In this document: piece by piece, positions 1 to 64,000 of the stretch
How the letters are laid out: each line of letters starts with the position of its first letter
Numbering within the stretch: position 1 is the first letter of the stretch
Origin: Tachypleus tridentatus
Lineage: Eukaryota
Length of the DNA: 64,000 nt
Reading direction: 5' to 3'
Assembly: GCF_004210375.1 (NCBI RefSeq)
Contig: NC_134831.1
Span: 99,017,522-99,081,521, forward strand
Translations under genes and position numbers: made by a program
Notes under the pieces: model-generated
The model's database searches: none
The model's input: only the letters and a program-made list of their open reading frames with translations
What the model was told of the DNA's origin: nothing

Positions 1-560
1 AAGCCAAAGTTGTAACTTCAAAGATAGGGAACTGATACATGAGAAGATACAATCACTTAAGGTAAGCCAAAGTTGTAACTTCAAAGATAGGGAACTGATA
101 CATGAGAAGATACAATCACTTAAGGTAAGCCAAAGTTGTAACTTCAAAGATAGGGAACTGATACATGAGAAGATACAATCACTTAAGGTAAGCCAAAGTT
201 GTAACTTCAAAGATAGGGAACTGCTACATAAAAAGATACAATCATTTAAGGTAAGCCAAAGTTGTAACTTCAAAGATAGGGAACTGCTACATAAGAAGAT
301 ACAATCACTTAAGATAAGCCAAAGTTGTAACTTAAAAGACAGGGAACTGCTACATGAGAAGATACAATCACTTAAGATGAGCCAAAGTTGTAACTTCAAA
401 GATAGGGAACTGATACATGAGAAGATACAATCACTTAAGGTAAGCCAAAGTTGTAACTTCAAAGATAGGGAACTGATACATGAGAAGATACAATCACTTA
501 AGATAAGCCAAAGTTGTAACTTCAAAGATAGGGAACTGCTACATGAGAAGATGCAGTGAA
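1..560. repeat. Tandem repeat of a 63-bp unit, about 9 copies. The array runs off the window start.
   Basis: The unit aagccaaagttgtaacttcaaagatagggaactgatacatgagaagatacaatcacttaaggt repeats with a 63-bp period. The ORF at 377-559 is a repeat artefact. Confidence 0.95.
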
Positions 561-1296
561 TTAAGGGAGAATGTATTTGCTTTTAAAGTTTGAAATACAT
601 ACAGATAGAGAGGAATAAAGATCTGTGAGATAAACCTCCATTTTGGATGTAAAGACAAAGAGAATTCTAGAATAGAGGTTGTTAGTATTCCCTTTTGATG
701 CAGATAGTCTCTACAGGGGTAGGAGATTGTTCAGTGAAACATATTTGTGGAAGTACAGCAGAAACGTGTTAAGAAAAACAAAGAAAGATGAAATAGAAAA
801 CACTTTCCACTAAAGGTATAAGAAACACACAGAGACGGATACTCATGAAAACAATAGTATCACCCAATAGAAACCTTAAAAAATGAACCACAGATATAGT
901 ATAAGGTATATGTAGCACTTTGATTTAAAGGCTATACGAAAGTAAAAAAAGAAAAAAAAACACATTGTTTATCACTTTGCTTTAATGCTGTAAAAAAAAA
1001 AACCTCATTGGTTGGCACTTTGTTTTTAAGGTTCTGGTTTTGTTAAATTAAAAAAAAACAATTACCTGTTAAAATCTGAAAATCCAACCTATGTTTCTGT
1101 TTAAAATCTTTTTCGTTTAGAAGATAAATAGCCTTGTCGGACACCACAAGAATTCGTCCACGAGCCTTGTAGCCATGACGATCATATTTGATCACTGGTG
1201 CACAGTACTAAAAAAAACATAACACCTGAAATATGCCTTACCTAATTAGCTTACCTAATCTGCAATCAATAATTTTGTGTTACTTCATATTAATAA

Positions 1297-1783
1297 CACT
1301 ATGTAACACAAATTTTGTTCCTCAATAGTATGTGTTATTTCTTAATTGCTTATGTTGTAAAAGTACAGAAAATGGTCATTTTTCCCTTCAAACTTTGCTT
1401 TTGTGACCTGGATAATCAAATTTAGAAATTAACCTATTTTCTGTATAAAAATGGGCACATTTGCACATTTTCATTTACATAAGGTCCAAATAAACCAACA
1501 TATGAATCAAGATTTACATTTATTTATACTAAAGTTATACAAAAATGTTTAGAAGTGAGTAGTTTTTCAAGATTTGCGACTGTAATGTAAATCACTTTCA
1601 TGTATCAGCCCCCAAATATAGTCTCCCATCATGTTTTTGTTATATGCTTCCAGGTCACAAAAGCAAAGTTTGAAAAGAAAAATAGGTCTTTTCCACTTAC
1701 TTTAGGCATAAGCAATTGGGAAATAACACTTTCTGTCCAGGAACAAGAAAAAGTAAAAATTTTGTTACATAGTGTAATCTGTC
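1297..1783. mobile_element. MITE-like non-autonomous DNA transposon, about 487 bp, with 20-bp TIRs and a TAA target-site duplication (PIF/Harbinger-like).
   Basis: Terminus cactatgtaacacaaattttg and inverted terminus caaaattttgttacatagtg, flanked by taa on both sides. A second copy lies at 27373-27848. Confidence 0.75.
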
Positions 1784-2401
1784 CTTCTTTACTCACAGTG
1801 AGTGTACTGGCCAATAGGAACACGAATTTGAAAAACTAATACACTAACTATTATCCAGTGTTATAAAACCATTATAAAGTGCGAATCCTTTTGTCATTAG
1901 AGATGAACTTCTGTACTGTAAAAACATTCATTTTGTTGCAGAAATTTAGCTTTAAAATTCTGGCTTGCTGAGTTTTATTGGAACTAAACTCACATATAAG
2001 GTGTGAGGTTCTACATTTAATATGCGAATGGGGGATTAGTACCAGAAAATATCACATCAAAAATGTAGTACAGCTATTATAATTACAATTTATATCAACT
2101 TCTTATCACAGACCACACTACCAACTTAGATAAAAAAACAAAAATTAACATGGTAAAGATTGTAGCTTATTAGATATATGGTTGTATTGTTTCTTCAGTT
2201 CACTAGCTCTTGCTATTAATTATATTTAGGACTATGAACCCAATAATAACTCGAGATTTTGATGAGACTAGGAGATTTATGTTAGTCCTAAATTCAAATA
2301 CTAAGCTAAGAGTAACAATAACTTCAATATTAAAAATAATAAATTATGATGAAACATTGTAGAATGGATGGATACTGCCTGTTGTGGAGACACAATTTTA
2401 C

Positions 2402-2513
2402 AGGATGACATTTCGAAAGTCTTCCACTTTTCGTCTTCAGGACAGGCAGTTGCCATCCACTCTACAGTTTCATCATGAATACTCTGCCTACACAGTCTAT
2501 CAAAGAATAACCA
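2402..2513 (-). CDS. Candidate class I myosin tail (TH1) exon. It encodes WLFFDRLCRQSIHDETVEWMATACPEDEKWKTFEMSS.
   Basis: Weak similarity to the MYO1C TH1 start ...[24 protein letters not shown]. Acceptor tattattttaag|. The donor T|gtaaaa is tentative. The exon(s) between this and 11172 were not found. Confidence 0.35.
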
Positions 2514-5500
2514 CTTAAAATAATACATGCCTATGTATTATAACAGAGATTACTTTGCTTATAGAACACAAAGGTTAGTTGTTTTTGTATGTTGATGATA
2601 AAGCTACTGGGATTACATGCTACTGTTCCTAATTTTGAATTGTCAGTCATAAGGAAGAAAACTGGTTAGCATCTTCTGACATAAAATCTTGGGCTACTCT
2701 TTAAAATGAATAGTGGGATTAACTGTAACATTACAATGCTCCCACAGCTTAAAGGACTAGCATGTTCAATGATTGGTTTAGATCTTACAACTTTGCAGAT
2801 GGTAAGTTGAGTGTCCTAATCATCAGGCCCAATAGCTGTTAGCTTACTTTTAATGTACTACGTGATGTGGTTGTACATCAGCAATGAACACCTGCTTTGT
2901 CACTTAAGAAAAAAATGTCTGTAATGAGTTACAATGTATTATGTAACCAGATATGGGTGAATTATATTACAAATAGATAATATATTTGTATGTAATGCTG
3001 ACCTAATTTTTCATTCTTGGTTTCTTCTGTTCCAAGTTTTCATCCAATACACCAACTAGTTATTACTAGCAGCCCTTTATTTAACAATGTATGTACTGTT
3101 TAAACAGAAGGATTTGAAAAAAAACATTTTAACAATTGAAATTAGTTGACTAAAGAACCTACATATTAAGTTTAAACCATCTGCTTCAAAGCTGGAAAAA
3201 ATGAAGACTTTATATAAACAAAAAGTCCAGATGCAAAAAACCACATATTTTTACTTAATCAATATTGTACTTCAAAATACTGTTAACTGTTACGATTAAG
3301 GTGGAAAAAAAAGGATGAGTGTATTTAAATACTGATTATCGAACTCAAATAAGATACGCATATGGGTATTTCATAAAACATAGAACTATGTGTTTATGAT
3401 GTTTTTTTACTGAAAACAATATTCCAATGACTCAAACAATTTAACAAACATGAGCTTTATGAGCTGGTAAAATTATTATTTTTTCTGTATATTCAATATA
3501 ATCATTTTAATTTCAACTGAATTATCTTAAAGTTTCAAGTGTACTGATTTTAACTGACATATTTCTTTATATGACAGGAATAAAAACTTTAATAAGACAT
3601 ATTTCAAAAATAACATATTTTTCTAGTAATACAATTCACCCAAATCAAGAGATAAAAATGAAATGTTATTTCAATAAACTGTATTCCTATAAGGTAGTAA
3701 TACGTGGAACATAGATTTAGATATACTTTCAATAGCATCTGGAATATAAAATTACAAAACAGATTAGATTTTAAGATCATTTGCAGAATGTCTGAGAAAT
3801 GGGGTGGGGTTTGGTTTGTAAGATCAAAAACCAACACATGTCATGTAAAGCTCAATCAGCATGCTAATACCATGAGGGGAATGAGGACATGTGATGTTTT
3901 CAAGCCAAAATATTTTAATGCTTCATCAAAAGAATACAGATTATGTAGGAAATGTTAAATATCGTAAACAATTGTGCTACAACTATACATCACAAAAATA
4001 GGGGTCTCCTTGATCTACATTGGTATTTAAATGTTCATATTATAAATACTGTGTTCATTTATAAATATCAGTAGATTTATTTTTAAATGGGTTATTTAAA
4101 TTAATTACTCTACAAGAATCACATTACAGTTATATAAAACTGAAAGGAAGACATATAGTTGTTCTTACCAACGATTTTTCACCCTGAATATTAAAGAAGC
4201 TATCGAAGGCATTTGCTTTCAATGTATTTTGTTCACGAGCTAAAATAAAAAAAATTTCAAAATTACATAATATAATAACAACAATTAACATAACAATACT
4301 ATATGTTGAGGAGGTACACAAATAGGTTATACAGGATGGGATGGGTCACAAAAACACAACAAAAACTCATGCTAAGAAAGCTGAGATGGCATAAAAAAAC
4401 TTTAATCCATCTCTCTCTCTACAAAATCTTTGAATTAGTTATAATCCAAACCCTCTCTCTATAAAATCTTTGAATTGGTTGTAATCTAAGAAATCCTTGA
4501 AATCCATTTGTTTCAGCTTGATGAGTATGACGTATGATGCTGGATATGTATTGCAAAAGTCCTCACTATTCTGAAAATTTGTAGAAGATTCTTAAAAAAA
4601 AGAATCACAAAGTATTTGTTTTATGCTAGAACACTGTTGAAATTTTTACAACCTTGTGTTATTCCTATAAAAAGCATCTAGCTGAAAGATAGGAAGAATA
4701 TTATTGGTCAGCTACAGTCAGTGTGTTATAGGCATAAGAAGCTATAATTGTGATTAACACATATTAATTAGAAAATTACAAAATTGGACAAGGATCATTT
4801 ATAGATTTTGAACATTACAAACCATTCTGCTTCAGTGAATTAAATTTGGACTTTAGCATTTCTAAGGGAAAATTAAATATCTTCGTTGGTAAAAAGACAG
4901 CTTATAAGCTGTGTGAGGCCAGCCAAGCTAGTTCGCTTAAGCAAGGTACAACAACATCAATTGAGAATTAATTTTTCTCATCGTGTACTTGGATTATCAA
5001 TAGAATATTCAGTTCTAGACTAGATAAAAGACTTGTAAGAGTTTGTAAGACTTTTGTACATAAACCAATATTTGTGGTAACTATTTGAAATAACTAACTG
5101 TTATTATAAATTGTATTGTTGCTTGTATATTAAAATATATTTATGTTAGAAAGAAAACAGTGTGTATCAATCTTACTGGCAAGCATCATAAATTTGATAC
5201 ATATTAACATTCAATTAACTTCTGAATTAAAATTTCCAGTTATTTGAGTTCTTAATACCTTTTAATTTATAATGATAAATTATAACACATAACACTTCAA
5301 AATCCTTGATCTGACTGTAATTCAGTTCCTCTCTCTACAAAATCCTTGAACTGATTGCAATCCAATCATTTCTCTCTCTCCAAAACCCTTTATAATACAT
5401 CACATTAAATGAAACCCTGTAAAAGTTAAAAATGCACATTTTGACACCCATCTCTGAATACAGGGTTAAAGTATTAAAAAAAAAAACATCTTAGGAAGTT

Positions 5501-5874
5501 TATCCATGAAATGAACAAAATTAAATACAAAGCTAAGAAGGACTATAAGAAAACATAAAACTGATACATGAAACTTCTACATCTGTTTAATTTTATGCTA
5601 TAGTGATAGGTTTTTTAAATGGTTTTATTTGCACACCCCTTGTGTTATATCTCTCAGTATAAACAAAGTGAATCTAGATATATTCAGACATTTGGCTGTT
5701 TAACAAATACATACATAAAGCTTTCTTTCTGTATCAAAAACAGTAAATCTAGATTGCCTTCCACAAACTTTATTCACATCCAGGTCTTTGGCCATTGGCT
5801 ACAACTTTGGATCTGACATCAGTTTAAAAAAATCTTACTTGTGTTAACAAAACAAGATCTGCACTTGTACACAA

Positions 5875-6050
5875 AACAGCTGTGGACTGTCATGTACATC
5901 TAATTACATTTCCATATCATGACTCACTACAGAATGATTCCTGTCATGTACATCTAATTACATTTCCATATCATGACTCACTACAGAATGATTCCTGTCA
6001 TGTACATCTAATTACATTTCCATATAATGACTCACTACAGAATGATTCCT
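5875..6050. repeat. Tandem repeat of a roughly 57-bp unit, 3 copies.
   Basis: The motif ctgtcatgtacatctaattacatttccatatcatgactcactacagaatgattc is repeated three times. Confidence 0.85.
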
Positions 6051-8819
6051 AAAATGACAGTATTCTTATGGTGAACAAATACTGATTGAAAAAAAACCAA
6101 TTAAAGCATATATCTGTTTACATTCAAAACACAACAAATGTGTATAATGACTTTTCTCAAGCAACACTAAAATATTTCAGGGGTGAATCATTCTTTATAT
6201 ATTTTCTCTATACCATCATAATAAAAGGAAGTAAATGTATTTCACACAGGAATATTGTTTTCCAAACTTTTATAAACAACTATTGTATTTACAAACAATC
6301 TAATAAACCTACTTAGTCTGTTTCCAAGGAATGGTTGTGGAACAGTTCGAGGGTAGCTCTGTTTCTTGCTTTTAAAAAGATCTTGGGCCACAACTTTTTC
6401 GTTAAGCTGTAAATCCCCAAATACAATAATGTAATCTACTTACAAATAAATATATATATATATGAAAAATATGCATCATTCAATCCTTAAATAAATAGTT
6501 CTTGGAGAATATGTAAGGGCCAGGCTTTTAAAAGTGTGCAGTTTGATGTCACCAGTGTTTTGAGGCAAATTTCCCATAAGTACGTACCTTACACAAACAT
6601 ATAATCATATCTAAATAATATACAATGGACAGAGCTTTCCAAATATATATATGACTTTAAGTTTGTACTAAGTTTTTCCAGCAAACCAATGAAATAAATA
6701 ATGGTGGGGTGTTAAAATTAGCATGTCACCAACAGAAACATTTAGATTCAAAGTAATGACACAAACACAGTAACTGAAAGCATGACTAAAGCCTTTACTC
6801 TGATTAATTAGTGGAAATTTATGTTTTGAAAATTTGTTATTAGCTGATTCTCCCATTACTTTTTTTACATATTAAAGTATCCAAAATAACACGTCATCAT
6901 AATCGTATCTTCTTTATCACTGTGTATTTTTAAGGTAGTAATTACAAATTCTTAAGTAAGTAAAAAGAGAAGAACCTAAAATCAATCCAAGAAGTATTCA
7001 GTTTGATTTGAACTTACCACAAACATGACATATCAAGAGATATCTTGGGTATGTCCATTTGGAGCTTGTAATAAAATTAGTTCTTTTAAGCATGTCATCT
7101 CCTTTATGTATACATTCAGTGTAGATACTCAAATTATGTGATTTTGTTATATTGTTTACACAATAGTTAAGACAATCATTGTTATCAACAACTTAAAATG
7201 TAACATTTCATTCTTCAATAAACATCACTAAACATGAAATTGTGTAAACAACTCCTGTAACAACTCCTGTACATCTTCCCCTCTAGTTCAGTTTTGCTTC
7301 AGAGGAGAATATACAGAGTGCATAATGCTTTTCCTGCCATATTTAGTTTCCACCATGTGTAGATTATATTATATTTATTAGCGTAGGATGGATTTGAAAT
7401 GTTTTCATCTCAAATCATCTAACTTTCCTGCAAGAAAAGTTTTTAAAAGTGAGATTACATAACAGGTGTGTATCTCTTTAACTGTACAATTAATATTCGA
7501 ATGGTGGTAGTTTTAGGTTTAAATGACGAATAAATTATGAAGATAAATCTAATTAGGAGTCTGTTTATAAAACAAATGGTTAGAGACATGGTGAGTTATA
7601 TGTGAATGAGTTTACAGAATGGGTAAAGAAGATCACCATTCTACTTCAGCTCCTTGTATCAGTTTTGCACTTCTTACTATAATGCCACATTATAATAAAA
7701 GTTAACGTTCACGACCTGTGTATCTAATGTAACACAAAATGACTATTCTTATTACCCTGCCATAGTTGAATTTACTATAGAAATGTAAAGGATATCACAT
7801 TAATTTCTACACTTGTCTTTACTAATATACAGGGGTGGTCTGCATTTTGGTGATTGGTTTCGTACTTGTATTTGTTGAACAGATAGTTAACAAAGTTAGC
7901 AGCTGAAATATTATTACAGAAAAAAGACAACAGAAGGAAACACCTTGTTCTTTTCATTCTAGTTACAGTAGAGTCTGGTAAAGTGGAACGTGTGTGAAAC
8001 AGTAACCATTTTCATCAAGGTGGTAAAATATGATAAAATGTAGCCTGAGAGCTAGATGTTTAATACAAGGTTTTTCAGTAGTTATATTCATAAGAATTGT
8101 ATAAATCATAGTTAGAGGAGAAAATTTTCTTTAACATTTTCAGTTGAAAAAAAATGGACACTTGAGAAAGCCTGATCCATAAATTAAAGGACAGATGACC
8201 TTGTACAAGTTTCACTGCATTTTATTGTGCTAGTTTTACGAAATTTATTTGTACCTTTCAAGGTACAAGGTAGAAACAAAATAACTGTTCGTCTGTGTTT
8301 GTGTTACTCTCCTTTGTTATTTGAGTTTGAAATTAATTTTTTGTTAATAATTTTTATGAAAAGTTTATGCAGATATTTTTGAACCCAACTATAAGACATC
8401 ATTGTACTTGCATACCACAATTATATACTAACCTACACCATAATCTTTCATTGTAACAAATTCTATAAAGCAGGACAAGTTCAACCTTTGACGACATTTT
8501 GACAAACATTTCACAGACTAAAATGTATGAGGATATCATATTCCAAGACTATGCTTAAATAGAACTACACATAAGTCCATTCACACGATTGTAGTGTCAA
8601 ATGGTGTGGTGAGCCAAGCATGAAGCTTTTAAACATGTCACCATTGCTTCTAGTATGCTCATCTACAATGACATATTATGAATAGGCAAACGATTATTAC
8701 AGTTTATTAGTTACTTGTAACTTTTTAAAACTCTATTGAAACATCTTGTCATAATTATAGAGAAAAATATTATTTGAATATCTCTTGTCTGTTATAATTT
8801 AAATTTCAAACCTAACAAT

Positions 8820-9180
8820 AAAAGTAATCCAACCCATCTCTCTATCAAATTCTTTATCTAATTGTAATCCGACTATTCTCTCCACTGAACCTTTAAACTG
8901 AATGTAATCCAACTACACTCTCTATCAAATTCTTAAACTGATTGTAATCCAACTACACTCTCTATCAAATTCTTAAACTGATTGTAATACAACTACACTC
9001 TCTACCAAATCCTTAAACTGATTGTAATTGAACTACTCTCTCTACTGAACCTTTAAACTGATTGTAATCCAATTCCTCTCTCTACCAAATCCTTGAATTG
9101 ATTGTAATCCAACTACTCTCTCCACTGAACCTTTAAACTGATTGTAATCCAATCCCTTTCTCTATTAAACCCTTAAACTG
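8820..9180. repeat. Minisatellite of a roughly 50-bp unit, about 7 copies. It belongs to a dispersed family also seen at 4380-4500 and 5320-5400.
   Basis: The unit aatccaactacactctctatcaaattcttaaactgattgt is shared. The same ctctctacaaaatccttgaa(c/t)tg(a/g)ttgtaatcc motif recurs at the other two sites. Confidence 0.85.
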
Positions 9181-9519
9181 ATTGCCCCTTATTACGACAC
9201 TGTGTTATAAAATTATTTTAAAAAAATTTGGGTTTATTGTGCACCTTTCTTTCTTACAGAGATAGTAACAGATTAGGAATTTGATATGTTGTTACTCAGT
9301 TTTCATTTAATAATCTTCATTAGACTAAACCTGTTATGATAAACTTTTTATGTTGATTTTTGTTTGCTGCATCTCGATCTTGGTTAAAACCAACTGGAAG
9401 TAAAACTGTAAGACTCAGTGGATCCAAAGTAAAATTGTCAACATATTTTAAATTTTCTGTTCATTTGTATATTTTTTTAAAGATTTAAATAAAACTGGAT
9501 TCTAATTTTTTACAGCAGT

Positions 9520-9720
9520 GTTCAAAACAGAAAACCAATGAACACAATTATAGGTATCAGAAAACCAATGAACACAATTATAGGTATCATATTACACATC
9601 ACTATACCTGAACAGAAAACCAATGAACACAATTATAGGTATCATATTACACATCACTATACCTGAACAGAAAACCAATGAACACAATTATAGGTATCAT
9701 ATTACACATCACTATACCTG
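9520..9720. repeat. Short tandem repeat of a roughly 55-bp unit, 3 to 4 copies.
   Basis: The motif cagaaaaccaatgaacacaattataggtatcatattacacatcactatacctgaa is repeated. Confidence 0.8.
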
Positions 9721-11171
9721 AGCTTTTTGCTCAACAGAGATTGACTTGCAGTACTTTCTCATCAGCCACTTTCTGTGCATGTCTTGTAGAATGTTAGAGG
9801 CCTTAAAGAAAACATATTTAAAAGCCAAAAACATAATATTTACAAGTGTTAAATACTGTAATTAAATCTCTGTTATGTACAATAAAAATTAGAAATAAAA
9901 TAATTAATTAAGACATTCATTTTACATAACTTACTTCACGTATGTTATATTTTGAAGGTTCTTGAAGATAATGCAACACATTTTTGTACTGTATTACTGC
10001 TTAGTATTATAGAAGAGGAGAGAAAAGTTTAATAACTGTGACCTGTAAATAAGAAAGAACAGGAAAAAAATACTTTGCTTAAGGATAACCTAATAATACA
10101 CTAGTTTAACCTAAGAATACACTAGTTTAACCTAATAATACATTAGTTTAAAGTCATCAACTCTAAACTTATTCTTAAATAACATCTCACCTGATGGCAG
10201 CATCTTGGAGGGTGGGGCCATGATTTATCGAGGACAGTCTTCGGCAGGTTGCGAGCTAGACGACTTAAGTATTCATACTTCGCACACCGAATAAACTTTA
10301 ACATATCAAATCTTGATCAGCAATTACAAAATTTTTCACTGAGTTGAGAGAGTTGTTTATTATTCACAGGTCAGCATAATAAATAATGACTTGAAATAAA
10401 TGTAGATAACAATAAATGGATAACAACTCTGATTAGCTGTTATATAGACTAGAAATTAGATAGTTTTATTTAAAATTTCACAAAAACAACCCCAAAAGTC
10501 CAAGTTATTTTAAAGTAGAAAAATAAATACATTGAAACTTAGTAAATAATTTTGATAGATTAAGGAAATTTTTCACTTGCTCATGACTTGCCTTAACATT
10601 TATATAACTAAAGAAAGCTTATACTAATATATAACATAAAAAAACTGTTTTTATAGGATGTTAATCTGACTTAAAAATCAAGCAAGTCGTTAATTTAAAA
10701 ATGTCTTTGTTTGTTCCGATCATTTCTGAGTCAATCCTGTAGTCTAATTTGGTATTTGGCTGAAACCTATAATAACAGTAGTGAAAAGACTATATTTAAT
10801 ATTCTATGACAACTTTTGACATGACATTAAAACCTCTGATGGAATAAAATAGCAGTATACAAGTCAGTGATAGTGAGTTGAGTAATAGCTGAGAGCTTTA
10901 AAATGATCATGTTTACAAAACAACAGAACATGTGCACACAGGTCTACTTTAGTTTAAGAATTATATATGTCTAAAAATAATGATCTGAGAAATGTTTGAA
11001 AAGTGGAACATTCTTCATCACTATTAAGACAAGAGGACTCTCTCAACTTTCTGGGTTGTTTTTACGTTTATAACCACCTTGTAATGTAGTAAGATGTCAT
11101 ATTGCTTCCAAATGATGACACTGAAACAAAACATGGCAAAATAATGCCCAGTATCAAGTACTGCTACTTAC

Positions 11172-11226
11172 ATAAGCATTGGTTTCATTTTCTGCTTCAT
11201 TTCTTCTGATAAAACCTTCGATGAAA
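11172..11226 (-). CDS. Class I myosin neck/tail exon. It encodes (D)FIEGFIRRNEAENETNAY.
   Basis: Aligns with MYO1C [22 protein letters not shown]. Acceptor tttag|, donor TAT|gtaagt. Phase fits the previous exon. Confidence 0.7.
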
Positions 11227-12029
11227 CTAAATCAAAGGTACGGAAAAAGCACCCATAACTAAATCAAAAATACGGAAAAAGCACCCATAACTAAATCAAA
11301 GGTACAGAAAAAGCACCCATAACCATAAACACACTCACATATTTATTCATCCTCCCATGCCTACAAATAAAATGCAGCTTCAAACCAACAAATTGAAAAC
11401 AAAATTAAATTGTTAAAATTATTTCACATATGTAAAGCAATTTCATCTGGAATGACTTTGATTAATCATTTTGTATTTTCTTTGTGGCATAACTATTACA
11501 GTGCATCATGTTTACATAATTCTAATACATGGTTTGTATAAAATCCTGGCATCACATTTGTGAGATAATTTCAAAATATGGTATTATGCACACACACACA
11601 CCAATAGTTCTAATGTTACAGAATGCTTTAGGAAGTTGTGACAACAGGCATTTTCCATTATGACTCAATGTTAATGGAGGAATGTTTTTCTGTTTCTTAG
11701 TCTAATTTTCAGTTTATAAGAAGTGCAGAAAATAGTAAAATATAATAAGCTTTGAGTTTTCTTTCATTTTGAGTAACTGTTTGTTTATAAATCACAAAGC
11801 TGGACAATGTCTGTGCTCTACCCACCATGAGTACCAACAACCAGTTTTTATCATTATAAGACCTCTGACTTACTTCTGAATCACTATGGGTCTTTGAGTA
11901 GCTAAACTTTAAATTGGAGACACTTTATTTCATCATTTTTTAAACATATGTATGCTTGACTCTTCCAAACATTTTCAATCAAACTGATAAAGCAATTGAT
12001 ATCCCTTGAGAAAATTATTTTCCCACAGA

Positions 12030-12300
12030 CAAGCTACTCAAACTGTAGTCAGCACACTTTACAGAAGACACACAACTGGAGTCAGCACACTTTACAGAAG
12101 ACACACAACTGTAGTCAGCACACTTTACAGAAGACACACAACTGTAGTCAGCACACTTTACAGAAGACACACAACTGCAGTTAGCACACTTTACAGAAGA
12201 CACACAACTGTAGTAAGCACACTTTACAAAAGACACACAACTGTAGTCGGCACACTTTACAAAAGACACACAACTGCAGTCGGCACACATAAGACACACA
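12030..12300. repeat. Tandem repeat of a 33-bp unit, about 8 copies.
   Basis: The unit cagcacactttacagaagacacacaactgtagt is repeated. The ORFs at 11996-12356 are artefacts. Confidence 0.93.
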
Positions 12301-12645
12301 ACTACACACAGAACAGACATTCTTCTTACACCAAATATTTTTATTTATATTTATAACTAGTGATTACTACTTGACACATTTATTTCTCAGTATCATTACG
12401 GAAGAGAAAATTTAAATTTGAAGATAAATGTAAAATGTTTACTTAACTATAGTTAAAATTAAGTTTTAATTTTTGTTTTTGTCTGTTATAAAGTTTACAC
12501 CCTATTATTACAGCAATTATTCAAATCAGTCTATTCAAAACTTGAAGCATTAATTGCATAATTATTGTTAATCTTTGAAGACATGTTACCAACAACACAA
12601 ATGCAATGATGGGCAGAAATAGTAAAGTGTCTTTATCTTTCTTAC

Positions 12646-12730
12646 TCTCGAATCATCTTGGCTGCCCATCGTCGTCTTGCAAGCATTTTCTTTGCTGCAT
12701 ACCGTCGCCAATAGCAGGATATAAGAATTG
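12646..12730 (-). CDS. Class I myosin IQ-motif exon. It encodes (A)ILISCYWRRYAAKKMLARRRWAAKMIR.
   Basis: IQ-like motif (IxxxxWRRYxxKK), comparable to MYO1C IQAAWRGFHWRQKF / [21 protein letters not shown]. Acceptor tatag|, donor GA|gtaaga. Its phase fits a direct splice from the exon at 21724 across a roughly 9 kb intron. Confidence 0.8.
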
Positions 12731-13694
12731 CTATAAACAAATTACATTAAAAACATTTAATATAAAGAACTGAATATAAATTAAGAATATTTAAAAGAGT
12801 CTTCTTTACATCTGCTGCTGCAAAACTAGCTTTTATTAATAGCTTTCTATTCCAATCACAAAGTAAAACTATAACTTTTAAAAGGTAATAAATCAATAAG
12901 AGTATTTATGGCAGTTTATTATGCACTTCAACTCTATTGTAAGTAAACCAACAATACAATGTGCAGTTCTTTGAATTTTGTGCAAAACTACTCAATGGCT
13001 ATCTACACTAACCATGTTTGATTTTGAATTGCTGGAAGACAGCTAGTAAACAACACCCTCTGATAATTCTTGGACTAATCTAATTGAAAAGTTAGACTTC
13101 ATCATCACTCCTATAAAACACACATGGCTCAAAAGTACAAAGAAAGATATTTGTTTTTAGTATCCAGGCACAAACCAAGGAAAATTGTATCTAACACAAT
13201 AACCTCTGAGCAACAGTCAGCCACAGATAAAATGGTATTTAAAATACATGTACAAAACCCTTAACATAAATAGTGACATCTATATATTTATTTCAGCCTG
13301 AATATTAAACTAATTGAGAATTTGTTTAAATAAATTTTTATATTTTATATGATACTAACTTAGACGGAAGTAGATATATTTTTAAAAGTACAGTATAGAA
13401 TGGTATAGTTAGGTTATAAATAGTGAAATTAATTTATAATTTCCAATATGTGACAACGATATTCATTTTGATAGACAATGCAGACATATGTACAATCTAT
13501 TTAAAGTCTATTTGACCTAAAACCCTTTAAATTTATTATTGTTATAGTTACACCATTATTCTTGTACTTTACCCTGGTTGGGGGAAACAAATGTTAAAAA
13601 GTAATTTTTCCCTACCTGATGTTTTTATTTGCAAAAACTTCTTTCTCTGACTGTAGGCTCTGAACTTTGCTTGGATCACTGTAACTACAAAACA

Positions 13695-16600
13695 CAATAT
13701 TTATTTTTATTTTAGACTGTCAGTATTACACAATGTGTAATTAATGTCTGCTTTAACTGATCATGACCAGAAATAAACATTATATACAAACTACTCATTG
13801 TGAAACAAGTAATATTTATTTTAGACTGTCAGTATTACACAATGTGTAATTAATGTCTGCTTTAACTGATCATGACCAGAACTAAACATTATATACAAAC
13901 TACTCATTGTGAAACAAGTAATATTTATTTTAGACTGTCAGTATTACACAATGTGTAATTAATGTCTGCTTTAACTGATCATGACCAGTACTAAACATTA
14001 TATACAAACTACTCATTGTGAAACAAGTAATATTTATTTTAGACTGTCAGTATTACACAATGTATAATTAATGTCTGCTTTAACTGATCATGACCAGAAC
14101 TAAACATTATATACAAACTACTCATTGTGAAACAAGTAATATTTATTTTAGACTGTCAGTATTACACAATGTGTAATTAATGTCTGCTTTAACTGATCAT
14201 GACCAGAACTAAACATTATATACAAACTACTCATTGTGAAACAAGTAATATTTATTTTAGACTGTCAGTATTACACAATGTGTAATTAATGTCTGCTTTA
14301 ACTGATCATGACCAGAACTAAACATTATATACAAACTACTCATTGTGAAACAAGTAATATTTATTTTAGACTGTCAGTATTACACAATGTATAATTAATG
14401 TCTGCTTTAACTGATCATGACCAGAACTAAACATTATATACAAACTACTCATTGTGAAACAAGTAATATTTATTTTAGACTGTCAGTATTACACAATGTG
14501 TAATTAATGTCTGCTTTAACTGATCATGACCAGAACTAAACATTACATACAAACTACTCATTGTGAAACAAGTAATATTTATTTTAGACTGTCAGTATTA
14601 CACAATGTGTAATTAATGTCTGCTTTAACTGATCATGACCAGAACTAAACATTATATACAAACTACTCATTGTGAAACAAGTAATATTTATTTTAGACTG
14701 TCAGTATTACACAATGTGTAATTAATGTCTGCTTTAACTGATCATGACCAGAACTAAACATTATATACAAACTACTCATTGTGAAACAAGTAATATTTAT
14801 TTTAGACTGTCAGTATTACACAATGTGTAATTAATGTCTGCTTTAACTGATCATGACCAGAACTAAACATTATATACAAACTACTCATTGTGAAACAAGT
14901 AATATTTATTTTAGACTGTCAGTATTACACAATGTGTAATTAATGTCTGCTTTAACTGATCATGACCAGAACTAAACATTATATACAAACTACTCATTGT
15001 GAAACAAGTAATATTTATTTTAGACTGTCAGTATTACACAATGTGTAATTAATGTCTGCTTTAACTGATCATGACCAGAACTAAACATTATATACAAACT
15101 ACTCATTGTGAAACAAGTAATATTTATTTTAGACTGTCAGTATTACACAATGTATAATTAATGTCTGCTTTAACTGATCATGACCAGAACTAAACATTAT
15201 ATACAAACTACTCATTGTGAAACAAGTAATATTTATTTTAGACTGTCAGTATTACACAATGTATAATTAATGTCTGCTTTAACTGATCATGACCAGAACT
15301 AAACATTATATACAAACTACTCATTGTGAAACAAGTAATATTTATTTTAGACTGTCAGTATTACACAATGTATAATTAATGTCTGCTTTAACTGATCATG
15401 ACCAGAACTAAACATTATATACAAACTACTCATTGTGAAACAAGTAATATTTATTTTAGACTGTCAGTATTACACAATGTATAATTAATGTCTGCTTTAA
15501 CTGATCATGACCAGAACTAAACATTATATACAAACTACTCATTGTGAAACAAGTAATATTTATTTTAGACTGTCAGTATTACACAATGTATAATTAATGT
15601 CTGCTTTAACTGATCATGACCAGAACTAAACATTATATACAAACTACTCATTGTGAAACAAGTAATATTTATTTTAGACTGTCAGTATTACACAATGTAT
15701 AATTAATGTCTGCTTTAACTGATCATGACCAGAACTAAACATTATATACAAACTACTCATTGTGAAACAAGTAATATTTATTTTAGACTGTCAGTATTAC
15801 ACAATGTATAATTAATGTCTGCTTTAACTGATCATGACCAGAACTAAACATTATATACAAACTACTCATTGTGAAACAAGTAATATTTATTTTAGACTGT
15901 CAGTATTACACAATGTATAATTAATGTCTGCTTTAACTGATCATGACCAGAACTAAACATTATATACAAACTACTCATTGTGAAACAAGTAATATTTATT
16001 TTAGACTGTCAGTATTACACAATGTATAATTAATGTCTGCTTTAACTGATCATGACCAGAACTAAACATTATATACAAACTACTCATTGTGAAACAAGTA
16101 ATATTTATTTTAGACTGTCAGTATTACACAATGTATAATTAATGTCTGCTTTAACTGATCATGACCAGAACTAAACATTATATACAAACTACTCATTGTG
16201 AAACAAGTAATATTTATTTTAGACTGTCAATATTACACAATGTATAATTAATGTCTGCTTTAACTGATCATGACCAGAACTAAACATTATATACAAACTA
16301 CTCATTGTGAAACAAGTAATATTTATTTTAGACTGTCAATATTACACAATGTATAATTAATGTCTGCTTTAACTGATCATGACCAGAACTAAACATTATA
16401 TACAAACTACTCATTGTGAAACAAGTAATATTTATTTTAGACTGTCAATATTACACAATGTATAATTAATGTCTGCTTTAACTGATCATGACCAGAACTA
16501 AACATTATATACAAACTACTCATTGTGAAACAAGTAATATTTATTTTAGACTGTCAGTATTACACAATGTATAATTAATGTCTGCTTTAACTGATCATGA

Positions 16601-18650
16601 CCAGAACTAAACATTATATACAAACTACTCATTGTGAAACAAGTAATATTTATTTTAGACTGTCGGTATTACACAATGTATAATTAATGTCTGCTTTAAC
16701 TGATCATGACCAGAACTAAACATTATATACAAACTACTCATTGTGAAACAAGTAATATTTATTTTAGACTGTCAGTATTACACAATGTATAATTAATGTC
16801 TGCTTTAACTGATCATGACCAGAACTAAACATTATATACAAACTACTCATTGTGAAACAAGTAATATTTATTTTAGACTGTCAATATTACACAATGTATA
16901 ATTAATGTCTGCTTTAACTGATCATGACCAGAACTAAACATTATATACAAACTACTCATTGTGAAACAAGTAATATTTATTTTAGACTGTCAATATTACA
17001 CAATGTATAATTAATGTCTGCTTTAACTGATCATGACCAGAACTAAACATTATATACAAACTACTCATTGTGAAACAAGTAATATTTATTTTAGACTGTC
17101 AATATTACACAATGTATAATTAATGTCTGCTTTAACTGATCATGACCAGAACTAAACATTATATACAAACTACTCATTGTGAAACAAGTAATATTTATTT
17201 TAGACTGTCAGTATTACACAATGTATAATTAATGTCTGCTTTAACTGATCATGACCAGAACTAAACATTATATACAAACTACTCATTGTGAAACAAGTAA
17301 TATTTATTTTAGACTGTCGGTATTACACAATGTATAATTAATGTCTGCTTTAACTGATCATGACCAGAACTAAACATTATATACAAACTACTCATTGTGA
17401 AACAAGTAATATTTATTTTAGACTGTCAGTATTACACAATGTATAATTAATGTCTGCTTTAACTGATCATGACCAGAACTAAACATTATATACAAACTAC
17501 TCATTGTGAAACAAGTAATATTTATTTTAGACTGTCAGTATTACACAATGTATAATTAATGTCTGCTTTAACTGATCATGACCAGAACTAAACATTATAT
17601 ACAAACTACTCATTGTGAAACAAGTAATATTTATTTTAGACTGTCAGTATTACACAATGTATAATTAATGTCTGCTTTAACTGATCATGACCAGAACTAA
17701 ACATTATATACAAACTACTCATTGTGAAACAAGTAATATTTATTTTAGACTGTCAGTATTACACAATGTATAATTAATGTCTGCTTTAACTGATCATGAC
17801 CAGAACTAAACATTATATACAAACTACTCATTGTGAAACAAGTAATATTTATTTTAGACTGTCAGTATTACACAATGTATAATTAATGTCTGCTTTAACT
17901 GATCATGACCAGAACTAAACATTATATACAAACTACTCATTGTGAAACAAGTAATATTTATTTTAGACTGTCAGTATTACACAATGTATAATTAATGTCT
18001 GCTTTAACTGATCATGACCAGAACTAAACATTATATACAAACTACTCATTGTGAAACAAGTAATATTTATTTTAGACTGTCAATATTACACAATGTATAA
18101 TTAATGTCTGCTTTAACTGATCATGACCAGAACTAAACATTATATACAAACTACTCATTGTGAAACAAGTAATATTTATTTTAGACTGTCAATATTACAC
18201 AATGTATAATTAATGTCTGCTTTAATTGATCATGACCAGAACTAAACATTATATACAAACTACTCATTGTGAAACAAGTAATATTTATTTTAGACTGTCA
18301 ATATTACACAATGTATAATTAATGTCTGCTTTAACTGATCATGACCAGAACTAAACATTATATACAAACTACTCATTGTGAAACAAGTAATATTTATTTT
18401 AGACTGTCAATATTACACAATGTATAATTAATGTCTGCTTTAACTGATCATGACCAGAACTAAACATTATATACAAACTACTCATTGTGAAACAAGTAAT
18501 ATTTATTTTAGACTGTCAGTATTACACAATGTATAATTAATGTCTGCTTTAACTGATCATGACCAGAACTAAACATTATATACAAACTACTCATTGTGAA
18601 ACAAGTAATATTTATTTTAGACTGTCAATATTACACAAAGTATAATTATA
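13695..18650. repeat. Satellite array of a 109-bp unit, about 45 tandem copies (about 5 kb), inside the myosin intron.
   Basis: Unit taatatttattttagactgtcagtattacacaatgtgtaattaatgtctgctttaactgatcatgaccagaactaaacattatatacaaactactcattgtgaaacaag. The period was measured as 109 bp at three successive copies. Confidence 0.97.
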
Positions 18651-19835
18651 AGTAATATTTATGTCAGATTTACCAATATTTAACATTTAATTAACACAAT
18701 TTTTCTTTTGCTTTATTTAATCATAAACAAAATATACATACACACTTTTAAGAATGAACACATTTTACATTTTAATTACATTGGACTAACACGCATGATA
18801 AATTCCAAAAATTATTTAGTTATAAAAATTAAATTATCTCATAATTTTATGATAATGATAATGGAAAACATTTTTTTTAAAAAACTTAGGAGATACCATT
18901 TGTATTATATTATGTTGGCTTGAAGTTTAATTTTTTTTAAATTTTCGTTATCTACAAAGTGTAAATTACAGTTTTCTTCAAATATAAAAACAGGAATGTG
19001 ATTTATCTTTGTATACCAATCTCTATTCATATATCTCAAGATGGCTGGTATGGATATTAAAAAAAGGAACATTTTTACTTCAAGTGTCATCATGAATCTC
19101 TATTCTTATCTTAAAATTTGATTCATGTACACAAACTAAAAATATTATGTACTACACGAAATAATTTAATGAGTTATTAACATCATAAAAAATTCTGTTT
19201 CATTTATTTATTGTTAAACAATATTACCAACCCAAATAGAATGACCAATACAGAAAATACTTTTTATTCCTAACATAGCATAAAATAATATAAACACACT
19301 TCAGTAGACAAAAGACATAGTTATTGGTTCATAAACTGCAAAAGTGACACAGCAGTGTTTACATTCAATGAAAGATTCTTAGCAGCTTGAATTTTCTAAC
19401 AGATGATGTAAAATATTCTCATGCTAAGCAGTTTGAATAGCGACATGTTTACGTTAATAAAAGATATTTAACATCTTATTTTGTGATACAAATGTCATAC
19501 AGTTTATGTAGTTATTATATTATCAAATTATTTATATAATTATACATAGTTGGGGACCATATTAAGTAATTATAATGAGTTTTAGTGGTTTTTGTAACAG
19601 ATATAAGTAACAAAAAACAACCTTCTATAGTCCAAAAGTTATTAAAATAATGAACAAGTTTCCTTTGTGTATTCCTGTGTTTACAAATTTTATAAGTATA
19701 TAACTGCTTACACATTTTCAAGTATAAAAAAAGGATTAAAACAAAATAAGGCTTAGTATTATTCTTTGTATTATTAGTATTATTCTTTGGAGTTTACATT
19801 CTGATTAAGTATATTTTATTGCAAGCTACAGTTTT

Positions 19836-20115
19836 TTTGTTTGTTTATTTTTTGAATTTTGAACAAAGCTACTCGAGGGCTATCTGTGCTTGCCGTCCCT
19901 AATTTAGCAGTGTAAGACTAGAGGGAAGGTAGCTAGTCATCACCACCCACTGCCAACTCTTGGGCTACTCTTTTACCAATGAATAGTGGGATTGACCGTC
20001 TCCATATAATGCCCCCATGGCTGAAAGGGCGAGCATGTTTGGAGCAACGGGGATGCGAACTCATGACCCTCAGATTACAAGTCGCACACCTTAACACGCT
20101 TGGCCATGCCGGGCC
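19836..20115 (-). mobile_element. tRNA-derived SINE (family 1), an older CpG-decayed copy.
   Basis: Reverse complement of the tRNA-like head (ggcccggcatggccaagcgtgttaaggtgtgcgacttgtaatctgagggtcatgagttcgcatcc) and body. The A/T-rich tail, seen as its complement gtttgtttattttttgaattttgaacaaagc, is at the 5' end on the plus strand. Confidence 0.85.
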
Positions 20116-20649
20116 ATTGCAAGCTACAGATTCTACATTAAGAAAGAAAAATTATTAAAGCTTATTGCTTGCCATTTTCAAAAAGACATTGCCTAAAGTT
20201 AAAACTACTTATTAATGAAAATACATTTTGACAGATCCAAGCAGTATAAGTGACAAACCTGTGTTTTATTCTTTGTTGTCACAGTTTTCTAACAAGATGT
20301 TTTGCAACAACAACGTTTATTCTTTTTTTTGTGCTGGTACTGAATTTAATCAAGTCTATCAGTACAGATACATTATGTCTTGATGAATTGAAAAGCATCT
20401 ACTAATTTCCTTTACAAGGCTCAGTTAACAATCTCTTTTATTTCATTCTTATCGCACAGGAAACCTCAATTCTCTTGTTTTTATGTGTACTTACAATAGA
20501 AGTAATTCAGTTTGTTTATGTACAACACAAGTTAGGTCTCAATTCAAGCAATCATTGTTCACATGCTCACAGTTAGTATGGAGATGGAGTTGACTTCCAA
20601 GAATTTGTAATGCTCAAAATCTGAACAAGAATTCGTTCTTCTTAATCAC

Positions 20650-21480
20650 TATCATAAAATCATAATCCCAGAAGTTGGAAAGTTCTGTATGATAAGTTTG
20701 AAACTGAACACACTTAAGATAAAGACCCAACTCAATAACATCAACCCAGTAATGTTCTGTATGATAAGTTTGAAACTGAACACACTTAAGATAAAGACCC
20801 AACTCAATAACATCAACCCAGTAAAGTTCTGTATGATAAGTTTGAAACTGAACACACTTAAGATAAAGACCCAACTCAATAACATCAACCCAGTAATGTT
20901 CTGTATGATAAGTTTGAAACTGAACACACTTAAGATAAAGACCCAACTCAATAACATCAACCCAGTAAAGTTCTGTATGATAAGTTTGAAACTGAACACA
21001 CTTAAGATAAAGACCCAACTCAATAACATCAACCCAGTAATGTTCTGTATGATCAGTTTGAAACTGAACACACTTAAGATAAAGACCCAACTCAATGACA
21101 TCAACCCAGTAATGTTCTGTATGATAAGTTTGAAACTGAACACACTTAAGATAAAGACCCAACTCAATAACATCAACCCAGTAAAGTTCTGTATGATAAG
21201 TTTGAAACTGAACACACTTAAGATAAAGACCCAACTCAATAACATCAACCCAGTAATGTTCTGTATGATAAGTTTGAAACTGAACACACTTAAGATAAAG
21301 ACCCAACTCAATAACATCAACCCAGTAATGTTCTGTATGATAAGTTTGAAACTGAACACACTTAAGATAAAGACCCAACTCAATAACATCAACCCAGTAA
21401 TGTTCTGTATGATAAGTTTGAAACTGAACACACTTAAGATAAAGACCCAACTCAATAACATCAACCCAGTAATGTTTTAA
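20650..21480. repeat. Tandem repeat of a 72-bp unit, about 11.5 copies.
   Basis: Period 72 bp (24-aa periodic pseudo-ORFs). Three frames lack stop codons, which produced the overlapping ORFs in the track at 20614-21486. Confidence 0.95.
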
Positions 21481-21723
21481 CAACAATACAGACTTCTAAA
21501 TGTTAGACATTAAATACGAGAAACTGTATTAGAATTCAACAAGTTATTTTTGTTTGGTATTAACCTAGCTCAACTGGTTGATACTTAAAAACAAACTATA
21601 AATCTAAGTTGAGACTTTGAAAATTAACTCATAAAAAAATTGGACTTTGAAATGTAATTTTTGTTACACGATGACATAGACTAATATACTGAAAAAGGAA
21701 TAAAAAATACTGGACAGAATTAC

Positions 21724-21800
21724 CTAAATCATGCTTTTTGTGCTGGAAGCAATCTTCAGTCTCAAAAAGAGTTTGTGGTAGACGAATGAAAATCTTTGTT
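21724..21800 (-). CDS. Class I myosin exon (end of the motor/converter region). It encodes (K)TKIFIRLPQTLFETEDCFQHKKHDL.
   Basis: Aligns with MYO1C [26 protein letters not shown]. Acceptor tatttttcag|, donor G|gtaatt. Confidence 0.88.
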
Positions 21801-22141
21801 CTGAAAAATATTGTTTTCAATATTACAACTAGAATGATGCTGAGTAATGAAAAACATAATATGTATTGATTTTTTAAGACTTTCACAAAATATAATACGA
21901 GATTATGACAAAATATAACTATAGGTCTATCAAAATTCATGTTGATTTAATACTTTAATCTATTTCAGGAACGCAGTAACAATCAAGCTGTACGATCAAC
22001 AGGTTAGAAACAATGTATAATAGTTCTATTACATGTTTAAAAAGTATTGTTTATTTTAAAACAGTAGCTTAAAAACGAGTTTTGAAGTCTAAAATATTAT
22101 TCTACTTCAAATATCTAAACTTAATATAACACAAAACTTAC

Positions 22142-22373
22142 TTTCCCATTCTGTGAGCATCTGGTTTGTAGCCCAGATGGTTTACCAGAATTTGTACTCC
22201 TTGTTTAGCACTACCTTGATAACTGGGCCAAGTTTTTGGACACAGGCACTTGTATCTTTTTAGGAAAACTTCATAAGGTCGTCGATAAGCAAACCCGGCT
22301 CTTCGAACTCTCAAGTTTTCCATAAGGCCAAGATATTTAACTTGATGTGCTACAATCATGTCATCAAAGACAG
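22142..22373 (-). CDS. Class I myosin exon. It encodes [76 protein letters not shown](K).
   Basis: Aligns with MYO1[50 protein letters not shown]...LVRHLGYKPEEYKMG. Acceptor atttcag|, donor AA|gtaagt. 232 nt. Confidence 0.92.
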
Positions 22374-22717
22374 CTGAAATATTACAAATAATTTATTTAA
22401 TGTGAAACTTATATCAAATAAAATGATGTGACTTTCTCAATACATTTCATCTATATATCCATTGATTGATCCATCTGTCCATGGAATAATCTATTATATA
22501 CGACTCCAAAAATATTGTTATAAATATTTATATTTCACATATTTCTTTTCATGGTATTAATAACATTATTCGTTACTTAAATTTCATTTCTCTACAGGAA
22601 ACAAACATAATAATTGGCAAACTTAATACAATTTTCATAAGAAAAAATATATGATACAAAAAATTTATTGAGAAAAATATTTGTTTATTTATTTCTTAAG
22701 TAAAAAGTGTCTGTGCT

Positions 22718-23035
22718 GTGTCCACAAGTTTAAAAACACAGCTTTTAGTGGTATTAGTGCCCCCAGTGGCACAGTGCTAGAAACTTGATGTTGATACCTA
22801 TGGGGGCAGAGCACAGAGAGCCTATTGTGTAGTTTTGTGCTTCATTACAAACAAAGTGGCATGAGCCCCCATACTTACTATTGAATCATTAAATACTATT
22901 GTAATTTTATTCTTTTTAGAGAGACATTTACAGGCCAGCTTACCTGGCTGTTTTCTGTCGTTGGGTTTGATACATCGGACATACCATGGTTCTTTTGACA
23001 TTAATATTGTCATCAACTGAGACAAGCTTCTCTTA
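22718..23035. repeat. Copy A of a roughly 320-bp segmental duplication. It contains a SINE2 insertion plus the functional myosin exon at 22944-23049.
   Basis: About 90 percent identical to 24937-25250 over a SINE2 element and the adjacent exon sequence. Confidence 0.9.
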
Positions 23036-23049
23036 AACTGGGTGGCTGT
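22944..23049 (-). CDS. Class I myosin exon. It encodes [35 protein letters not shown](A).
   Basis: Conserved myosin motif VRCIKPN. Aligns with MYO1[37 protein letters not shown]. Donor CAG|gtaagc. The acceptor is most likely tcgaag| at 23049; an alternative lies 4 nt downstream. Confidence 0.85.
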
Positions 23050-24320
23050 CTTCGAGAAGAAAAGAAGAAGTATTATATCATAAAGAGCAGCCTACTTATG
23101 AGAAGACATTATTGATGGTTACTAGTGACAGGTTTTTAATGTTTTGGACTGATACCTGTTATTGTTAGAAGCTTTCCAAAATGAAACAGATGTTTTTACT
23201 TTATGATTTAAAACTGCAACCACAGTTAAACGTATAAATCGTTTCACTCTGCTCTATATGATGGAAATATTGCCACTGTACAAGTTATATCAAGTAAAAA
23301 GTATAAGGAAAAGCTGACTAAATGTGTGAATGCTTCCTGTATGGATATTACTTTCTAAAAACTTTAAACAGTTTAATCAGGTTTTAACTAAACTAATTAT
23401 TTCTTTACAGAAATTATCTAAGGTTATAAGTTGTTTTTCTAATTATACTTATGCTACTTTCTGAATCTTATATCAGTAATAAGTTTTATTTAAGCAAACA
23501 ATTAAAATATCAGAATTTTAGGTTATTTTTTTCTTACTTGACCAACTGAGACAACAAGAACACTTTCTCTTACTACTGTTGAAAAAAAGAAGCATATTAA
23601 AGATAGAGACATGCCATTCACTTATTTTTGGACAGTTTATAATTTAAAGTGTTTTGCTGACCAATCAATACTAACCTTATATATTGTGTCTAATTAATTC
23701 ATATTTAAAGTAATAAACATAAGACAGTTGCAACCAACAGCTCATGTAACTGACAAAAATCAAGAGATACAGAGATACTGTTAAATATAATTTGTGCCTA
23801 AACACAATGCAGCTAAAGTTCATACAAGTTTAACAATAAATACAATAAGCTGAGACATTTAACCACTGGTCAACAGTTTGGTGAATATCTTACAATAATA
23901 TCAACTATTAGTCAACAGTAGACATCTTACAGTAATGTTAACCGGCAGGGGCGTTGAGAGGCAGGTCAAGCCCCGGGGACAATTATGTCACTGGGCTTCA
24001 TTTTGAAGTCTTAATAAATTCATGGTACATTCATGGGCATATGAAGAATTTTACTAGTGGGTGGAAGCCAAATGTGTTGATAATATACATTTTTTTGATA
24101 AAAAGGTATTTATTGAGGCAAAGAAATTTCCAGCAGTACTGGGATTTTTCCTTAAGTATATTATAAAAATGAGAATACACTATTCTTTATCCCATATTTT
24201 CCCAGGCCCCAGGACTGTATTCCCCCCCCCCACCATCTTGTCAGGCCTGTCAATCAGTAGTCAATAGATTGGCAGATATCTTATAATACTGTTAAACATA
24301 GATCAATTTAGCTAACTTAC

Positions 24321-24401
24321 TGTGTCTGGTCTTTTCTTGTTTGAAAGCTCAGATTCTGGAAAAGAAGTTCTTGTGATGAGATTTGATGTCTTTGTCATAG
24401 T
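24321..24401 (-). CDS. Class I myosin exon. It encodes TMTKTSNLITRTSFPESELSNKKRPDT.
   Basis: Aligns with MYO1C [27 protein letters not shown]. Acceptor gttttcag|, donor ACA|gtaagt. 27 codons. Confidence 0.85.
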
Positions 24402-24936
24402 CTGAAAACATATTTAAATACTCAGAAAAAAATATACATGAACTTGGGTTTAACATCTGACATTAGATGTAGAGCAGTGGTTTTGTAATATAGCAGAAAT
24501 TCGTTCCTAGTATTTAAATGTTTAATACTACACTAATAAAATATTTGATATGCTTTACATTTCCAAAAATTAAACCCAATTTTATCTTCTACTTGACAAA
24601 TACATTCTAATGAATACCTTCAAGTTTTCATAACTACTTGAAACTTATAATCATAAAAACCAAGTGTCAGTTGGTCTGTCAGTCAAACAAGTTAGATTTC
24701 ACCAAATTTCGTGAGCTACATGAGTCAAATTACATTATTTATCCAATAATACTCCCCCTTGTCACTACCCTTTACCATTTCAGTTCACTTGTTAAAATAA
24801 GCATAAGTAGGTCCTACATTTCACCACTTTATCCGCCTACCAGGGAAGGATCATTTATATGAAGGATTTATTTAGCACAGACTGAAATTAACTTGTTATG
24901 AAGAGGAATTGGAGCAATAACTGAGGATTTACAAGT

Positions 24937-25250
24937 TTAAAAACACAGCTTTTAGTGCTATTAGTGCCCCCAGTGGCACAGTGCTATGTCTGCAGTGCTA
25001 GAAACTCGATGTTGATACCTGTGGGGGGCAGAGCACAGATAGCCTATTGTGTAGTTTTGTGCTTCATTACAAACAATGTGGCATGAGCCCCCATACTAAC
25101 CACTGAGTCACTAGCAGAAAGGAAAATAAGTGTAATTTTATTCTTTTTAGAGAGACATTTACAGGCCAGCTTACCTGGCTGTTTTCTGTCGTTGGGTTTG
25201 ATACATCAGACATTAATGTTGTCACCAACTGACACAATTGATGTGGTTAG
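24937..25250 (-). pseudogene. Copy B of the duplication. It is a pseudo-exon copy of the VRCIKPN exon, with a 19-bp deletion and a CGA to TGA stop.
   Basis: The minus-strand reading gives [11 protein letters not shown] with an intact gtaagc donor. The block accatggttcttttgacat is missing relative to copy A. Confidence 0.8.
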
Positions 25251-25556
25251 AAAATAACTTGTGATCAGTGAATTCTGGGACAAGTATTGATGCTAGACAC
25301 TTTTAGGTAAAGGAGATATTGATCATGAGAGAATTTGGCTTCCCAAAGCTAGAAGACTCTTATTTTTCTTATGTCTGTTTATGGGCAGCAAAGTTGCAAA
25401 AGCATATTGGTGCATTCGAATTTGGTAGGCTTTGGCTTTCCATCATTTTTTAAGGGCCTTTATACTAGTTAACAAACACACAACAATTCTTTTTAAACTT
25501 TGTACATGTAATTGAAGATCTGGTTCATATCTAAACTGATTTGTTTAATTATTTAC

Positions 25557-25603
25557 CTTTTTCAAATCTCGATACAGAAGATCATTATTCTTCTCCAAAA
25601 ACC
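25557..25603 (-). CDS. Class I myosin exon. It encodes (G)FLEKNNDLLYRDLKK.
   Basis: Aligns with MYO1C GFLDKNNDLLFRNLKE. Acceptor ttgtttccag|, donor AAG|gtaaat. Phase agrees with the flanking exons. Confidence 0.88.
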
Positions 25604-26588
25604 CTGGAAACAATGATGTGTAAATTAAAATGTGAAAAAACAACATTCAATAAAGGAAAGCAATAACTGATTACTGAACCATAAGAAACTAAGACACTCA
25701 AATAATTTAATAATAATATATCATTATCAGAATTATGAAGAGAATAAAACTTAAATCGAATGATATCTTTTACAGTTATTAATTAAACACCATAAAGCTA
25801 TAAACTCATTTTTTTCTGTTTTAAGAACGAATTCAGAATGATGAAAGACAGAAAAACAACTGGGAATCTGTGATTGAACTCATATCACTGGATAACCCTA
25901 AGTAGTATGTTTAGTATAACATTGTAATTATATAACACTAAAAAACAATATTCATTTTTATTGACTGAAATGATGTTGAATACAGTTCTGTAATGTTGTG
26001 TATTGTTACCTTTATGTGAGACTCCAGACACACAAAATGAGCACTTACAAAAAGATATCAAATGCATGTTAAAATAAGGCTGATTTTGTATACACATACA
26101 TACTATACCAATACTATAGTTATACTGATAAATCCTTTGTTTAAAAGTTTACACTGAAACAGAACCAGACTGTTAAAATGCTGTTCTTGTTATCACCACC
26201 TTATTTAAATAAAAGTTTCTCTCTCTATAATTTGTTTTCTTACTGTATGGTTTTATGATAACAATGGTGTGAAAGTGGTAAGGTGTAATGTTATTAAACA
26301 CACAAGTGCAAACACATCAATATCTAGCAAGTATATTTGACGAAGGCCATAATACCTAAATCTGGGCTACTACTGATATCTATGTCGAATTGTTCAGTTG
26401 TAGAGAAATGCATGAACTGAAACTAAAACCTATGCATTTCATATTTTATTATGAACATCTTAATGTTATCACTTCTATGCTATTTTTAAACTAAGAATTG
26501 TAGACACACACTAAAAACAATACTTGTGTATACTACAGTGTGATAGAGAGAAGTAAAGTATTCTCATATCAACAGTAAAAAAAATTAC

Positions 26589-26637
26589 CGTCCACTCTGT
26601 ATGTGACATCTCCGGCATAATGTCTCAGTCTGAATTC
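26589..26637 (-). CDS. Class I myosin exon. It encodes EFRLRHYAGDVTYRVD(G).
   Basis: Aligns with MYO1C EFRLLHYAGEVTYSVTG. Acceptor gtgtttcag|, donor G|gtaatt. Confidence 0.88.
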
Positions 26638-27372
26638 CTGAAACACACAAACACATGCACCAATAAGAGGTAATTACTGAAAAACAGAACATTTGTTTGG
26701 TATAAATAAACCAATGTTATAACCAATAGCATTGTCAGACATGGTCAATTTATATAATAGTCAGATATTTTTAAATTAAACAAGCTTGATAACATAAAAT
26801 AACATTAAAATATAATAAAGAACATTATGGTCCTTCTAGGCTGTCCTATTCACTGTATTAAACTAAACCAAAAATAAAGTTCCATGTCAACCATTATCAT
26901 TCAATTACTCATCAAGTGTACCATTCTGTAATGAGAATTATGCTTTCTTAGCTGAAAATGACTCCCACCCTCTCAAGGTTTATACTTATGTCCCTCACTA
27001 TTTTCATTTTGCCATTAAATAAATAATAGAAAAAAACACATGATGATTAACACTATCATTTCTCTTAGTTGGGTTTAGTGATATTTTTTTCAGACTACTT
27101 GAATAACGTATGAACTTTGATGCTATATATTACAAACCAGAGGTAAAAGATGAGGGTAATTAATGAAAGTATGTGTTGTGATAATTACTAAAAAAGTATT
27201 TAATTAGATAAATTAAATTTATCTAATGACCATAAGATAAGACCCAGATGAAATTAAATTATTTCATACATGATAGGAAACATAACATGAACAAAACAAA
27301 ACTTAATTAGTCCACATTTATAATAAATTTAAAGTTTTCTATATGATGTGAGTTACATATGATAGTTAATTA

Positions 27373-27848
27373 CACTATGTAACACAAATTTTGTTCCTGG
27401 ATGGTGTATGTTATTTCTTAATTGCTTATGTTGTAAAAGTACAGAAAATGGTCATTATTCCCTACAAGCTTTGCTTTTGTGACTTGGATAATGAAATTTA
27501 GAAATTAACCTATTTTCTATGTAAAAACAGGCAAATTTGCATATTTTCATTTACATAAGGTACAAATAAAACATATGAATCAAGATTTACATGTATTTAT
27601 ACTAAAGTTATACAAAAATGTTTAGAAGTGAGTAGTTTTTCGAGATTTGCAACTGTAATGTAAATCTCTTTCACGTGTCAGCTCCAAATATAGTTTCCCA
27701 TCATGTTTTCGTTATACGCTCCCAGGTCACAAAAGCTGAGTTTGAGAGAAAAATGGGTCTTTTCCATTTACTTTAGGCATAAGCAATTGGGAAATAACAC
27801 TTTCTGTCCAGGAACAAGAAAAAGTAAAAATTTTGTAACATAGTGTTA
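27373..27848. mobile_element. Second copy (about 90 percent identical) of the Harbinger-like MITE, flanked by a TTA target-site duplication.
   Basis: Same TIRs as the copy at 1297-1783. Left flank tta, right flank tta. Internal sequence is collinear. Confidence 0.75.
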
Positions 27849-28228
27849 TTAACTGTTTATATACATATATAACAAGTAACATACAGCATATCTCTGGTAC
27901 ACACTCAATGTCACATAATCAATAATTTACCAGCATATGGGCTAACAGCAACAGTCAGCTACTCTATTTATTAAATGTGAAAAATGTAGTGATTATATAT
28001 ATGTCTTCAGTGCTATTTTCCTGGATATCCATGTTGGATATTGATAAATGAGTGGTAACAGTTCATACTGCAGTTTATTTAATAGAATACTTGTCTTTTT
28101 TCAGAAAATGATTTTTCTAGCAGATAAATCATACTTAAACAGCAATTAAATTTATTAGTTTAATATCTGTTTACATTCAATCATCTTATTTCCAGTTATC
28201 CTTCAAAACAATGTACAACATACGTGTA

Positions 28229-28374
28229 TGTAAAAAACAGGTCGTTTGGGTTGAGAAAATATTTTACGTAGAGGAGCGAACAACGTTTCGACCTTCTTCG
28301 GTCATCGTCAGGTCGAAACGTTGTTCGCTCCTCTACGTAAAATATTTTCTCAACCCAAACGAGCTGTTTTTACA
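28229..28374. repeat. Long near-perfect inverted repeat (hairpin). The arms are about 51 bp and perfect, extended to about 63 bp with one internal mismatch, around a 19-nt spacer.
   Basis: Left arm tcgtttgggttgagaaaatattttacgtagaggagcgaacaacgtttcgac at 28242-28292. Its exact reverse complement lies at 28312-28362. The spacer is cttcttcggtcatcgtcag. The flanks tgtaaaaaacag / ctgtttttaca also pair. Confidence 0.95.
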
Positions 28375-28767
28375 TATATATTTCTCTACAAGTGGGTTTT
28401 CTTGACATCACTAATGTACAACATATCCTCTAACTAGCAAACAAATGACAAATATAAAAATTACTTATCCATCTGAGTCAACGTTCATCACAGAATTTTG
28501 TTTTTCTCAAATGACTAGTCAAAATGGGTTTTTACATTTCTAAAACATCCAGAGTAAATTTCTAAAGACCTTCTATGAAACATTGAACATTTATTTCAAT
28601 GAATGATAAATTATTAAATAAAATTTGAATAACAATCAACAGGTTAGTATACAATTTTTCAAATATAAAATTTTCACTGGTCTTATAGAATCTTAGCTTA
28701 AATAATTACTTCACAAACAAGTCCATTTTCAGAATTTGCTTATACTTAAATGTTAAAAGATTCTTAC

Positions 28768-28905
28768 ATTTCTATTTAATGTTTTCTTAGTTCTTTTGTC
28801 TGCTGTCTTATGGGAGAGAAAGTGTTGGTGTGACCCAACAAGTGTTTCTAGTTTATCAAGGAATGTCGAGTCTGTTGCATCACCTGGTCTAAAACATTCT
28901 TCGTC
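28768..28905 (-). CDS. Class I myosin exon. It encodes [46 protein letters not shown].
   Basis: Aligns with MYO1C [46 protein letters not shown]. Acceptor ctgtag|, donor AAT|gtaaga. 46 codons. Confidence 0.9.
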
Positions 28906-29686
28906 CTACAGTGTACATAACACTCATTAATAAAACTACTTCCAATAACTTTGGATTAAAAATCTGCTAAAAATATAAAGACAATTTTAATATTTGTTTA
29001 ATAATTTGATAAGAATTACTTCATGATTTGTTTTAATTTTAGATATTTATGATATGTTCGGGAAATTCTACAAAATTTAGTAAATAATTACATAAAAACA
29101 AATCATAATCATGTATATCATTGATAGATACAGTTCAGTAATTCTTAAATAAAAATGTTAGAAAATAAAAGAATAAACACTAGAGTTATTCTAATTCACT
29201 CTTACAATTTATTTATCTTTCAAAAATATTACAAACTAGGATTCATGATCTAATATAGAATAAGTTACTTTGAAACTTAACAACAACAATTTTTTTCTTC
29301 TTGTTAACTTAAGTGATAAAATTTTGAATAAAATATTACATGGTATAAAATGTAAAGTGCATTCATACAAAACCATTTACCTAACCTAAAGGTGTAGGTA
29401 ATTATTTTTAACTAAAAAGAAATATCTAATCATTATTATAGATCATATATACTGAAATAATTAAAATATTTGCTGTTTCACAGGCAATAGATATCAGTAT
29501 ACTTTGCATATGTAAGGAAAAAAAACATTTCATTCTTCTATATTTTTAAAAGAGCAAAGAAAACATAATTGAAACAGTTCTTTTTTCCTTTAAAATGTAA
29601 TCCAAACAGACAGAACACCTCTATTCTACTCAACTAAGCCTAACAAAAGTTACAACTTCTAGCCTAAACAGCTTCCTCAAACTCAC

Positions 29687-29767
29687 CAGAATGGAGATGA
29701 TACCTTTAAACTGCTCATCTATAAGGTCACATATGATTTTATTGTTGAAGTATTCTATCGGCTCCCA
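29687..29767 (-). CDS. Class I myosin exon. It encodes [27 protein letters not shown].
   Basis: Aligns with MYO1[28 protein letters not shown]. Acceptor ctgtttcag|, donor CTG|gtgagt. 27 codons. Confidence 0.92.
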
Positions 29768-30219
29768 CTGAAACAGAAATAACTTCAAGTAAGAAATTGT
29801 TATTATTTTAAGTAACACACTTTTTTCATACATTCACTCTTCTTTCTTTGTAATGAAACACGAAGAAAGTTTAAATGTAAATCACAAAACTCTTGATTGT
29901 CAAAGAAATTAATGACCTTAGAAGCGAAGCTGTGTTAATTTTTTTTTTCAAACATTTATATTACATACCTTTCTAGTTGGTTGATTTGTTGGTTTGGTGT
30001 TTTATGGCACAAAGTAGCTAGGCTATCTGCATCAAACATCCAGTAAAAGTTAAAACTAAAGTAAATTTAGTAAAATTCTTCAAAGAAAATTATGGTGAAA
30101 CAAAGTTTAAAAAAAAAACATAAATAGCATAAAACTAATGTTTACATCTCATCTACAGCAGTAAGAGAAAAACTACACTAATACAAGTTGTAAAGGACTT
30201 TCTGTAACATAATTGTAAT

Positions 30220-30495
30220 TATCATAACTCACCTGGAAGACTAATAGCTAAGTTCAAAAACCACCATTAGTCATCTGAATTTAGCCTTTCCAGTCCTGGT
30301 TCTGAGTTATTTGATGTTATGGTCATTTTCATAAAGTAAAGTAATAAAAGGTTTAAAAGACTTGCAGCAAAATGTTAATAATAACTCACCAGGATGACTA
30401 ATGGGTAGTTCAAACAGCAGAGTTAGTCACCTGAAGTTGGCCTTTCCAGTCCTGGTTTCGAGTTATTTGACATTACGGCCATTTTATAATTTCAA
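30220..30495. repeat. Two imperfect direct repeats of about 105 bp, separated by about 65 bp.
   Basis: The sequence ctcacctggaagactaatagctaagttcaaaaaccaccattagtcatctgaatttagcctttccagtcctggttctgagttatttgatgttatggtcatttt is similar to 30395-30490. Confidence 0.7.
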
Positions 30496-30899
30496 ATCAA
30501 ACTAGATGGACTTTGATTCTTAAAAGGGAATCACATTAAAAAAGGTCTAATGTATAAATTAAAAAAATTAAATAGCATTAAAAAGATTAATGGTCTTTAA
30601 AAATTAAAAACATTTCTAAGGTGGACAGTATCACCATCGCCAATGACATAGTCTAATGTTATGGATAAACTTTGAGACAGAAGATGTTTAAAATGATGCC
30701 TTTGTTGAGAGTCATAACAACGGCAAGACAGAAAAATGTGGTTTATTGTGACCTAAGTGTTATACAGACAACACATTGGTGCATCAGTCCCAGATAAAAG
30801 AAAACGATGAGTTAAAAAACTGTGACCAATGCATAGTCTAGTTAGAACAACCTCCTCTTTCCAATCCTTACAAGAGCAAGACAGCCAAAGTCCAATATA

Positions 30900-32900
30900 G
30901 GGTTTTATTTAGGAAAGCTTGTTTTCATGTTGCTCACTCCAAGTCAACTGCCAACTAGCACGGAGCCAAGCTTTGAATACAGGATCATAGCCCATGTATG
31001 GAACAGGCACAGTGGTGATAGAGCTAGAGCAAATAGATTTAGCTGCAGTGTTGGTAAGCTCGTTCCCATGAATACTGAGTATATCATCAGGTCTGACCAA
31101 TGTACTGGTAGACTGATGAATGACCAGTTTAAGTTCAACCAGTGTAAAGGAATGATTATAGTCGCAGAGACAATCTGCTCGAGTCTTAATGGCTAAGAAG
31201 GTGTTGGAAGAAGCAGAAGTGCTAGATACCTGAAAAAAGCTTTCACCAAGAGTATCGGTGATGCTCTGGTATCAGCTACTTCCTGTCCATCAGAGAGCAA
31301 GACAGAATTATATTGCCCACTGATCTTTCAAATCTTGTCCCACGTGACTTTGGAACTGGTAGTAGAAGATATGCTGGTTGTGAACTTAATACAAGATTCC
31401 TTCTGGCTTTGATGTCTTACCCACCAAGCATGTGCACGGGCCTGCTGGAAAGAGATGCAGTGCAAGAGTGTGGGATACCTATGAAAAGTATCCCAGGCCT
31501 GGTTCTGAGCCTTTTTGTGCCATGTGGCAAGCAGGATTTCACCACGAACGAAGATATTTTAGAAAACGTGCCGAGGTTTTAGGAATACATTGAGTAGCTG
31601 TTTGTATAATACAGTCAGTTACTGCTGCCACACAGTCATCTATTGATGGCTTACAGATGATGGCAATATCAAGTTCTGTGAGAGCAGTGAAAGAGGACCA
31701 GTTTGCTTGATCAAGCTTCCACTGAGGCACGAGGGTTTGGTAGCATCGACCACGGCCAGTCTCTTTCAAAATAATTGGAAAATGATCACTGCCTCATGAA
31801 TTATTGTCAACCCTCCAAGAAAAATGAGAGAATAGTAAAGGGGAGCAAATTGAGAGATCAACAGCAGTAAATATCAGCACTTATCCAGAGGGGATGATGT
31901 CTATTAAAAATGTCAGGATTAAAAATGGAGATGGCAACTGTTCAATGAGAGCATTAAGATCTGATTGATCATGGGTTTCTCCAGGGGACAGGTAGAGAGA
32001 ACAAACAGTGATGGTATGACCCAAGGAAACATGGATGGCTATAGCATCCTAGGGTGTATAGAGTGGCAAAGACAGGGTGGGCACATGCTGATCAACCAAC
32101 AGCACCACTCATCCATCACATAGCCTGTCATTTCTATACAAAGAGAACTGCTGAAAGGTGATTGTATCAGCAGGTTTCAGAAATGTTTCCTGTAAGGAAA
32201 GACATACAGGATGGTAGGAAGCATCGTAAACCTCGACAGTTCCATTGTATCAAGGTGGACATCTTTATTCATATGAAGGCAACTTGGGTGGAGAACCCTT
32301 CTGTTTACGACCACATCTTTTTTCTTTACTGTCTTTATTCGAGGGAGATCTATCAACCTCCATGGATCCTGCCCTGGGTTGATTAGACAAGTCTTTGCTG
32401 TTGGAAGAGGATTCCAGTAATTGAGGATGTGAATGAATGATCGTTTTGCATCTAGTGTGGAAGAAGATGTATCTGAGGAAATGCCTGTACCTGGAACCAA
32501 AGGATGTGGATCTTGGGGTTTGCTGGAATGTATGTAAGGGACAGAGATGGGTGTTGAAGTTGATTCATCAACTTTAACCATGGAGGTCAAAAGACTTTAC
32601 ATTTGGTTTGAGAATGATTCTTTTGAAGGCACAGAGAGATCCATCTGCACTCCCACTGTAGTAATGTAATGAAGTGCAGCAGCATACATCCGAGATGAAG
32701 TGGTAGACAGCAACTTTCGAGCCTCAGAGTAAGTAATGTTTTGAATCATTTTCAAATGCTTAACCTCTTTTTCTTCCAACCATTTAGGGGAAGAATGAAA
32801 GTAGTATGTGTGAGAGCCATTGCAATTGATGCAACGAGGGTCTGTTTCACACTCATAGGCATCATGGTCCTTGCCACTGCAATGAGCACACGTCAAGGAA
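30900..32900 (-). mobile_element. Degraded non-LTR retrotransposon fragment: a gag-like CCHC ORF1 plus the start of ORF2.
   Basis: The minus ORF at 32597-32896 carries zinc-knuckle-like CAHCSGKDHDAYEC...CINCNGSH. The minus ORF at 31539-31769 carries a PQWKLDQANWSSF motif typical of LINE ORF2 downstream of the endonuclease. The plus-strand ORFs here are antisense. Confidence 0.5.
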
Positions 32901-33884
32901 CTTTGAGTGACCGAACTGCTGACACTGAAAATATTGGAGAGGGTTTGGAATGTATGGCTATACTCTGCAATTAAGATAACCTACCTTGATGGTGGCAGGT
33001 GGATATGGTGATGTAAATAAATAATAATAAATCAACATCTTCTGACAGTTCTTAGTTCAATAATTTTGTAATGAAGTTTTAAATAATTTAAACACATGAA
33101 AAAAAACACCAAATTACTATTTCAATGATATTTACATAAAGGTTCTTGTCATAAAACCTTTTAGTTTTATAACGATTTACAATACCAACTTTTGTGTACT
33201 GATAAGAAAGCACCTACGAAGAAGCTTGTGAATAAAATACAGAGAAAAGGACCACACTAAATGCTCAGTGTTATCCAGTATACATAAGAGAAAAAATAAA
33301 TACAAGTTTTAAAAAAAGAATGTAAAGCAAAATCAGAAAGTGTTACTTTAAATCTATAAAATAGATTTTTTTAAACTTGTAAGCATCACAGAGGTGGGCG
33401 ACAATAACTGAAAGGAAAAATGTCAATGATGACCTAAAGATGTTGTAACTCAAAAAAACGTTTTAAAGAAAGCCTTTTTAGCAGTTCTGAAAGAATTTGA
33501 TAGACACAAGAGCATGACTGTCAGAAAACAAAACAGTATGCTTGTTTATTTCATGTGTTTGCAAAAATATACACAAGAACTATCTGCCATGTCCATCTCT
33601 AATTTTGAACTGATAGACCAAAGTATAAACCTTGCTAACTGACAGTTACTGACGTAAAGAAAAAAATATGGAACTCACCTTCCATTAATGGTTAATTTTT
33701 ATTTTATTCAAAGAAGAGTTTTGTTACCAAGCAGATTCACAGTTTAGTGATATGTAGTTTGTTTGTGTTTTGATAGATGTACACCACAAGTTGAACTTTT
33801 CCTAGTGATTTTACTGTGAGCATAACAACATTCATTTGCTAAGACAGTTACGTTAATAAACCATGCCATATTCTACGCTCCTCT

Positions 33885-34135
33885 AAACTTTTGGCTCATC
33901 ATTGTCAGGTGGTTAGGGTTCTTGACTTGCAATCTGAAGGTTGCAGGTTTTAATCCCTGTTACACTAAACATGCTCACCTTTTCAGCCATGAGGACATTA
34001 TAATGTGATTGTCAATCTCACTATTCATTGGTAAAAGAGTAGCTCAAGAGTTGGCAGTGGGTGATGTTTACTCTCTGCCATTTCTCTTGTATTTTACTTC
34101 TAAATTAGGGCTAGTATAGATAGTCCTCATGTTGC
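33885..34135 (+). mobile_element. Diverged SINE1 copy.
   Basis: Collinear with family 1 (gttgcaggttttaatccc...cattggtaaaagagtagctcaagagttggcagtgggtgatg) but heavily mutated. Confidence 0.6.
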
Positions 34136-34371
34136 TTTACATATATATCTTATATATATGTAATATATCTTAAGTCAATGTTTACATCCTTTATCATAAA
34201 CCCAATTCTGATGTGTAATGACTTAAATATAATTCATAAATATTCCACTTCATTGCTTTAATTAGGTCATAGTATGAACAATGTCTGGATCACTGTTATG
34301 TCTGTTATATATCAGCCAGCCTGATGGTCCTTAGAATTGGAGGAAAATCCTCATCACTACTGGATATATCA

Positions 34372-34500
34372 GAAGCCCCCCAGTGGCTCAGCAGTATGTC
34401 TGTGGACTTATAACACTAAAAATTGGATTTCGCCACCCATGGTGGGCAGAGCACAGATAGCCCATTGTGTAGCTTTGTGCTTAATTCAAAACAACAACAC
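34372..34500 (+). mobile_element. Second tRNA-derived SINE family (SINE2, about 125 bp).
   Basis: The sequence cccccagtggctcagcagtatgtctgtggacttataacactaaaaattggatttcgccacccatggtgggcagagcacagatagcccattgtgtagctttgtgcttaattcaaaacaacaa recurs at 22735-22860, 24955-25085 and 57215-57335. A fragment lies at 54062-54125. Confidence 0.8.
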
Positions 34501-34768
34501 ATCAGATTTAGTGCAACTAACGGTTTTTACTTTTACTCACAAATGCTTACAATCAATTCACAAAGTCACCACTATCCTAGAAACTCTGTGCTGTGTAAAT
34601 TTACAATCATTTATGAGAAAAGCCTACAATAATTGTTTTTAAATGTTCTTAATAAATAATTTAATTTAAACTTCTGTATCAATGACCAATACCATAACAA
34701 ATAATCATATTGTGTTTTATCAACCAGCAGCTAATATGTTAATTCAAAGACAAACTTGTTACTAGTAC

Positions 34769-34874
34769 CTCAATGCCCTCTTTACTATATTCTTCCTGTT
34801 CAGACTTTAGTGTTAGTTCAATGAAAAGTTGTTGAAGTTTCTCATTGCAATAGTTGATACAAAACTGCTCAAAG
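34769..34874 (-). CDS. Class I myosin exon. It encodes (S)[35 protein letters not shown].
   Basis: Matches the conserved [18 protein letters not shown] myosin motif. Acceptor tatttcag|, donor GAG|gtacta. 1 + 35 codons. Confidence 0.92.
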
Positions 34875-36179
34875 CTGAAATACACAAACACATCTAGAAA
34901 TTATTACAGAAATACATAAGAACTGTTAAATATATTGGGAATATTTAGTTATTCAGAAACAAAATTCAGTTTATAAATCAGTGCAAATTTGTAGTTCTCA
35001 ACAGCAAATTTCCTGGTTTATCAGAACAAACTGAATTTTGTTGAATCAAATTACTGCTGGTTGATTTCCCATAAATGCTTACCCAAAACTGTTCTTCTAG
35101 TACACAACAGTTTCACTTTTATTTCAACTTGATATCTGAGAAACAAATGTTACCATTACTAAAACAAATTATTAATTTTCTTTAACCTCTGTGTTACCAG
35201 GTTCACTTAGTGTTGTACACATGCATATTGGTAAAATTACATTGATATAAATACCTCAGCATAAATCATACATACAGCAGATTTCAGATCAAGACCTAGC
35301 ACACACAGTTTAATAACAATAAATCATCACACATCAAGTTATTTTTAATTCTGAACCTAATCTTTCTTTGATTCCTGAACATCAACCATTAAAATGTAAA
35401 ACCAATGTTATAAATTTTGTCTTTAAATAGTATTTTTTAAGGTGACGTAAAGAAAGTATGTGCCTTCACTGTATATCTTTAAGGTTACAAATTAGTACGT
35501 ATCTTTCAATGGATTTTACACATCTCTCTAAACAATAAAAAACAAAAGATTTTTTTATAAACTAATAGATGATACACATATATAAATTATACATATTTTT
35601 CAGAGTTCCAACACATATATTCAACTTTGGAATGGTGACTTTAAGTATGATTTACCTATCTTTTAAGCTTTTCTGAAACAACAGTAACCACAAAATGGAT
35701 CATTGCAGATATGCAATGTAAAGTATGTCACAACTACTGATATTTAGAAAAACATATTTACATTAGAAAACAAATTATCAGTACGTGATAAATTCACATT
35801 GATATGCTAATCATTTTGTGCCAAATAAAATACCAGATTAAAACTGACATAAAGAAATTCCAATACTAATTTTCATTATGAAATCCTTTTTGTTGGTCAG
35901 TCAGCTTAAAATGTTAACATGTTCAATGCACTTATTTAAAAATAAAATGCTTTTCTCTAAATGTGGTCTGGATAAATATCCCCCCCCTTAAGGAAACAGT
36001 AAAGTTAAACTGCTATTAATGACATAAGATGTACATCACTGCTTACAAACATTAAATAAAATGCTGCTCTAATAACAAAAGCATATAATAAAACTAGCTT
36101 TCAAATAAACTTCAGCTCAACAACTTTGCACAAGATTTTACTTTTATGTAGATATGTCACATATTTTGTACAGTCTCAC

Positions 36180-36250
36180 CTGTTATTTTCAAAGATTTCA
36201 AACCCGTATATATCTAGCAGACCCATTAGGGTTTTCCTTCCAGTGTAATC
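36180..36250 (-). CDS. Class I myosin exon. It encodes DYTGRKTLMGLLDIYGFEIFENN(S).
   Basis: Conserved LDIYGFE motif. Acceptor cctgcag|, donor AG|gtgaga. It ends with 2 extra bases that are completed by the next exon. Confidence 0.9.
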
Positions 36251-36931
36251 CTGCAGGTGGATTATAAGAGTATTATACTTCTTTATACTAAGTATAAAAT
36301 TAGTAATAAAGTAGGTACATCAGCTTCAGGGTGAATTTTTCGTATCTGGTTGGTTTATAAGTTTATATTTCAAAGAACAATGTAAATAGTTCTATCAAGA
36401 TTTTAGAATGAAACTGCATATATGAAAACTTAATGTTATAATAATAAAAATATTTATTATCCTTTGATTTCTTTTTATGTACAGTTTGATATTTTCATAT
36501 TACTAATATAAATATTTAATATACTTTAACTTGTTAATGTAAAAAGTTTGCTATGACTACAATCACTCTTGTTAAGATAAACACACTGTATATGTACATG
36601 TATAAATACATACAAACACCCACACATATTCCCAAAAATTTTTATGCCTCTACATATGTATAGTATTCCACTACCCCTATTTGCTATCTTGCAAAACCAA
36701 AGCCAAGGAGATGGGCGTGGAGAATTGCAAAAAGTGTTTCAAAATTATTCCAAGAAATATAATTTTGTTAACAAAAAAATCACTGAACAAGAAACAACAC
36801 AAAAAGTAACCTGTTCAAACATACGTTCCCTAATATAACAAACAAACATGACAAAAAAAACCACTCAAAATGCAACTAGGAAGTAACATGTGATTTAACT
36901 CACCCTATATGCAACATGTGATTTAACTCAC

Positions 36932-37051
36932 CCTATTTTCTAGAGAGACATTTAGCTTCTGGACCAACCACTTAAACTGTCGCTCATACACAGCTTTTGC
37001 AATGGCATCTCTTGCACATATGGCCTGGTCACGATTCAGTGGACTTATAAC
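36932..37051 (-). CDS. Class I myosin exon. It encodes VISPLNRDQAICARDAIAKAVYERQFKWLVQKLNVSLENR.
   Basis: Aligns with MYO1C [37 protein letters not shown] (conserved ARDALAK motif). Acceptor ttttaaag|, donor AGG|gtgagt. 40 codons. Confidence 0.9.
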
Positions 37052-37869
37052 CTTTAAAAACAAACTAACTAGGAAATAATTTCTTTAAAACAATAAACAT
37101 TTTTAGTTTATTTTAATATAAATCAAACTACTGAATAAAAACTAATATTCTGAAAAACACCATAAAATATTCACATTCATTCATTCTACCACAAAGCAAT
37201 CTTGAATTTTATTGAATTTCTGTCAATGAAGATACTAAATATATACATACCCAACTTTTATTACCTCAGCTTTATAAATTAAACATTCATAATTTAGTAA
37301 CTTGCACTGACGAAATGCAAAGTCAAAATCTCAGAATAGCTACAACATTTATTGGAATGATGTAGCAAACTTTATCTAAATTTAAAAACCAATCATAGTG
37401 AATTTGAACTATGAGTAAGTGCTTCACTCCCTGAGTAACATCTCTGTGTCAAATCAGAGTTTGAGAGCACTTCATTATATTACTGAAATTTCATTTCTGA
37501 AAAAAAAAGAAGAAAATTTTGCTTATAACTTATTCTACAAACTGCTGATAAAGCTGTCAAAGTTTCAGTTAAGGTTTATTAACTTATATCATATACAACA
37601 AACTTAAGAGTAAACAGACTGAAATGAAAATATACATGAATTTTAATATCAAACATTTTATATATTATTCCTGATGAAGTAAAAATGTTGGAATATGGAG
37701 TAAAAGAGAAGTTTATTTTTATTATCCAAAGAGTAAAAGTCGTTTTTTTTTTCTATTTTAGTTTCATAATGTTTAGATCCTTCCAATTTGTACCATAGAA
37801 ATCCAAGAAACTATAAAATATTTCCATCAGTCAAATGAAACCACCATATGTAGAAGGAGGATGGTTTGT

Positions 37870-39180
37870 ACAAAACAACAAGTCATTAAAAATAAATACA
37901 TGTAGTTTAAAGTTATTATATTACCTGTGAGACTGAACAATGTACACTGAATATTGATAATAAATACATGTAGTTTAAAGTTATTATATTACCTGTGAGA
38001 CTGAACAATGTACACTGAATATTGATAATAAATACATGTAGTTTAAAGTTATTATATTACCTGTGAGACTGAACAATGTACACTGAATATTGATAATAAA
38101 TACATGTAGTTTAAAGTTATTATATTACCTGTGAGACTGAACAATGTACACTGAATATTGATAATAAATACATGTAGTTTAAAGTTATTATATTACCTGT
38201 GAGACTGAACAATGTACACTGAATATTGATAATAAATACATGTAGTTTAAAGTTATTATATTACCCTGTGAGACTGAACAATGTACACTGAATATTGATA
38301 ATAAATACATGTAGTTTAAAGTTATTATATTACCTGTGAGACTGAACAATGTACACTGAATATTGATAATAAATACATGTAGTTTAAAGTTATTATATTA
38401 CCTGTGAGACTGAACAATGTACACTGAATATTGATAATAAATACATGTAGTTTAAAGTTATTATATTACCTGTGAGACTGAACAATGTACACTGAATATT
38501 GATAATAAATACATGTAGTTTAAAGTTATTATATTACCTGTGAGACTGAACAATGTACACTGAATATTGATAATAAATACATGTAGTTTAAAGTTATTAT
38601 ATTACCTGTGAGACTGAACAATGTACACTGAATATTGATAATAAATACATGTAGTTTAAAGTTATTATATTACCTGTGAGACTGAACAATGTACACTGAA
38701 TATTGATAATAAATACATGTAGTTTAAAGTTATTATATTACCTGTGAGACTGAACAATGTACACTGAATATTGATAATAAATACATGTAGTTTAAAGTTA
38801 TTATATTACCTGTGAGACTGAACAATGTACACTGAATATTGATAATAAATACATGTAGTTTAAAGTTATTATATTACCTGTGAGACTGAACAATGTACAC
38901 TGAATATTGATAATAAATACATGTAGTTTAAAGTTATTATATTACCTGTGAGACTGAACAATGTACACTGAATATTGATAATAAATACATGTAGTTTAAA
39001 GTTATTATATTACCTGTGAGACTGAACAATGTACACTGAATATTGATAATAAATACATGTAGTTTAAAGTTATTATATTACCTGTGAGACTGAACAATGT
39101 ACACTGAATATTGATAATAAATACATGTAGTTTAAAGTTATTATATTACCTGTGAGACTGAACAATGTACACTGAATATT
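37870..39180. repeat. Tandem repeat of a 68-bp unit, about 19 copies.
   Basis: Unit ttacctgtgagactgaacaatgtacactgaatattgataataaatacatgtagtttaaagttattata, nearly identical between copies. Confidence 0.95.
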
Positions 39181-39419
39181 GCAAAATTAAAGGTAGTTAT
39201 TCAAACTGCACAATAAAACCTTTTAACTTTAGACTTTTGTACAACCTGCATACATTCCAATGGACACTTCATCTGTATTTGTCAACTGGCAAGTAAAAAT
39301 TAATTTTACATCAAGAATATAAGCATTATTAGTTGGTAAGTAATGTTATACATATAATGTACCATTAATCAAATGTGTACAGAAATAAGTATGAAAAGTA
39401 TTTCACTAGATATACTCAC

Positions 39420-39491
39420 AGAATCACCACAAACTTCAATAGTACGATGGGTAAGGGCATCATTCAACATATCTTCTGGACATCCTAAGAG
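39420..39491 (-). CDS. Class I myosin exon. It encodes LLGCPEDMLNDALTHRTIEVCGDS.
   Basis: Aligns with MYO1C [24 protein letters not shown]. Acceptor tttcttag|, donor TCT|gtgagt. 24 codons. Confidence 0.85.
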
Positions 39492-39639
39492 CTAAGAAAA
39501 CAAGAAGAAACTGTTCTATATATTTACTACCAGTTATTTGCCCATCCCTAGAACGTGCACAGCTTAATGTAGAAACTTATTAAATGAAATTCCTTGCAGT
39601 TGCTACAATACATTTATCAGTTACAAAAATGCAACAGTA

Positions 39640-39941
39640 CTATAGCACTGTAACTAACCTTGCATCCAGAATAAACTGACTTCTCCAATGTAATAAGAGC
39701 CTACCCATTATCTTCTGTGGACCCATCATTAACAGAATAACACTGTAACTAGCCTTGCATTCAAAATAAACTAACTTCTCCAGTGTAATAACAGCCTGCC
39801 AATTATCTTCTGTGAATCCAACATTGATACTATAACATTGTAACTAACCTTGCATACAGATTAAACTGACTTCTCCTGTGTAGTAACAACCTAACAATTA
39901 TCTTTTGGACCATACAGTAACACTATAACATTGTAACTAAC
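39640..39941 (-). repeat. Tandem amplification (about 3 extra copies of roughly 95 bp) of the 3' half of the myosin exon at 39942-40052 together with its splice donor.
   Basis: Each unit ends with caaggttagtta (the exon end plus the gttagt donor) on the minus strand. The units diverge from the true exon: their reading frame is interrupted and they do not read as LHLGN coding sequence. Confidence 0.85.
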
Positions 39942-40052
39942 CTTGCATACACAACAAACTGACTTCTCCTGTGCAATAACAGCATGACCATCATCCTCTG
40001 TGAAGCCAACATTACCTAGATGAAGAACTGATGCCACAACTGCAAACAAAGC
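39942..40052 (-). CDS. Class I myosin exon. It encodes [37 protein letters not shown].
   Basis: Contains the conserved myosin LHLGN motif. Aligns with MYO1C [21 protein letters not shown]... Acceptor tttcttctag|, donor AAG|gttagt. Confidence 0.88.
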
Positions 40053-41626
40053 CTAGAAGAAATAACTTGTATTACAGAAGTTATCATCGAAATAAACTGC
40101 AAAAAAGATGTTTCTTTATGAGAAAAACAAATTAACAAATTACAGAATAAACGGTTAAACAATTTTAGTATTTTTCTGGTAGTACCAATGTTATTTGGAA
40201 ACTACCAAATCTAGAACACCAAAAACAATTTATAATTAACCATAACTATGTTTCAAAACACAAAATCTTGTTTAATTTAGTTTTCTAAACTAAATTATGC
40301 TTATTTTTTACAAAACAACCTTTCAAAATTATGCACTTAACTAAATATTATTGCATTCCATAGAAAACAAATCTTATTTTTCTGGAAAGTGTCCAAGACA
40401 TTTCATTCCACCAATCTACATATCTTAGGTGAGGCAATGAAAAACAAGAGACCACTGGATGTACTAATATTAGTGGAAAACATTCACCTGATAAACAAAG
40501 ATTACTATTCCTTCAAAAAAAAAATACTATCTTGAAAATATTATGGAAAACATATTGAAAATGACATTAAATCCATCTGAGAAAAATCAAGCCAGAACAT
40601 TTATTATGTGCAGGAAGCTTTATGCTGAGCCAGAACATTTATTATGTGCAGGAAGCTTTATGCTGAGCCAGAACATTTATTATGTGCAGGAAGGTTTATG
40701 CTGAGCCAGAACATTTATTATGTGCAGGAAGCTTTATGCTGTTGGACTTAATAGAAGCACATAAACTTTACAGCCTGTTAATCACAGCAGTAAACGCTGA
40801 GTATTAGCTCTCTTGATGCCTAAACCATCAAAGTTGCGGGTGAAAACCAATAAAGTGAATAAACAAAATTCCCACTACATGCTTCACACACTGCAGTTAA
40901 GTTTAAACTAATGAAGAACAGCGTGTTTGCAAACTGAAAATAATAGTAGGGTTAGTATTAACAGAATTAGCCTGTTTTAATTGTCTTGAATTTAGCCCAC
41001 CAGTAACAAGTAACAGTTAAGAGAATCATGAAATCATTGCTACATTTTGAAATTCTGAGCATTATACACTGTCTGTATTCATGGAATCTAACTTATTTAT
41101 TCTGAGGTATCTGGAGTGTGACCTAAAATCATGAAGAAGGAAGCATCTTAAATTCCCACTACACATCAAAATTACTCTGCAGGGGAAGTGGTATTTTTAA
41201 GTGCATTTGTGTCAATTGTTGATGACAAGTTTTAGTTAAGTGTAGGTGTGATTAAAGTCAAATATGAATGAACTTTATACAAAAATGGAGACCCAGCAGT
41301 CAAACAGGGCACTTTATTTGTCAAAATGTGTTGTCCAAATATCTTTGTAAACAAACTGTATGTTGCTAAGATACAGTTGAAGCCATAATTCTTCTAAGCC
41401 TTATTGAAATACATTCTGTTGATCTTTCTCGTAGGTCACTCTTTTCATTAAATGGCTAAAAACATTATCATTCTGAATCTTTTCTATAGAAAATTAAATA
41501 AAACAAGAAAGAATGTTACAAATGTAAATATTTAAATATGCAAACCAGATATACTTTCCATTATAAAGTTCATTTATTTTGGTTTTTCAGCAACATATTG
41601 TTAACTCTACACTGCAGATAGCTTAC

Positions 41627-41725
41627 ATTTACTTCCTCTTCTGTGAAATCTATAACTGACAAAGCACTTTTAACAATCTGGAACTGTGCAGTGTCATCAA
41701 GTCTATTCACTCTGGTACTGTTACC
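41627..41725 (-). CDS. Class I myosin exon. It encodes GNSTRVNRLDDTAQFQIVKSALSVIDFTEEEVN.
   Basis: Aligns with MYO1C ...[26 protein letters not shown]. Acceptor ttctag|, donor AAT|gtaagc. 33 codons. Confidence 0.85.
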
Positions 41726-42094
41726 CTAGAAAGAGGCAGTAGTTAAACCCGTTACCTAAAGAGTAATTATTTAAAAATTATAAAGGCAAATGTACAATAC
41801 AAAACAGTTTCTTATAAAATAAGGAAAATTATAATGAAGAAGTACTGCTAGGCACTGGAACAGTGGGGCCCATGCTCTGATTTTATTTGAAAGTGCCCCA
41901 AATCCCCAGTGAAAAATCAGAACAGAAAAACCATGATTGATTTCATATTGAAATGCCACAAATTACTCTGCCTATGAGTCCAAGCCTTGAATAAAGCACC
42001 TTCCAATGTCTCTGCAAAAGCCATTTTATATGATGTTTACTAAATTTCACATAAAGCACCTCAGGCCTACTAGCTGTCCATAATTTTGTAGTAA

Positions 42095-42270
42095 TAGTCA
42101 TCAAACACTGCCAACTCCTGGGCTACTCTTTATCGATGAAGAAGAGAAAGATTGACTGTCATGTTATAATGCCCTAATAAGTGAAAATGTGAACATGTTT
42201 AGGATGGGGTTCAAACCCATGATCCACAGATTGTGAATCAAATGCCCTAATCACTAGCTATCGTGATATC
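42095..42270 (-). mobile_element. Diverged partial SINE1 copy.
   Basis: The segments ccaactcctgggctactcttta...gattgactgtcatgttataatgccc...ggggttcaaaccc are collinear with the reverse complement of family 1. Confidence 0.55.
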
Positions 42271-42439
42271 TTGAGCATCAAAGCTGGGGAGAGAAACAAC
42301 AATCTGAAGAAACAAAATACACACCCTGAGTTGCAGATGATGAACCCAAGTTTGACAGCAACTGAAGAACACTGTTGTTCCCAACTGTGAATAACAGTAG
42401 AGGTAGAATCAAAGCATTAGCCTGTTTTAATTTACTTGA

Positions 42440-43010
42440 ATTTGGTCCAATAGTAGTAGTTTACAAATAGCTTTGTTAACACGGAGATAATAGCAGTAGT
42501 TTACAAATAGCTTTGTTAACACGGAGATAATAGCAGTAGTTTACAAATAGCTTTGTTAACACGGAGATAATAGCAGTAGTTTACAAATAGCTTTGTTAAC
42601 ACGGAGATAATAGCAGTAGTTTACAAATAGCTTTGTTAACACGGAGATAATAGCAGTAGTTTACAAATAGCTTTGTTAACACGGAGATAATAGCAGTAGT
42701 TTACAAATAGCTTTGTTAACACGGAGATAATAGCAGTAGTTTACAAATAGCTTTGTTAACACGGAGATAGTAGTAGTAGTTTACAAATAGCTTTGTTAAC
42801 ACGAAGATAATAGTAGTAGTTTACAAATAGCTTTGTTAACACGAAGATAATAGTAGTAGTTTACAAATAGCTTTGTTAACACGAAGATAATAGTAGTAGT
42901 TTACAAATAGCTTTGTTAACACGGAGATAATAGTAGTAGTTTACAAATAGCTTTGTTAACACGGAGATAATAGTAGTAGTTTACAAATAGCTTTGTTAAC
43001 ATGGAGGTAA
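42440..43010. repeat. Tandem repeat of a 40-bp unit, about 14 copies.
   Basis: The unit tagtttacaaatagctttgttaacacggagataatagcag is repeated. Variants acgaag/acggag and tagtag/tagcag cluster in blocks. Confidence 0.95.
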
Positions 43011-44646
43011 TAGCAGTAGTTTATTTACCTTTTTAACCATTGGAAACAGAAGTCATCTGAAATTATGAGCTTTTCACTAGAAAACTGATAAGGCCAATAT
43101 CTTATTTAATTCCTAATATATAACAAGGGTATACAGGTATGTGTTGTGTATAACAAGGGTATACAGGTATGTGTTGTATATAACAAGGGTATACAGGTAT
43201 GTGTTGTGCTTTTTTCCTACTATCAGACCAAAAACAAGAACCTTAAACTGTTATTCTACTAAGAAAATCCAGTATGTAAGTGATGTTACACAAGTTATAT
43301 CCTGTCAATAAAGAGAGATAAATATTTTCATTTAATAATCAGATGATGGTAAGTAGGACCTGATACAAATGTAAGATTAAATTTGAATCCAATGTTAAAC
43401 CATAAAGGGAAGAAAACCTGACTCAATTGCTTCATTCTAAATGATATCAAAGAGAATTTTATGTCTTTATGACTAAAAAAAATAATTTTGTTTATTTTTT
43501 ATAGTTGAGCTTAAAGCTACACTATTGTGCTATGTCCAACCCAAGTATCAAAATTCAATTTTTATAATTTTAAGTCTGTAGACTTACAGCTATACCACTG
43601 GGAGGTGAAAAAATATGGAGCTACAGCTTCAATCACATTATTTAACATATTGAAGAAAACACAGCAACTCAAGTTCTCTTTTATCTTATTACAAATTAGC
43701 TGGAGTGCCCATCCCCTGGATAAAAGTTATGTAATTCTTGATTAATGACAGGTTATCTTAGGATATGAAAAGTTGCTTCCGTTACGCATACTTGTGAAAA
43801 TTGCCCATAGAAACTGCAAAACACAGAACTGAAAATTTGTATCTATCTCTCCATGGACTCAATGAGCCTCCTTATTATATATGCTGAAAGTCCATCCACA
43901 GGAGGTGAGAAACTATCAGAAAATGATAAAAACAATGTAAGACTTAACATTAGTATGCACCCTCACACAGGCCTAATGAACTGCCATAAACACTTTGGTA
44001 AAGATCCATCCACACTCTGCAAATCAGTGATATGGACATACAACAGAATACTATAAAATTTGTGTAGATACGTATGATTTACCCTAAAATAAATTCTTTT
44101 CTGTATAGCTGTCGCTACCACTTAGGTTTATTACACCTTCTTATTGGCTATATGATACAATGCAGAATTTACAGTTTACTTAATATGTAACTGTTTCTTG
44201 CTTAAACATGATTTCTTAATAAGTGATACTTTAAAAACAAGAAACCCAAAGACTGTGAAGTACTCTATACTACAGAGTGTTTGGAAAGTCACTGTGCAGT
44301 TTTGAAAGTAGCAATAACAGCATTCATTCAGTCTATTTCAAGCCAGCAACTGATAGCGGTGTTTAGAAACAAAATAAGAAGGATCCAGGTCTGTACTGAT
44401 GCCAACGGGGCCACTTTCAACATTGTTTATAAATGTCATTCATATTTACCTCCTGTATTCTATATTGAAACATGTCTGTTAATAAATATACAAGTGCACA
44501 CTGACTTTCCGTATACCCTGTATTTTCATAACTAGTACTATATACATACATATGTACATGCTGTACATTTATTAACATTATCTTAATAATGTAATAACAA
44601 AAATTAACAAGTATATTAATTAATAAATTGAGAACATATTTGGTAC

Positions 44647-44826
44647 TTGGTTCAGGTAATAGTAAAACTCTGGATCACGCCGAAGAAATAACGTCTGTAA
44701 AGTGCTATCGTCGGCCCCCATGACTAGCTGGTAGAATATATGGAAGTTCCTTTCTCCAGTGTTCTGATGAGTCACCCGAGACTTCTCCAAAAGGTAGTTA
44801 AGTACATGGCCACCAAGAGGTGCACC
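44647..44826 (-). CDS. Class I myosin exon. It encodes [60 protein letters not shown].
   Basis: Collinear with MYO1[36 protein letters not shown]... Acceptor tattattag|, donor CAA|gtacca. Length 180 nt, 60 codons. Confidence 0.9.
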
Positions 44827-47800
44827 CTAATAATAGTCCACTTCTACAGTGATAATGTCTCACACAATATTTTGACCTCTTATCACATTAAAATGTACCT
44901 TATGATAATAGTAACAATGAACATAATGCTGAACAATATACAATTTGCCAAAAAACAGCCTTGTTGTGAATATATTAATCAGCAATTGTAGAGTACAAGA
45001 TTAAAAATTCTGTAAACACTATAAATTACACACACACACACACACACACACATATAAGTTAATCTTTAATTTAGTAAAAAATACTGTAAGAAATATGCAG
45101 ATAATATCAAAAAGCAGCAGGTTAAAAATAAGCAGACAACATACTTTAACAATAACAATAAAGGATAAATCAAACTTCTGGTGTATAGCTTACTTTTTAC
45201 TTATATTTTTTTGTTTCTTACATTTCCTTATACTGATCGTGGTGAATATTTTAGTACTGAAGTACAGTAAATAAAAAAATATATTTATTAATACCATAAG
45301 TTTCAATTACTGATAATTTAAGCCTGTGTATTAATAATGTTTCAAGTACTTTATTGTTAAATGTACACTTATCTATTTATTTAAACTTCAGATTATAAAC
45401 GTTCTTATATCATTAGCTACTTGCAAGAACCACATATTGCATACTGTTGAGTGATTTTATGTTGTTCTCTCTTACAACTCTCATGGTAAAGAACGAATAA
45501 AATAAACTTGTGTGAAAATTTCCTTCTCCTAAGTAAAATACATAAGCACCAGCAATAATTCATTGTAATATTATTGGTAATTTTGTTTACATTTTTTATC
45601 TGTGCTTCGAATGTTATTAGGAACCCCATAACCAATAATTTCACAGATCCATGAACAGTTTAAGGAAGAAAACAATACATGCCTGTGGTACTTACTTTCA
45701 TGTAACTTACAATGTGTATGTCCTTTAAATAGTTTATAATCCAAAAATAGTGATTTATGTTGTACCTATTATACAGCATTCTAAAATGTATAATAGCCAG
45801 CAAATACACTAAGTGAATAACACTTCTTTGAAATATTAAATTGTCATAACGTATAAATACATAGTTCCTATTATTGTTTCTGCAAGATATTTTTTATATC
45901 TAGTTGATATGAATAGACAAATTAGTAAAACAGTTTTCTGGAAGTTAAATAAATACTAACACTATCCATAATATAAATCCAATAAAATTGATAACAATAA
46001 GTGAATTATAAACACAAGACATTGTTACAGCTTCCTGAGTAGATACATAAATACAAAGAATGCCCAAGATATATATATTTTTCCAATAAAGATCTTTCTA
46101 AGACCTACTGTTATTGTCCTATGTTTAAATGGAATGTAATACCATCAGGCATGTGATCTACAGCCAACAACTGTTAGTTGTTGATTTAAATATATATTAG
46201 TAATTTTGTATTCTTTGACATACATGGAGAAAGTGAGAGAATTCAAACATATATCCTAATTTGGTATAAAAATAGGGTTTGTCTTTCCCTTTCACAATCT
46301 GATAATGGTTTAAAAGTTATCTAAGACTAAGTAGAGAATGAAGTGTTCCTTGACAAATGGGAAACATATACAGTGTTGCATGACAATTTGTTCTGAATGA
46401 CATCAAAACAAACCATAATCTCAGGTAATTTATGAAACCTCTTGTTTTACAAGATAATGCATTAACTAAGGTAAAATATTAACATGTAAATCATGATGGA
46501 AAGAAGAACAAAATTACCTCTATTGCAATAAACCAAAAGTTTCTAAATGAGGTCTGATATTTATTTATTGTGAGTTAGCGATATGTATTTACTGTAAGCT
46601 AGCGATATTTATTATGAGTTAGCGATATGTATTTATTGTAAGTTAGCGATATTTATTGTAAGTTAGTGATATTTATTATAAGTTAGTGATATTTATTTTG
46701 CATATTCCTGTCCTCAGTTAGAAGCTACAAAACAAATTAAACATTACTGTTTTTCTAACACCTGTAATTTCACAGATCAGGTGCCTGCATGAGAAGTTCC
46801 TACATAGGATCTCAGTTCTCAAGATATAGCATACCTTTCAATTTGGAAATTTTTTAAAAGTAAGATTTGAATGTTCTTGGTTTAAACAGTGCAATGTTGA
46901 CCCTTAAGTTTTCTAGGGCTGGTCTGGTGATTTTCAAAACACGGACGAACACAAGTCAATTAACTTCTGTCTTTACTTCTCTTCAAAACATCCTTTCTTT
47001 CTAGCTCTAGATATATGTAGACGTTTATTAGTTCTATAAATATTAACTACACACAAGAATATCTGATTAACAGAAGACTGATCTTGTCTGTATCTTGTTT
47101 CTGTATGTTCATCCTTTACTCCTGAAGTTTATATCACCAACTGAAATTATTAATCTATTAACTGGCAAGAATCCCAGCAAAGTTTAATGGCATCTGAAAA
47201 ATTGCTGGTTAAGGGCTGATAAGGCAATGTTTCCTTAATACAATTACTGATCCTGAGTTTGTATGGCTTATAAAACTTTAAAGATAACTTGGCATGGATG
47301 TTAGTGGAAATTATTACAGATTGTTTGGTTGAATCTTTAACATGGAGAAGAAAGAAAATCAAGTAAATTAGTCTTTCTTTGAGCAGAGACTATTCTTTAT
47401 ACTATAATTTGTAGTCTCTACCCTCTTTAATACAAGATGGTGTACTCATCAACTAACTCGCTTCTATCCTTTTGAGATACAAAAATCATAACGTCTGTAA
47501 TTAGGAATACTGTGTGACCTTCTCAGAGATGTTTTAAGAATTGTTTTTACATAATATCTATCCATGATACATAGTGGCTTCATTTTCTATCATAGAAAAA
47601 ACCTTAAGCCAATTAAAGCTACAGCTGGTTTGAAGGGATTTAACAAATCTTTCAAATACAATTTCAACATGTATATTTAAAGTATGATGTTAAAGTCATG
47701 GATGAAAGTCTATTGAAATGATTAATGAATTACAAACAGATTAAAAAAAAACATTATATAGTAATTCATGCATACATTACTCCCAGAAATGCTTAAAACA

Positions 47801-48188
47801 GTTTAGAATAATTTCAAAACATACTCCATAGTATCTCAAATGAGCAATACCTTTCTCAGTCTTGTGATATAGCTTTAAACTGTATAAGATCTTTCCAATA
47901 GGAATATTAAGAAAGTATGAACAGATTCATATTATATTCTAACTAAATTTGATAGTTTAACAAAATAAATGCTGCTTTATAAGTTGACAGAGGTAAAGAT
48001 AAGAATATATTTAGTTGAACATCGAATGATCTATAATCACCTGAAATACAACTATGAAAAACAAGCATAAGAGAATTCCCCTAATCAAACTAAAGGAATC
48101 ATGAATACAAAGGCATTTCTATAAAAATTAAGATATGTGTAAAACCAAGAAACTAATATATAAACCAAAGCACTTTTTTTGTACATAC

Positions 48189-48269
48189 CAAAAAGTTGAA
48201 TTCAATATCCATGTACTTGCCAAACCTACTAGAATTGTCATTTCGATTGGTTTTGGCATTCCCAAAAGC
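48189..48269 (-). CDS. Class I myosin exon (switch I region). It encodes [27 protein letters not shown].
   Basis: Near-exact match to the conserved myosin motif [18 protein letters not shown]. Acceptor ttttgtag|, donor TTG|gtatgt. Phase 0 at both ends. Confidence 0.92.
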
Positions 48270-49899
48270 CTACAAAAAGAAAACGTCAAATTTACTATTA
48301 CTGACACATGAAAAACATGCACAACACACTTGGGAAATTCAGTAAAATGTAAATAATATGTGCAATATGTCCTTCTCACCATGACATCACATGAAGTATC
48401 ATTGTACACAACACTGTAAACTGACCTCAGAAGTTTTATACACCTACCAAGTTACTGTATCCTTAAGTTTCTAAATAATGCATGGACATATTTCAAATAA
48501 CCTCACAGAAAAAAAAAGCCACAAATCATGGGACACTGAAGGACAGCATAATCCAAATCTCTAGATGTAACAGAACCCAAAAGGATGCCACATTCACTGT
48601 TTCTCAAAGTGTTCAAAGTCCTGAGTGTTCAACACATTCTTCCCAGGCTTCATATCATTAGTTTGTTGCATGCTAGAATTGTTAAAAATATAGAACCTAC
48701 AACAGATATATAAAAAAAACCACTGCTCTGCAGTTCATGCTACAAAATGTAGAAAAACTATGGTTCATGTTAATTATATTAAAACAATTATATGTATGCT
48801 GTACTCTTGACCATATATAATTACCACAAGAAAAAAGGTCACAACGCACAAAAAGATGGTCTATTGTATGTCAATACATGCAGCAAATGTGCACTGGTAC
48901 GAAAAATGCTTAACACTTAAATGAATTAAACTGTTCACCTTTATAAGGCTAAGAAGAGAAAAAAAACGTATTTTTTTTGGTACCATAGGTATAGCAAACC
49001 AAAAGGTATCAAATCAATGTAAATATTTTTACTATGTGTAAGAAGTTATCATGACATGCATACTCTTGGACACATTTACTTTGTGTTATTTCACTTTAGT
49101 ACAAACTAAAAGTTTTCTTTAAAGGAACAGTTTTTATGATTTATTTTCAGTAATACAGCAAGTTATGTGTCCAAAATAATAATAATGTTGTAAATTCTGA
49201 TAATAATGAATTTTTATGAGTTGTTCTTGTTCATTTGCTCAAATGTAACTGACAATGTCAGATGAGACCTTCTTTAATTAATTTACTGAAGACTATGGTC
49301 ACCAGGGTATGATTCAATTATCTCTTTTTTTTGCTATTGTAAAATGACCACTCTACACTTAACTTATAATTTACTGTAAATTAGACCTTACATGGCATGT
49401 TCTGCACCAGTATTGGTGTTTCAGCTGAGGAACGAATTCTTTATAACAGTGTTTAGTGTCAGTATGTTAATACTCGATTTTAACAGATATTCAATGTGTT
49501 GTGTACTACATTTTAAAATACAGTTAATTAACACTCTTATTTAGGTCTATGTGATGATACAATGATCAGTTTTCAGTTTGTGCATTTGTCTTAGTGCTAG
49601 AATAGAAGTAGCCAGTAATTTTATCCAAAATGCTTTATCATGTTTTGCTAAACTTTGGGTCATGGGAAAAACAAAATGGTTTCACCTTCAGATATTCACA
49701 CAATTCATGCTAATAATAGAAGCAAAAGACTATTAAAAAATCTGAATTTTTATTCAATTAGAGATGTTTTAATAAAACAACTATCTTAATAGTTTTGAAG
49801 ACTTACAAGAGCCATTTAAATACGTTTTATTAAATTCAACATACAGAAGTTGTTTGTTTGTTTTGAATTTTGTACAAAGTTACATGAGGGCTATCTGCA

Positions 49900-51180
49900 G
49901 CCTAATACAATATTTTTCTTCATGTTATATACAGAAAGTATACAGCATACTTTATTACAATCTAATACAGAAAGTATACAGCATGCTTTATTACAATCTA
50001 ATACAGAAAGTATACAGAATGTATACAGCATTCTTTATTACAATCTAATACAGAAAGTATACAGCATGCCTTATTACAATCTAATACAGAATATATATAC
50101 AGCATGCTTTATTACAATCTGATACAGAAAGTATACAGCATGCTTTATTACAATCTAATACAGAAAGTATACAGCATGCTTTATTACAATCTGATACAGA
50201 AAGTATAGAGCATACTTTATTACAATCTAATACAGAAAGTATACAGCATGCTTTATTACAATCTAATACAGAAAGTATAGAGCATGCCTTATTACAATCT
50301 AATACAGAATATATATACAGCATGCTTTATTACAATATAATACAGAAAGTATAGAGCATGCTTTATTACAATCTAATACAGAATATATATATAGCATGCT
50401 TTATTACAATCTAATACAGAAAGTATACAGTATGCTTTATTACAATCTAATACAGAAAGTACAGAGCATGCTTTATTACAATCTAATACAGAAAGTATAC
50501 AGCATGCTTTATTACAATCTAATACAGAAAGTATAGAGCATGCTTTATTACAATCTAATACAGAAAGTATAGAGCATGCCTTATTACAATCTAATACAGA
50601 ATATATATACAGCATGCTTTATTACAATATAATACAGAAAGTATAGAGCATGCTTTATTACAATCTAATACAGAATATATATATAGCATGCTTTATTACA
50701 ATCTAATACAGAAAGTATACAGTATGCTTTATTACAATCTAATACAGAAAGTACAGAGCATGCTTTATTACAATCTAATACAGAAAGTATACAGCATGCT
50801 TTATTACAATCTAATACAGAAAGTATAGAGCATGCTTTATTACAATCTAATACAGAAAGTATAGAGCATGATTTATTACAATCTAATACAGAAAGTATAG
50901 AGCATGCCTTATTACAATCTAATACAGAATATATATACAGCATGCTTTATTACAATATAATACAGAAAGTATAGAGCATGCTTTATTACAATCTAATACA
51001 GAATATATATATAGCATGCTTTATTACAATCTAATACAGAAAGTATACAGTATGCTTTATTACAATCTGATACAGAAAGTATAGAGCATGCCTTATTACA
51101 ATCTAATACAGAATATATATACAGCATGCTTTATTACAATCTAATGCAGAAAGTATACAGTATGCTTTATTATAATCTAA
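49900..51180. repeat. Satellite of a 36-39-bp unit, about 34 copies, with a roughly 292-bp higher-order periodicity.
   Basis: Unit ctttattacaatctaatacagaaagtatacagcatg. The ORFs at 50081-50323, 50373-50615 and 50665-50943 are near-identical and offset by 292 bp, which indicates a higher-order repeat. Confidence 0.9.
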
Positions 51181-52701
51181 TTTCTCTTAAATTTCAGCGT
51201 TATATGAAACATAACTGTTTCATTTTGGGAAGTTTTAAACAAAATGTAATACTTGTTAAAACTGACAATGTTAAGAAATCATGCATATGCAAAAAATCAT
51301 TTACAAAAAAACAATCCAATACCCTATCACCCAAGCACTTTTAAAAATGCACCTCTCATAATTAGTTTGCTTATGTAATTTTTTATAAATGTTCACTGTA
51401 ATTTAACTAACCATTTGCATTTAAAATGCAACATTCATAAACTTGAGTTACTTACTAACATTGAGTATAATGTGATCATTATTTTTATCTTGACCAGCAA
51501 GTGTACATTTTTTAAGTGGTTAGTTTTCTAAGTTGGTTCTGAGACACTGATTAACCTCTAAGGATATATCAGAAAAATATGTCCTGTCAAAACTGCTGTG
51601 CCTGATTAAAGGACTTCATTTTTTTTTCACACATGTGAAAAAACTTCCTTTATTGTTCACACACGCATTTTCCCTATCCTTATAGTTTGTTTTTTTAATT
51701 AATATTATTATAACGTTTTAACATATATCCACTTTTAATTATTCTTATAGATTCTTTTATAGGTTAGTTACAATGGAGCATAAGTGAGTAATTTTCATGA
51801 GGTTCGTGTTTGAATTAGAACATCAAATTTAAATTTTATGTTATATAGAGCTTGAGCACATTATATTAAATAAAATTATTCTGGAGCCTCAAAATGATGT
51901 AGCAGTCTATGTTATCATGTTCTGTCTATGCATCCTGACATTAGCTATGCATCATAGTTTCCATTGCAAACGATTTTGTCATAAGGCTATAATATCCAAA
52001 GCACACTACTCCTACTTGAATTGTATCCATAATCCATCAGGTGTACAGTAAGTCAATGGAAAATACATCAAGTAACTTGACCAACATGTCTTTGTACTGA
52101 AAATAACAAATGCTTCTTTCATTTTATAGCTACTTGAGTCATGTAATAGTTGAACAGATATGTTATGAAAGCAACTCTTATTATGGTTTTTCCAGACAGC
52201 AGTCCTTCTTGATTATGTTACATACTGTTGCCTGAGGCATTTAATCAACTTTTGCTGCTGACCTTTGTGACTATAAATTATTACCTTTTATAAGATGCCA
52301 CCTTTTGCTTATCAAATCAGGGATATGACTTGATAGAAGTCTCTTTATTTTTGGTCCTGGTTCCCCAAGTTGGTCATTTTACAAGGGGCATCCTCATTAA
52401 AAAACCTGATCTGGACATATTTTTATGTAAATGTATGAATATCTTGTGTTGGAAAAGGCTGTTACACATCAGCTGTTATTGCCATGTGAATTGCTGAGTT
52501 ACATATTCAAAATTATTTTAATATAATATACTCACTTCTCTGTCCATAAGCATCAGCCACAACTAACTTTTAAAAATTTTTAAGAGTTTTATACTTTGGG
52601 TTAAAAAGGTCAGTCTAAATCTTGTTTATGTTCTACACAACAATAAGCCATAGCTTTTAGAACTTGTATAAGCTATACATTAAAATTCAAAAGATTTTCT
52701 A

Positions 52702-52901
52702 CCTCTAGTACAGGATTAGAATTCAAGAGTTTTTCTTTCACATGTTCCACCTGCTTAACATGATAACTTGCAGCAGCAAGGTAATGTAGGATTTTTTTTG
52801 AAGCTTCAGTCTTTCCTGCCCCACTTTCCCCAGATATCAGGATACACTGATCTCGACATTCCTCATGCAGCAGCCTATAGGCTGAGTCAGCAATGGCAAA
52901 T
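52702..52901 (-). CDS. Class I myosin exon (P-loop / ATP-binding). It encodes [43 protein letters not shown]...LLNSNPVLE.
   Basis: The minus-strand translation contains the canonical myosin P-loop GESGAGKTE and the NPVLE motif. It aligns with MYO1C residues around HLFAVAD...SNPVLE. The acceptor is tttatttatag| and the donor is GAG|gtagaa. Phase agrees with the next exon. Confidence 0.9.
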
Positions 52902-52944
52902 CTATAAATAAAACATATCATGAAAGAGAAAGACATTAGTAATC

Positions 52945-53400
52945 ATTTTTGGTCTATTATCTTTATAACATAATGTTTAGAAGCAACAAGGGACCTGTTG
53001 GTCCATCTTGGCTGTCCCATCCTTTAAGTAAAACTAAACTGTTTTTTAAAAGTCAATCCTTATCATTCATATATCTATCATGCTTTCTTTTAAACTCACT
53101 CAAATTTACTGCCTTTACAACATCCGAAGGTAACCAACTCCACAGGCCAACCACTCTATTAATTATAAACTTTGTTAAATGACCTTACAAAGTATATATT
53201 ATCAGACTTTTCAAAAATTTTTCAACAACTGATGTAAGACAAATAAGCCTATAATTACTGGTACAATTTCTATTACCCATTTTAAATATAGGAGTGACAT
53301 TAGCTAATTTCCAATCTGTTGATACACCATTCAAGTCTTTGACCTACCTTAAAACCCTAGAGGAAATATTATCTGTCCTAAAAGCCTTATCATTCTTTAA
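52945..53400 (-). mobile_element. LINE reverse-transcriptase fragment in the myosin intron.
   Basis: The minus-strand translation gives DWKLANVTPIFKMGNRNCTSNYRLICLTSVVEKFLKSLI, the conserved RT domain 0/1 region of CR1/RTE-like LINEs. Confidence 0.7.
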
Positions 53401-53539
53401 ATCTCCCAATTTTATTTAAACAAGATCAGAATTTATACAACTGTCTTGTTCAACTTTGTTTTCATTTGTGAGTTGTTCAAGATGACGATTACTGCTTAAA
53501 TATTCATTAGTAAAAATTGAAAAAAAAATGCAGAATCCA

Positions 53540-53745
53540 ATGACCTAGCCATTTCATAATCATCACATACAAGCCTTCACTTGCCAACCTTCATGTCCTA
53601 TCGCAGAATTCAACGACCTAGCCATTTCATAATCATCACATACAAGCCTTCACTTGCCAACCTTCATGTCCTATCGCAGAATTCAATAACCTAGCCGTTT
53701 CATAATCATCACATACAAGCCTTCACTTACCAACTTTCATGGGTC
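53540..53745. repeat. Tandem repeat of a roughly 63-bp unit, 3 copies.
   Basis: The motif cagaattcaacgacctagccatttcataatcatcacatacaagccttcacttgccaaccttcatgtcctatcg is repeated. Confidence 0.8.
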
Positions 53746-55777
53746 CTATCCTAATCCTAACATTGTTTACCCTTGTATTTAAAAACTCATTTCTGTTTGT
53801 TTTTATGTTAAATATTTTCATCCTTTTGGATGTCCTTATTTCCTGTTTGACCAACTTTCTTAATCTTCTATTATACCATGGTAAGATATATATATATATA
53901 TATCTTTATATATATATAATTAAAATGCATTATGTCAAGAATGGATTTTTATTTAAACATTATCATTTCTGCAACTTTAAATTTGTTCTTGATTCAGATC
54001 CCCAGATGTTCATTAACAAATTTCTTGGGCTTATAATGCAAAAAATCAAATTTCAATACTCATGATGGGCACAGCACAGATAGCCCATTTGTTTAGCTTT
54101 GTGTTTAACAACAAGCAAAGCCTATTCTGCCAACAACTCTTTCTTTTAGTATTCTGGTTATGGCAGTTGTTTTGTTTCCCAGTATTCTGACATTATTAAT
54201 ATCTGTACAGTATTTGGGTAGTAGGATAAAATAACTAAAGACATTTAAAAACTGGATCACTGTTGGCTGAAAAGTGATACCAAGAAACTGTCTCTACTAC
54301 ACTAAAATGTTAATGTTGATTCTAAGCCTCATTATTTTGTTATATGTTTAAGTAGACTTTAAAACAAGTTTTGGTTTATTTATCTGCACAGCTTCACACA
54401 AATAGCATGAAACAAATCCAATAGGCATAAAATTTTAAAACGACAAAGTGTACTTTTTTAAAGATACAAAACCAGGAAGAACATATGCTGAAAATTAAAG
54501 CCAGTTTTGCAACTTGTTGAAATTAAGATATAAAAAAAATGTATTCAGGTATATTCAGGCTACCTAGCAGAGAGCCAAAAGCTTCCTAAATATGTAGATT
54601 CAGGACTGTTAAAGCAAGAGAAAGTGCTTGAACATGGACAGCAAAAGGAAAAGACAAACACAAAGAAATAAATCTTTACTCTGAAAATTTTCTAAACTTA
54701 CTATCTTATTACAGCTCTCAGTTATGACCTTACTAGCTGCTGGAGTGATGATATGTTTTCACCAGACAAAAACAGAAATCACTATGATACATTGCATTTC
54801 TAAATAAGACAAATGATAAAATTATATCTTATATACAACCTAAATAACAATTCCAAATATCATATGCAGGAAAAACATAAAAAACCTTCCCATGCATAAC
54901 AATTTTTACAAGTACCTCTATCACCCCTTGAGACTAACTTACCACAAGAAACAAAGAAACAGTGCCAAAGAGATATACAAGCTGTTGTAGATGTACATCC
55001 TGCAAGATAATTACCACATGTTTAAGACCATCTGGATGTCACATATGGATAACAAAAATACTGTAATCACATGCAGAAAACCTGTATGAAAATTTTAAAA
55101 AATTCCCTGAATAAATATACATCCTACACCACTTAAAGAAGGGTTACCTTAGCTATTTAAACTGCTATACACATTCTGGATAAGCTTTAAATGTACAAAC
55201 CAATGTTTTCTATTGCCTTTTTAGTTTCTTTTATGACTGGGGTGAACATAATTTATTTTGGGTACACCTTTATAAATCATATAGTTTGCAGTATTTGACT
55301 AATTATTCAGTAATATAAGAAACAATCAAAGTAAATTCTCCCCAGGGAGACTGATTTGTACATTTCACGTTTTAAAAACCTCAATATTCTAGGTGCCTAA
55401 CTCCCCTCGAGGTCCAATAATACCAGGAGAAATAAGTTGGTATCTTAGGAGAGGAATAGGAGAGTCAAGCTCAGAACTTAAATTAGATACGTGGCAGGAA
55501 ATTTGGAATAGAAGAGTCAGATTAGAATATTATCAACTTTTTACGTGTACTCAGAACCTCACGAAACAAGTCTTGCATTTGAATATTAAGAAATGCCACT
55601 ACATGAATGAAACCAAAAATGAATTCCAGCTGCAAACAAATAAAGACTGTTCCTTTTGAGTGTTTTTATTTGTTAAAAATGTAATATATATTAAATAATG
55701 CTTGTCATAAACGTTTTTATACTTGATTAATCTAGTAAAATTGAAGGGTGAAAAAGTTTGATATATTAAGTCTATCT

Positions 55778-56050
55778 TTGTTTGTTTTGAATTTCGCACA
55801 AAGCTACTCGAGGGCAATCTGTGCTAGCTGTCCCTAATTTAGCAGTGTACGACTAGAGGGAAGGCAGCTAGTCATCACCGCCCACCGCCAACTCTTGGGC
55901 TACTCTTTTACCAACGAATAGTGGGATTGACCATCACATTATAACGCACCCACGGCTGAAAGGGCGAGCATGTTTGGCGCGACGGGGATGCGAACCCGCA
56001 ACCCTCAGATTACGAGTCGCGCGCCTTAACACGCTTGGCCATGCCAGGCC
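55778..56050 (-). mobile_element. tRNA-derived SINE (family 1), CpG-rich copy.
   Basis: About 90 percent identical to 19836-20115. The tRNA-like box B region gggatgcgaacccgc is retained. Confidence 0.9.
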
Positions 56051-56339
56051 TTATTAAGTCTATCACACACAGGAATTAACTGAAAGTGAAATTCACCATA
56101 CAGTTTCAAAGTAACAACACTTACGTTATCTAGTAACGACTATCAAAGCGCTCCTAAGCAATTTTGAATGACAAAGCATTTTGTAATTCATGATGACGAG
56201 GAACCCACTGAAGATGATCTAAAAAGGTCGAAACATTGTTCTGTACTTTATTTTAAATAAAGTTTTAATACCCGTACCAGCCGTCTCAGAAAAACAAAAA
56301 ACGAAAAATGAAAACTCGATATGAAAAAAAACCATTCGA

Positions 56340-56870
56340 GCTTGTTTTGTTTTGTTTTTTAATTTTGCGCAAAGCTACACGAAGGCTATCTGAGTTAGCC
56401 GTCCCTAATTTAGTAGTGTAAGGCGAGAAGATTTGTTTGTTTGTTTGGAAATTTCGCACAAAGCTACTCGAGGGCTATCTGTGCTAGCCGTCTCTAATTT
56501 AGCAGTGTAAGACTAGAGGGAAGGCAGCTAGTCATCACCACCCACCGCCAACTCTTGGGCTACTCTTTACCAACGAATAGTGGGATTGACCGTCACATTA
56601 TACACCCCCACGGCTGGGAGGGTGAGCATGTTTAGCGCGACGCGGGCGCGAACCCGCGACCCTCGGATTACGAGTCGCACGCCTTACGCGCTAGGCCATG
56701 CCGGGCCAAGGCGAGAAGAAAGGCAGCGAGTCATCACCACCCACCGCTAACTCTTTTACCAAAGAATAATGGGATTGACTGTCACATTATAATGCTCTCA
56801 CGGCTGAAAGGGCAAGCATGTTTGGTGTGATGGTGATTGGAACCCGCGACCCTCGGATTACAAGCTAGTC
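56340..56870 (-). mobile_element. Nested SINE1 insertion. One SINE1 copy (56340-56431 plus 56707-56870) is split by a complete SINE1 (56432-56706), with an 11-bp target-site duplication aaggcgagaag.
   Basis: The left fragment ends ...gtaaggcgagaag and the right fragment begins aaggcgagaagaaaggcagcgagtcatcacc. The inserted copy is full length, tail to tRNA head. Confidence 0.8.
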
Positions 56871-57214
56871 GTGTTTATGAACAAGGAGGAAAATATAGTA
56901 GCTAAAATAATTTGGTCATTGAAAATATTTTATATTCTATTTTTAGACGTCTTGAAAAACAAAAACGAATAGTCTTTCAATACATTTAAAGTGTTCTCAT
57001 TTCTCCCTTCAATAGTTATTTCAATTAAAAGAAACTTTATGCAACCAAAAACTAGCCCAAAATTAAACTATATTCACTCGCACTGTTGATACTACTCTGT
57101 TGAAAATAGGAAGGTATGAATTATTCGATCCTCCAATCACATGTTCAGATAGATATATTGAGTACAAGATGTTGAGACTCTTAGCATATCCGTAGTCAAG
57201 GCTTTCTAAATCTC

Positions 57215-57335
57215 GCACCCCGCTAGTACAGCGTTATGTCTCCGGATTTACAACGCTAAAATCAGGGGTTCGATTCCCCTCGGTGGGATGAGCAGATAGG
57301 CCTTTGTGGCTTTGCTATACGAAAAGCAAACAAAC
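57215..57335 (+). mobile_element. SINE2 copy with the best-preserved tRNA-like head.
   Basis: The sequence gctagtacagcgttatgtctccggatttacaacgctaaaatcaggggttcgattcccctcggtggg has tRNA-like D and T arms but no intact acceptor stem. The tail is gcaaacaaacaa. Confidence 0.75.
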
Positions 57336-58423
57336 AATTCTAAGTCCCGGAAACCTGACCTGTACTATATTCCATTGATACTATGGACAGGATAAACTTA
57401 GATATACTTTGAAGAAGCTCTAAAAATCGCGTAGGTATTGAATATACTTAAGTTATTTTAAAGTCTTTGTTAGTTTAAAAATATGTGTATGTCATACATA
57501 ATTAAAGTCAACTAAAATAAAGTGTTAAAGCATTATTACTGCTTATTCAAACTTTATTCTTCTAAACAAAAGGTGGTTATTTTGGATGAGCCCTACAGAA
57601 ACTCGCTCTTATAGCGCACCCATAAAACCATAATTTGGAATACACTCTGGATAAATTTAATTTACTGAGTTCCAATTGCAATAACGTCATGAATTTATTA
57701 ATTTCATCCGAGTTGTAATAAGTATTTAAGAAAGTTTTGTGTTCGCTATTAATTATTGCAATTAAATAAAAACAACATTATTTAACTATCTTTTAATGTT
57801 GTTATTGTTAACCACCAAACTAGTTTAAGGACGATTCCTAGACTCAAATAAACACTACAATCGGATATTAATGTCCGAATCATTTCCACTCAGGCAACGA
57901 TTGTTTATTGATTATAAGAGTTAATTCCGGATTATACAACTCTCTGTTTCAGAGAGGGATAGTTTTACTTATTTGTTTCTGGAACAGTACGCAGACTTAT
58001 GTTACCCTTCCCTAAAACACTCTACTTAAACTTCAACTTGATTCTTTTTGACGTTTTTTAGATGTCGAATAATTAATCCTTTTAATGTTTATTAAAAATA
58101 TATTAAAACGTGTTGATTAGCCTAAATATTATTTGCATAATATTTTAATTTATTACTCTCTTTTTTCTCTTTAAAGCGCTCAATGGTGCAGCTGAGCTGC
58201 CTATGGACTAATTTCTTTTAGAGAATAAAATTTTGTTTTGTTTTATATCATATATGGCGTTAATATAATTATAAAATTAATTGTAAAACAACAATTTCCA
58301 AATGTCTTTTTTGCCATATCAATAATGTTCTTCATCAGACACAACTTTTACAGTAACTGTATAAAATGTGATAAAATAACGGATAACACAGGTTATGGCA
58401 AGTTAAAAACAACAGGTGGCAGA

Positions 58424-59335
58424 GTATACGAGGTCTGTTCAAAAAATACGCGGACTGACGTCATAAAACAAAATGTACTTTATTTAGAAGTTACAGGTCT
58501 GGGACCCCTTCAAAGTACTCTCCTCCCCAACGCACACACTTATCCCAACGGTGTTTCCACTTGTTGAAACAGTCCTGGTATGCTTCTTTTGTAATGTCCT
58601 CCATCTCCTTCGTCGCATTTGCCTTAATCTCGGGAATCGTCTCAAATCTTCTTCCTTTCAAGGGTCTTTTGAGTTTGGGGAACAAGAAAAAATCGTAAGG
58701 AGCAAGGTCAGGTGAGTAGGGGGTGGGGAAGAACAGTGGTCGAGTGTTTGGCCAAAAACTCACGAATTCTGAGGGCTGAATTTCGCAGCAACGCGGTGCA
58801 TCTTCAATTTTTCGGTCAAAATCTCGTAACAAGATCCAACTGATATCCCACACTCTTCAGCAAGCTCCCTGACAGTCAGACGTCGATTTGCCCGCACCAG
58901 GGTGTTGATTTTCCCGACGTGTGGGTCGTCAGTTGACGTGGAAGGACGTCCAGGACGCTCATTATCTTCAATGGACTGTCGACCATCCTTAAAACGTTCA
59001 TGCCACTTTAAACATGCCGTACGCTTCAGAGCAACATCACCGTAAGCCGTGTTAAGCATAGCAAAAGTTTCAGTCGCAGATTTTCCAAGTTTAACACAAA
59101 ATTTCACAGCACGTCGTTGCTCCTTCAGGTCATTCATTCTGAAATCCGCCAAACGAAAAAATCGCACTTCACTTAAAACCGCGTAGCTAATACACAAATG
59201 AAGATATCTGCAATCGGGAAATGGCGTCGTAATCAGCTGATCTGTGCGAACCTAGCGATACCAAGCGGATTCCCCTGGAACCAACTGGAGCCGCGCAATT
59301 CAAACAGTCCGCGTATTTTTTTAACAGACCTCGTA
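58424..59335 (-). mobile_element. Internally deleted mariner-family element, about 0.9 kb, with roughly 30-bp TIRs and a TA target-site duplication. The transposase is fragmented.
   Basis: TIRs acgaggtctgttcaaaaaatacgcggactg and cagtccgcgtatttttttaacagacctcgt, flanked by TA. The minus-strand ORFs give the N-terminal HTH region (RPGRPSTSTDDP...LTVRELAEECGIS) and the C-terminal region (YSPDLAPYDFFLFPKLK). The central catalytic DDD core is missing. Confidence 0.9.
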
Positions 59336-59872
59336 TTGTGTTTTATTTTGCATCTTAAAGGTTTAGGCTGCCTTCATAAAATAAATTCATTTTTTATTAG
59401 CTACGAGAAATTTGGCTTAAAATACACGAAACTTTAAAATGTAGAAAAAATAATAACGTTATAACGGTTTAACTGGTAGGTGGTAAGTAAACTGTTGAAA
59501 GAAAAGTATTGTTGAAATGATTAACTGTTACTTGTAGCAACGAAAGTTCTATCAAGTTTAGAGATTGAAATGTTGATAAAAAGTTTAGAAAAAACGACCT
59601 CTACACCCCAGATAAATAAAAAGTATATATTTTTATTCGAACCAATGTTTCGCCTTTGCGAGCTTCTTCAGAGTTAATATACACAACTGTTCGATATTAA
59701 AACAGTTATTAAAATATAAAACTGCTTGTAATGTTCTGTTTCTCAAGTCTGCTGTAACGTGCGTCTAACAATATGTAAATTAATATAATTGTTTCACTCT
59801 TGTTTTAATATTATAATGTATATATAATACCAACTATACAGCTTTGCTAATTAATACATGACAAATATACTG

Positions 59873-60170
59873 CCCGGCATGGCCAAGCGCGTAAGGCGTG
59901 CGACTCGTAATCCGAGGGTCGCGGGTTCGCGCCCGCGTCGCGCCAAACATCCTCGCCCTCCCAGCCGTGGGGGCGTTATAATGTGACGGTCAAGACCACT
60001 GTCCGTTGGTAAAAGAATAGCCCACGAGTTGGCGGTGGGTGGTGATGACTAGCTGCCTTCCCTCTAGTCTTACACTGCTAAATTAGTGACGGATAGCCCT
60101 CGAGTAGCTTTGTGCGAAATTCCAAAACAAACAATCTTTGTGCAAAATTCCAAAAAAAAAAGACAAATAT
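59873..60170 (+). mobile_element. tRNA-derived SINE1, plus orientation (tRNA-like head first, A-rich tail).
   Basis: Head ggcatggccaagcgcgtaaggcgtgcgactcgtaatccgagggtcgcgggttcgcgcccg. Tail ...caaaacaaacaa...ccaaaaaaaaaa. Confidence 0.9.
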
Positions 60171-60644
60171 ATTTTATGAGATATAACAATAGAGAACTAC
60201 ATATTTTATGATTAGCTAAAAAAAGTACATAGACAAAAATAGAAGCTGCTAAGAAACAATAAGTGGAGAGAATGCAAAGTGTACTAGCGGTGTTTTAAAC
60301 AAGTTGCTGACTATGTGTTACTCTACGCAAGTGTTAAACTAAAAGTAACAATCAAGTATATTGGTATAATATATTGTTATTGGAATGTTGGTTTAGTTAC
60401 ATCACCCATTATTTCTGTTAATTTCTAGATTTTTTTCGTCAATGAGTACAGCTTAAATACATTTTCTCTGTTTAAAATATTTGGTTATTTGTAAGATAGA
60501 AACTGAATAAAGAAATAAATATATCTGGAGTGTAAAGGCCGTTTTTTTCTCTTTTTTTTTTTTCCCGAGAAACACTGTAACCTCGATAGAACTTTTGTTT
60601 GCTAGAAATTGCAGGTTTATTATTTCATCAACAAACTTTACTAC

Positions 60645-60930
60645 TAGGCCAAGTGAGTTAAGGCGTTCGATTCGTAATCCGAGGGTCGCGGGTTCGAATC
60701 TCCGTCACACCAAACATGGTCGCCCTTTCAGCCGTGGGGGCGTTATAATATTACGGTTAATCCCACTATTCGTTGGTAAAAGAGTAGCCCAAGAGTTGAC
60801 GGTGGGTGATGATGACTAGCTGCCTTCCCTCTAGTCTTACACTGCTAAATTAGGAACGGCTAGCGCAGATAGCCCTCGCGAAATAGCTTTGCGCGAAATT
60901 CTAAAAACAAAACAAACAAACAGCTTTACT
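60645..60930 (+). mobile_element. tRNA-derived SINE1, plus orientation.
   Basis: Head gccaagtgagttaaggcgttcgattcgtaatccgagggtcgcgggttcgaatctccgtcac, with a T-loop-like GGTTCGAATC. Tail caaaacaaacaaac. Confidence 0.9.
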
Positions 60931-62139
60931 AATTAATATGTTAGCATGCTGTACAAACGAACTCAGTAGATTTGAATATAATTTATTATTTAAGTTATTT
61001 GAAGTTTTGTACTGTCAGTTTCAGTAAACACTCCTGCAGAAACTGTAAAGTGAAACGTTGAGTGTCTAATTAAAATAAAAACGTTTTGGTGTCATAAAAT
61101 CGTTTATTTCTAGTATTAATAAGTATATACAGCTGTTTCAGTTTAACGCAAGCGTTACGACTTAAATAGTTTGCAAAGCTCGAGTGTCATATTTACTTAT
61201 TGTAAGATATTTTACGCTACGTTTGCTTACATAACTGTTTACGAATCATAAGCTGTATAGTTTGTTCAGTTGTTATGAATTAGCGATTGTTTACAACAGC
61301 GAGATTACTGCATCATGTCGCAAGAACTTTTTGAATTTCAAGTTTGTTTAACTGCGTATTATTACATCATAATATCTATTATTGCGTGAAATGTTCTAGA
61401 CTTTTGTCGAGGTATAAATAAGTATCGAAAAGTCGTTATTTAGTTCTAGTTGCAGACTGCGAAATCGTGAATTTAGCGATAAAAAGTATATTGTGACGAT
61501 TTTTAAAGCGAAATTATCACAGACTACATTATAATAACAGAGTAGAAAAAATAATTCGTTTTGTCAATTGTGTTTAAAAGTAATCAAACTAACCTGTTTA
61601 AAGCTCTGGATACAACTGTGATAATCAACACTATAACGAACATTTGTACATACGTTTGATTTATTTTTAATTACTGTTTTTTTAAACAAACGGACTGTGT
61701 AGCTAATTGTTTATAGTTGAAATTTATCGCCAACAGATCACAGACACCAACTGCAAAGAATATAGAATCTGGTCTTACAAAACCTGCAAGTAACCTTTTT
61801 CAATTTAAAGTGTAGCAGTTGTATACGTTTTACAAGCTTTTGTTTCTTCCTTGTTTTAAAACCGAACAGTAAAACCAGGTTAACGTTAATAATGAGAAGT
61901 TGAATATTTTTTAGGAAACAAAAATGTTAATAATTGTAACATCTGAGTTACTTGCGACGGGCGGTTGTATTACAATAGCGTGTTAACAGGACTTTAACGA
62001 GGTTTAACAAAGTACTAGTTACGTCATATCCGGTTTAATTATTTCGTATATTGCAAATAGAAAGCCATAGGCGGGTTGTTCGTTTGTTGTTATGTGCAGA
62101 ACTATACAGTTGACTATATGTGTTGTATCAAACCCAGTT

Positions 62140-62940
62140 TTTAGCAGTGTGATCCATTGTGGTAACCACTGAGCCACTTCCTCTTTACCTCCCAATGACC
62201 AAAAGTATGTGGACACCTTTTCTAGTTAGTAGGTTCGGCTACTTCAGCCACACCCATTGCTAACAGGTGCATAAAATCAAGCATACAGCCATGTAATCTC
62301 CATACACAAACATTGGCAGTAGAATGAGTCGTACTGAAGAGCTCGGTTACTTTCAACGTGGCACTGTCACAAGATGCCACCTTTCCAACGATTCAGTTCG
62401 TCAAATTTCTGCCCTGCTAGAGCTGTTCCGGTCAACTGTAAGTGCTGTTATTGTGAAGTGGAAACATCTAGGAACAACAATAGCTCAGCCACAAAGCGGT
62501 AGGCCTCACAAGCTCACAGAACAGGACCGCCGAGTGCTGAAGCGCGTAAAAATCGTCTGTTCAAAGTTACAACACTCACTACCGAGTACCAAACTCCCTC
62601 TGGAAGCAACGCCAGCACAAGAATTATTCGCCGGGAGCTTCATGAAATGGGTTACTATGGCCGAGCAGCCGCACACAAGCCTAAGATCACAATGCGCAAT
62701 GCCAACATGGGCTAGAGTGGTATAAAGAACACCGCCATTGGACTCTGGAGCAGTGGAAATGTGCTCTGTGAAGTGATGAACCACGCTTTACTTCGTGGCA
62801 GTCTAATGGACGACTCTGAGGTTGGTAGATGCCAGAAAAACGCTACTTGCCTGAATGCATAGTGGCAACTGTAAAGTTTTGTGGAGGAGGAACAATGGTC
62901 TGGGGCCGTTTTTTTATGGTTGGGGCTCTTTAGTTCTGGT
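62140..62940 (+). pseudogene. Tc1-family transposase pseudogene. It has a terminal sequence, a frameshifted ORF, and a 3' end truncated by a SINE1 insertion.
   Basis: The ORF at 62324-62725 gives a Tc1-like N-terminus (RGTV..., RPHKLTEQDRRVLKR). Shifted frames further downstream give WSDE-like and TVKFCGGGTMVWG (GGGS/VMVWG) motifs. A TIR-like cagtgtgatccattgtgg...ccaaaagtatgtggacacc lies at 62140-62220. Confidence 0.8.
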
Positions 62941-63200
62941 CTGGCATGGCCAGGTGGTTAAGGCGTGCGATTCGTAATCTGAGGTCGCGGGTTCGCATCC
63001 CCGTCGCAACAAACATGCTCGCCCTTTCAGCCGTGGGGGCGTTATAATATGACAGTCAATCCCACTATTTGTTGGCAAAAGAGTAGCCCAACAGTTGGCG
63101 GTAGGTGGAGATGACTAGCTGCCTTCCCTCCAGTCTTACACTGGTAAATTAGGAACGACTAGCGCAAATAGCCCTCGAGCAAAATTTAAAAAAAAAATTA
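62938..63200 (+). mobile_element. tRNA-derived SINE1, plus orientation. It is inserted into and truncates a Tc1 transposase pseudogene.
   Basis: Head ggcatggccaggtggttaaggcgtgcgattcgtaatctgaggtcgcgggttcgcatcc. The tail ...aaaatttaaaaaaaaaatt follows the transposase pseudo-ORF directly. Confidence 0.88.
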
Positions 63201-64000
63201 TAAACGTATATTTTTCTTCGGTAAATACTACTAACGGGCAGTTCATATAAATCATTTGTTACTGCTGCTTTCACATTTATACAAAAAAAAACATTTATCA
63301 GCAAATTATATTGGTATTTGCATAAAGATTAGTGCATACACCGTGATTTTCAAAAAAATCTATCCTGTTATAGAAGATTTAGATTGAGAAATTAAATAAA
63401 CGTCGATAGGTATTCAACTTATGACACTTGTCAACATGATTGATACACACAAATTCTTTTTAAATACAAAAAAAATAATATATAAACAATAATACAGTTT
63501 ACAAGAACGGTTACTACAAATAACGATTTATATACAGAAGTTTTACAAACTTATAAACAATATCGAGTCTTCTTTCTGGTCTGGAAGTTTCTTACCATTT
63601 TTCGAAGGTTCACAATGAGCGAGTTAATTTCGAGTTGATATAGATACAAATTACTTAACACGGAGCTCTGTATTCTTCGTTGATCAGACATTGAGGTTTT
63701 CACCGCTAAGTTATATAATGCCTTCTTAACAAGAACAATATTCCATGTGAATCCACTGAATTTAAATGGTTTGTACTGTTCAAAATCTATAAACTTTCCT
63801 GGTCAAATATTTGAAGTTCCCAATTAATAAGCGTTAATCTTAATTATAGCTTCCGAGATGTATTGTATAACAAATGTAGCAAACCAATAATACATACTGT
63901 CTCTTGGCGCGTCGTGTTGGTTATATTTAGAGAAGTGAAAAGAGTGTCTAGAAATTTCAGCCTACATAACTATACAGATGATACACTAGTGTTTACGTAC

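Follow-up and report, generated by a model that had tools for sequence, protein, structure and literature searches.

A minus-strand Myo1c-type class I myosin gene extends across a 64,000-nucleotide window of the Tachypleus tridentatus genome

We found that the window, the whole 64,000-nucleotide stretch of Tachypleus tridentatus DNA analysed here, lies wholly inside one minus-strand class I myosin gene of the short-tailed Myo1c/Myo1h/Myo61F type. It carries 25 exons of this gene, accounting for residues 81/82-933 of a protein of 1029 aa, and we put the probability of this reading at about 0.96. The encoded portion starts with the P-loop exon and takes in the greater part of the motor domain, a neck of three IQ motifs and the N-terminal half of the TH1 tail. 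Both the gene and its family, the Myo1c-type class I myosins, are already known: a RefSeq model exists and the family is well studied. The value of the work is mainly one of quality control. A reading of the raw sequence recognised a real multi-exon animal gene and placed its motifs correctly; such a reading also misses some small exons and can introduce a spurious one.

How secure is the identity of the gene? The original prediction had proposed a multi-exon, MYO1C-like class I myosin gene on the minus strand, and the agreement is far above chance. The spliced translation is identical at 852 of 852 aa to residues 82-933 of XP_076369373 (P0001), the RefSeq protein "unconventional myosin-Ic-like isoform X3" [Tachypleus tridentatus], and tblastn blocks against this protein show 100% identity across the same residues. 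The top match in the homologue search, with E = 0, was likewise a T. tridentatus protein named 'unconventional myosin-Ic-like', and all members of the 90% cluster (9/9) come from T. tridentatus. Given this identity, it is very unlikely that the DNA belongs to another horseshoe crab, Tachypleus gigas or Carcinoscorpius rotundicauda, and such an origin would leave the identity of the gene as it is. RefSeq holds nine isoforms, X1-X9 (XP_076369369-XP_076369387), all from one 196-Mb contig. Throughout the compared part the window gene is like this RefSeq gene, with zero differences over residues 82-933. In window numbering, isoform X6 skips precisely exon 4 and isoform X4 precisely exon 22.

The exons were placed by combining tblastn blocks, junction solving, spliced translation and the match to Limulus, and residues are numbered as in XP_076369373. 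The 25 coding exons in the window run from 52901 to 1066 on the minus strand:

Exon 1 (in window), 52703..52901, minus strand: aa 81-147; P-loop GESGAGKT (52831-52808, aa 105-112); a phase-2 intron precedes it, and its AG/GT flanks are kept in Limulus
Exon 2, 48189..48269, minus strand: aa 148-174; AFGNAKT and switch I NSSRFGK (together 48269-48216; NSSRFGK is aa 159-165)
Exon 3, 44647..44826, minus strand: aa 175-234
Exon 4, 41627..41725, minus strand: aa 235-267; skipped in RefSeq isoform X6
Exon 5, 39942..40052, minus strand: aa 268-304; LHLGN (40025-40011)
Exon 6, 39420..39491, minus strand: aa 305-328; TEDS-site residue D327
Exon 7, 36932..37051, minus strand: aa 329-368; DAIAK
Exon 8, 36180..36250, minus strand: aa 369-392; LDIYGFE (36217-36197), containing switch II DIYGFE (aa 381-386)
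Exon 9, 34769..34874, minus strand: aa 392-427; CINY/NEKLQQ (34861-34829)
Exon 10, 29687..29767, minus strand: aa 428-454
Exon 11, 28768..28905, minus strand: aa 455-500
Exon 12, 26589..26637, minus strand: aa 501-517
Exon 13, 25557..25603, minus strand: aa 517-532; the shortest, 47 nt
Exon 14, 24321..24401, minus strand: aa 533-559
Exon 15, 22944..23049, minus strand: aa 560-595; VRCIKPN (22980-22960)
Exon 16, 22142..22373, minus strand: aa 595-672; converter region; the longest, 232 nt
Exon 17, 21724..21800, minus strand: aa 672-698; end of the motor domain
Exon 18, 13616..13684, minus strand: aa 698-721; IQ1
Exon 19, 12646..12730, minus strand: aa 721-749; IQ2 and the start of IQ3
Exon 20, 11172..11226, minus strand: aa 749-767; the remainder of IQ3
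Exon 21, 10191..10295, minus strand: aa 768-802; tail
Exon 22, 9718..9801, minus strand: aa 803-830; tail; skipped in RefSeq isoform X4
Exon 23, 6313..6406, minus strand: aa 831-862; the Pfam TH1 match starts at aa 851
Exon 24, 4169..4239, minus strand: aa 862-885; TH1
Exon 25, 1066..1207, minus strand: aa 886-933; TH1, then donor GTAATT; below the span 2402-52901

At 24 of 24 internal junctions a single canonical GT..AG solution reproduces the reference protein, with consistent phases. We regard the junctions as probable, given their identity to a RefSeq model protein (an XP_ accession) and their conservation in Limulus. The exon size range reported earlier, 47 to 232 nt, was exactly reproduced, and the quoted motifs all lie on the minus strand, where they follow one another collinearly. 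The exon count fared less well: 19 had been claimed, against 25 in the window and 24 within 2402-52901. Moreover, most tail exons had been described as unlocated, and exons 20-25 are present at 11226-1066; the accompanying statement that the exons upstream of the P-loop exon were not found stands, as they are absent from the window. When ten diverse homologues and isoforms were compared with the window, no extra or alternative exons emerged beyond degenerate copies of exon 5 at 39825-39643.

The two bounds given for the gene also differed in quality. The upper bound, 52901, falls exactly where the P-loop exon begins, directly behind the acceptor 'tatag'. No exon of the reference model ends at the lower bound, 2402. 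On the minus strand the sequence there is ...TCATCCTG followed by GTAAAA, which is donor-like, and the bound probably reflects a spurious exon that stops at that GTAAAA. As a candidate exon this site was rejected: the open frame at 2537-2304 has no Pfam match, its blastx similarity to myosin I proteins is at chance level (E 0.55), and the 164-nt stretch around position 2402, 2502-2339, lacks a Limulus counterpart.

The gene extends past both ends of the window, leaving residues 1-81 and 934-1029 outside. Positions 63379-53907 align with the Limulus intron preceding the P-loop exon, and positions 1-1217 align with Limulus exon 25 and the intron that follows it. Residues 1-81 would be encoded by the gene's first two coding exons, past position 64000, and residues 934-1029 by about three final exons past position 1. 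Neither terminal segment has a collinear match in the window by tblastn (word size 2, E up to 10) or by exact 5-mers in six frames, and the same holds for the alternative N-termini of isoforms X1, X2 and X5 (tblastn; exact 5-mers, six frames). The 5-mer search for the absent termini returned scattered chance 5-mers only.

To which subclass does the protein belong? Class I myosins are single-headed and lack a coiled-coil dimerisation region. Pfam finds only three kinds of domain in the short, 1029-aa XP_076369373. Myosin_head (PF00063; 818.3 bits, E 6.3e-246) covers residues 14-678, of which the window encodes 82-678. A single IQ match (20.4 bits against a cutoff of 20.3) falls at residues 696-714, after the converter, and two more degenerate IQ-like motifs were read by eye at 723-736 and 746-757. 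The IQ motif of the original prediction is thereby borne out, the motifs being distributed over exons 18-20. Myosin_TH1 (PF06017; 88.7 bits) covers residues 851-1024, of which the window encodes only 851-933, in exons 23-25. In class I myosins the TEDS rule calls for T, E, D or S 16 residues ahead of the DALAK motif, and D327, 16 residues upstream of DAIAK (343-347), fits this rule.

A different class I subclass, Myo1b/Myo1d-like or long-tailed Myo1e/f-like, could in principle have been mislabelled as Myo1c-like, and many insect homologues are indeed listed under the old name 'myosin-IB'. In insects that name denotes Myo61F, the Myo1c-type gene, and so counts against the mislabelling. Among the top 120 matches, the named ones are Myo1c, Myo61F, insect 'myosin-IB' and one dipteran protein labelled MYO1H family, and the named vertebrate matches are Myo1c. 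In the search of solved structures, the Myo1c entries reached 1072 and 1027 bits, compared with 811 bits for the Myo1b structure and 690 bits for that of Dictyostelium myosin IE. A long-tailed myosin also sits badly with a length of about 1029 aa: Pfam found no SH3 or TH2 domain after TH1 in the full XP_076369373, whose C-terminal part lies outside the window, and the TH1 match itself reaches residue 1024 of 1029. We consider membership in another subclass exceedingly unlikely; judged by structure scores and match names, the protein appears nearer Myo1c than the other class I subclasses.

Comparison with a second horseshoe crab genus bears on whether this is a working gene. The Limulus polyphemus 'unconventional myosin-Ic-like' protein (P0002; locus L001, KI894836.1) is the orthologue, with 89% protein identity. 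All 25 exons (25/25) have counterparts in the same order and of the same lengths, with AG/GT flanks and 82-100% nucleotide identity, whereas the introns are collinear with those of Tachypleus at about 70-85% identity. The Limulus model is C-terminally truncated because one tail exon lies on the opposite strand in the draft assembly. Each genus also has a second paralogue (P0003 in Tachypleus, P0004 in Limulus) that matches the window protein in length (1029 aa) and domain architecture; the Tachypleus copy is only 78% identical to the window protein and lies on another contig (275 Mb rather than 196 Mb). Identity between Tachypleus and Limulus is 89% and 88% within each paralogue lineage and 78-81% between lineages, and the duplication is older than the Limulus/Tachypleus split. 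Whole-genome duplications occurred in horseshoe crabs (PMC7815833), and the retention of the pair in both genera is consistent with them.

That same history raises the rival view that the window holds a decaying myosin-I pseudogene, such as a redundant leftover of whole-genome duplication (PMC7815833). A paralogue at 78% identity exists, and duplicated exon fragments do occur in the introns. However, 25 of 25 exons are open, every splice site is canonical, and nine isoforms are modelled in RefSeq. Moreover, the exons are more conserved than the introns and both paralogue lineages have been kept in both genera, which points to purifying selection. Decay is extremely improbable on this evidence, and we retain the reading of a working gene. 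The survival of both Myo1c-type paralogues in Tachypleus and Limulus is itself one by-product of the analysis.

The introns are long because they contain lineage-specific tandem satellites and transposon remnants. Satellites make up ~18% of the window. Satellites and transposons had been noted in the introns from the outset, correctly, together with a maximum intron length of about 9 kb, which was too high: no complete intron in the window is longer than intron 17, at 8039 nt, and the partly included intron upstream of exon 1 exceeds 11.1 kb. Several Limulus introns are much shorter, at 348 rather than 8039 nt for intron 17, 480 rather than 2368 for intron 6, and 1235 rather than 3311 for intron 22. 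Intron 17 contains a 4.9-kb satellite that arose by in-place amplification of the intron's own sequence. This clean case of in-place satellite amplification enlarging introns since the horseshoe crab genera diverged is a further, mildly useful by-product.

Pieces of exons have been copied as well. The 3' end of exon 5 has three extra tandem copies at 39924-39638 with an intact donor site; the copies at 39825-39643 are degenerate, and one contains a stop codon. The 3' third of exon 15 has been copied into intron 13, at about 25215-24940, again with an intact donor site. These exon copies and the intron 17 satellite might offer decoy splice sites or adjust splicing or the speed of transcription in a lineage-specific way, but this is very unlikely; they are better read as neutral debris, and nothing suggests that the intronic satellites or transposon remnants act as parts of the gene. 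We tentatively label the stretch 32980-30600 retrotransposon-like. Its single ORF fragments lack a Pfam match, and its hand-stitched translation gives a sub-threshold Exo_endo_phos_2 match (E 0.0015, 18.8 bits against a cutoff of 27.4). Across the whole window, Rfam at gathering thresholds and a tRNA scan detected no snoRNA, miRNA or tRNA-derived elements.

How does the horseshoe crab protein compare with better-known relatives? Vertebrate Myo1c (PDB 9cfu, 4byf), its sister Myo1h and Drosophila Myo61F have the same motor, three IQ motifs and short TH1 tail. Family membership predicts a single-headed, actin-activated ATPase whose IQ neck would bind calmodulin-type light chains and whose TH1 tail would bind membrane phosphoinositides; because Myo1c-type necks and tails have these binding properties, the protein may link membranes to actin. 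It shares with the Myo1c-type myosins its P-loop, both switch motifs (I and II) and an acidic residue at the TEDS site. Vertebrate Myo1c is its highest-scoring solved structure (1072 bits), and lizard Myo1c is 56% identical to it over the full length. The horseshoe crab protein, from a chelicerate, is co-orthologous to both Myo1c and Myo1h rather than to Myo1c specifically, and its function is a predicted one. Finally, horseshoe crabs have at least two Myo1c-type paralogues, of which the window gene is one.

The identification of the gene as a class I, MYO1C-like myosin is correct, and the gene is an ordinary one that has been annotated before. Six-frame translation of the window recovered every motif quoted in the original prediction, on the minus strand and in collinear order:

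Myosin motifs found by six-frame translation
52831-52808, minus, GESGAGKT
48269-48216, minus, AFGNAKT and NSSRFGK
40025-40011, minus, LHLGN
36217-36197, minus, LDIYGFE
34861-34829, minus, CINY/NEKLQQ
22980-22960, minus, VRCIKPN

The window is AT-rich (GC 0.26-0.38), and stop-free stretches on its minus strand show further pieces that had gone unlisted, such as a TH1-like stretch at 1207-1064. When the obvious exon pieces were joined into a rough seed for a protein-collection search, the top match was XP_076369373 (unconventional myosin-Ic-like isoform X3 of T. tridentatus, 1029 aa; E = 0, 95% identity to the seed), and the next-best matches were a protein from Limulus polyphemus (87%) and a second paralogue from Tachypleus (78%). 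The other matches, from chelicerates, insects, molluscs, cnidarians, and vertebrates, were labelled Myo1c, Myo61F or "myosin-IB", and one carried a MYO1H family label.

By tblastn, isoform X3 matched the window in 25 collinear blocks covering residues 82-933, with 100% identity except for block-end overhangs. We tried every donor/acceptor offset that reproduces the protein at each of the 24 junctions, and exactly one canonical GT..AG solution was found at all 24. Spliced and translated, the 25 exons give exactly residues 82-933 (852/852 aa), and intron phases agree across the whole model, as had been claimed for a smaller exon set.

Coding exons within the window
52901-52703, minus, exon 1
48269-48189, minus, exon 2
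44826-44647, minus, exon 3
41725-41627, minus, exon 4
40052-39942, minus, exon 5
39491-39420, minus, exon 6
37051-36932, minus, exon 7
36250-36180, minus, exon 8
34874-34769, minus, exon 9
29767-29687, minus, exon 10
28905-28768, minus, exon 11
26637-26589, minus, exon 12
25603-25557, minus, exon 13
24401-24321, minus, exon 14
23049-22944, minus, exon 15
22373-22142, minus, exon 16
21800-21724, minus, exon 17
13684-13616, minus, exon 18
12730-12646, minus, exon 19
11226-11172, minus, exon 20
10295-10191, minus, exon 21
9801-9718, minus, exon 22
6406-6313, minus, exon 23
4239-4169, minus, exon 24
1207-1066, minus, exon 25

Base 52901, the first of exon 1, finishes the Val81 codon directly after the acceptor "tatag", and the donor GTAATT directly follows exon 25. 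The shortest exon is exon 13 (47 nt) and the longest is exon 16 (232 nt), which matches the range originally given; the coding sequence amounts to 2555 nt, or 4% of the window.

Several details of the original prediction need revision. It counted 19 exons between 2402 and 52901, a span that holds 24 of the 25, and it reported most tail exons as not located, whereas tail exons 20-25 are all present. Exactly 19 exons lie from the P-loop exon through the second IQ exon and may be the ones counted, although the lower bound of 2402 conflicts with that reading. On the minus strand, 2402 ends an open frame, TCATCCTG, followed by a donor-like GTAAAA at 2401, and these two features were probably the source of the bound. 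The frame has no Pfam match, shows only chance-level similarity to the retrieved myosin I proteins (E 0.55), and lies in a 164-nt stretch (2339-2502) that is missing from Limulus intron 24, which is otherwise collinear; an exon ending at 2402 is most likely false. Introns within the window reach 8.0 kb rather than about 9 kb (intron 17, 8039 nt), and the upstream intron, cut by the window end, exceeds 11.1 kb.

Support for the junctions comes from the nine isoforms that RefSeq models for the gene (XP_076369369 to XP_076369387, which share a single 196-Mb contig), from exact exon skipping, and from conservation in Limulus. Relative to X3, isoform X6 lacks exactly exon 4 and X4 exactly exon 22, each bordered by phase-0 introns. 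All 25 exons have counterparts at the orthologous Limulus locus (KI894836.1, here L001), unchanged in order and length and with 82-100% nucleotide identity; every projected boundary has AG directly before and GT directly after it. The introns also align collinearly, at about 70-85% identity.

Residues 1-81 and 934-1029 of X3, and the N-termini that other isoforms use instead, have no collinear match in the window. In Limulus, distances of 27.9 kb and 11.4 kb separate the exons for residues 1-45 and 43-81, respectively, from the P-loop exon downstream of them. Since 63379-53907 aligns with L001 23076-30840, within the last upstream Limulus intron, and the low-coordinate end (1217-2) aligns with Limulus exon 25 and the intron after it, the gene extends past both ends of the window, in line with the claim that it spans the whole stretch.

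Pfam assigns X3 a Myosin_head domain (818 bits, residues 14-678), a Myosin_TH1 domain (88.7 bits, residues 851-1024), and an IQ motif (20.4 bits, cutoff 20.3), with no SH3 match. All three nucleotide-binding motifs (P-loop, switch I, and switch II) are intact, exons 18-20 encode three IQ-like motifs, and D327, 16 residues upstream of DAIAK, agrees with the TEDS rule. Among solved structures, Myo1c scored best (9cfu and 4byf, 1072 and 1027 bits), ahead of Myo1b (811) and Dictyostelium myosin IE (690). These domains, motifs, and scores identify the protein as a Myo1c/Myo1h/Myo61F-type class I myosin with a short tail. By family, it is predicted to be a single-headed actin-based motor, with an IQ neck that would bind light chains of the calmodulin type and a TH1 tail that would bind membrane phosphoinositides.

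The introns had been described as filled with satellites and transposons; the satellites are borne out, the transposons less firmly. Tandem Repeats Finder detected the following arrays and several smaller ones, which by added coordinates sum to about 11.3 kb (18% of the window):

Main tandem arrays
13706-18648, 109 bp x 45
20682-21476, 72 bp x 11
37891-39181, 68 bp x 19
42449-43023, 40 bp x 14
49929-51181, 36 bp x 34
1-566, 63 bp x 9

Intron 17 (13685-21723) measures 8039 nt here versus 348 nt in Limulus. The 109-bp satellite aligns at about 72% with Limulus intron 17 itself (L001 56623-56855), and the array therefore appears to be an in situ expansion of ancestral intron sequence that postdates the separation of the two genera.

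Exon ends are also duplicated. A 95-bp array (39638-40014; four copies, 80% matches) comprises the 3' part of exon 5 with its donor (AAGGTTAGT) and, in intron 5, three further degenerate copies, of which two keep the donor GT and the third has GC; one contains a stop. At least one additional copy seems to be present in Limulus as well (L001 42846-42938). The same kind of duplication is seen at L001 19413-19968, where at least four further copies of the 3' end of the residues 43-81 exon (VEQYRNVNL.ELPP) lie immediately downstream of it, on both strands. Intron 13 (~24940-25215) carries a copy of the last third of exon 15 that continues through the donor GGTAAG into some 230 nt of intron 15 (source 22740-22985); the shared core is near-identical, and the copy is in none of the RefSeq isoforms seen.

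The intron upstream of exon 1 contains a mariner/Mos1-like transposase remnant (58494-59251, minus). Its first ORF, at 59251-58763, matches the Mos1 (mariner) transposase HTH domain (HTH_48, E 2.6e-9). The adjacent ORF (58856-58494, minus) resembles a mariner C-terminus by eye and has no Pfam match. In intron 9, a frame-shifted ORF run (~30600-32980, minus) combines a CCHC-like knuckle, an SDHFP endonuclease-like motif, and an RLxIGHxxLTH-like C-terminal motif, which together suggest a degraded non-LTR retrotransposon; its sole database match is sub-threshold (Exo_endo_phos_2, E 0.0015). Rfam and tRNA scans of the whole window were empty, including for two short interspersed repeat families (about 150-330 bp) that are multi-copy in the Limulus locus too:

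Short interspersed repeats
56708-56433, 56050-55773, 20122-19840, first group
63379-63065, 60921-60766, 60134-60004, 34140-34021, second group
L001 46414-46692, 57596-57869, 23076-23406, Limulus examples

The annotated Limulus orthologue is shortened to 963 aa because of an assembly or annotation flaw involving L001 68663-68737 (minus) and 71022-71090: the draft assembly places the exon for residues 933-957 on the strand opposite to the gene, and the annotated C-terminus uses a degenerate look-alike in its place. X3 and this orthologue are 89% identical, the Tachypleus and Limulus copies of the second paralogue are 88% identical, and identity between the two pairs is 78-81%. The two paralogue lineages are therefore older than the Limulus/Tachypleus split, which fits the whole-genome duplications reported in horseshoe crabs (PMC7815833, PMC4066314, PMC11836539).

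Follow-up and report, generated by a model that had tools for sequence, protein, structure and literature searches.

A decayed pseudo-exon in a myosin-Ic-like gene of Tachypleus tridentatus, derived from a duplicated SINE and part of the WYVRCIKPN exon

The host gene and the two repeats

The window (the whole stretch of 64,000 nucleotides that was analysed) carries on its minus strand exons of the Tachypleus tridentatus myosin-Ic-like gene. The match was obtained by a protein search with an 825-aa model, and the exons in the window are 100% identical to T. tridentatus XP_076369373.1 (P0241), with splice phases that agree. Class I myosins of the Myo1c/Myo1h type are recognized by a motor domain (P-loop, switch I and II, RCIKPN helix), IQ motifs and a TH1 tail, and both the motifs in the window and the Pfam assignments of P0241 (PF00063, PF06017) place the gene in this class. 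Database look-ups for the Tachypleus paralog (P0243), the gene (P0241, P0363) and two open reading frames of the window found nothing on record. Within the gene lie two direct repeats, here called copy A and copy B. Their positions and those of the exons around them are as follows (a slash marks a splice junction).

22724–23025, minus strand: copy A, the source block, which holds a SINE with 35 bp of flank and reaches through 88 bp of intron into the real exon, taking in its 3' 82 nt (blastn and global alignment).
22944–23049, minus strand: the real 106-nt exon, 35 residues, phase 0 to phase 1, with acceptor ...CTCGAAG/ and donor CAG/GTAAGC (GT at 22943–22942); 100% match to XP_076369373.1.
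24321–24401, minus strand: genuine 81-nt loop-2 exon (TMTKTSNLITRTSFPESELSNKKRPDT) between copies A and B (tblastn, splice phases, exact match to P0241).
24931–25237, minus strand: copy B, the inserted duplicate, within the 1,155-nt intron between exons 25603–25557 and 24401–24321.
25557–25603, minus strand: genuine 47-nt exon ((G)FLEKNNDLLYRDLKK), the last one, in gene order, before the B-containing intron (exon mapping).

An earlier sequence-only reading had placed copy B in the adjacent intron, upstream of its source. 'Upstream' holds in gene sense only, since the minus strand carries the gene; 'adjacent' is wrong, because the 81-nt exon at 24401–24321 separates A from B, and the copy lies two introns upstream of the source exon.

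Extent and identity of the duplication

The two copies are highly similar by blastn (overall E ~1e-80), with a main segment at E = 2e-81 and a further segment, past a 19-bp indel, at E = 7e-06. Of 281 aligned columns, 266 are identical (94.7%); with gap columns included, the global alignment gives 86%. The copies differ by 15 substitutions and 4 indels. The blocks that had been described as about 90 percent identical (22718–23035 and 24937–25250) are thereby refined by 6–13 bp at their ends, and the figure itself is fair because it lies between these two values. The copies have the same orientation, are spaced 2,207 bp apart and are separated by ~1.9–2.2 kb.

The similarity is not restricted to the SINE. 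The SINE body occupies only ~22758–22855, and pairwise alignment extends the homology on both sides of it, by 35 bp at the SINE 5' side and by 170 bp at the 3' side, with 86–100% identity. The 170 bp consist of 88 bp of intron and 82 bp of exon, as expected from the original proposal that the duplication took the SINE together with the 3' part of the WYVRCIKPN exon. Significant similarity thus runs past the repeat into unique sequence, as in a dispersed intragenic segmental duplication. A run of 83 bp around the donor (22900–22982) contains a single mismatch between A and B; gene conversion, or selection on B, was considered for this run and dropped, with ~4.4 mismatches expected against 1 observed (P ~0.07, rough Poisson).

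The SINE and the order of events

The boundaries of the SINE were set by a family alignment that included two further copies in the window and six from Limulus. The elements used are listed below.

22748–22757, plus strand: 5' target-site duplication of the SINE in copy A (GTGGTATTAG), defined by the Limulus empty site.
22758–22855, plus strand: body of the SINE in copy A, which lies antisense to the gene at 88 bp beyond the exon donor (family alignment).
22856–22865, plus strand: 3' target-site duplication in copy A (GTGGCATGAG), with 8 of its 10 positions the same as in the 5' copy.
24965–25077, plus strand: SINE body in copy B, with target-site duplications at 24955–24964 (GTGCTATTAG) and 25078–25087 (GTGGCATGAG).
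34376–34500, plus strand: a fuller copy of the same family, used to set the SINE boundaries.

Several features identify the element as a SINE. At least four copies of the family occur in the window and at least six in the 72-kb Limulus locus (L001), in both orientations and with a defined 3' tail of the (CAAA)n type. Furthermore, the insertion in Tachypleus is bounded by a 10-bp target-site duplication, and the corresponding site in Limulus is empty (L001 ~54465–54469; ...TTCATGCCAC^TAAAAAC in gene sense), with blastn segments that overlap there by 5 bp. The last 50 bp at the SINE 3' end are common to a second SINE family in the window, of ~270 bp.

The finer label 'SINE2', which had been attached to the element, is a different matter. 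By eye, the head of the SINE (GCCCCCCAGTGGCTCAGC...GGTTTCGATACC...GGTGGGCA) looks tRNA-like, with a box A, a box B and acceptor-like ends; a match to box A (TGGCTTAGTGG) or to box B (GGTTTTGATAC) is seen in individual copies. Neither the window nor L001 nor the SINE consensus yields a tRNA call with ARAGORN, and the Rfam tRNA model gave no match at E<=1 to the copies or the consensus. Because neither program recognizes any copy or the consensus, the tRNA derivation stays a visual judgement, plausible in our view; the designation as a SINE holds on its copies, target-site duplication and empty site. The family resembles tRNA-derived SINEs (SINE2 in Repbase usage) in being a dispersed repeat of ~125 bp with a head that looks tRNA-like, a short-repeat tail and a target-site duplication, and it differs from them in escaping recognition by ARAGORN and the Rfam model. 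A literature search on SINEs yielded only their small share of the repeat content and no description of the present family.

The SINEs of A and B have the same target-site duplication and the same family-atypical internal deletion, and hence go back to a single insertion that was later copied. The claim that the duplication post-dates the SINE is borne out by this shared element and its target-site duplication, together with the two empty sites in Limulus. Compared with copy B and the family, the SINE in A has also lost 14 bp at one place and 1 bp at another. The difference of 14 bp in length within the SINE thus reflects a deletion in A and not an insertion in B, and B retains the ancestral 14 bp (...TGTCTG...).

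Comparison with Limulus

The comparison set one Tachypleus assembly against the Limulus locus L001. The ortholog of the exon in A lies at L001 54253–54358, with no second copy within the Limulus gene, and Limulus homology runs on beyond both ends of block A. Across the site of B the two species are collinear (25235 in the window pairs with L001 52024, and 24935 with L001 52043), and Limulus has ~18 bp there instead of the B block. The Limulus ortholog therefore lacks both the SINE and copy B, so that the SINE insertion and the duplication are events of the Tachypleus lineage. The source is present in the outgroup and the derived copy is missing from the orthologous site, as in a segmental duplication, and the direction of copying was from A to B.

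The divergence of A from B (K2P = 0.056) can be set beside that of Tachypleus and Limulus introns (0.17–0.22). The common ancestor of the two genera has been dated to ~135 Mya (PMC7815833), and the duplication would be tens of millions of years old.

With one Tachypleus assembly inspected, it could be asked whether B is mis-assembled or a haplotypic duplicate. The 15 substitutions and 4 indels are complementary and lineage-polarised, however, and the unique sequence around B is collinear with Limulus. B also retains ancestral states that A has lost, as an artefactual copy of A could not, and we regard this explanation as highly implausible.

Junctions and the mechanism of copying

Short identities are found at both junctions of B, TTG (3 bp) at one end and CTTGT (5 bp) at the other, common to the donor, to B and to the target, for which Limulus serves as proxy. 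In copy A these sequences form the outer ends of the block (CTTGT at 22724–22728, TTG at 23023–23025). Another 18 nt that are present in the Limulus target are missing at the B site, an apparent target deletion by this cross-species proxy. Both the exact microhomologies and the 18-bp deletion are to be read as proxies, because Limulus, ~72–77% identical in this region, is the sole source for the target as it was before the insertion.

The 3-bp and 5-bp microhomologies and the 18-bp target deletion together indicate a one-step templated insertion. FoSTeS/MMBIR and ectopic SDSA are repair models for microhomology-mediated templated insertion and duplication. The present case has microhomology at both junctions and a template in cis ~1.9 kb away, with the target again given by the cross-species proxy. 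It resembles events of this type in its short, nearby template in cis, its 3- and 5-bp microhomology, its small target deletion and its freedom from transposon hallmarks; it differs in that a single template switch would be enough and no complex rearrangement is seen, and in that the mechanism is deduced across a species comparison of ~135 My, not from an ancestral allele. A microhomology-primed templated insertion is the most likely repair mechanism, judging from these junctions.

The following course of events is proposed. After the split from Limulus, a SINE of ~125 bp inserted in the Tachypleus lineage, antisense to the gene and 88 bp past the donor of the 106-nt exon. A single event at the DNA level would then have copied ~300 bp, without a change of orientation, into the intron that is next but one upstream. 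Along with the SINE and its two target-site duplications, the piece took in 35 bp of flank and, on the other side, 88 bp of intron with the last 82 nt of the exon. The insertion, microhomology-primed and templated during break repair or replication (of the MMBIR/FoSTeS or ectopic SDSA type), would have joined at TTG and CTTGT and displaced ~18 bp of the target. The copy, without acceptor and the first 24 nt of the exon, has subsequently decayed neutrally with its strong donor intact. We put the probability of this account, from SINE insertion through a ~300-bp templated copy to neutral decay as a non-functional pseudo-exon, at roughly 85%. Within it, the duplication and how far it reaches, the direction from A to B, the succession of the two events, their restriction to the Tachypleus lineage and the decay of B are demonstrated, and the repair mechanism, the age and the absence of a function are inferred.

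Other origins of copy B can be weighed against the same junctions. The spacing of 2,207 bp and the shared orientation would also fit a tandem unit, in which 22724–24930 (the exon A region and the loop-2 exon) was duplicated and the second unit then reduced by deletion to its first ~300 bp, and CTTGT would serve as the tandem junction. Because the Limulus flanks on the two sides of B are contiguous, the deletion must then have come to within ~18 bp of that unit's far end. No further duplicated sequence was found beyond 25237, and two events are required where one is enough. Such a two-step history is improbable, though the best of the alternative origins.

The presence of a SINE within the block, with extra sequence at its 3' side, might suggest an RNA intermediate, either by SINE 3' transduction or through a retro-copied fragment of pre-mRNA. 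Against this, B includes 35 bp upstream of the SINE head along with the 5' target-site duplication, and the Pol III terminators TTTT and TTTTT (22905–22918) lie between SINE and exon. The end of B has neither an A-rich or (CAAA)n tail nor a target-site duplication of its own, and the target shows a small deletion with microhomology. This class of event was rejected for the missing tail and target-site duplication, the 5' flank and the internal TTTT runs; its chance of being correct is very slight.

Duplications by SINE/Alu-mediated NAHR are alike in having a SINE inside the duplicated block. In the present case both breakpoints lie outside the SINE and the Limulus target site is without one, and NAHR was rejected for these reasons. 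The SINE is accordingly a passenger, not the cause of the templated insertion favoured above.

Decay of the copied exon

The copied exon segment survives as two features.

25169–25174, minus strand: retained pseudo-exon donor GTAAGC (alignment; PWM score 11.6).
25175–25237, minus strand: what remains of the pseudo-exon, 63 nt, in which a TGA, a deletion of 19 bp and 4 substitutions are changes derived in B.

The view of copy B as a decayed pseudo-exon some 2 kb from its source agrees with the alignment in each of its details. An in-frame TGA at 25208–25206 (minus strand) replaces the CGA at 22977–22975 in A. A frameshifting deletion of 19 bp lies between the GACAT direct repeats (22978–22982 and 22997–23001 in A). 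The donor GTAAGC is kept at 25174–25169; the 9-mer CAG/GTAAGC matches the functional site without a difference, as do the 44 nt of intron that follow it. The original acceptor and the first 24 nt of the exon are absent from the copied piece. With a stop codon, a frameshift and neither the acceptor nor the start of the exon copied, an alternative or mutually exclusive coding exon was ruled out.

The changes were polarised with Limulus and the SINE family as outgroups. In the exon, B has the derived state at each of the four substitutions (4/4) and for the 19-bp deletion. The functional exon of A shows zero derived changes, and A has intron and SINE changes of its own. The divergence is thus complementary: A has preserved the coding part, which decays in B, and B has preserved some of the intron that has changed in A. 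Copy B has decayed neutrally and is probably a pseudo-exon without function.

Splicing potential of copy B

The possibility that copy B acts as a cassette or poison exon, tuning myosin-Ic output through an NMD-triggering 174-nt form or an in-frame 54-nt form, draws on its splice sites. The donor does not differ from the working one, and its score of 11.6 exceeds the 99th percentile of the decoy GTs found across the window (PWM built from only 20 sites). With acceptors scored by a PWM of the same size (n=20), the best candidate is the AG at 25348 (8.1, 98.5th percentile), which would give a 174-nt exon with in-frame stops. A second AG at 25228 would give an open, frame-preserving exon of 54 nt (18 residues), but it scores −1.7, at the median of decoys and below every real site.

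Annotation and conservation speak against such a role. The peptide derived from B is absent from all nine annotated NCBI protein isoforms (X1–X9), every one of which joins ...RDLKK/TMTKTS... and ...KKRPDT/TATQFK.... Nor is B conserved as a poison or cassette exon: it is specific to the Tachypleus lineage, absent from Limulus and accruing substitutions and a deletion at about the neutral rate. A functional exon in B is therefore, in our judgement, very unlikely. Poison exons, the NMD-coupled cassettes of SR-protein genes for example, are similar in being intronic, with a strong donor and with inclusion that usually leads to a premature stop. Known poison exons are conserved and their inclusion can be demonstrated; copy B is lineage-specific and decaying, has no convincing acceptor and appears in 0/9 isoforms. 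Low-level or tissue-specific use of B through the AG at 25348 or 25228 is just as unlikely, and so is the alternative in which the 300-bp direct repeats on either side of the loop-2 exon would make the locus prone to recurrent deletions of 2.2 kb.

Significance

Copy B belongs with the pseudo-exons that arise by intragenic exon duplication, in which exon sequence comes to lie, as a copy, in an intron of its own gene, unchanged in orientation and with a splice site preserved. The class of tandem exon duplications was reportedly surveyed by Letunic, Copley and Bork in 2002. The present case departs from that class in that only the 3' 77% of the exon was copied, without the acceptor. The copy is also non-adjacent, with another exon in between, carries a SINE and intron along with it, and is already disabled by a stop codon and a frameshift. 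The event is real, well resolved and datable, but it is an ordinary kind of pseudo-exon; no new mechanism or system is revealed.

In practice the consequences are modest. The fragment of the WYVRCIKPN exon may be misplaced by gene predictors and read mappers, and the strong donor retained in B is a potential cryptic splice site. The direct repeats also flank an essential exon, that of loop-2. Were B used after all, through the AG at 25348 or 25228, it would be a young, Tachypleus-specific poison or cassette exon in the motor domain of myosin-Ic. As it stands, the locus offers a clean, fully polarised case of the birth of a pseudo-exon, in which the outgroup preserves both the empty SINE site and the unoccupied insertion site.

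The host gene and its local exons

Motif scans, together with tblastn searches using class I myosins, identified the host as a Myo1c/Myo1h-type gene on the minus strand that covers nearly the whole window. In a full-length search, every exon in the window was 100% identical to XP_076369373.1, the Tachypleus tridentatus 'unconventional myosin-Ic-like isoform X3'. The local exon chain has GT-AG at all junctions and consistent phases.

Local exons from exact spliced mapping, in gene order
28905-28768, minus, first in chain
26637-26589, minus, second
25603-25557, minus, third
24401-24321, minus, fourth, the 81-nt loop-2 exon (TMTKTSNLITRTSFPESELSNKKRPDT)
23049-22944, minus, fifth, 106 nt, its end present in copy A
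22373-22142, minus, sixth

Within the window, the nine NCBI protein isoforms (X1-X9) differ only by the skipping of two cassette exons (41725-41627 and 9801-9718): X6 is without GNSTRV...EEVN and X4 without ASNILQ...QKA. The remaining differences are alternative N-terminal/first-exon and start-site choices.

A duplicated exon end and its SINE

Repeat and blastn searches delimit two direct repeats whose starts lie ~2,207 bp apart. They match in a main segment (E = 2e-81) and in a second segment past a 19-bp indel (E = 7e-06). Global alignment gives 266 identities in 281 aligned columns (94.7%), and identity falls to ~86% when four indel events (14, 1, ~10, and 19 bp) are counted. The sequence-only reading had placed these blocks within 6-13 bp of their limits, and its estimate of about 90 percent identity was fair. 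Alignment and spliced mapping also bear out its statement that each block holds a SINE and the 3' part of an exon.

Parts of the duplication
22724-23025, copy A: last 82 nt of exon 23049-22944, CAG|GTAAGC donor, 88 nt of intron, SINE, and 35 bp past the SINE
24931-25237, copy B: the same parts
~22758-22855, plus, small SINE body in copy A, by family comparison
~24965-25077, plus, small SINE body in copy B, by family comparison

Copy B falls within the 1,155-nt intron bounded by exons 25603-25557 and 24401-24321. Contrary to the first proposal, this intron is not adjacent to the source exon, because the loop-2 exon sits between the copies.

The small SINE is antisense to the gene in both copies. 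Its limits were drawn from a fuller copy (34376-34500), a partial copy (~54020-54108), six copies in the orthologous locus of Limulus polyphemus (L001), and a tail shared with a second family. With these limits, homology between A and B reaches past the SINE by 35 bp on the head side and 170 bp on the tail side, and is therefore not confined to the element. The head has a tRNA-like appearance (GCCCCCCAGTGGCTCAGC...GGTTTCGATACC...GGTGGGCA), but neither ARAGORN nor Rfam gives a call on it, and the label 'SINE2' is no more than plausible.

The second SINE family is abundant and ~270 bp long, and its head (GGCCTGGCATGGCCAAGCG...GGGTTCGCATCCC) clearly resembles a tRNA. Over its final ~50 bp (GCACAGAT.GCCC...GTAGCTTTGTGC..AATTCAAAACAAACAAA) it matches the small SINE's tail, which suggests a LINE partner common to the two families.

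Copies of the second SINE family
19836-20123
33892-34138
42088-42254
55777-56050
56432-56715
59872-60134
60647-60920
62937-63197
2574-2766

A string of minus-strand ORFs at 30600-32980, in the 4.9-kb intron whose flanking exons lie near 34769 and 29770, looks by eye like a decayed LINE (GSDHFPIILK-type endonuclease motif, reverse-transcriptase-like segments, CCHC-like gag piece) and could be a candidate partner of the SINEs.

Order of events and mechanism

Across this part of the window the Limulus locus is collinear. At the A site its SINE site is empty (gene sense ...TTCATGCCAC^TAAAAACTG...), and the Tachypleus SINE there is bounded by a 10-bp target-site duplication, one copy at 22748-22757 (GTGGTATTAG) and the other at 22856-22865 (GTGGCATGAG). 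The Limulus intron is uninterrupted at the B site (window 25235 = L001 52024, window 24935 = L001 52043), with ~18 nt versus 300 bp in Tachypleus, and the exon fragment occurs only once in the Limulus gene. Since A and B share the same target-site duplication and the same family-atypical internal SINE deletion, and the Limulus sites are empty, the order of events is the split from Limulus, SINE insertion beside the exon, and lastly the copying of block A to the B site. The claim that the duplication post-dates the SINE is thereby upheld.

A three-way alignment compared A as donor, B plus flanking sequence as product, and the Limulus site as target. All three have TTG at the gene-upstream junction of B and CTTGT at the gene-downstream junction; the 18 nt between these junctions in Limulus (CATTATTGGAACAGTTCT) are missing in Tachypleus. 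In this alignment B has neither a tail nor its own target-site duplication. Both breakpoints fall outside the SINE, which is a passenger of the duplication and not its cause. Retro-copying and SINE 3' transduction are both contradicted by the 35-bp flank 5' of the SINE in B and by Pol III terminators (TTTT and TTTTT, 22905-22918) within the block. With Limulus standing in for the ancestral target, B is most simply explained by one templated insertion primed by microhomology (MMBIR/FoSTeS or ectopic SDSA type), for which the template would have lain 1.9 kb off in cis. A two-step history is possible but less parsimonious: after a 2.2-kb tandem duplication, a deletion would need to end almost exactly at the unit boundary.

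Decay and age

Outgroup comparison with Limulus and the SINE family gave the direction of change for the differences between the copies. Every change in the exon fragment arose in B: four substitutions, one of them CGA>TGA at a CpG (25208-25206), and a 19-bp deletion between GACAT repeats. The in-frame TGA and this deletion had both been noted from the sequence alone. The functional exon in A has zero derived changes. Within the SINE, copy A lost 14 bp between CAGTGCTA repeats, so the '14-bp insert' of B is ancestral; a 1-bp deletion is also derived in A. An intron patch of ~45 bp adjoining the SINE tail (22856-22899) has seven substitutions, mostly G:C>A:T, and a ~10-bp deletion, all derived in A, with the Limulus-like ancestral sequence kept in B; it may represent a complex or clustered mutation.

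The K2P distance between A and B is 0.056, against 0.17-0.22 for aligned Tachypleus-Limulus intron sequence. With a common ancestor at ~135 Mya (PMC7815833), simple proportion gives a crude age of tens of millions of years, ~25-40 My.

Other repeats in the window

A second exon-end duplication occurs in the same gene (39639-40014; Limulus L001 41751-41938). Its 95-bp unit comprises the final 72 nt of exon 40052-39942, the exon's CAAG|GTTAGT donor, and 23 intronic nt. Tachypleus has four tandem repeats (~80% identity), which supply three additional pseudo-donors along with decayed pieces of pseudo-exon (e.g. NVGFTEDNWQAVITLEKLVY); Limulus has two copies (94%).

A satellite array of ~5 kb (13703-18687; 109-bp period, units 95-99% identical) lies in the 8-kb intron that separates exons 21800-21724 and 13684-13616. 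Other intronic tandem arrays give rise to long artefactual minus-strand ORFs.

Other intronic tandem arrays, with approximate periods
37885-39198, ~68 bp
20679-21476, 72 bp
49821-51181, 36-ish/292 bp
1-566, 63 bp

Two overlapping minus-strand ORFs in the gene's upstream intron region (58494-59251), of 163 aa (59251-58763) and 121 aa (58856-58494), resemble by eye a frame-disrupted mariner/Tc1-type transposase (...HERFKDGRQSIEDNERPGRPSTSTDD...). A 500-bp element occurs in two different introns (1276-1778 and 27349-27849; 91% identity) and may be a palindromic or MITE-like repeat, given its reverse-orientation self-match (61%).

Status of copy B

The donor of B, which had been described as retained, is identical to the working donor and outscores more than 99% of decoy GTs on a matrix built from only 20 sites, all of this gene. 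Its candidate acceptors are less convincing: AG 25348 (98.5th percentile) would yield a 174-nt exon with in-frame stops, and AG 25228, with a decoy-median score, would yield a 54-nt open, frame-preserving insert. A B-derived peptide is absent from all nine isoforms, which splice as ...RDLKK|TMTKTS... and ...KKRPDT|TATQFK.... An alternative coding exon is rejected as the identity of B. By the features that define poison exons, B is not one: it lacks conservation, its acceptor is doubtful, and its peptide appears in no isoform; rare NMD-targeted inclusion may occur. Out of the isoforms, absent in Limulus, and with neutral-looking decay, B is best regarded as an inert pseudo-exon, in keeping with the decayed state first proposed for it.

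The event, an intragenic partial-exon duplication giving an intronic pseudo-exon, belongs to a known kind, of which it is a new and well-documented example; it probably came about by microhomology-mediated templated insertion. The value of the case lies in its clean polarity and dating, together with the corrected details of the earlier account.

Follow-up and report, generated by a model that had tools for sequence, protein, structure and literature searches.

Is the long, near-perfect hairpin in an intron of a Tachypleus tridentatus myosin gene a small-RNA locus, a palindromic duplication of local sequence or an inserted repeat? An earlier note on this DNA had left these readings side by side. 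The window, that is the whole 64-kb stretch that was analysed, is AT-rich and CpG-depleted (GC 0.31, CpG o/e 0.38). Its minus-strand ORF fragments encode a class-I myosin motor. When the exons were concatenated and used as a protein query, the best match was 'unconventional myosin-Ic-like' of T. tridentatus (P0117), followed by the protein of the same name of Limulus polyphemus (P0118). Over the 229 aligned exon residues, P0117 is identical except for gaps at the exon-concatenation joins, and P0118 is 86% identical.

The placement of the hairpin inside a myosin intron was confirmed. It is located between the minus-strand exons 28768-28905 and 26588-26637 of the myosin-Ic-like gene. The upstream exon ends with ...KTLNRN and is followed by the GT of a 5' splice site at 28767-28766, and the downstream exon (EFRLRHYAGDVTYRVDG) is preceded by an acceptor AG at 26639-26638. 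The intron between them spans 2,130 nt (26638-28767), and the hairpin is found about 390 nt into it, remote from both splice sites. At another place on the minus strand, a myosin exon end and the start of the next intron are duplicated about 2 kb apart (25047-25205 vs 22825-23091), which looks like a local segmental duplication or a pseudo-exon.

The inverted repeat is present at the reported site and forms a near-perfect palindrome of about 150 bp (28227-28376). It comprises both arms, the loop and an outer pairing beyond a 1-nt slip; no strand is assigned to it, to its arms or to its loop. The left arm (28233-28294) and the right arm (28310-28371) are 62 nt long each, and a G:G opposition at 28241/28363 is the single mismatch between them. 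The arms had been described as perfect over 51 bp with a loop of 19 nt. Perfect pairing was indeed found, with a length of 53 bp (28242-28294 and 28310-28362), and the single-copy loop measures 15 nt (28295-28309). That flanking bases extend the pairing was correct: beyond the slip (A6 vs T5), pairs reach 28227/28376. Internal tandem repeats were not found in the arms. RNA folding, which had been proposed as a check, yielded -115.9 kcal/mol for the + strand and -113.8 kcal/mol for the - strand, compared to a mean of about -38 for shuffled sequences (sd 3.6-3.9; z -21.6 and -19.3, respectively). None of the 200 shuffles was as stable. By a wide margin, the hairpin is the strongest inverted repeat of the window.

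To place the hairpin in an evolutionary context, the Limulus myosin gene was used for comparison (locus L001, later L003). The orthologous Limulus intron shows about 80% identity on either side of the hairpin. According to the base-level alignment, window positions 28223-28412 (190 bp) have no Limulus counterpart. On the + strand, this block consists of the four bases cgtg, the palindrome (150 of the 190 bp) and a non-palindromic tail of 36 bp (28377-28412, + strand). The tail ends with AAGTGGGTTTTCTTGACATCACT, the terminal motif of the repeat family described below, and abuts the right-hand copy of a target-site duplication. The two 13-bp copies of this duplication, AATGTACAACATA, are found at 28210-28222 and 28413-28425 (no strand assigned). 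They are identical at 13/13 positions, and Limulus has one copy that matches at 11/13. The single 13-mer in Limulus, the missing block and the doubled 13-mer in the window together constitute the filled-site/empty-site signature of an insertion.

The block also differs from its surroundings in base composition. The palindrome has a GC content of 0.40 and a CpG o/e of 2.0 (12 CpGs), compared to 0.27 and 0.17 in the surrounding intron; the inserted block is compositionally foreign to the intron. A deletion in Limulus between 13-bp repeats would be expected to produce the same filled/empty pattern, but this explanation is made less likely by the young age of the arms and by the foreign composition. 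Most probably, the hairpin forms the interior of an inserted non-autonomous mobile element of 190 bp, a member of a dispersed repeat family of horseshoe crabs. Insertion into the myosin-Ic-like intron would have taken place in the Tachypleus lineage, once this had separated from that of Limulus.

All CpGs of the palindrome are still paired, and a single substitution and a single homopolymer indel are the only differences between the arms. The small number of arm differences, the intact CpG pairing and the identical duplication copies point to a recent event. Scaled roughly to the 20% intron divergence between Tachypleus and Limulus, they suggest an age in the order of 10 million years or less. 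The locus offers a clean filled-site/empty-site pair between the two genera, and its 'too perfect' hairpin is best explained by a mobile-element insertion that can be dated.

Relatives of the element were searched for in 238 kb of horseshoe-crab DNA, with loci L001-L003 as the Limulus part. The earlier statement that the window holds no other copy of the arm applies to near-identical copies; it does not extend to diverged relatives (about 70% identity), which are found at 56189-56300 and 19033-19094. The relative at 56189-56300 (+ strand) has a single arm and consists of the terminal motif CATGATGACGAGGAACCCACT, a loop-like segment and the body, with its far end broken by SINE insertions. Its section 56207-56286 (+ strand) was detected by nhmmer with an E-value of 2.5e-4 (70% identity over 79 columns, Smith-Waterman z 9 to 10.8), and no copy is present at the orthologous Limulus position. 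The relative at 19033-19094 (- strand) is short and internally deleted and begins with CATGATGAC. On both sides it has the direct repeat AATCTCTATTC, which is perfect over 11 bp and extends to 15 bp if one mismatch is allowed. This relative is significantly similar to the 56-kb copy (z 5.4) and to the Limulus copy (z 5.5), and the stretch that contains it does not align with Limulus. The Limulus copy is located at L001 51831-51921 (E 0.0055, two-sequence profile). Right arm and tail of the hairpin element are 62% identical to it over 117 columns (z 5.8) and collinear along its whole length. Altogether, the three relatives found in the 238 kb are 62-70% identical, with two of them resting on modest E-values. 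The Limulus copy is embedded in a satellite of units of about 42 bp (...ATTACTGTAAGRTGTC...CTGTTGACCAGT...; L001 ~51700-52100).

Each relative corresponds to a defined part of the hairpin element. Read on the minus strand, the left arm, which is homologous to 56189-56300, represents the family 'body' running into the element end. Together with the loop, it is collinear with the 56-kb copy, where the loop matches the sequence that precedes the body. On the + strand, the right arm and the tail follow each other collinearly, an arrangement also seen in the Limulus relative. If A' denotes the body with its end, A the reverse complement of A' and T the terminal module, the + strand of the insertion has the order cgtg, A, loop, A', T. 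The order is loop-like segment, A', T in the Limulus copy and A, loop-like segment, T in the reverse-complemented 56-kb and 19-kb copies. In the window, the 19-mer TGATGACGAGGAACCCACT has a single exact match, upstream of the homologous body (56191-56209). L001 also has a single one, which is inverted and lies downstream of the homologous body (51939-51957); accordingly, AGTGGGTTCCTCGTCATCA is read at L001 51939-51957 and its reverse complement at window positions 56191-56209. The hairpin tail (AAGTGGGTTTTCTTGACATCACT) carries a diverged form of this motif, with an ACCC-to-motif spacing of 37-38 nt as in the Limulus copy. The terminus ...GTCATCA is common to all four copies, and the opposite end is different in each of them.

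Judged by these alignments, the family is dispersed and occurs in both genera, and its members share a body of about 75 nt and a terminal module, ...AGTGGGTTCCTCGTCATCA, that is conserved over about 30 nt. The hairpin arm is this putative body, doubled head to head around a 15-nt single-copy spacer, which results in the palindrome. The family, with its terminal motif TGATGACGAGGAACCCACT common to Tachypleus and Limulus, had previously gone unnoticed. A second palindromic copy was not found in the 238 kb searched. As a separate observation, the terminus ...GTCATCA(YK) is followed by AAT in the flanks of all four copies (AATGTAC, AATCTCT, AATTACA and AATTTGA; 28413, 19032, 56188 and L001 51958). 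This suggests a target preference or an integration microhomology, with two of the four boundaries set after the fact. Exact and degenerate arm patterns had no match in viral contigs, metagenome contigs or prokaryote genomes, and a viral or bacterial origin of the hairpin was rejected. No relative of the translated hairpin ORF was found in the protein database.

The flanks of the copies are informative about the class of the element. The duplication is 13 bp long for the hairpin and 11-15 bp for the 19-kb copy; for the Limulus copy it is about 10 bp with one mismatch, and ambiguous since it lies inside a satellite. Dispersed copies with target-site duplications, which the earlier note had named as a finding that would make the hairpin an ordinary MITE, were largely borne out, with one further copy that has a clean flanking repeat, a third that is ambiguous and a fourth that is disrupted. 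For comparison, the tRNA-derived SINEs of the window have flanking repeats of 14, 13, 12 and 10 bp, and of 8 bp in one more copy. The long and variable duplications, in combination with one fixed and one variable end, favour target-primed reverse transcription. As in SINE-like elements, the duplications are variable and fall into the range of roughly 5-20 bp, one terminus is conserved and the opposite end is variable or truncated. To our knowledge, eukaryotic DNA-transposon superfamilies have fixed duplication lengths of 2-11 bp, and no eukaryotic cut-and-paste superfamily fits long variable duplications with one fixed and one variable end. Judged from duplication lengths and end asymmetry alone, a SINE-like retroposon is favoured at slightly better than even confidence, and a MITE is given a low one. 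A Pol III-type head (tRNA, 5S, 7SL) was not detected: ARAGORN returned nothing on the window, and Rfam gave no such match at E-values up to 10. Neither end of the block carries poly-A or a microsatellite, and no LINE with the terminal 19-mer was found in the 238 kb.

The suggestion of a foldback or MITE-like element was essentially right: a discrete insertion with a target-site duplication and dispersed relatives is present. The 13-bp duplication and the asymmetric ends agree better with retroposition than with a classical cut-and-paste MITE. Such a MITE or foldback DNA transposon, with two long terminal inverted repeats and mobilised by a transposase, would account for the small size (190 bp) and for the non-coding, mainly palindromic nature of the element. 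Mariner and Tc1 remnants are present in the window, and the position of the terminal motif is TIR-like: it precedes the body in one copy, and another copy has it inverted behind the body. The ends of the hairpin copy are weakly alike when inverted: the right end is the family motif beside the duplication, and the left end, cgtg plus the outer arm, resembles this motif at 13/17 positions (p ~0.02). On the other hand, the 13-bp duplication exceeds the superfamily lengths given above, and the duplication length differs between the copies (13, 11-15 and about 10 bp). The left end of the hairpin copy is without the terminal motif, yet both ends abut perfect duplications, and in the 19-kb copy, which is flanked by a direct repeat, the terminal motif is present once only. 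On balance, this explanation is unlikely. With regard to FB-type foldback elements, the arms do make up most of the element, but tandem subrepeats are missing and the duplication is 13 bp instead of 9 bp. A Tc1/mariner MITE with a TA duplication was rejected: the outer TA pairs belong to the palindrome, and the Limulus sequence sets the boundaries 4 and 36 bp further out.

For the SINE-like retroposon, a staggered target-primed (LINE-type) integration would have left the 13-bp duplication. The inverted duplication itself could have arisen by two routes. In the first, the nascent cDNA would fold back and copy itself (snap-back priming). Along the minus strand, the order within the insertion is rc(T), rc(A'), loop, A', and we infer that it matches a Limulus-type first-strand cDNA whose 3' end was folded back and self-copied over 75 nt before it was joined to the target. 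In the second, the palindrome would be inherited from an already palindromic source, with the single-arm copies as arm-deletion derivatives. An extended version of the second route is conceivable, though improbable. According to this version, an undescribed retroposon of horseshoe crabs would have the palindrome as its active source and a 75-bp perfect 5' hairpin in its RNA, possibly propagated or regenerated by snap-back cDNA synthesis. The single-arm copies at 56 kb, at 19 kb and in Limulus would have lost an arm, and intronic copies would feed Dicer, which would yield endo-siRNAs antisense to family members. If the palindromic form does propagate, the family would be a minor but unusual example of a hairpin-bearing retroposon; otherwise, the locus is a matter of ordinary repeat annotation.

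Quite improbable is a functional hairpin-RNA, endo-siRNA or young miRNA-like locus, from which Dicer-made small RNAs would regulate a target, although it would be compatible with a mobile-element origin. The predicted stem is very stable on both strands and is located in the intron of a gene with an annotated protein product; as in hpRNAs, a long inverted repeat is thus part of a transcript, here of its intronic portion. Palindromes derived from transposable elements yield small RNAs elsewhere, and Made1/mir-548 and Drosophila hpRNAs are examples of palindromes that do so. The sequence, however, is not conserved and is missing from the Limulus orthologue. The stem had been regarded as too long and too perfect for a canonical miRNA precursor, and its dimensions bear this out (about 75 bp with a perfect run of 53 bp, compared to about 30-35 bp with imperfect pairing in precursor hairpins of about 60-90 nt). 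Rfam reported nothing at gathering score over the window. At E-values up to 10, the matches to long-hairpin miRNA models are based on structure only and far below the gathering scores (60 bits vs 140; 42 vs 135). Neither arm has a match in the accessible part of the supplementary files of Nong et al. 2021, a study that annotated horseshoe-crab microRNAs. A target sequence complementary to the arms was not found elsewhere in the window.

Other structured RNAs were considered as well. A hammerhead-like motif is present on the minus strand at the loop (CUGACGA-U-GACC..GGUC-GAAAC) and is kept in the 56-kb copy. A hammerhead, Penelope-like element or retrozyme was rejected, as helix I is missing, the Limulus copy does not preserve the motif and there was no model match at E-values up to 10. 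The motifs TGATGA and CTGA made a C/D-box snoRNA a further candidate. It was discarded: the 19-nt motif pairs perfectly with its inverted copy and is unfit for a K-turn, a D box is missing near the end, and Rfam matches are at chance level only.

Rather than a dedicated small-RNA gene, the insertion most likely represents ordinary repeat DNA. It would be neutral today, passively transcribed as part of the myosin pre-mRNA, in which a stem of about 75 bp is predicted. Within the intron, this stem could incidentally serve Dicer or ADAR as a substrate, and by-product siRNAs or RNA editing are plausible. Nothing indicates selection on the block, which is lineage-specific, far from splice signals and matched by sub-threshold Rfam models only. 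The insertion is a candidate source of dsRNA inside the myosin-Ic-like pre-mRNA.

The earlier note had also considered a very recent palindromic duplication. The arms are young, as this supposes, but the foreign composition and the absence from the Limulus orthologue contradict a duplication of local intron sequence. An in-situ duplication of existing intron sequence by fold-back repair or replication template switching and without a mobile element would explain why the arms are adjacent and 98% identical. However, neither arm is present in the Limulus orthologue, though the flanks align; a 13-bp duplication surrounds the block, GC content and CpG frequency of the block are unlike those of the intron, and arm and tail have homologues at non-orthologous sites. 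This explanation is largely refuted and very improbable. Least probable of all, to the point of being negligible, is an artefact of assembly or sequencing, for instance from a chimeric fold-back read: long-read data are known to contain palindromic artefacts, but this palindrome is just 150 bp long and lies within sequence collinear with Limulus, a clean target-site duplication bounds the block, the asymmetric tail is homologous to family copies elsewhere and the arms differ at two positions.

The window contains a number of other repeats. A SINE of tRNA origin, about 275 bp long and with a (CAAA)n-type tail, is present in about ten copies or fragments. The copies are located at 19840-20115, 55777-56051, 56436-56707, 59872-60134, 60647-60916 and 62938-63179, and the fragments at 2684-2766, 33924-34138, 56346-56428 and 56714-56864. 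It is probably the CORE-SINE 'Lipo' that has been reported for Limulus (PMC5804259). Several copies, including 55777-56051, are missing from the corresponding orthologous sites in Limulus. An internally deleted mariner-like element (58426-59336) has terminal inverted repeats of 32 nt that are 97% complementary, and its ORF fragments include a Mos1-type HTH_48 domain (E 2.5e-9). Adjoining SINE copies, an ORF at 62324-62725 resembles the N-terminus of a Tc1/Sleeping-Beauty-like transposase (HTH_SB E 1.3e-8, below the Pfam cut-off). A GC-richer block (0.37-0.38) at ~30900-33000 is located in the neighbouring myosin intron and contains minus-strand ORFs, including a CCHC-knuckle-like ORF of 99 aa (32597-32896). 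It is probably a retroelement fragment; Pfam gave no match.

Large and highly homogeneous minisatellites make up a substantial share of the myosin gene introns. The largest one spans 13706-18648, with 45 copies of a 109-bp unit at 99% identity. Further intronic minisatellites are found at 37891-39181 (68 bp x 19), 49929-51181 (36 bp x 34), 20682-21476 (72 bp x 11), 42449-43023 (40 bp x 14) and 1-566 (63 bp x 9).

Among known systems, the hairpin element resembles the Made1 MITEs and human mir-548 in being short, nearly all palindrome and intronic, as those often are, with a near-perfect hairpin in the host transcript. Made1 is mariner-type, with TA duplications and a total length of about 80 bp. 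The hairpin element, in contrast, has a 13-bp duplication, asymmetric ends and a stem of about 75 bp.

Similar to inverted-repeat SINE pairs such as IRAlus in introns and UTRs, the putative retroposon would provide intramolecular dsRNA in a pre-mRNA. IRAlus consist of two independent insertions of about 300 bp that are separated by a spacer and 80-90% alike. Here, both arms are part of one insertion with a single duplication and are 98% identical.

The Drosophila hpRNA loci are likewise long, near-perfect inverted repeats and, in principle, the hairpin would be a Dicer-2-type substrate as well. The loci hp-CG4068 and hp-CG18854 have arms of several hundred bp, often in tandem, and are their own transcription units with identified targets and some conservation. 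The hairpin described here is shorter-armed, intronic and absent from Limulus.

With twin-priming 5' inversions, snap-back cDNA and inverted 5'-truncated Penelope-like copies, the element would share an inverted segment that results from target-primed reverse transcription. In twin priming, separate portions of the RNA become connected and no portion is copied twice. In the hairpin element, the minus strand consists of terminal module, reverse-complemented body, loop and body, as expected of a self-primed cDNA. Unlike for the twin-priming and Penelope-like systems, a reverse-transcriptase partner, a poly-A tail, Penelope features or a hammerhead were not found for the hairpin element.

The closest comparison within the same genome is the tRNA-derived SINE of the window. 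The hairpin element has no sequence similarity to it and carries neither a tRNA-like head nor a (CAAA)n-type tail. Nevertheless, both are lineage-specific insertions in introns of the same gene, both have flanking repeats of mostly 10-14 bp, and the duplication length of the inserted block matches those of the SINEs.

What the first reader, a model, noticed from the sequence alone, without database searches (positions are those of the whole stretch)
39640..40052. Tandem amplification of the 3' half of a coding exon, donor site included, inside the downstream intron
Immediately 3' of the LHLGN exon (in the gene's orientation) there are three extra copies of roughly 95 bp. They derive from the last 95 bp of that exon plus its gttagt donor. 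Each copy keeps caaggttagtta but has lost coding sense. Each therefore offers a cryptic donor without a matching acceptor. The structure records a recent local tandem duplication and could support aberrant or alternative splicing.
Basis: seen in the sequence. Interest (0 to 1): 0.6.

Follow-up and report, generated by a model that had tools for sequence, protein, structure and literature searches.

The report
Ancient tandem copies of a splice-donor junction
A 95-bp piece spanning the end of a myosin exon and its splice donor was duplicated in tandem into the following intron of a horseshoe-crab gene, probably before the ~130-million-year-old split from Limulus, and the extra copies look like tolerated junk rather than working exons.

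Summary
Window 39637-40016 (minus strand) holds four head-to-tail copies of a ~95-bp unit. The first copy is the last 73 nt of a 111-nt exon (40052-39942) plus 22 nt of intron, including the donor CAAG|GTTAGT.

- **Gene:** a class I myosin. My model is 100% identical to Tachypleus tridentatus "unconventional myosin-Ic-like".
- **Extra copies:** three copies (283 nt) fill about two thirds of a 450-nt intron. U1 and U3 keep the exact donor; U2 has GT>GC. U1 and U3 carry stop codons; U2 is open.
- **Splicing:** any cryptic donor would splice to the next exon's acceptor (39491) and bring in a TAG 17 codons on. All nine RefSeq isoforms use the authentic donor.
- **Age:** "recent" is not supported. 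Copies are 77-82% alike, close to Tachypleus-Limulus intron divergence (76%). The Limulus ortholog carries the same unit x2 with the same junction. The Tachypleus intronic copies keep ancestral codons (Asn, Gln) that both species' exons have replaced. Two paralogs lack the repeat. The first duplication therefore most likely predates the ~130 Mya split.

Best reading: an old, probably neutral minisatellite straddling a donor, one of about 18 arrays in the window. I found no evidence of function. Modest interest.

The parts
39942..40052 (-). Coding exon of the class I myosin motor ([37 protein letters not shown]), 111 nt, phase 0/0
   Evidence: Splice enumeration. The protein model is 100% identical to T. 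tridentatus myosin-Ic-like. Pfam Myosin_head, E = 1e-219.
39920..40016 (-). Unit U0, the founding copy: last ~73 nt of the exon + donor + first 22 nt of the intron
   Evidence: Alignments A1/A2.
39936..39944 (-). Authentic donor AAG|GTTAGT (first intron base at 39941). It is the only one of 24 donors in this gene with T at +3.
   Evidence: The same GTTAGT/GTTGGT donor is present in two Limulus paralogs.
39827..39919 (-). Unit U1: 93 nt, 2-nt deletion, TAG and TAA in the exon frame, donor 9-mer intact (G at 39848). It is a mosaic: the 3' half is 50/54 identical to U0 and the 5' half only 25/39.
   Evidence: (Fisher P = 0.001).
39732..39826 (-). Unit U2: 95 nt, open in the exon frame, donor mutated to GC (G at 39753)
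39637..39731 (-). Unit U3, the terminal copy: 95 nt, one TAG, donor 9-mer intact (G at 39658). It ends in the native intron sequence ...ATAGTAC.
39492..39941 (-). The whole intron, 450 nt. Of this, 283 nt are units U1-U3 and 22 nt are the intronic part of U0.
39492..39636 (-). Unique remainder of the intron, ending in the acceptor ttgttttcttag. It is orthologous to Limulus L002 41941-42077 at 75.9% identity.
39420..39491 (-). Next exon (LLGCPEDMLNDALTHRTIEVCGDS). Its acceptor would serve all four donors.

Best explanation
This is an old minisatellite-type tandem duplication whose 95-bp unit happens to straddle an exon-intron boundary of a horseshoe-crab class I myosin gene (Tachypleus tridentatus myosin-Ic-like).

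**Origin.**
- A segment made of the last 73 nt of the exon, the donor and 22 nt of intron was duplicated head to tail. Slippage or unequal exchange is the inferred cause.
- This happened after the gene separated from its whole-genome-duplication paralogs, and most probably before the Tachypleus/Limulus split.
- In the Tachypleus lineage the extra copy was then amplified to three. In Limulus one extra copy remains, and it has been re-copied or gene-converted from the exon.

**Effect on the gene.**
- Because the duplicate was inserted downstream of the authentic donor, the coding exon stayed intact. The extra copies simply became intron, lengthening it from about 165 nt to 450 nt.
- The copies are decaying pseudo-exon fragments.
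- Their donors are cryptic sites that compete for the same acceptor. Using any of them would bring in an in-frame TAG. Such transcripts would be non-productive and presumably removed by nonsense-mediated decay (NMD).
- The productive mRNA uses the first donor.

**Shown:** the anatomy, the homology, the ages, the presence in Limulus, the absence in paralogs, and the stop codons.

**Inferred:** the duplication mechanism, neutrality, NMD, and that the first donor is the one mostly used in vivo (this last rests on annotation and homology only).
For: **Repeat and gene model.**
- Repeat statistics.
- Exon and intron boundaries, with a gene model 100% identical over 667 aa to XP_ isoforms of T. tridentatus.
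- All nine isoforms read ...SVCCVCK|LLGCPEDML.
- A mite homolog is intron-less here and reads ...HICKLLQC... without a gap.

**Limulus ortholog (L002).**
- Exon 41713-41823 is followed by one extra 95-bp unit (TRF 41751-41938, 2.0 copies, 94%).
- It has the same junction, ATAGTGT|TAATGTTGG. At U0 the end dinucleotide is the same derived 'GT', against the native 'AC' at the end of the terminal unit, in both species.

**Paralogs.** Loci L003 and L004 have the same exon and the same unusual donor, but no repeat in their 705-nt and ~800-nt introns.

**Polarised sites.**
- At columns 21 and 25, T_U1-3 and both paralogs have A, while T_U0, L_U0 and L_U1 share G.
- At column 33, the copies and paralogs encode Gln (CAR), while the exons have CAT/CGT.
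- The copies therefore fossilise the ancestral '...NGQ...' still seen in paralogs and arachnids.

**Neutrality.**
- Unit-to-unit identity is 77-82%; orthologous neutral intron identity is 75.9%.
- The intronic copies are no better conserved between species than unique intron (T_U3 vs L_U1 81%).
- One of the three cryptic donors is already mutated.
- There is no RNA structure (z = +1.0) and no Rfam hit.

**Consequences and context.**
- Each cryptic donor gives the same TAG 17 codons after the exon.
- The window is 18% tandem arrays, about 18 of them, so a junction-straddling array is not unexpected.
Against: - No transcript data were available, so the share of splicing that goes to the cryptic donors is unknown.
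- Two intronic donors are identical to the authentic one. One of them sits at the ancestral intron length (167 nt) from the acceptor, so by sequence alone they should compete.
- Persistence of such competitors for more than 100 My, and the retention of 2 of 3 intact 9-mers, is compatible with neutrality (crude expectation about 0.3 per copy) but also with weak selection for them.
- The pre-split dating rests on 2-3 polarised sites plus the shared junction, within 97 aligned columns.
- Junction-straddling arrays look slightly more frequent than random placement predicts (see the full report).
Confidence: 0.8

Rival explanations
1. The extra donors are functional cis-elements. As additional U1 snRNP binding sites just downstream of a weak, non-consensus donor (T at +3), they would strengthen definition of the 111-nt exon. 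Alternatively they would provide regulated unproductive splicing (alternative 5' sites coupled to NMD) that tunes myosin-I output.
For: - The array has probably persisted since before the Tachypleus/Limulus split.
- Two of three intronic donors are identical to the authentic 9-mer.
- The authentic donor is the only one of 24 in the gene with T at +3.
- The donor-proximal half of the unit has more invariant columns than the 5' half (40/54 vs 21/43, P = 0.012, a post hoc split).
- A 5' splice site downstream of an exon is known to recruit SRSF1/U2AF and stimulate exon definition (PMC8724738).
Against: - Two paralogs with the same GTTAGT/GTTGGT donor manage without any copies.
- Copy number differs between species (4 vs 2).
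- The copies evolve at about the neutral intron rate.
- U2's donor is already GT>GC.
- The higher similarity near the donor is largely due to one mosaic unit (U1), which looks like a gene-conversion tract (P = 0.001).
- No annotated isoform uses the cryptic donors.
Confidence: 0.1
2. The Tachypleus and Limulus arrays arose independently by recurrent duplication at a slippage-prone spot, so nothing is shared by descent. The Tachypleus amplification would then be old but lineage-specific.
For: - The Limulus extra copy is 93% identical to the Limulus exon copy and shares a Limulus-specific base (column 32) and the exon-lineage derived bases. It is therefore young, or recently converted.
- There is a short near-repeat at the two ends of the unit (GGTAATGTTGG in the exon, AGTACTGTTGC in the intron) that could favour recurrent events.
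Against: - The breakpoint is identical. The same derived 'GT' replaces the native 'AC' at the U0/U1 junction in both species.
- Three polarised sites show that the Tachypleus intronic copies split from the exon before substitutions that the two species' exons share. The common ancestor therefore already had an extra copy.
Confidence: 0.1
3. One reading: a recent local tandem duplication.
For: Tandem arrangement and recognisable homology. Most other arrays in the window are indeed young, at 93-100% identity.
Against: - This array is among the most diverged in the window, at 80%.
- Its units are about as diverged as orthologous Tachypleus-Limulus intron.
- It is present in Limulus.
Confidence: 0.03
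4. A cluster of tandemly duplicated alternative (mutually exclusive) exons, or its remnant, as in insect myosin heavy chain genes.
For: - Tandem exon-derived copies, each with a donor.
- U2 (and the Limulus copy) keep an open frame.
Against: - The copies lack the first 38 nt of the exon and any acceptor of their own.
- The 22-nt spacer between a donor and the next copy is too short to be an intron.
- Two copies have stops.
- No isoform alternates here.
Confidence: 0.02

Closest known systems
Internal (partial-exon) tandem gene duplication followed by intronisation of one copy. This is the Rogers proto-splice-site model, with cases in Drosophila (Lehmann et al. 2010, PMC2891723) and the potato RdRp gene (PMC4974935).
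   Same: - A short tandem duplication includes coding sequence and a splice signal.
- The gene survives because the surplus copy is spliced out.
- Surplus copies carry premature stops, so NMD can mop up errors.
   Different: - No new intron is created. The intron and its unusual donor already exist in both paralogs.
- The duplication spans an existing donor and only lengthens the existing intron.
- It was then amplified to four copies.
Intronic minisatellites / VNTR arrays
   Same: - Unit of 95 bp, in head-to-tail copies.
- Copy number differs between species (4 vs 2).
- There are signs of unequal exchange or gene conversion (a mosaic unit, and a homogenised Limulus copy).
- It sits among many similar arrays in the same gene.
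   Different: The unit contains 73 nt of constrained coding sequence and a working splice donor, so one copy is under purifying selection while the rest drift.
Tandemly duplicated, mutually exclusive exons (e.g. insect Mhc, Dscam)
   Same: Exon-derived tandem copies within one gene.
   Different: The copies are partial, have no acceptors, are not in phase as cassettes and are partly stop-ridden. They are not used in any annotated isoform.
Competing duplicated 5' splice sites in experimental constructs (work of Reed and Maniatis, and of Eperon and Krainer; recalled from memory, not checked here)
   Same: Identical donor sequences lie in series upstream of one acceptor.
   Different: This is a natural and evolutionarily old arrangement. 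Here the site furthest from the acceptor must be the productive one, whereas in those assays the acceptor-proximal site is often preferred when both are occupied.

Membership tests
Tandem repeat / minisatellite | Head-to-tail copies of a 10-100+ bp unit, with similarity well above chance | tested here: met
   TRF period 95, 4.0 copies, score 463. blastn E = 1e-20 to 1e-24.
Tandem repeat / minisatellite | Copy-number change and exchange between copies over evolutionary time | tested here: met
   - 4 copies in Tachypleus, 2 in Limulus.
- Mosaic U1 (P = 0.001).
- The Limulus copy is homogenised with its exon.
Exon-derived internal duplication with intronised copies | The copies derive from bona fide coding sequence, not the reverse | tested here: met
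   The exon is conserved without gaps in paralogs, arachnids and mites. The paralog introns lack the repeat.
Exon-derived internal duplication with intronised copies | Surplus copies are removed from the mature mRNA | tested here: inconclusive
   All 9 RefSeq protein isoforms and the Limulus protein skip them, but no RNA reads were examined.
Intron gain by tandem duplication (Rogers model) | The duplication creates an intron at a position that had none | tested here: not met
   The same intron position and the same GTT.GT donor occur in paralog loci L003 and L004.
Mutually exclusive / cassette alternative exons | Each copy has its own acceptor and donor, an intact frame and a compatible phase | tested here: not met
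   - The copies start 38 nt into the exon.
- The 22-nt spacer is too short for an intron.
- There are stops in U1 and U3.
Mutually exclusive / cassette alternative exons | Isoforms that differ by the choice of copy | tested here: not met
   The nine isoforms are identical across this region.
Functional alternative 5' splice sites | Use of the alternative site gives an in-frame product | tested here: not met
   All three cryptic donors lead to a TAG 17 codons after the exon.
Functional alternative 5' splice sites | Transcripts that use the alternative sites, with regulation | not testable with these tools
   No RNA-seq access.
Transposable element / SINE-derived repeat | Dispersed copies elsewhere | tested here: not met
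   - There are no other hits in the 64-kb window.
- In L002 the window segment matches only the orthologous site.
- In paralog locus L004 that locus's own exon-donor unit matches only itself.
- A metagenome scan found 0 matches.
Class I myosin (Myo1C / Myo61F type), the host gene | Myosin motor domain, IQ motif and TH1 tail | tested here: met
   - Pfam Myosin_head, E = 1e-219.
- A TH1 match in a tail exon and a weak IQ match.
- 100% identity to T. tridentatus myosin-Ic-like, which carries PF00063 and PF06017.

The most novel reading that the evidence does not exclude
Tandem arrays that duplicate splice sites might be a recurrent and long-lived feature of horseshoe-crab genes.

**Observations.**
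- Across four myosin-I loci, five or six arrays straddle a splice junction, against about 2 expected. This array has lasted more than 130 My.

**Hypothesis.**
- Such arrays would be retained because serial U1 (or U2AF) binding sites act as built-in splicing enhancers or decoys for weak sites, or because they set the level of productive mRNA through NMD.
- The LHLGN-exon array would then be a conserved 'splice-site array' rather than junk.
Probability: 0.07. Interest if true: 0.6.

Novelty: new member of a known kind. Interest (0 to 1): 0.3.

Why it matters
- **Natural experiment.** Identical 5' splice sites sit in series before one acceptor, apparently for over 100 million years, and the gene still makes a normal motor protein. 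This bears on how cells choose among equivalent donors and on how much splicing noise NMD can absorb.
- **Molecular fossils.** The intronic copies preserve ancestral codons (Asn, Gln, Tyr-Ser) that the working exon has since changed.
- **How introns grow.** A junction-spanning duplication can lengthen an intron threefold without harming the gene.
- **Limits.** None of this is a new principle. It is a clean example, and it was dated here.

Tried and rejected
1. **Low complexity or chance.** Rejected on the blastn and TRF statistics.
2. **Mutually exclusive exons.** Rejected on the anatomy and the isoforms.
3. **RNA structure that could hide the cryptic donors.** The 581-nt pre-mRNA folds no better than shuffles, z = +1.02.
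4. **Known ncRNA in the intron.** No Rfam match at E <= 1 in 37500-42000. No plus-strand ORF of note.
5. **Mite homolog locus L001 as an ortholog for intron comparison.** The gene is intron-less there, so it served only to confirm the junction.
6. **Tachypleus paralog P0123.** It is not on record for DNA retrieval. The Limulus paralogs L003 and L004 were used instead.
7. **Third protein search, with the exon read through into the intron, to fish fragments from other horseshoe crabs.** No candidates.
8. **Metagenome scan with a degenerate 24-mer of the donor region.** 0 hits.
9. **Selection on the cryptic donors.** Retention of 2 of 3 intact 9-mers is within my crude neutral expectation (an estimate, not a tool result). 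The excess similarity near the donor (P = 0.012) is mostly one conversion-like tract in U1.
10. **Enrichment of arrays at splice junctions.** Only borderline: window P = 0.035; four loci P = 0.02-0.06.
11. **First protein search with concatenated motif exons.** It returned only short fragments. The full model was needed.

Full report
**1. What is in the sequence**

On the minus strand, window 40016-39637 consists of four head-to-tail units of 95, 93, 95 and 95 nt.
- TRF reports period 95, 4.0 copies, 80% matches, score 463. The same array also reads as period 188 x2 at 83%.
- The repeat finder reports four copies spaced 95, 95 and 93 nt.
- A blastn of the exon +/-40 nt against the whole 64-kb window hits only these three neighbours, with E = 4e-24 to 7e-20.
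- The unit is not low complexity. The copies differ by about 20%, so collapse or expansion during assembly cannot explain them.

**2. The gene and the exact exon**

Myosin motifs lie co-linearly on the minus strand from about 53 kb down to 1 kb: [40 protein letters not shown] and IQ.
- Enumerating frame-preserving GT/AG pairs gave a 19-exon model.
- The model matches Pfam Myosin_head at E = 1e-219.
- It is 100% identical over its full 667 aa to 'unconventional myosin-Ic-like isoform X3 [Tachypleus tridentatus]'.

The exon of the finding is 40052..39942. It is 111 nt, phase 0/0, and encodes [37 protein letters not shown].
- Its donor is CAAG|GTTAGT, with the first intron base at 39941.
- The next exon starts at 39491 (LLGCPEDML...).
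- The intron is therefore only 450 nt. The three extra units (283 nt) are about two thirds of it, and without them it would be about 167 nt.

The junction is independently confirmed in three ways.
- A mite homolog has no intron here and reads ...AVIAQHKTVGHICKLLQC... with no gap.
- The Limulus protein reads across the same junction.
- All nine RefSeq isoforms of the Tachypleus gene do the same.

**3. Anatomy of the units**

Each unit is about 73 nt homologous to the exon's 3' two thirds, starting at the Asn codon of LHLGN, followed by 22 nt homologous to the start of the intron.

| Unit | Coordinates | State |
|---|---|---|
| U0 | 39920-40016 | The real exon end and donor |
| U1 | 39827-39919 | 2-nt deletion; TAG and TAA in the exon frame |
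| U2 | 39732-39826 | Open in frame (VGFTEDNWQAVITLEKLVYFECK); donor is GC |
| U3 | 39637-39731 | One TAG |

- U1 and U3 keep the donor 9-mer AAG|GTTAGT exactly.
- None of the copies has the first 38 nt of the exon or an acceptor of its own.
- The 22-nt spacer is too short to be spliced as an intron, so the copies cannot be cassette or mutually exclusive exons.
- Any cryptic donor would pair with the acceptor at 39491, giving introns of 357, 262 or 167 nt. Each choice would carry the same in-frame TAG 17 codons after the exon end.
- The authentic donor is the only one of 24 donors in this gene with T at +3. The two Limulus paralogs have the same oddity (GTTAGT, GTTGGT), so it is an old, working site.

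**4. Age and history**

Pairwise identity among the four Tachypleus units is 77-82% and star-like.

I retrieved the Limulus polyphemus ortholog (L002, protein 92% identical).
- It has the same 111-nt exon (41713-41823), followed by one extra 95-bp unit. TRF gives 41751-41938, 2.0 copies, 94%.
- The unit boundaries are identical: the junction is ...ATAGTGT|TAATGTTGG...
- In both species the internal junction carries 'GT' where the terminal unit keeps the native intron 'AC'.
- The unique remainder of the intron aligns between the species at 75.9% identity (101/133). The Tachypleus units are thus about as diverged from each other as neutral orthologous sequence of the two species.

Two paralogous Limulus loci have the same exon and donor but no repeat. 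Their introns are 705 nt (L003) and about 800 nt (L004).

Using the paralogs as outgroups:
- At columns 21 and 25, the three Tachypleus intronic copies and both paralogs have A. The Tachypleus exon, the Limulus exon and the Limulus copy share G.
- At column 33, the copies and paralogs encode Gln (CAG/CAA). The exons have CAT or CGT.
- At the protein level the copies keep '...N-G-Q...', as in the paralogs and in spiders, ticks and mites. Both exons read D-G-H/R.
- The intronic copies therefore branched off before substitutions that the two species' exons share, that is, before the species split.
- That split is dated to about 130 Mya (121-141) in PMC7011531.
- A crude estimate of getting two exact 'reversions' among the four changes on the copies' stem is about 0.01. 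This is my estimate, not a tool result.

The copies also record later changes.
- Tyr-Ser (TATTCT) is kept in Limulus and in U3, while the Tachypleus exon now reads Cys-Cys (TGTTGT).
- The Limulus extra copy shares a Limulus-specific base (column 32) and the exon-lineage states with its exon. It was therefore re-copied or gene-converted after the split.
- In Tachypleus, U1 is a mosaic. It is 50/54 identical to U0 in the donor-proximal half and 25/39 in the other half (Fisher P = 0.001). This is again the signature of exchange within an array.

Sequence of events I infer:
1. One duplication after the paralogs separated and before the species split.
2. Amplification to four copies in the Tachypleus lineage, roughly 0.7-0.9 of the species divergence by the crude clock.
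3. Turnover or conversion in Limulus.

**5. Function**

I found nothing that points to function.
- Copies evolve at about the neutral intron rate between species (T_U3 vs L_U1 81%, against 76% for unique intron).
- One cryptic donor has already mutated.
- Copy number differs between species, and the paralogs with the same weak donor have no copies.
- There is no stable RNA structure (z = +1.02), no Rfam match and nothing on the plus strand.
- The excess of invariant columns near the donor (P = 0.012) is a post hoc split. It is largely explained by the conversion-like tract in U1.
- The region is extraordinarily rich in minisatellites. About 18 arrays cover 11.7 kb of 64 kb (my sum of the array lengths), most at 93-100% identity. 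The Limulus locus is similar.

What cannot be excluded without RNA data is that the cryptic donors are used to some extent.
- Two of them are identical to the real one, and U3's sits at the ancestral intron distance.
- A downstream U1-bound 5' splice site can also stimulate exon definition (PMC8724738).
- A weak enhancer or decoy role therefore remains a minority possibility.

**6. Comparison with known things**

The closest concept is internal tandem duplication of coding sequence with intronisation of the surplus copy. This is the proto-splice-site or tandem-duplication model discussed by Lehmann et al. 2010 (PMC2891723) and in the potato RdRp case (PMC4974935).
- The difference is that no intron is created here. 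An existing donor junction was duplicated and the existing intron was lengthened.
- It is also an ordinary minisatellite in its dynamics.
- It is not a mutually exclusive exon cluster, not a transposable element, and not a recent event.

**7. Side observation**

In this window two more arrays straddle splice junctions.
- A 55-bp x3 array (100% identical) starts at the donor of exon 9801-9718.
- A 32-bp x3 array contains the acceptor of exon 11226-11172.
- Placing one unit per array at random predicts 0.75 such cases. Three are observed, P = 0.035.

Adding three Limulus loci brings in two further donor-straddling arrays.
- One is a 63-bp x4 array in L002, and the other a 53-bp x18 array in L003.
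- The totals become 5-6 observed against 2.0 expected, P = 0.02-0.06.
- This is suggestive only, but there is at least no depletion. Duplicated splice sites seem well tolerated in these genes.

**8. Verdict**

- The derivation from the exon plus its donor is right.
- 'Recent' and 'no matching acceptor' are wrong.
- Splicing consequences remain untested.
- This is a new, datable example of a known kind of event, of modest interest.

Noticed in passing
window 9558-9721 (minus strand): A 55-bp x3 array, 100% identical, begins exactly at the donor of exon 9801-9718 (GCTCAG|GTATAG). Each unit starts with GTATAG and ends with TTTTCTGTTCAG, so every unit looks like a complete mini-intron and every unit boundary like a recursive splice site (AG|GT). 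RefSeq isoform X4 (P0247) skips precisely this 84-nt exon.
   Followed up: partly
window 11225-11323 (minus strand): A 32-bp x3.1 array (92%) contains the acceptor CCTTTGATTTAG plus the first 2 nt of exon 11226-11172. There are therefore three acceptors in series, and using either upstream one would shift the frame.
   Followed up: partly
window 13706-18648: A 109-bp x45 array (99% identical, 4.9 kb) ends 22 nt upstream of the acceptor of the IQ exon (13684). Each unit contains a branch-point-like TACTGAC. Part of the unit is also present at the orthologous Limulus site.
   Followed up: partly
window 25131-25237 vs 22900-23025: A dispersed copy of the 3' part of the RCIKPN exon, with its donor CCAG|GTAAGC and 36 nt of intron, lies 2.2 kb upstream in another intron. 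It is 98.8% identical over 83 bp and has a 14-bp deletion and a stop. It appears absent at the orthologous Limulus position, so it is probably young.
   Followed up: partly
whole window; L002, L003, L004: Minisatellite density is very high: about 18 arrays of period 20-109 bp cover about 18% of the window. Arrays straddling splice junctions number 3 in the window (0.75 expected, P = 0.035) and 5-6 over four myosin-I loci (2.0 expected, P = 0.02-0.06). This is at least no depletion and possibly mild enrichment, mostly at donors.
   Followed up: partly
L002 18483-18969 (Limulus ortholog): A 63-bp x4 array (96%) is made of the last 46 nt of the ...EQYRNVNFFELPPH exon plus GTAAGT and 17 nt of intron. 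It is followed by an inverted copy and two more diverged direct copies. The Tachypleus counterpart lies outside the window.
   Followed up: no
L003 38903-39877 (Limulus paralog): A 53-bp x18 array (75%) starts 8 nt before the donor of the ...EEYRREGIE exon (GGATTGAG|GTAAGA). It repeats that donor many times, in various states of decay.
   Followed up: no
window 39936-39941; L003 26061-26066; L004 ~29276: The donor of the LHLGN exon has T at +3 (GTTAGT). It is the only such donor among 24 in the gene. The same T at +3 is kept in two paralogs (GTTAGT, GTTGGT), so this is a conserved non-consensus donor.
   Followed up: yes
window 58494-59251 (-), 62297-62722 (+), 56346-56511, 30.8-33 kb: Transposon debris lies upstream of and inside the gene.
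- A Mos1/mariner-type transposase HTH (PF17906, E = 3e-9).
- A Sleeping-Beauty/Tc1-type HTH, below Pfam's cut-off.
- A tRNA-like SINE-looking 89-bp x1.9 repeat.
- GC-richer ORFs without Pfam hits in the 34.8-29.8 kb intron.

   Followed up: partly
window 41627-41725: RefSeq isoform X6 (P0245) skips the 99-nt exon just upstream of the LHLGN exon (YYYLNQ|ALFAV...), which removes part of the motor domain.
   Followed up: no
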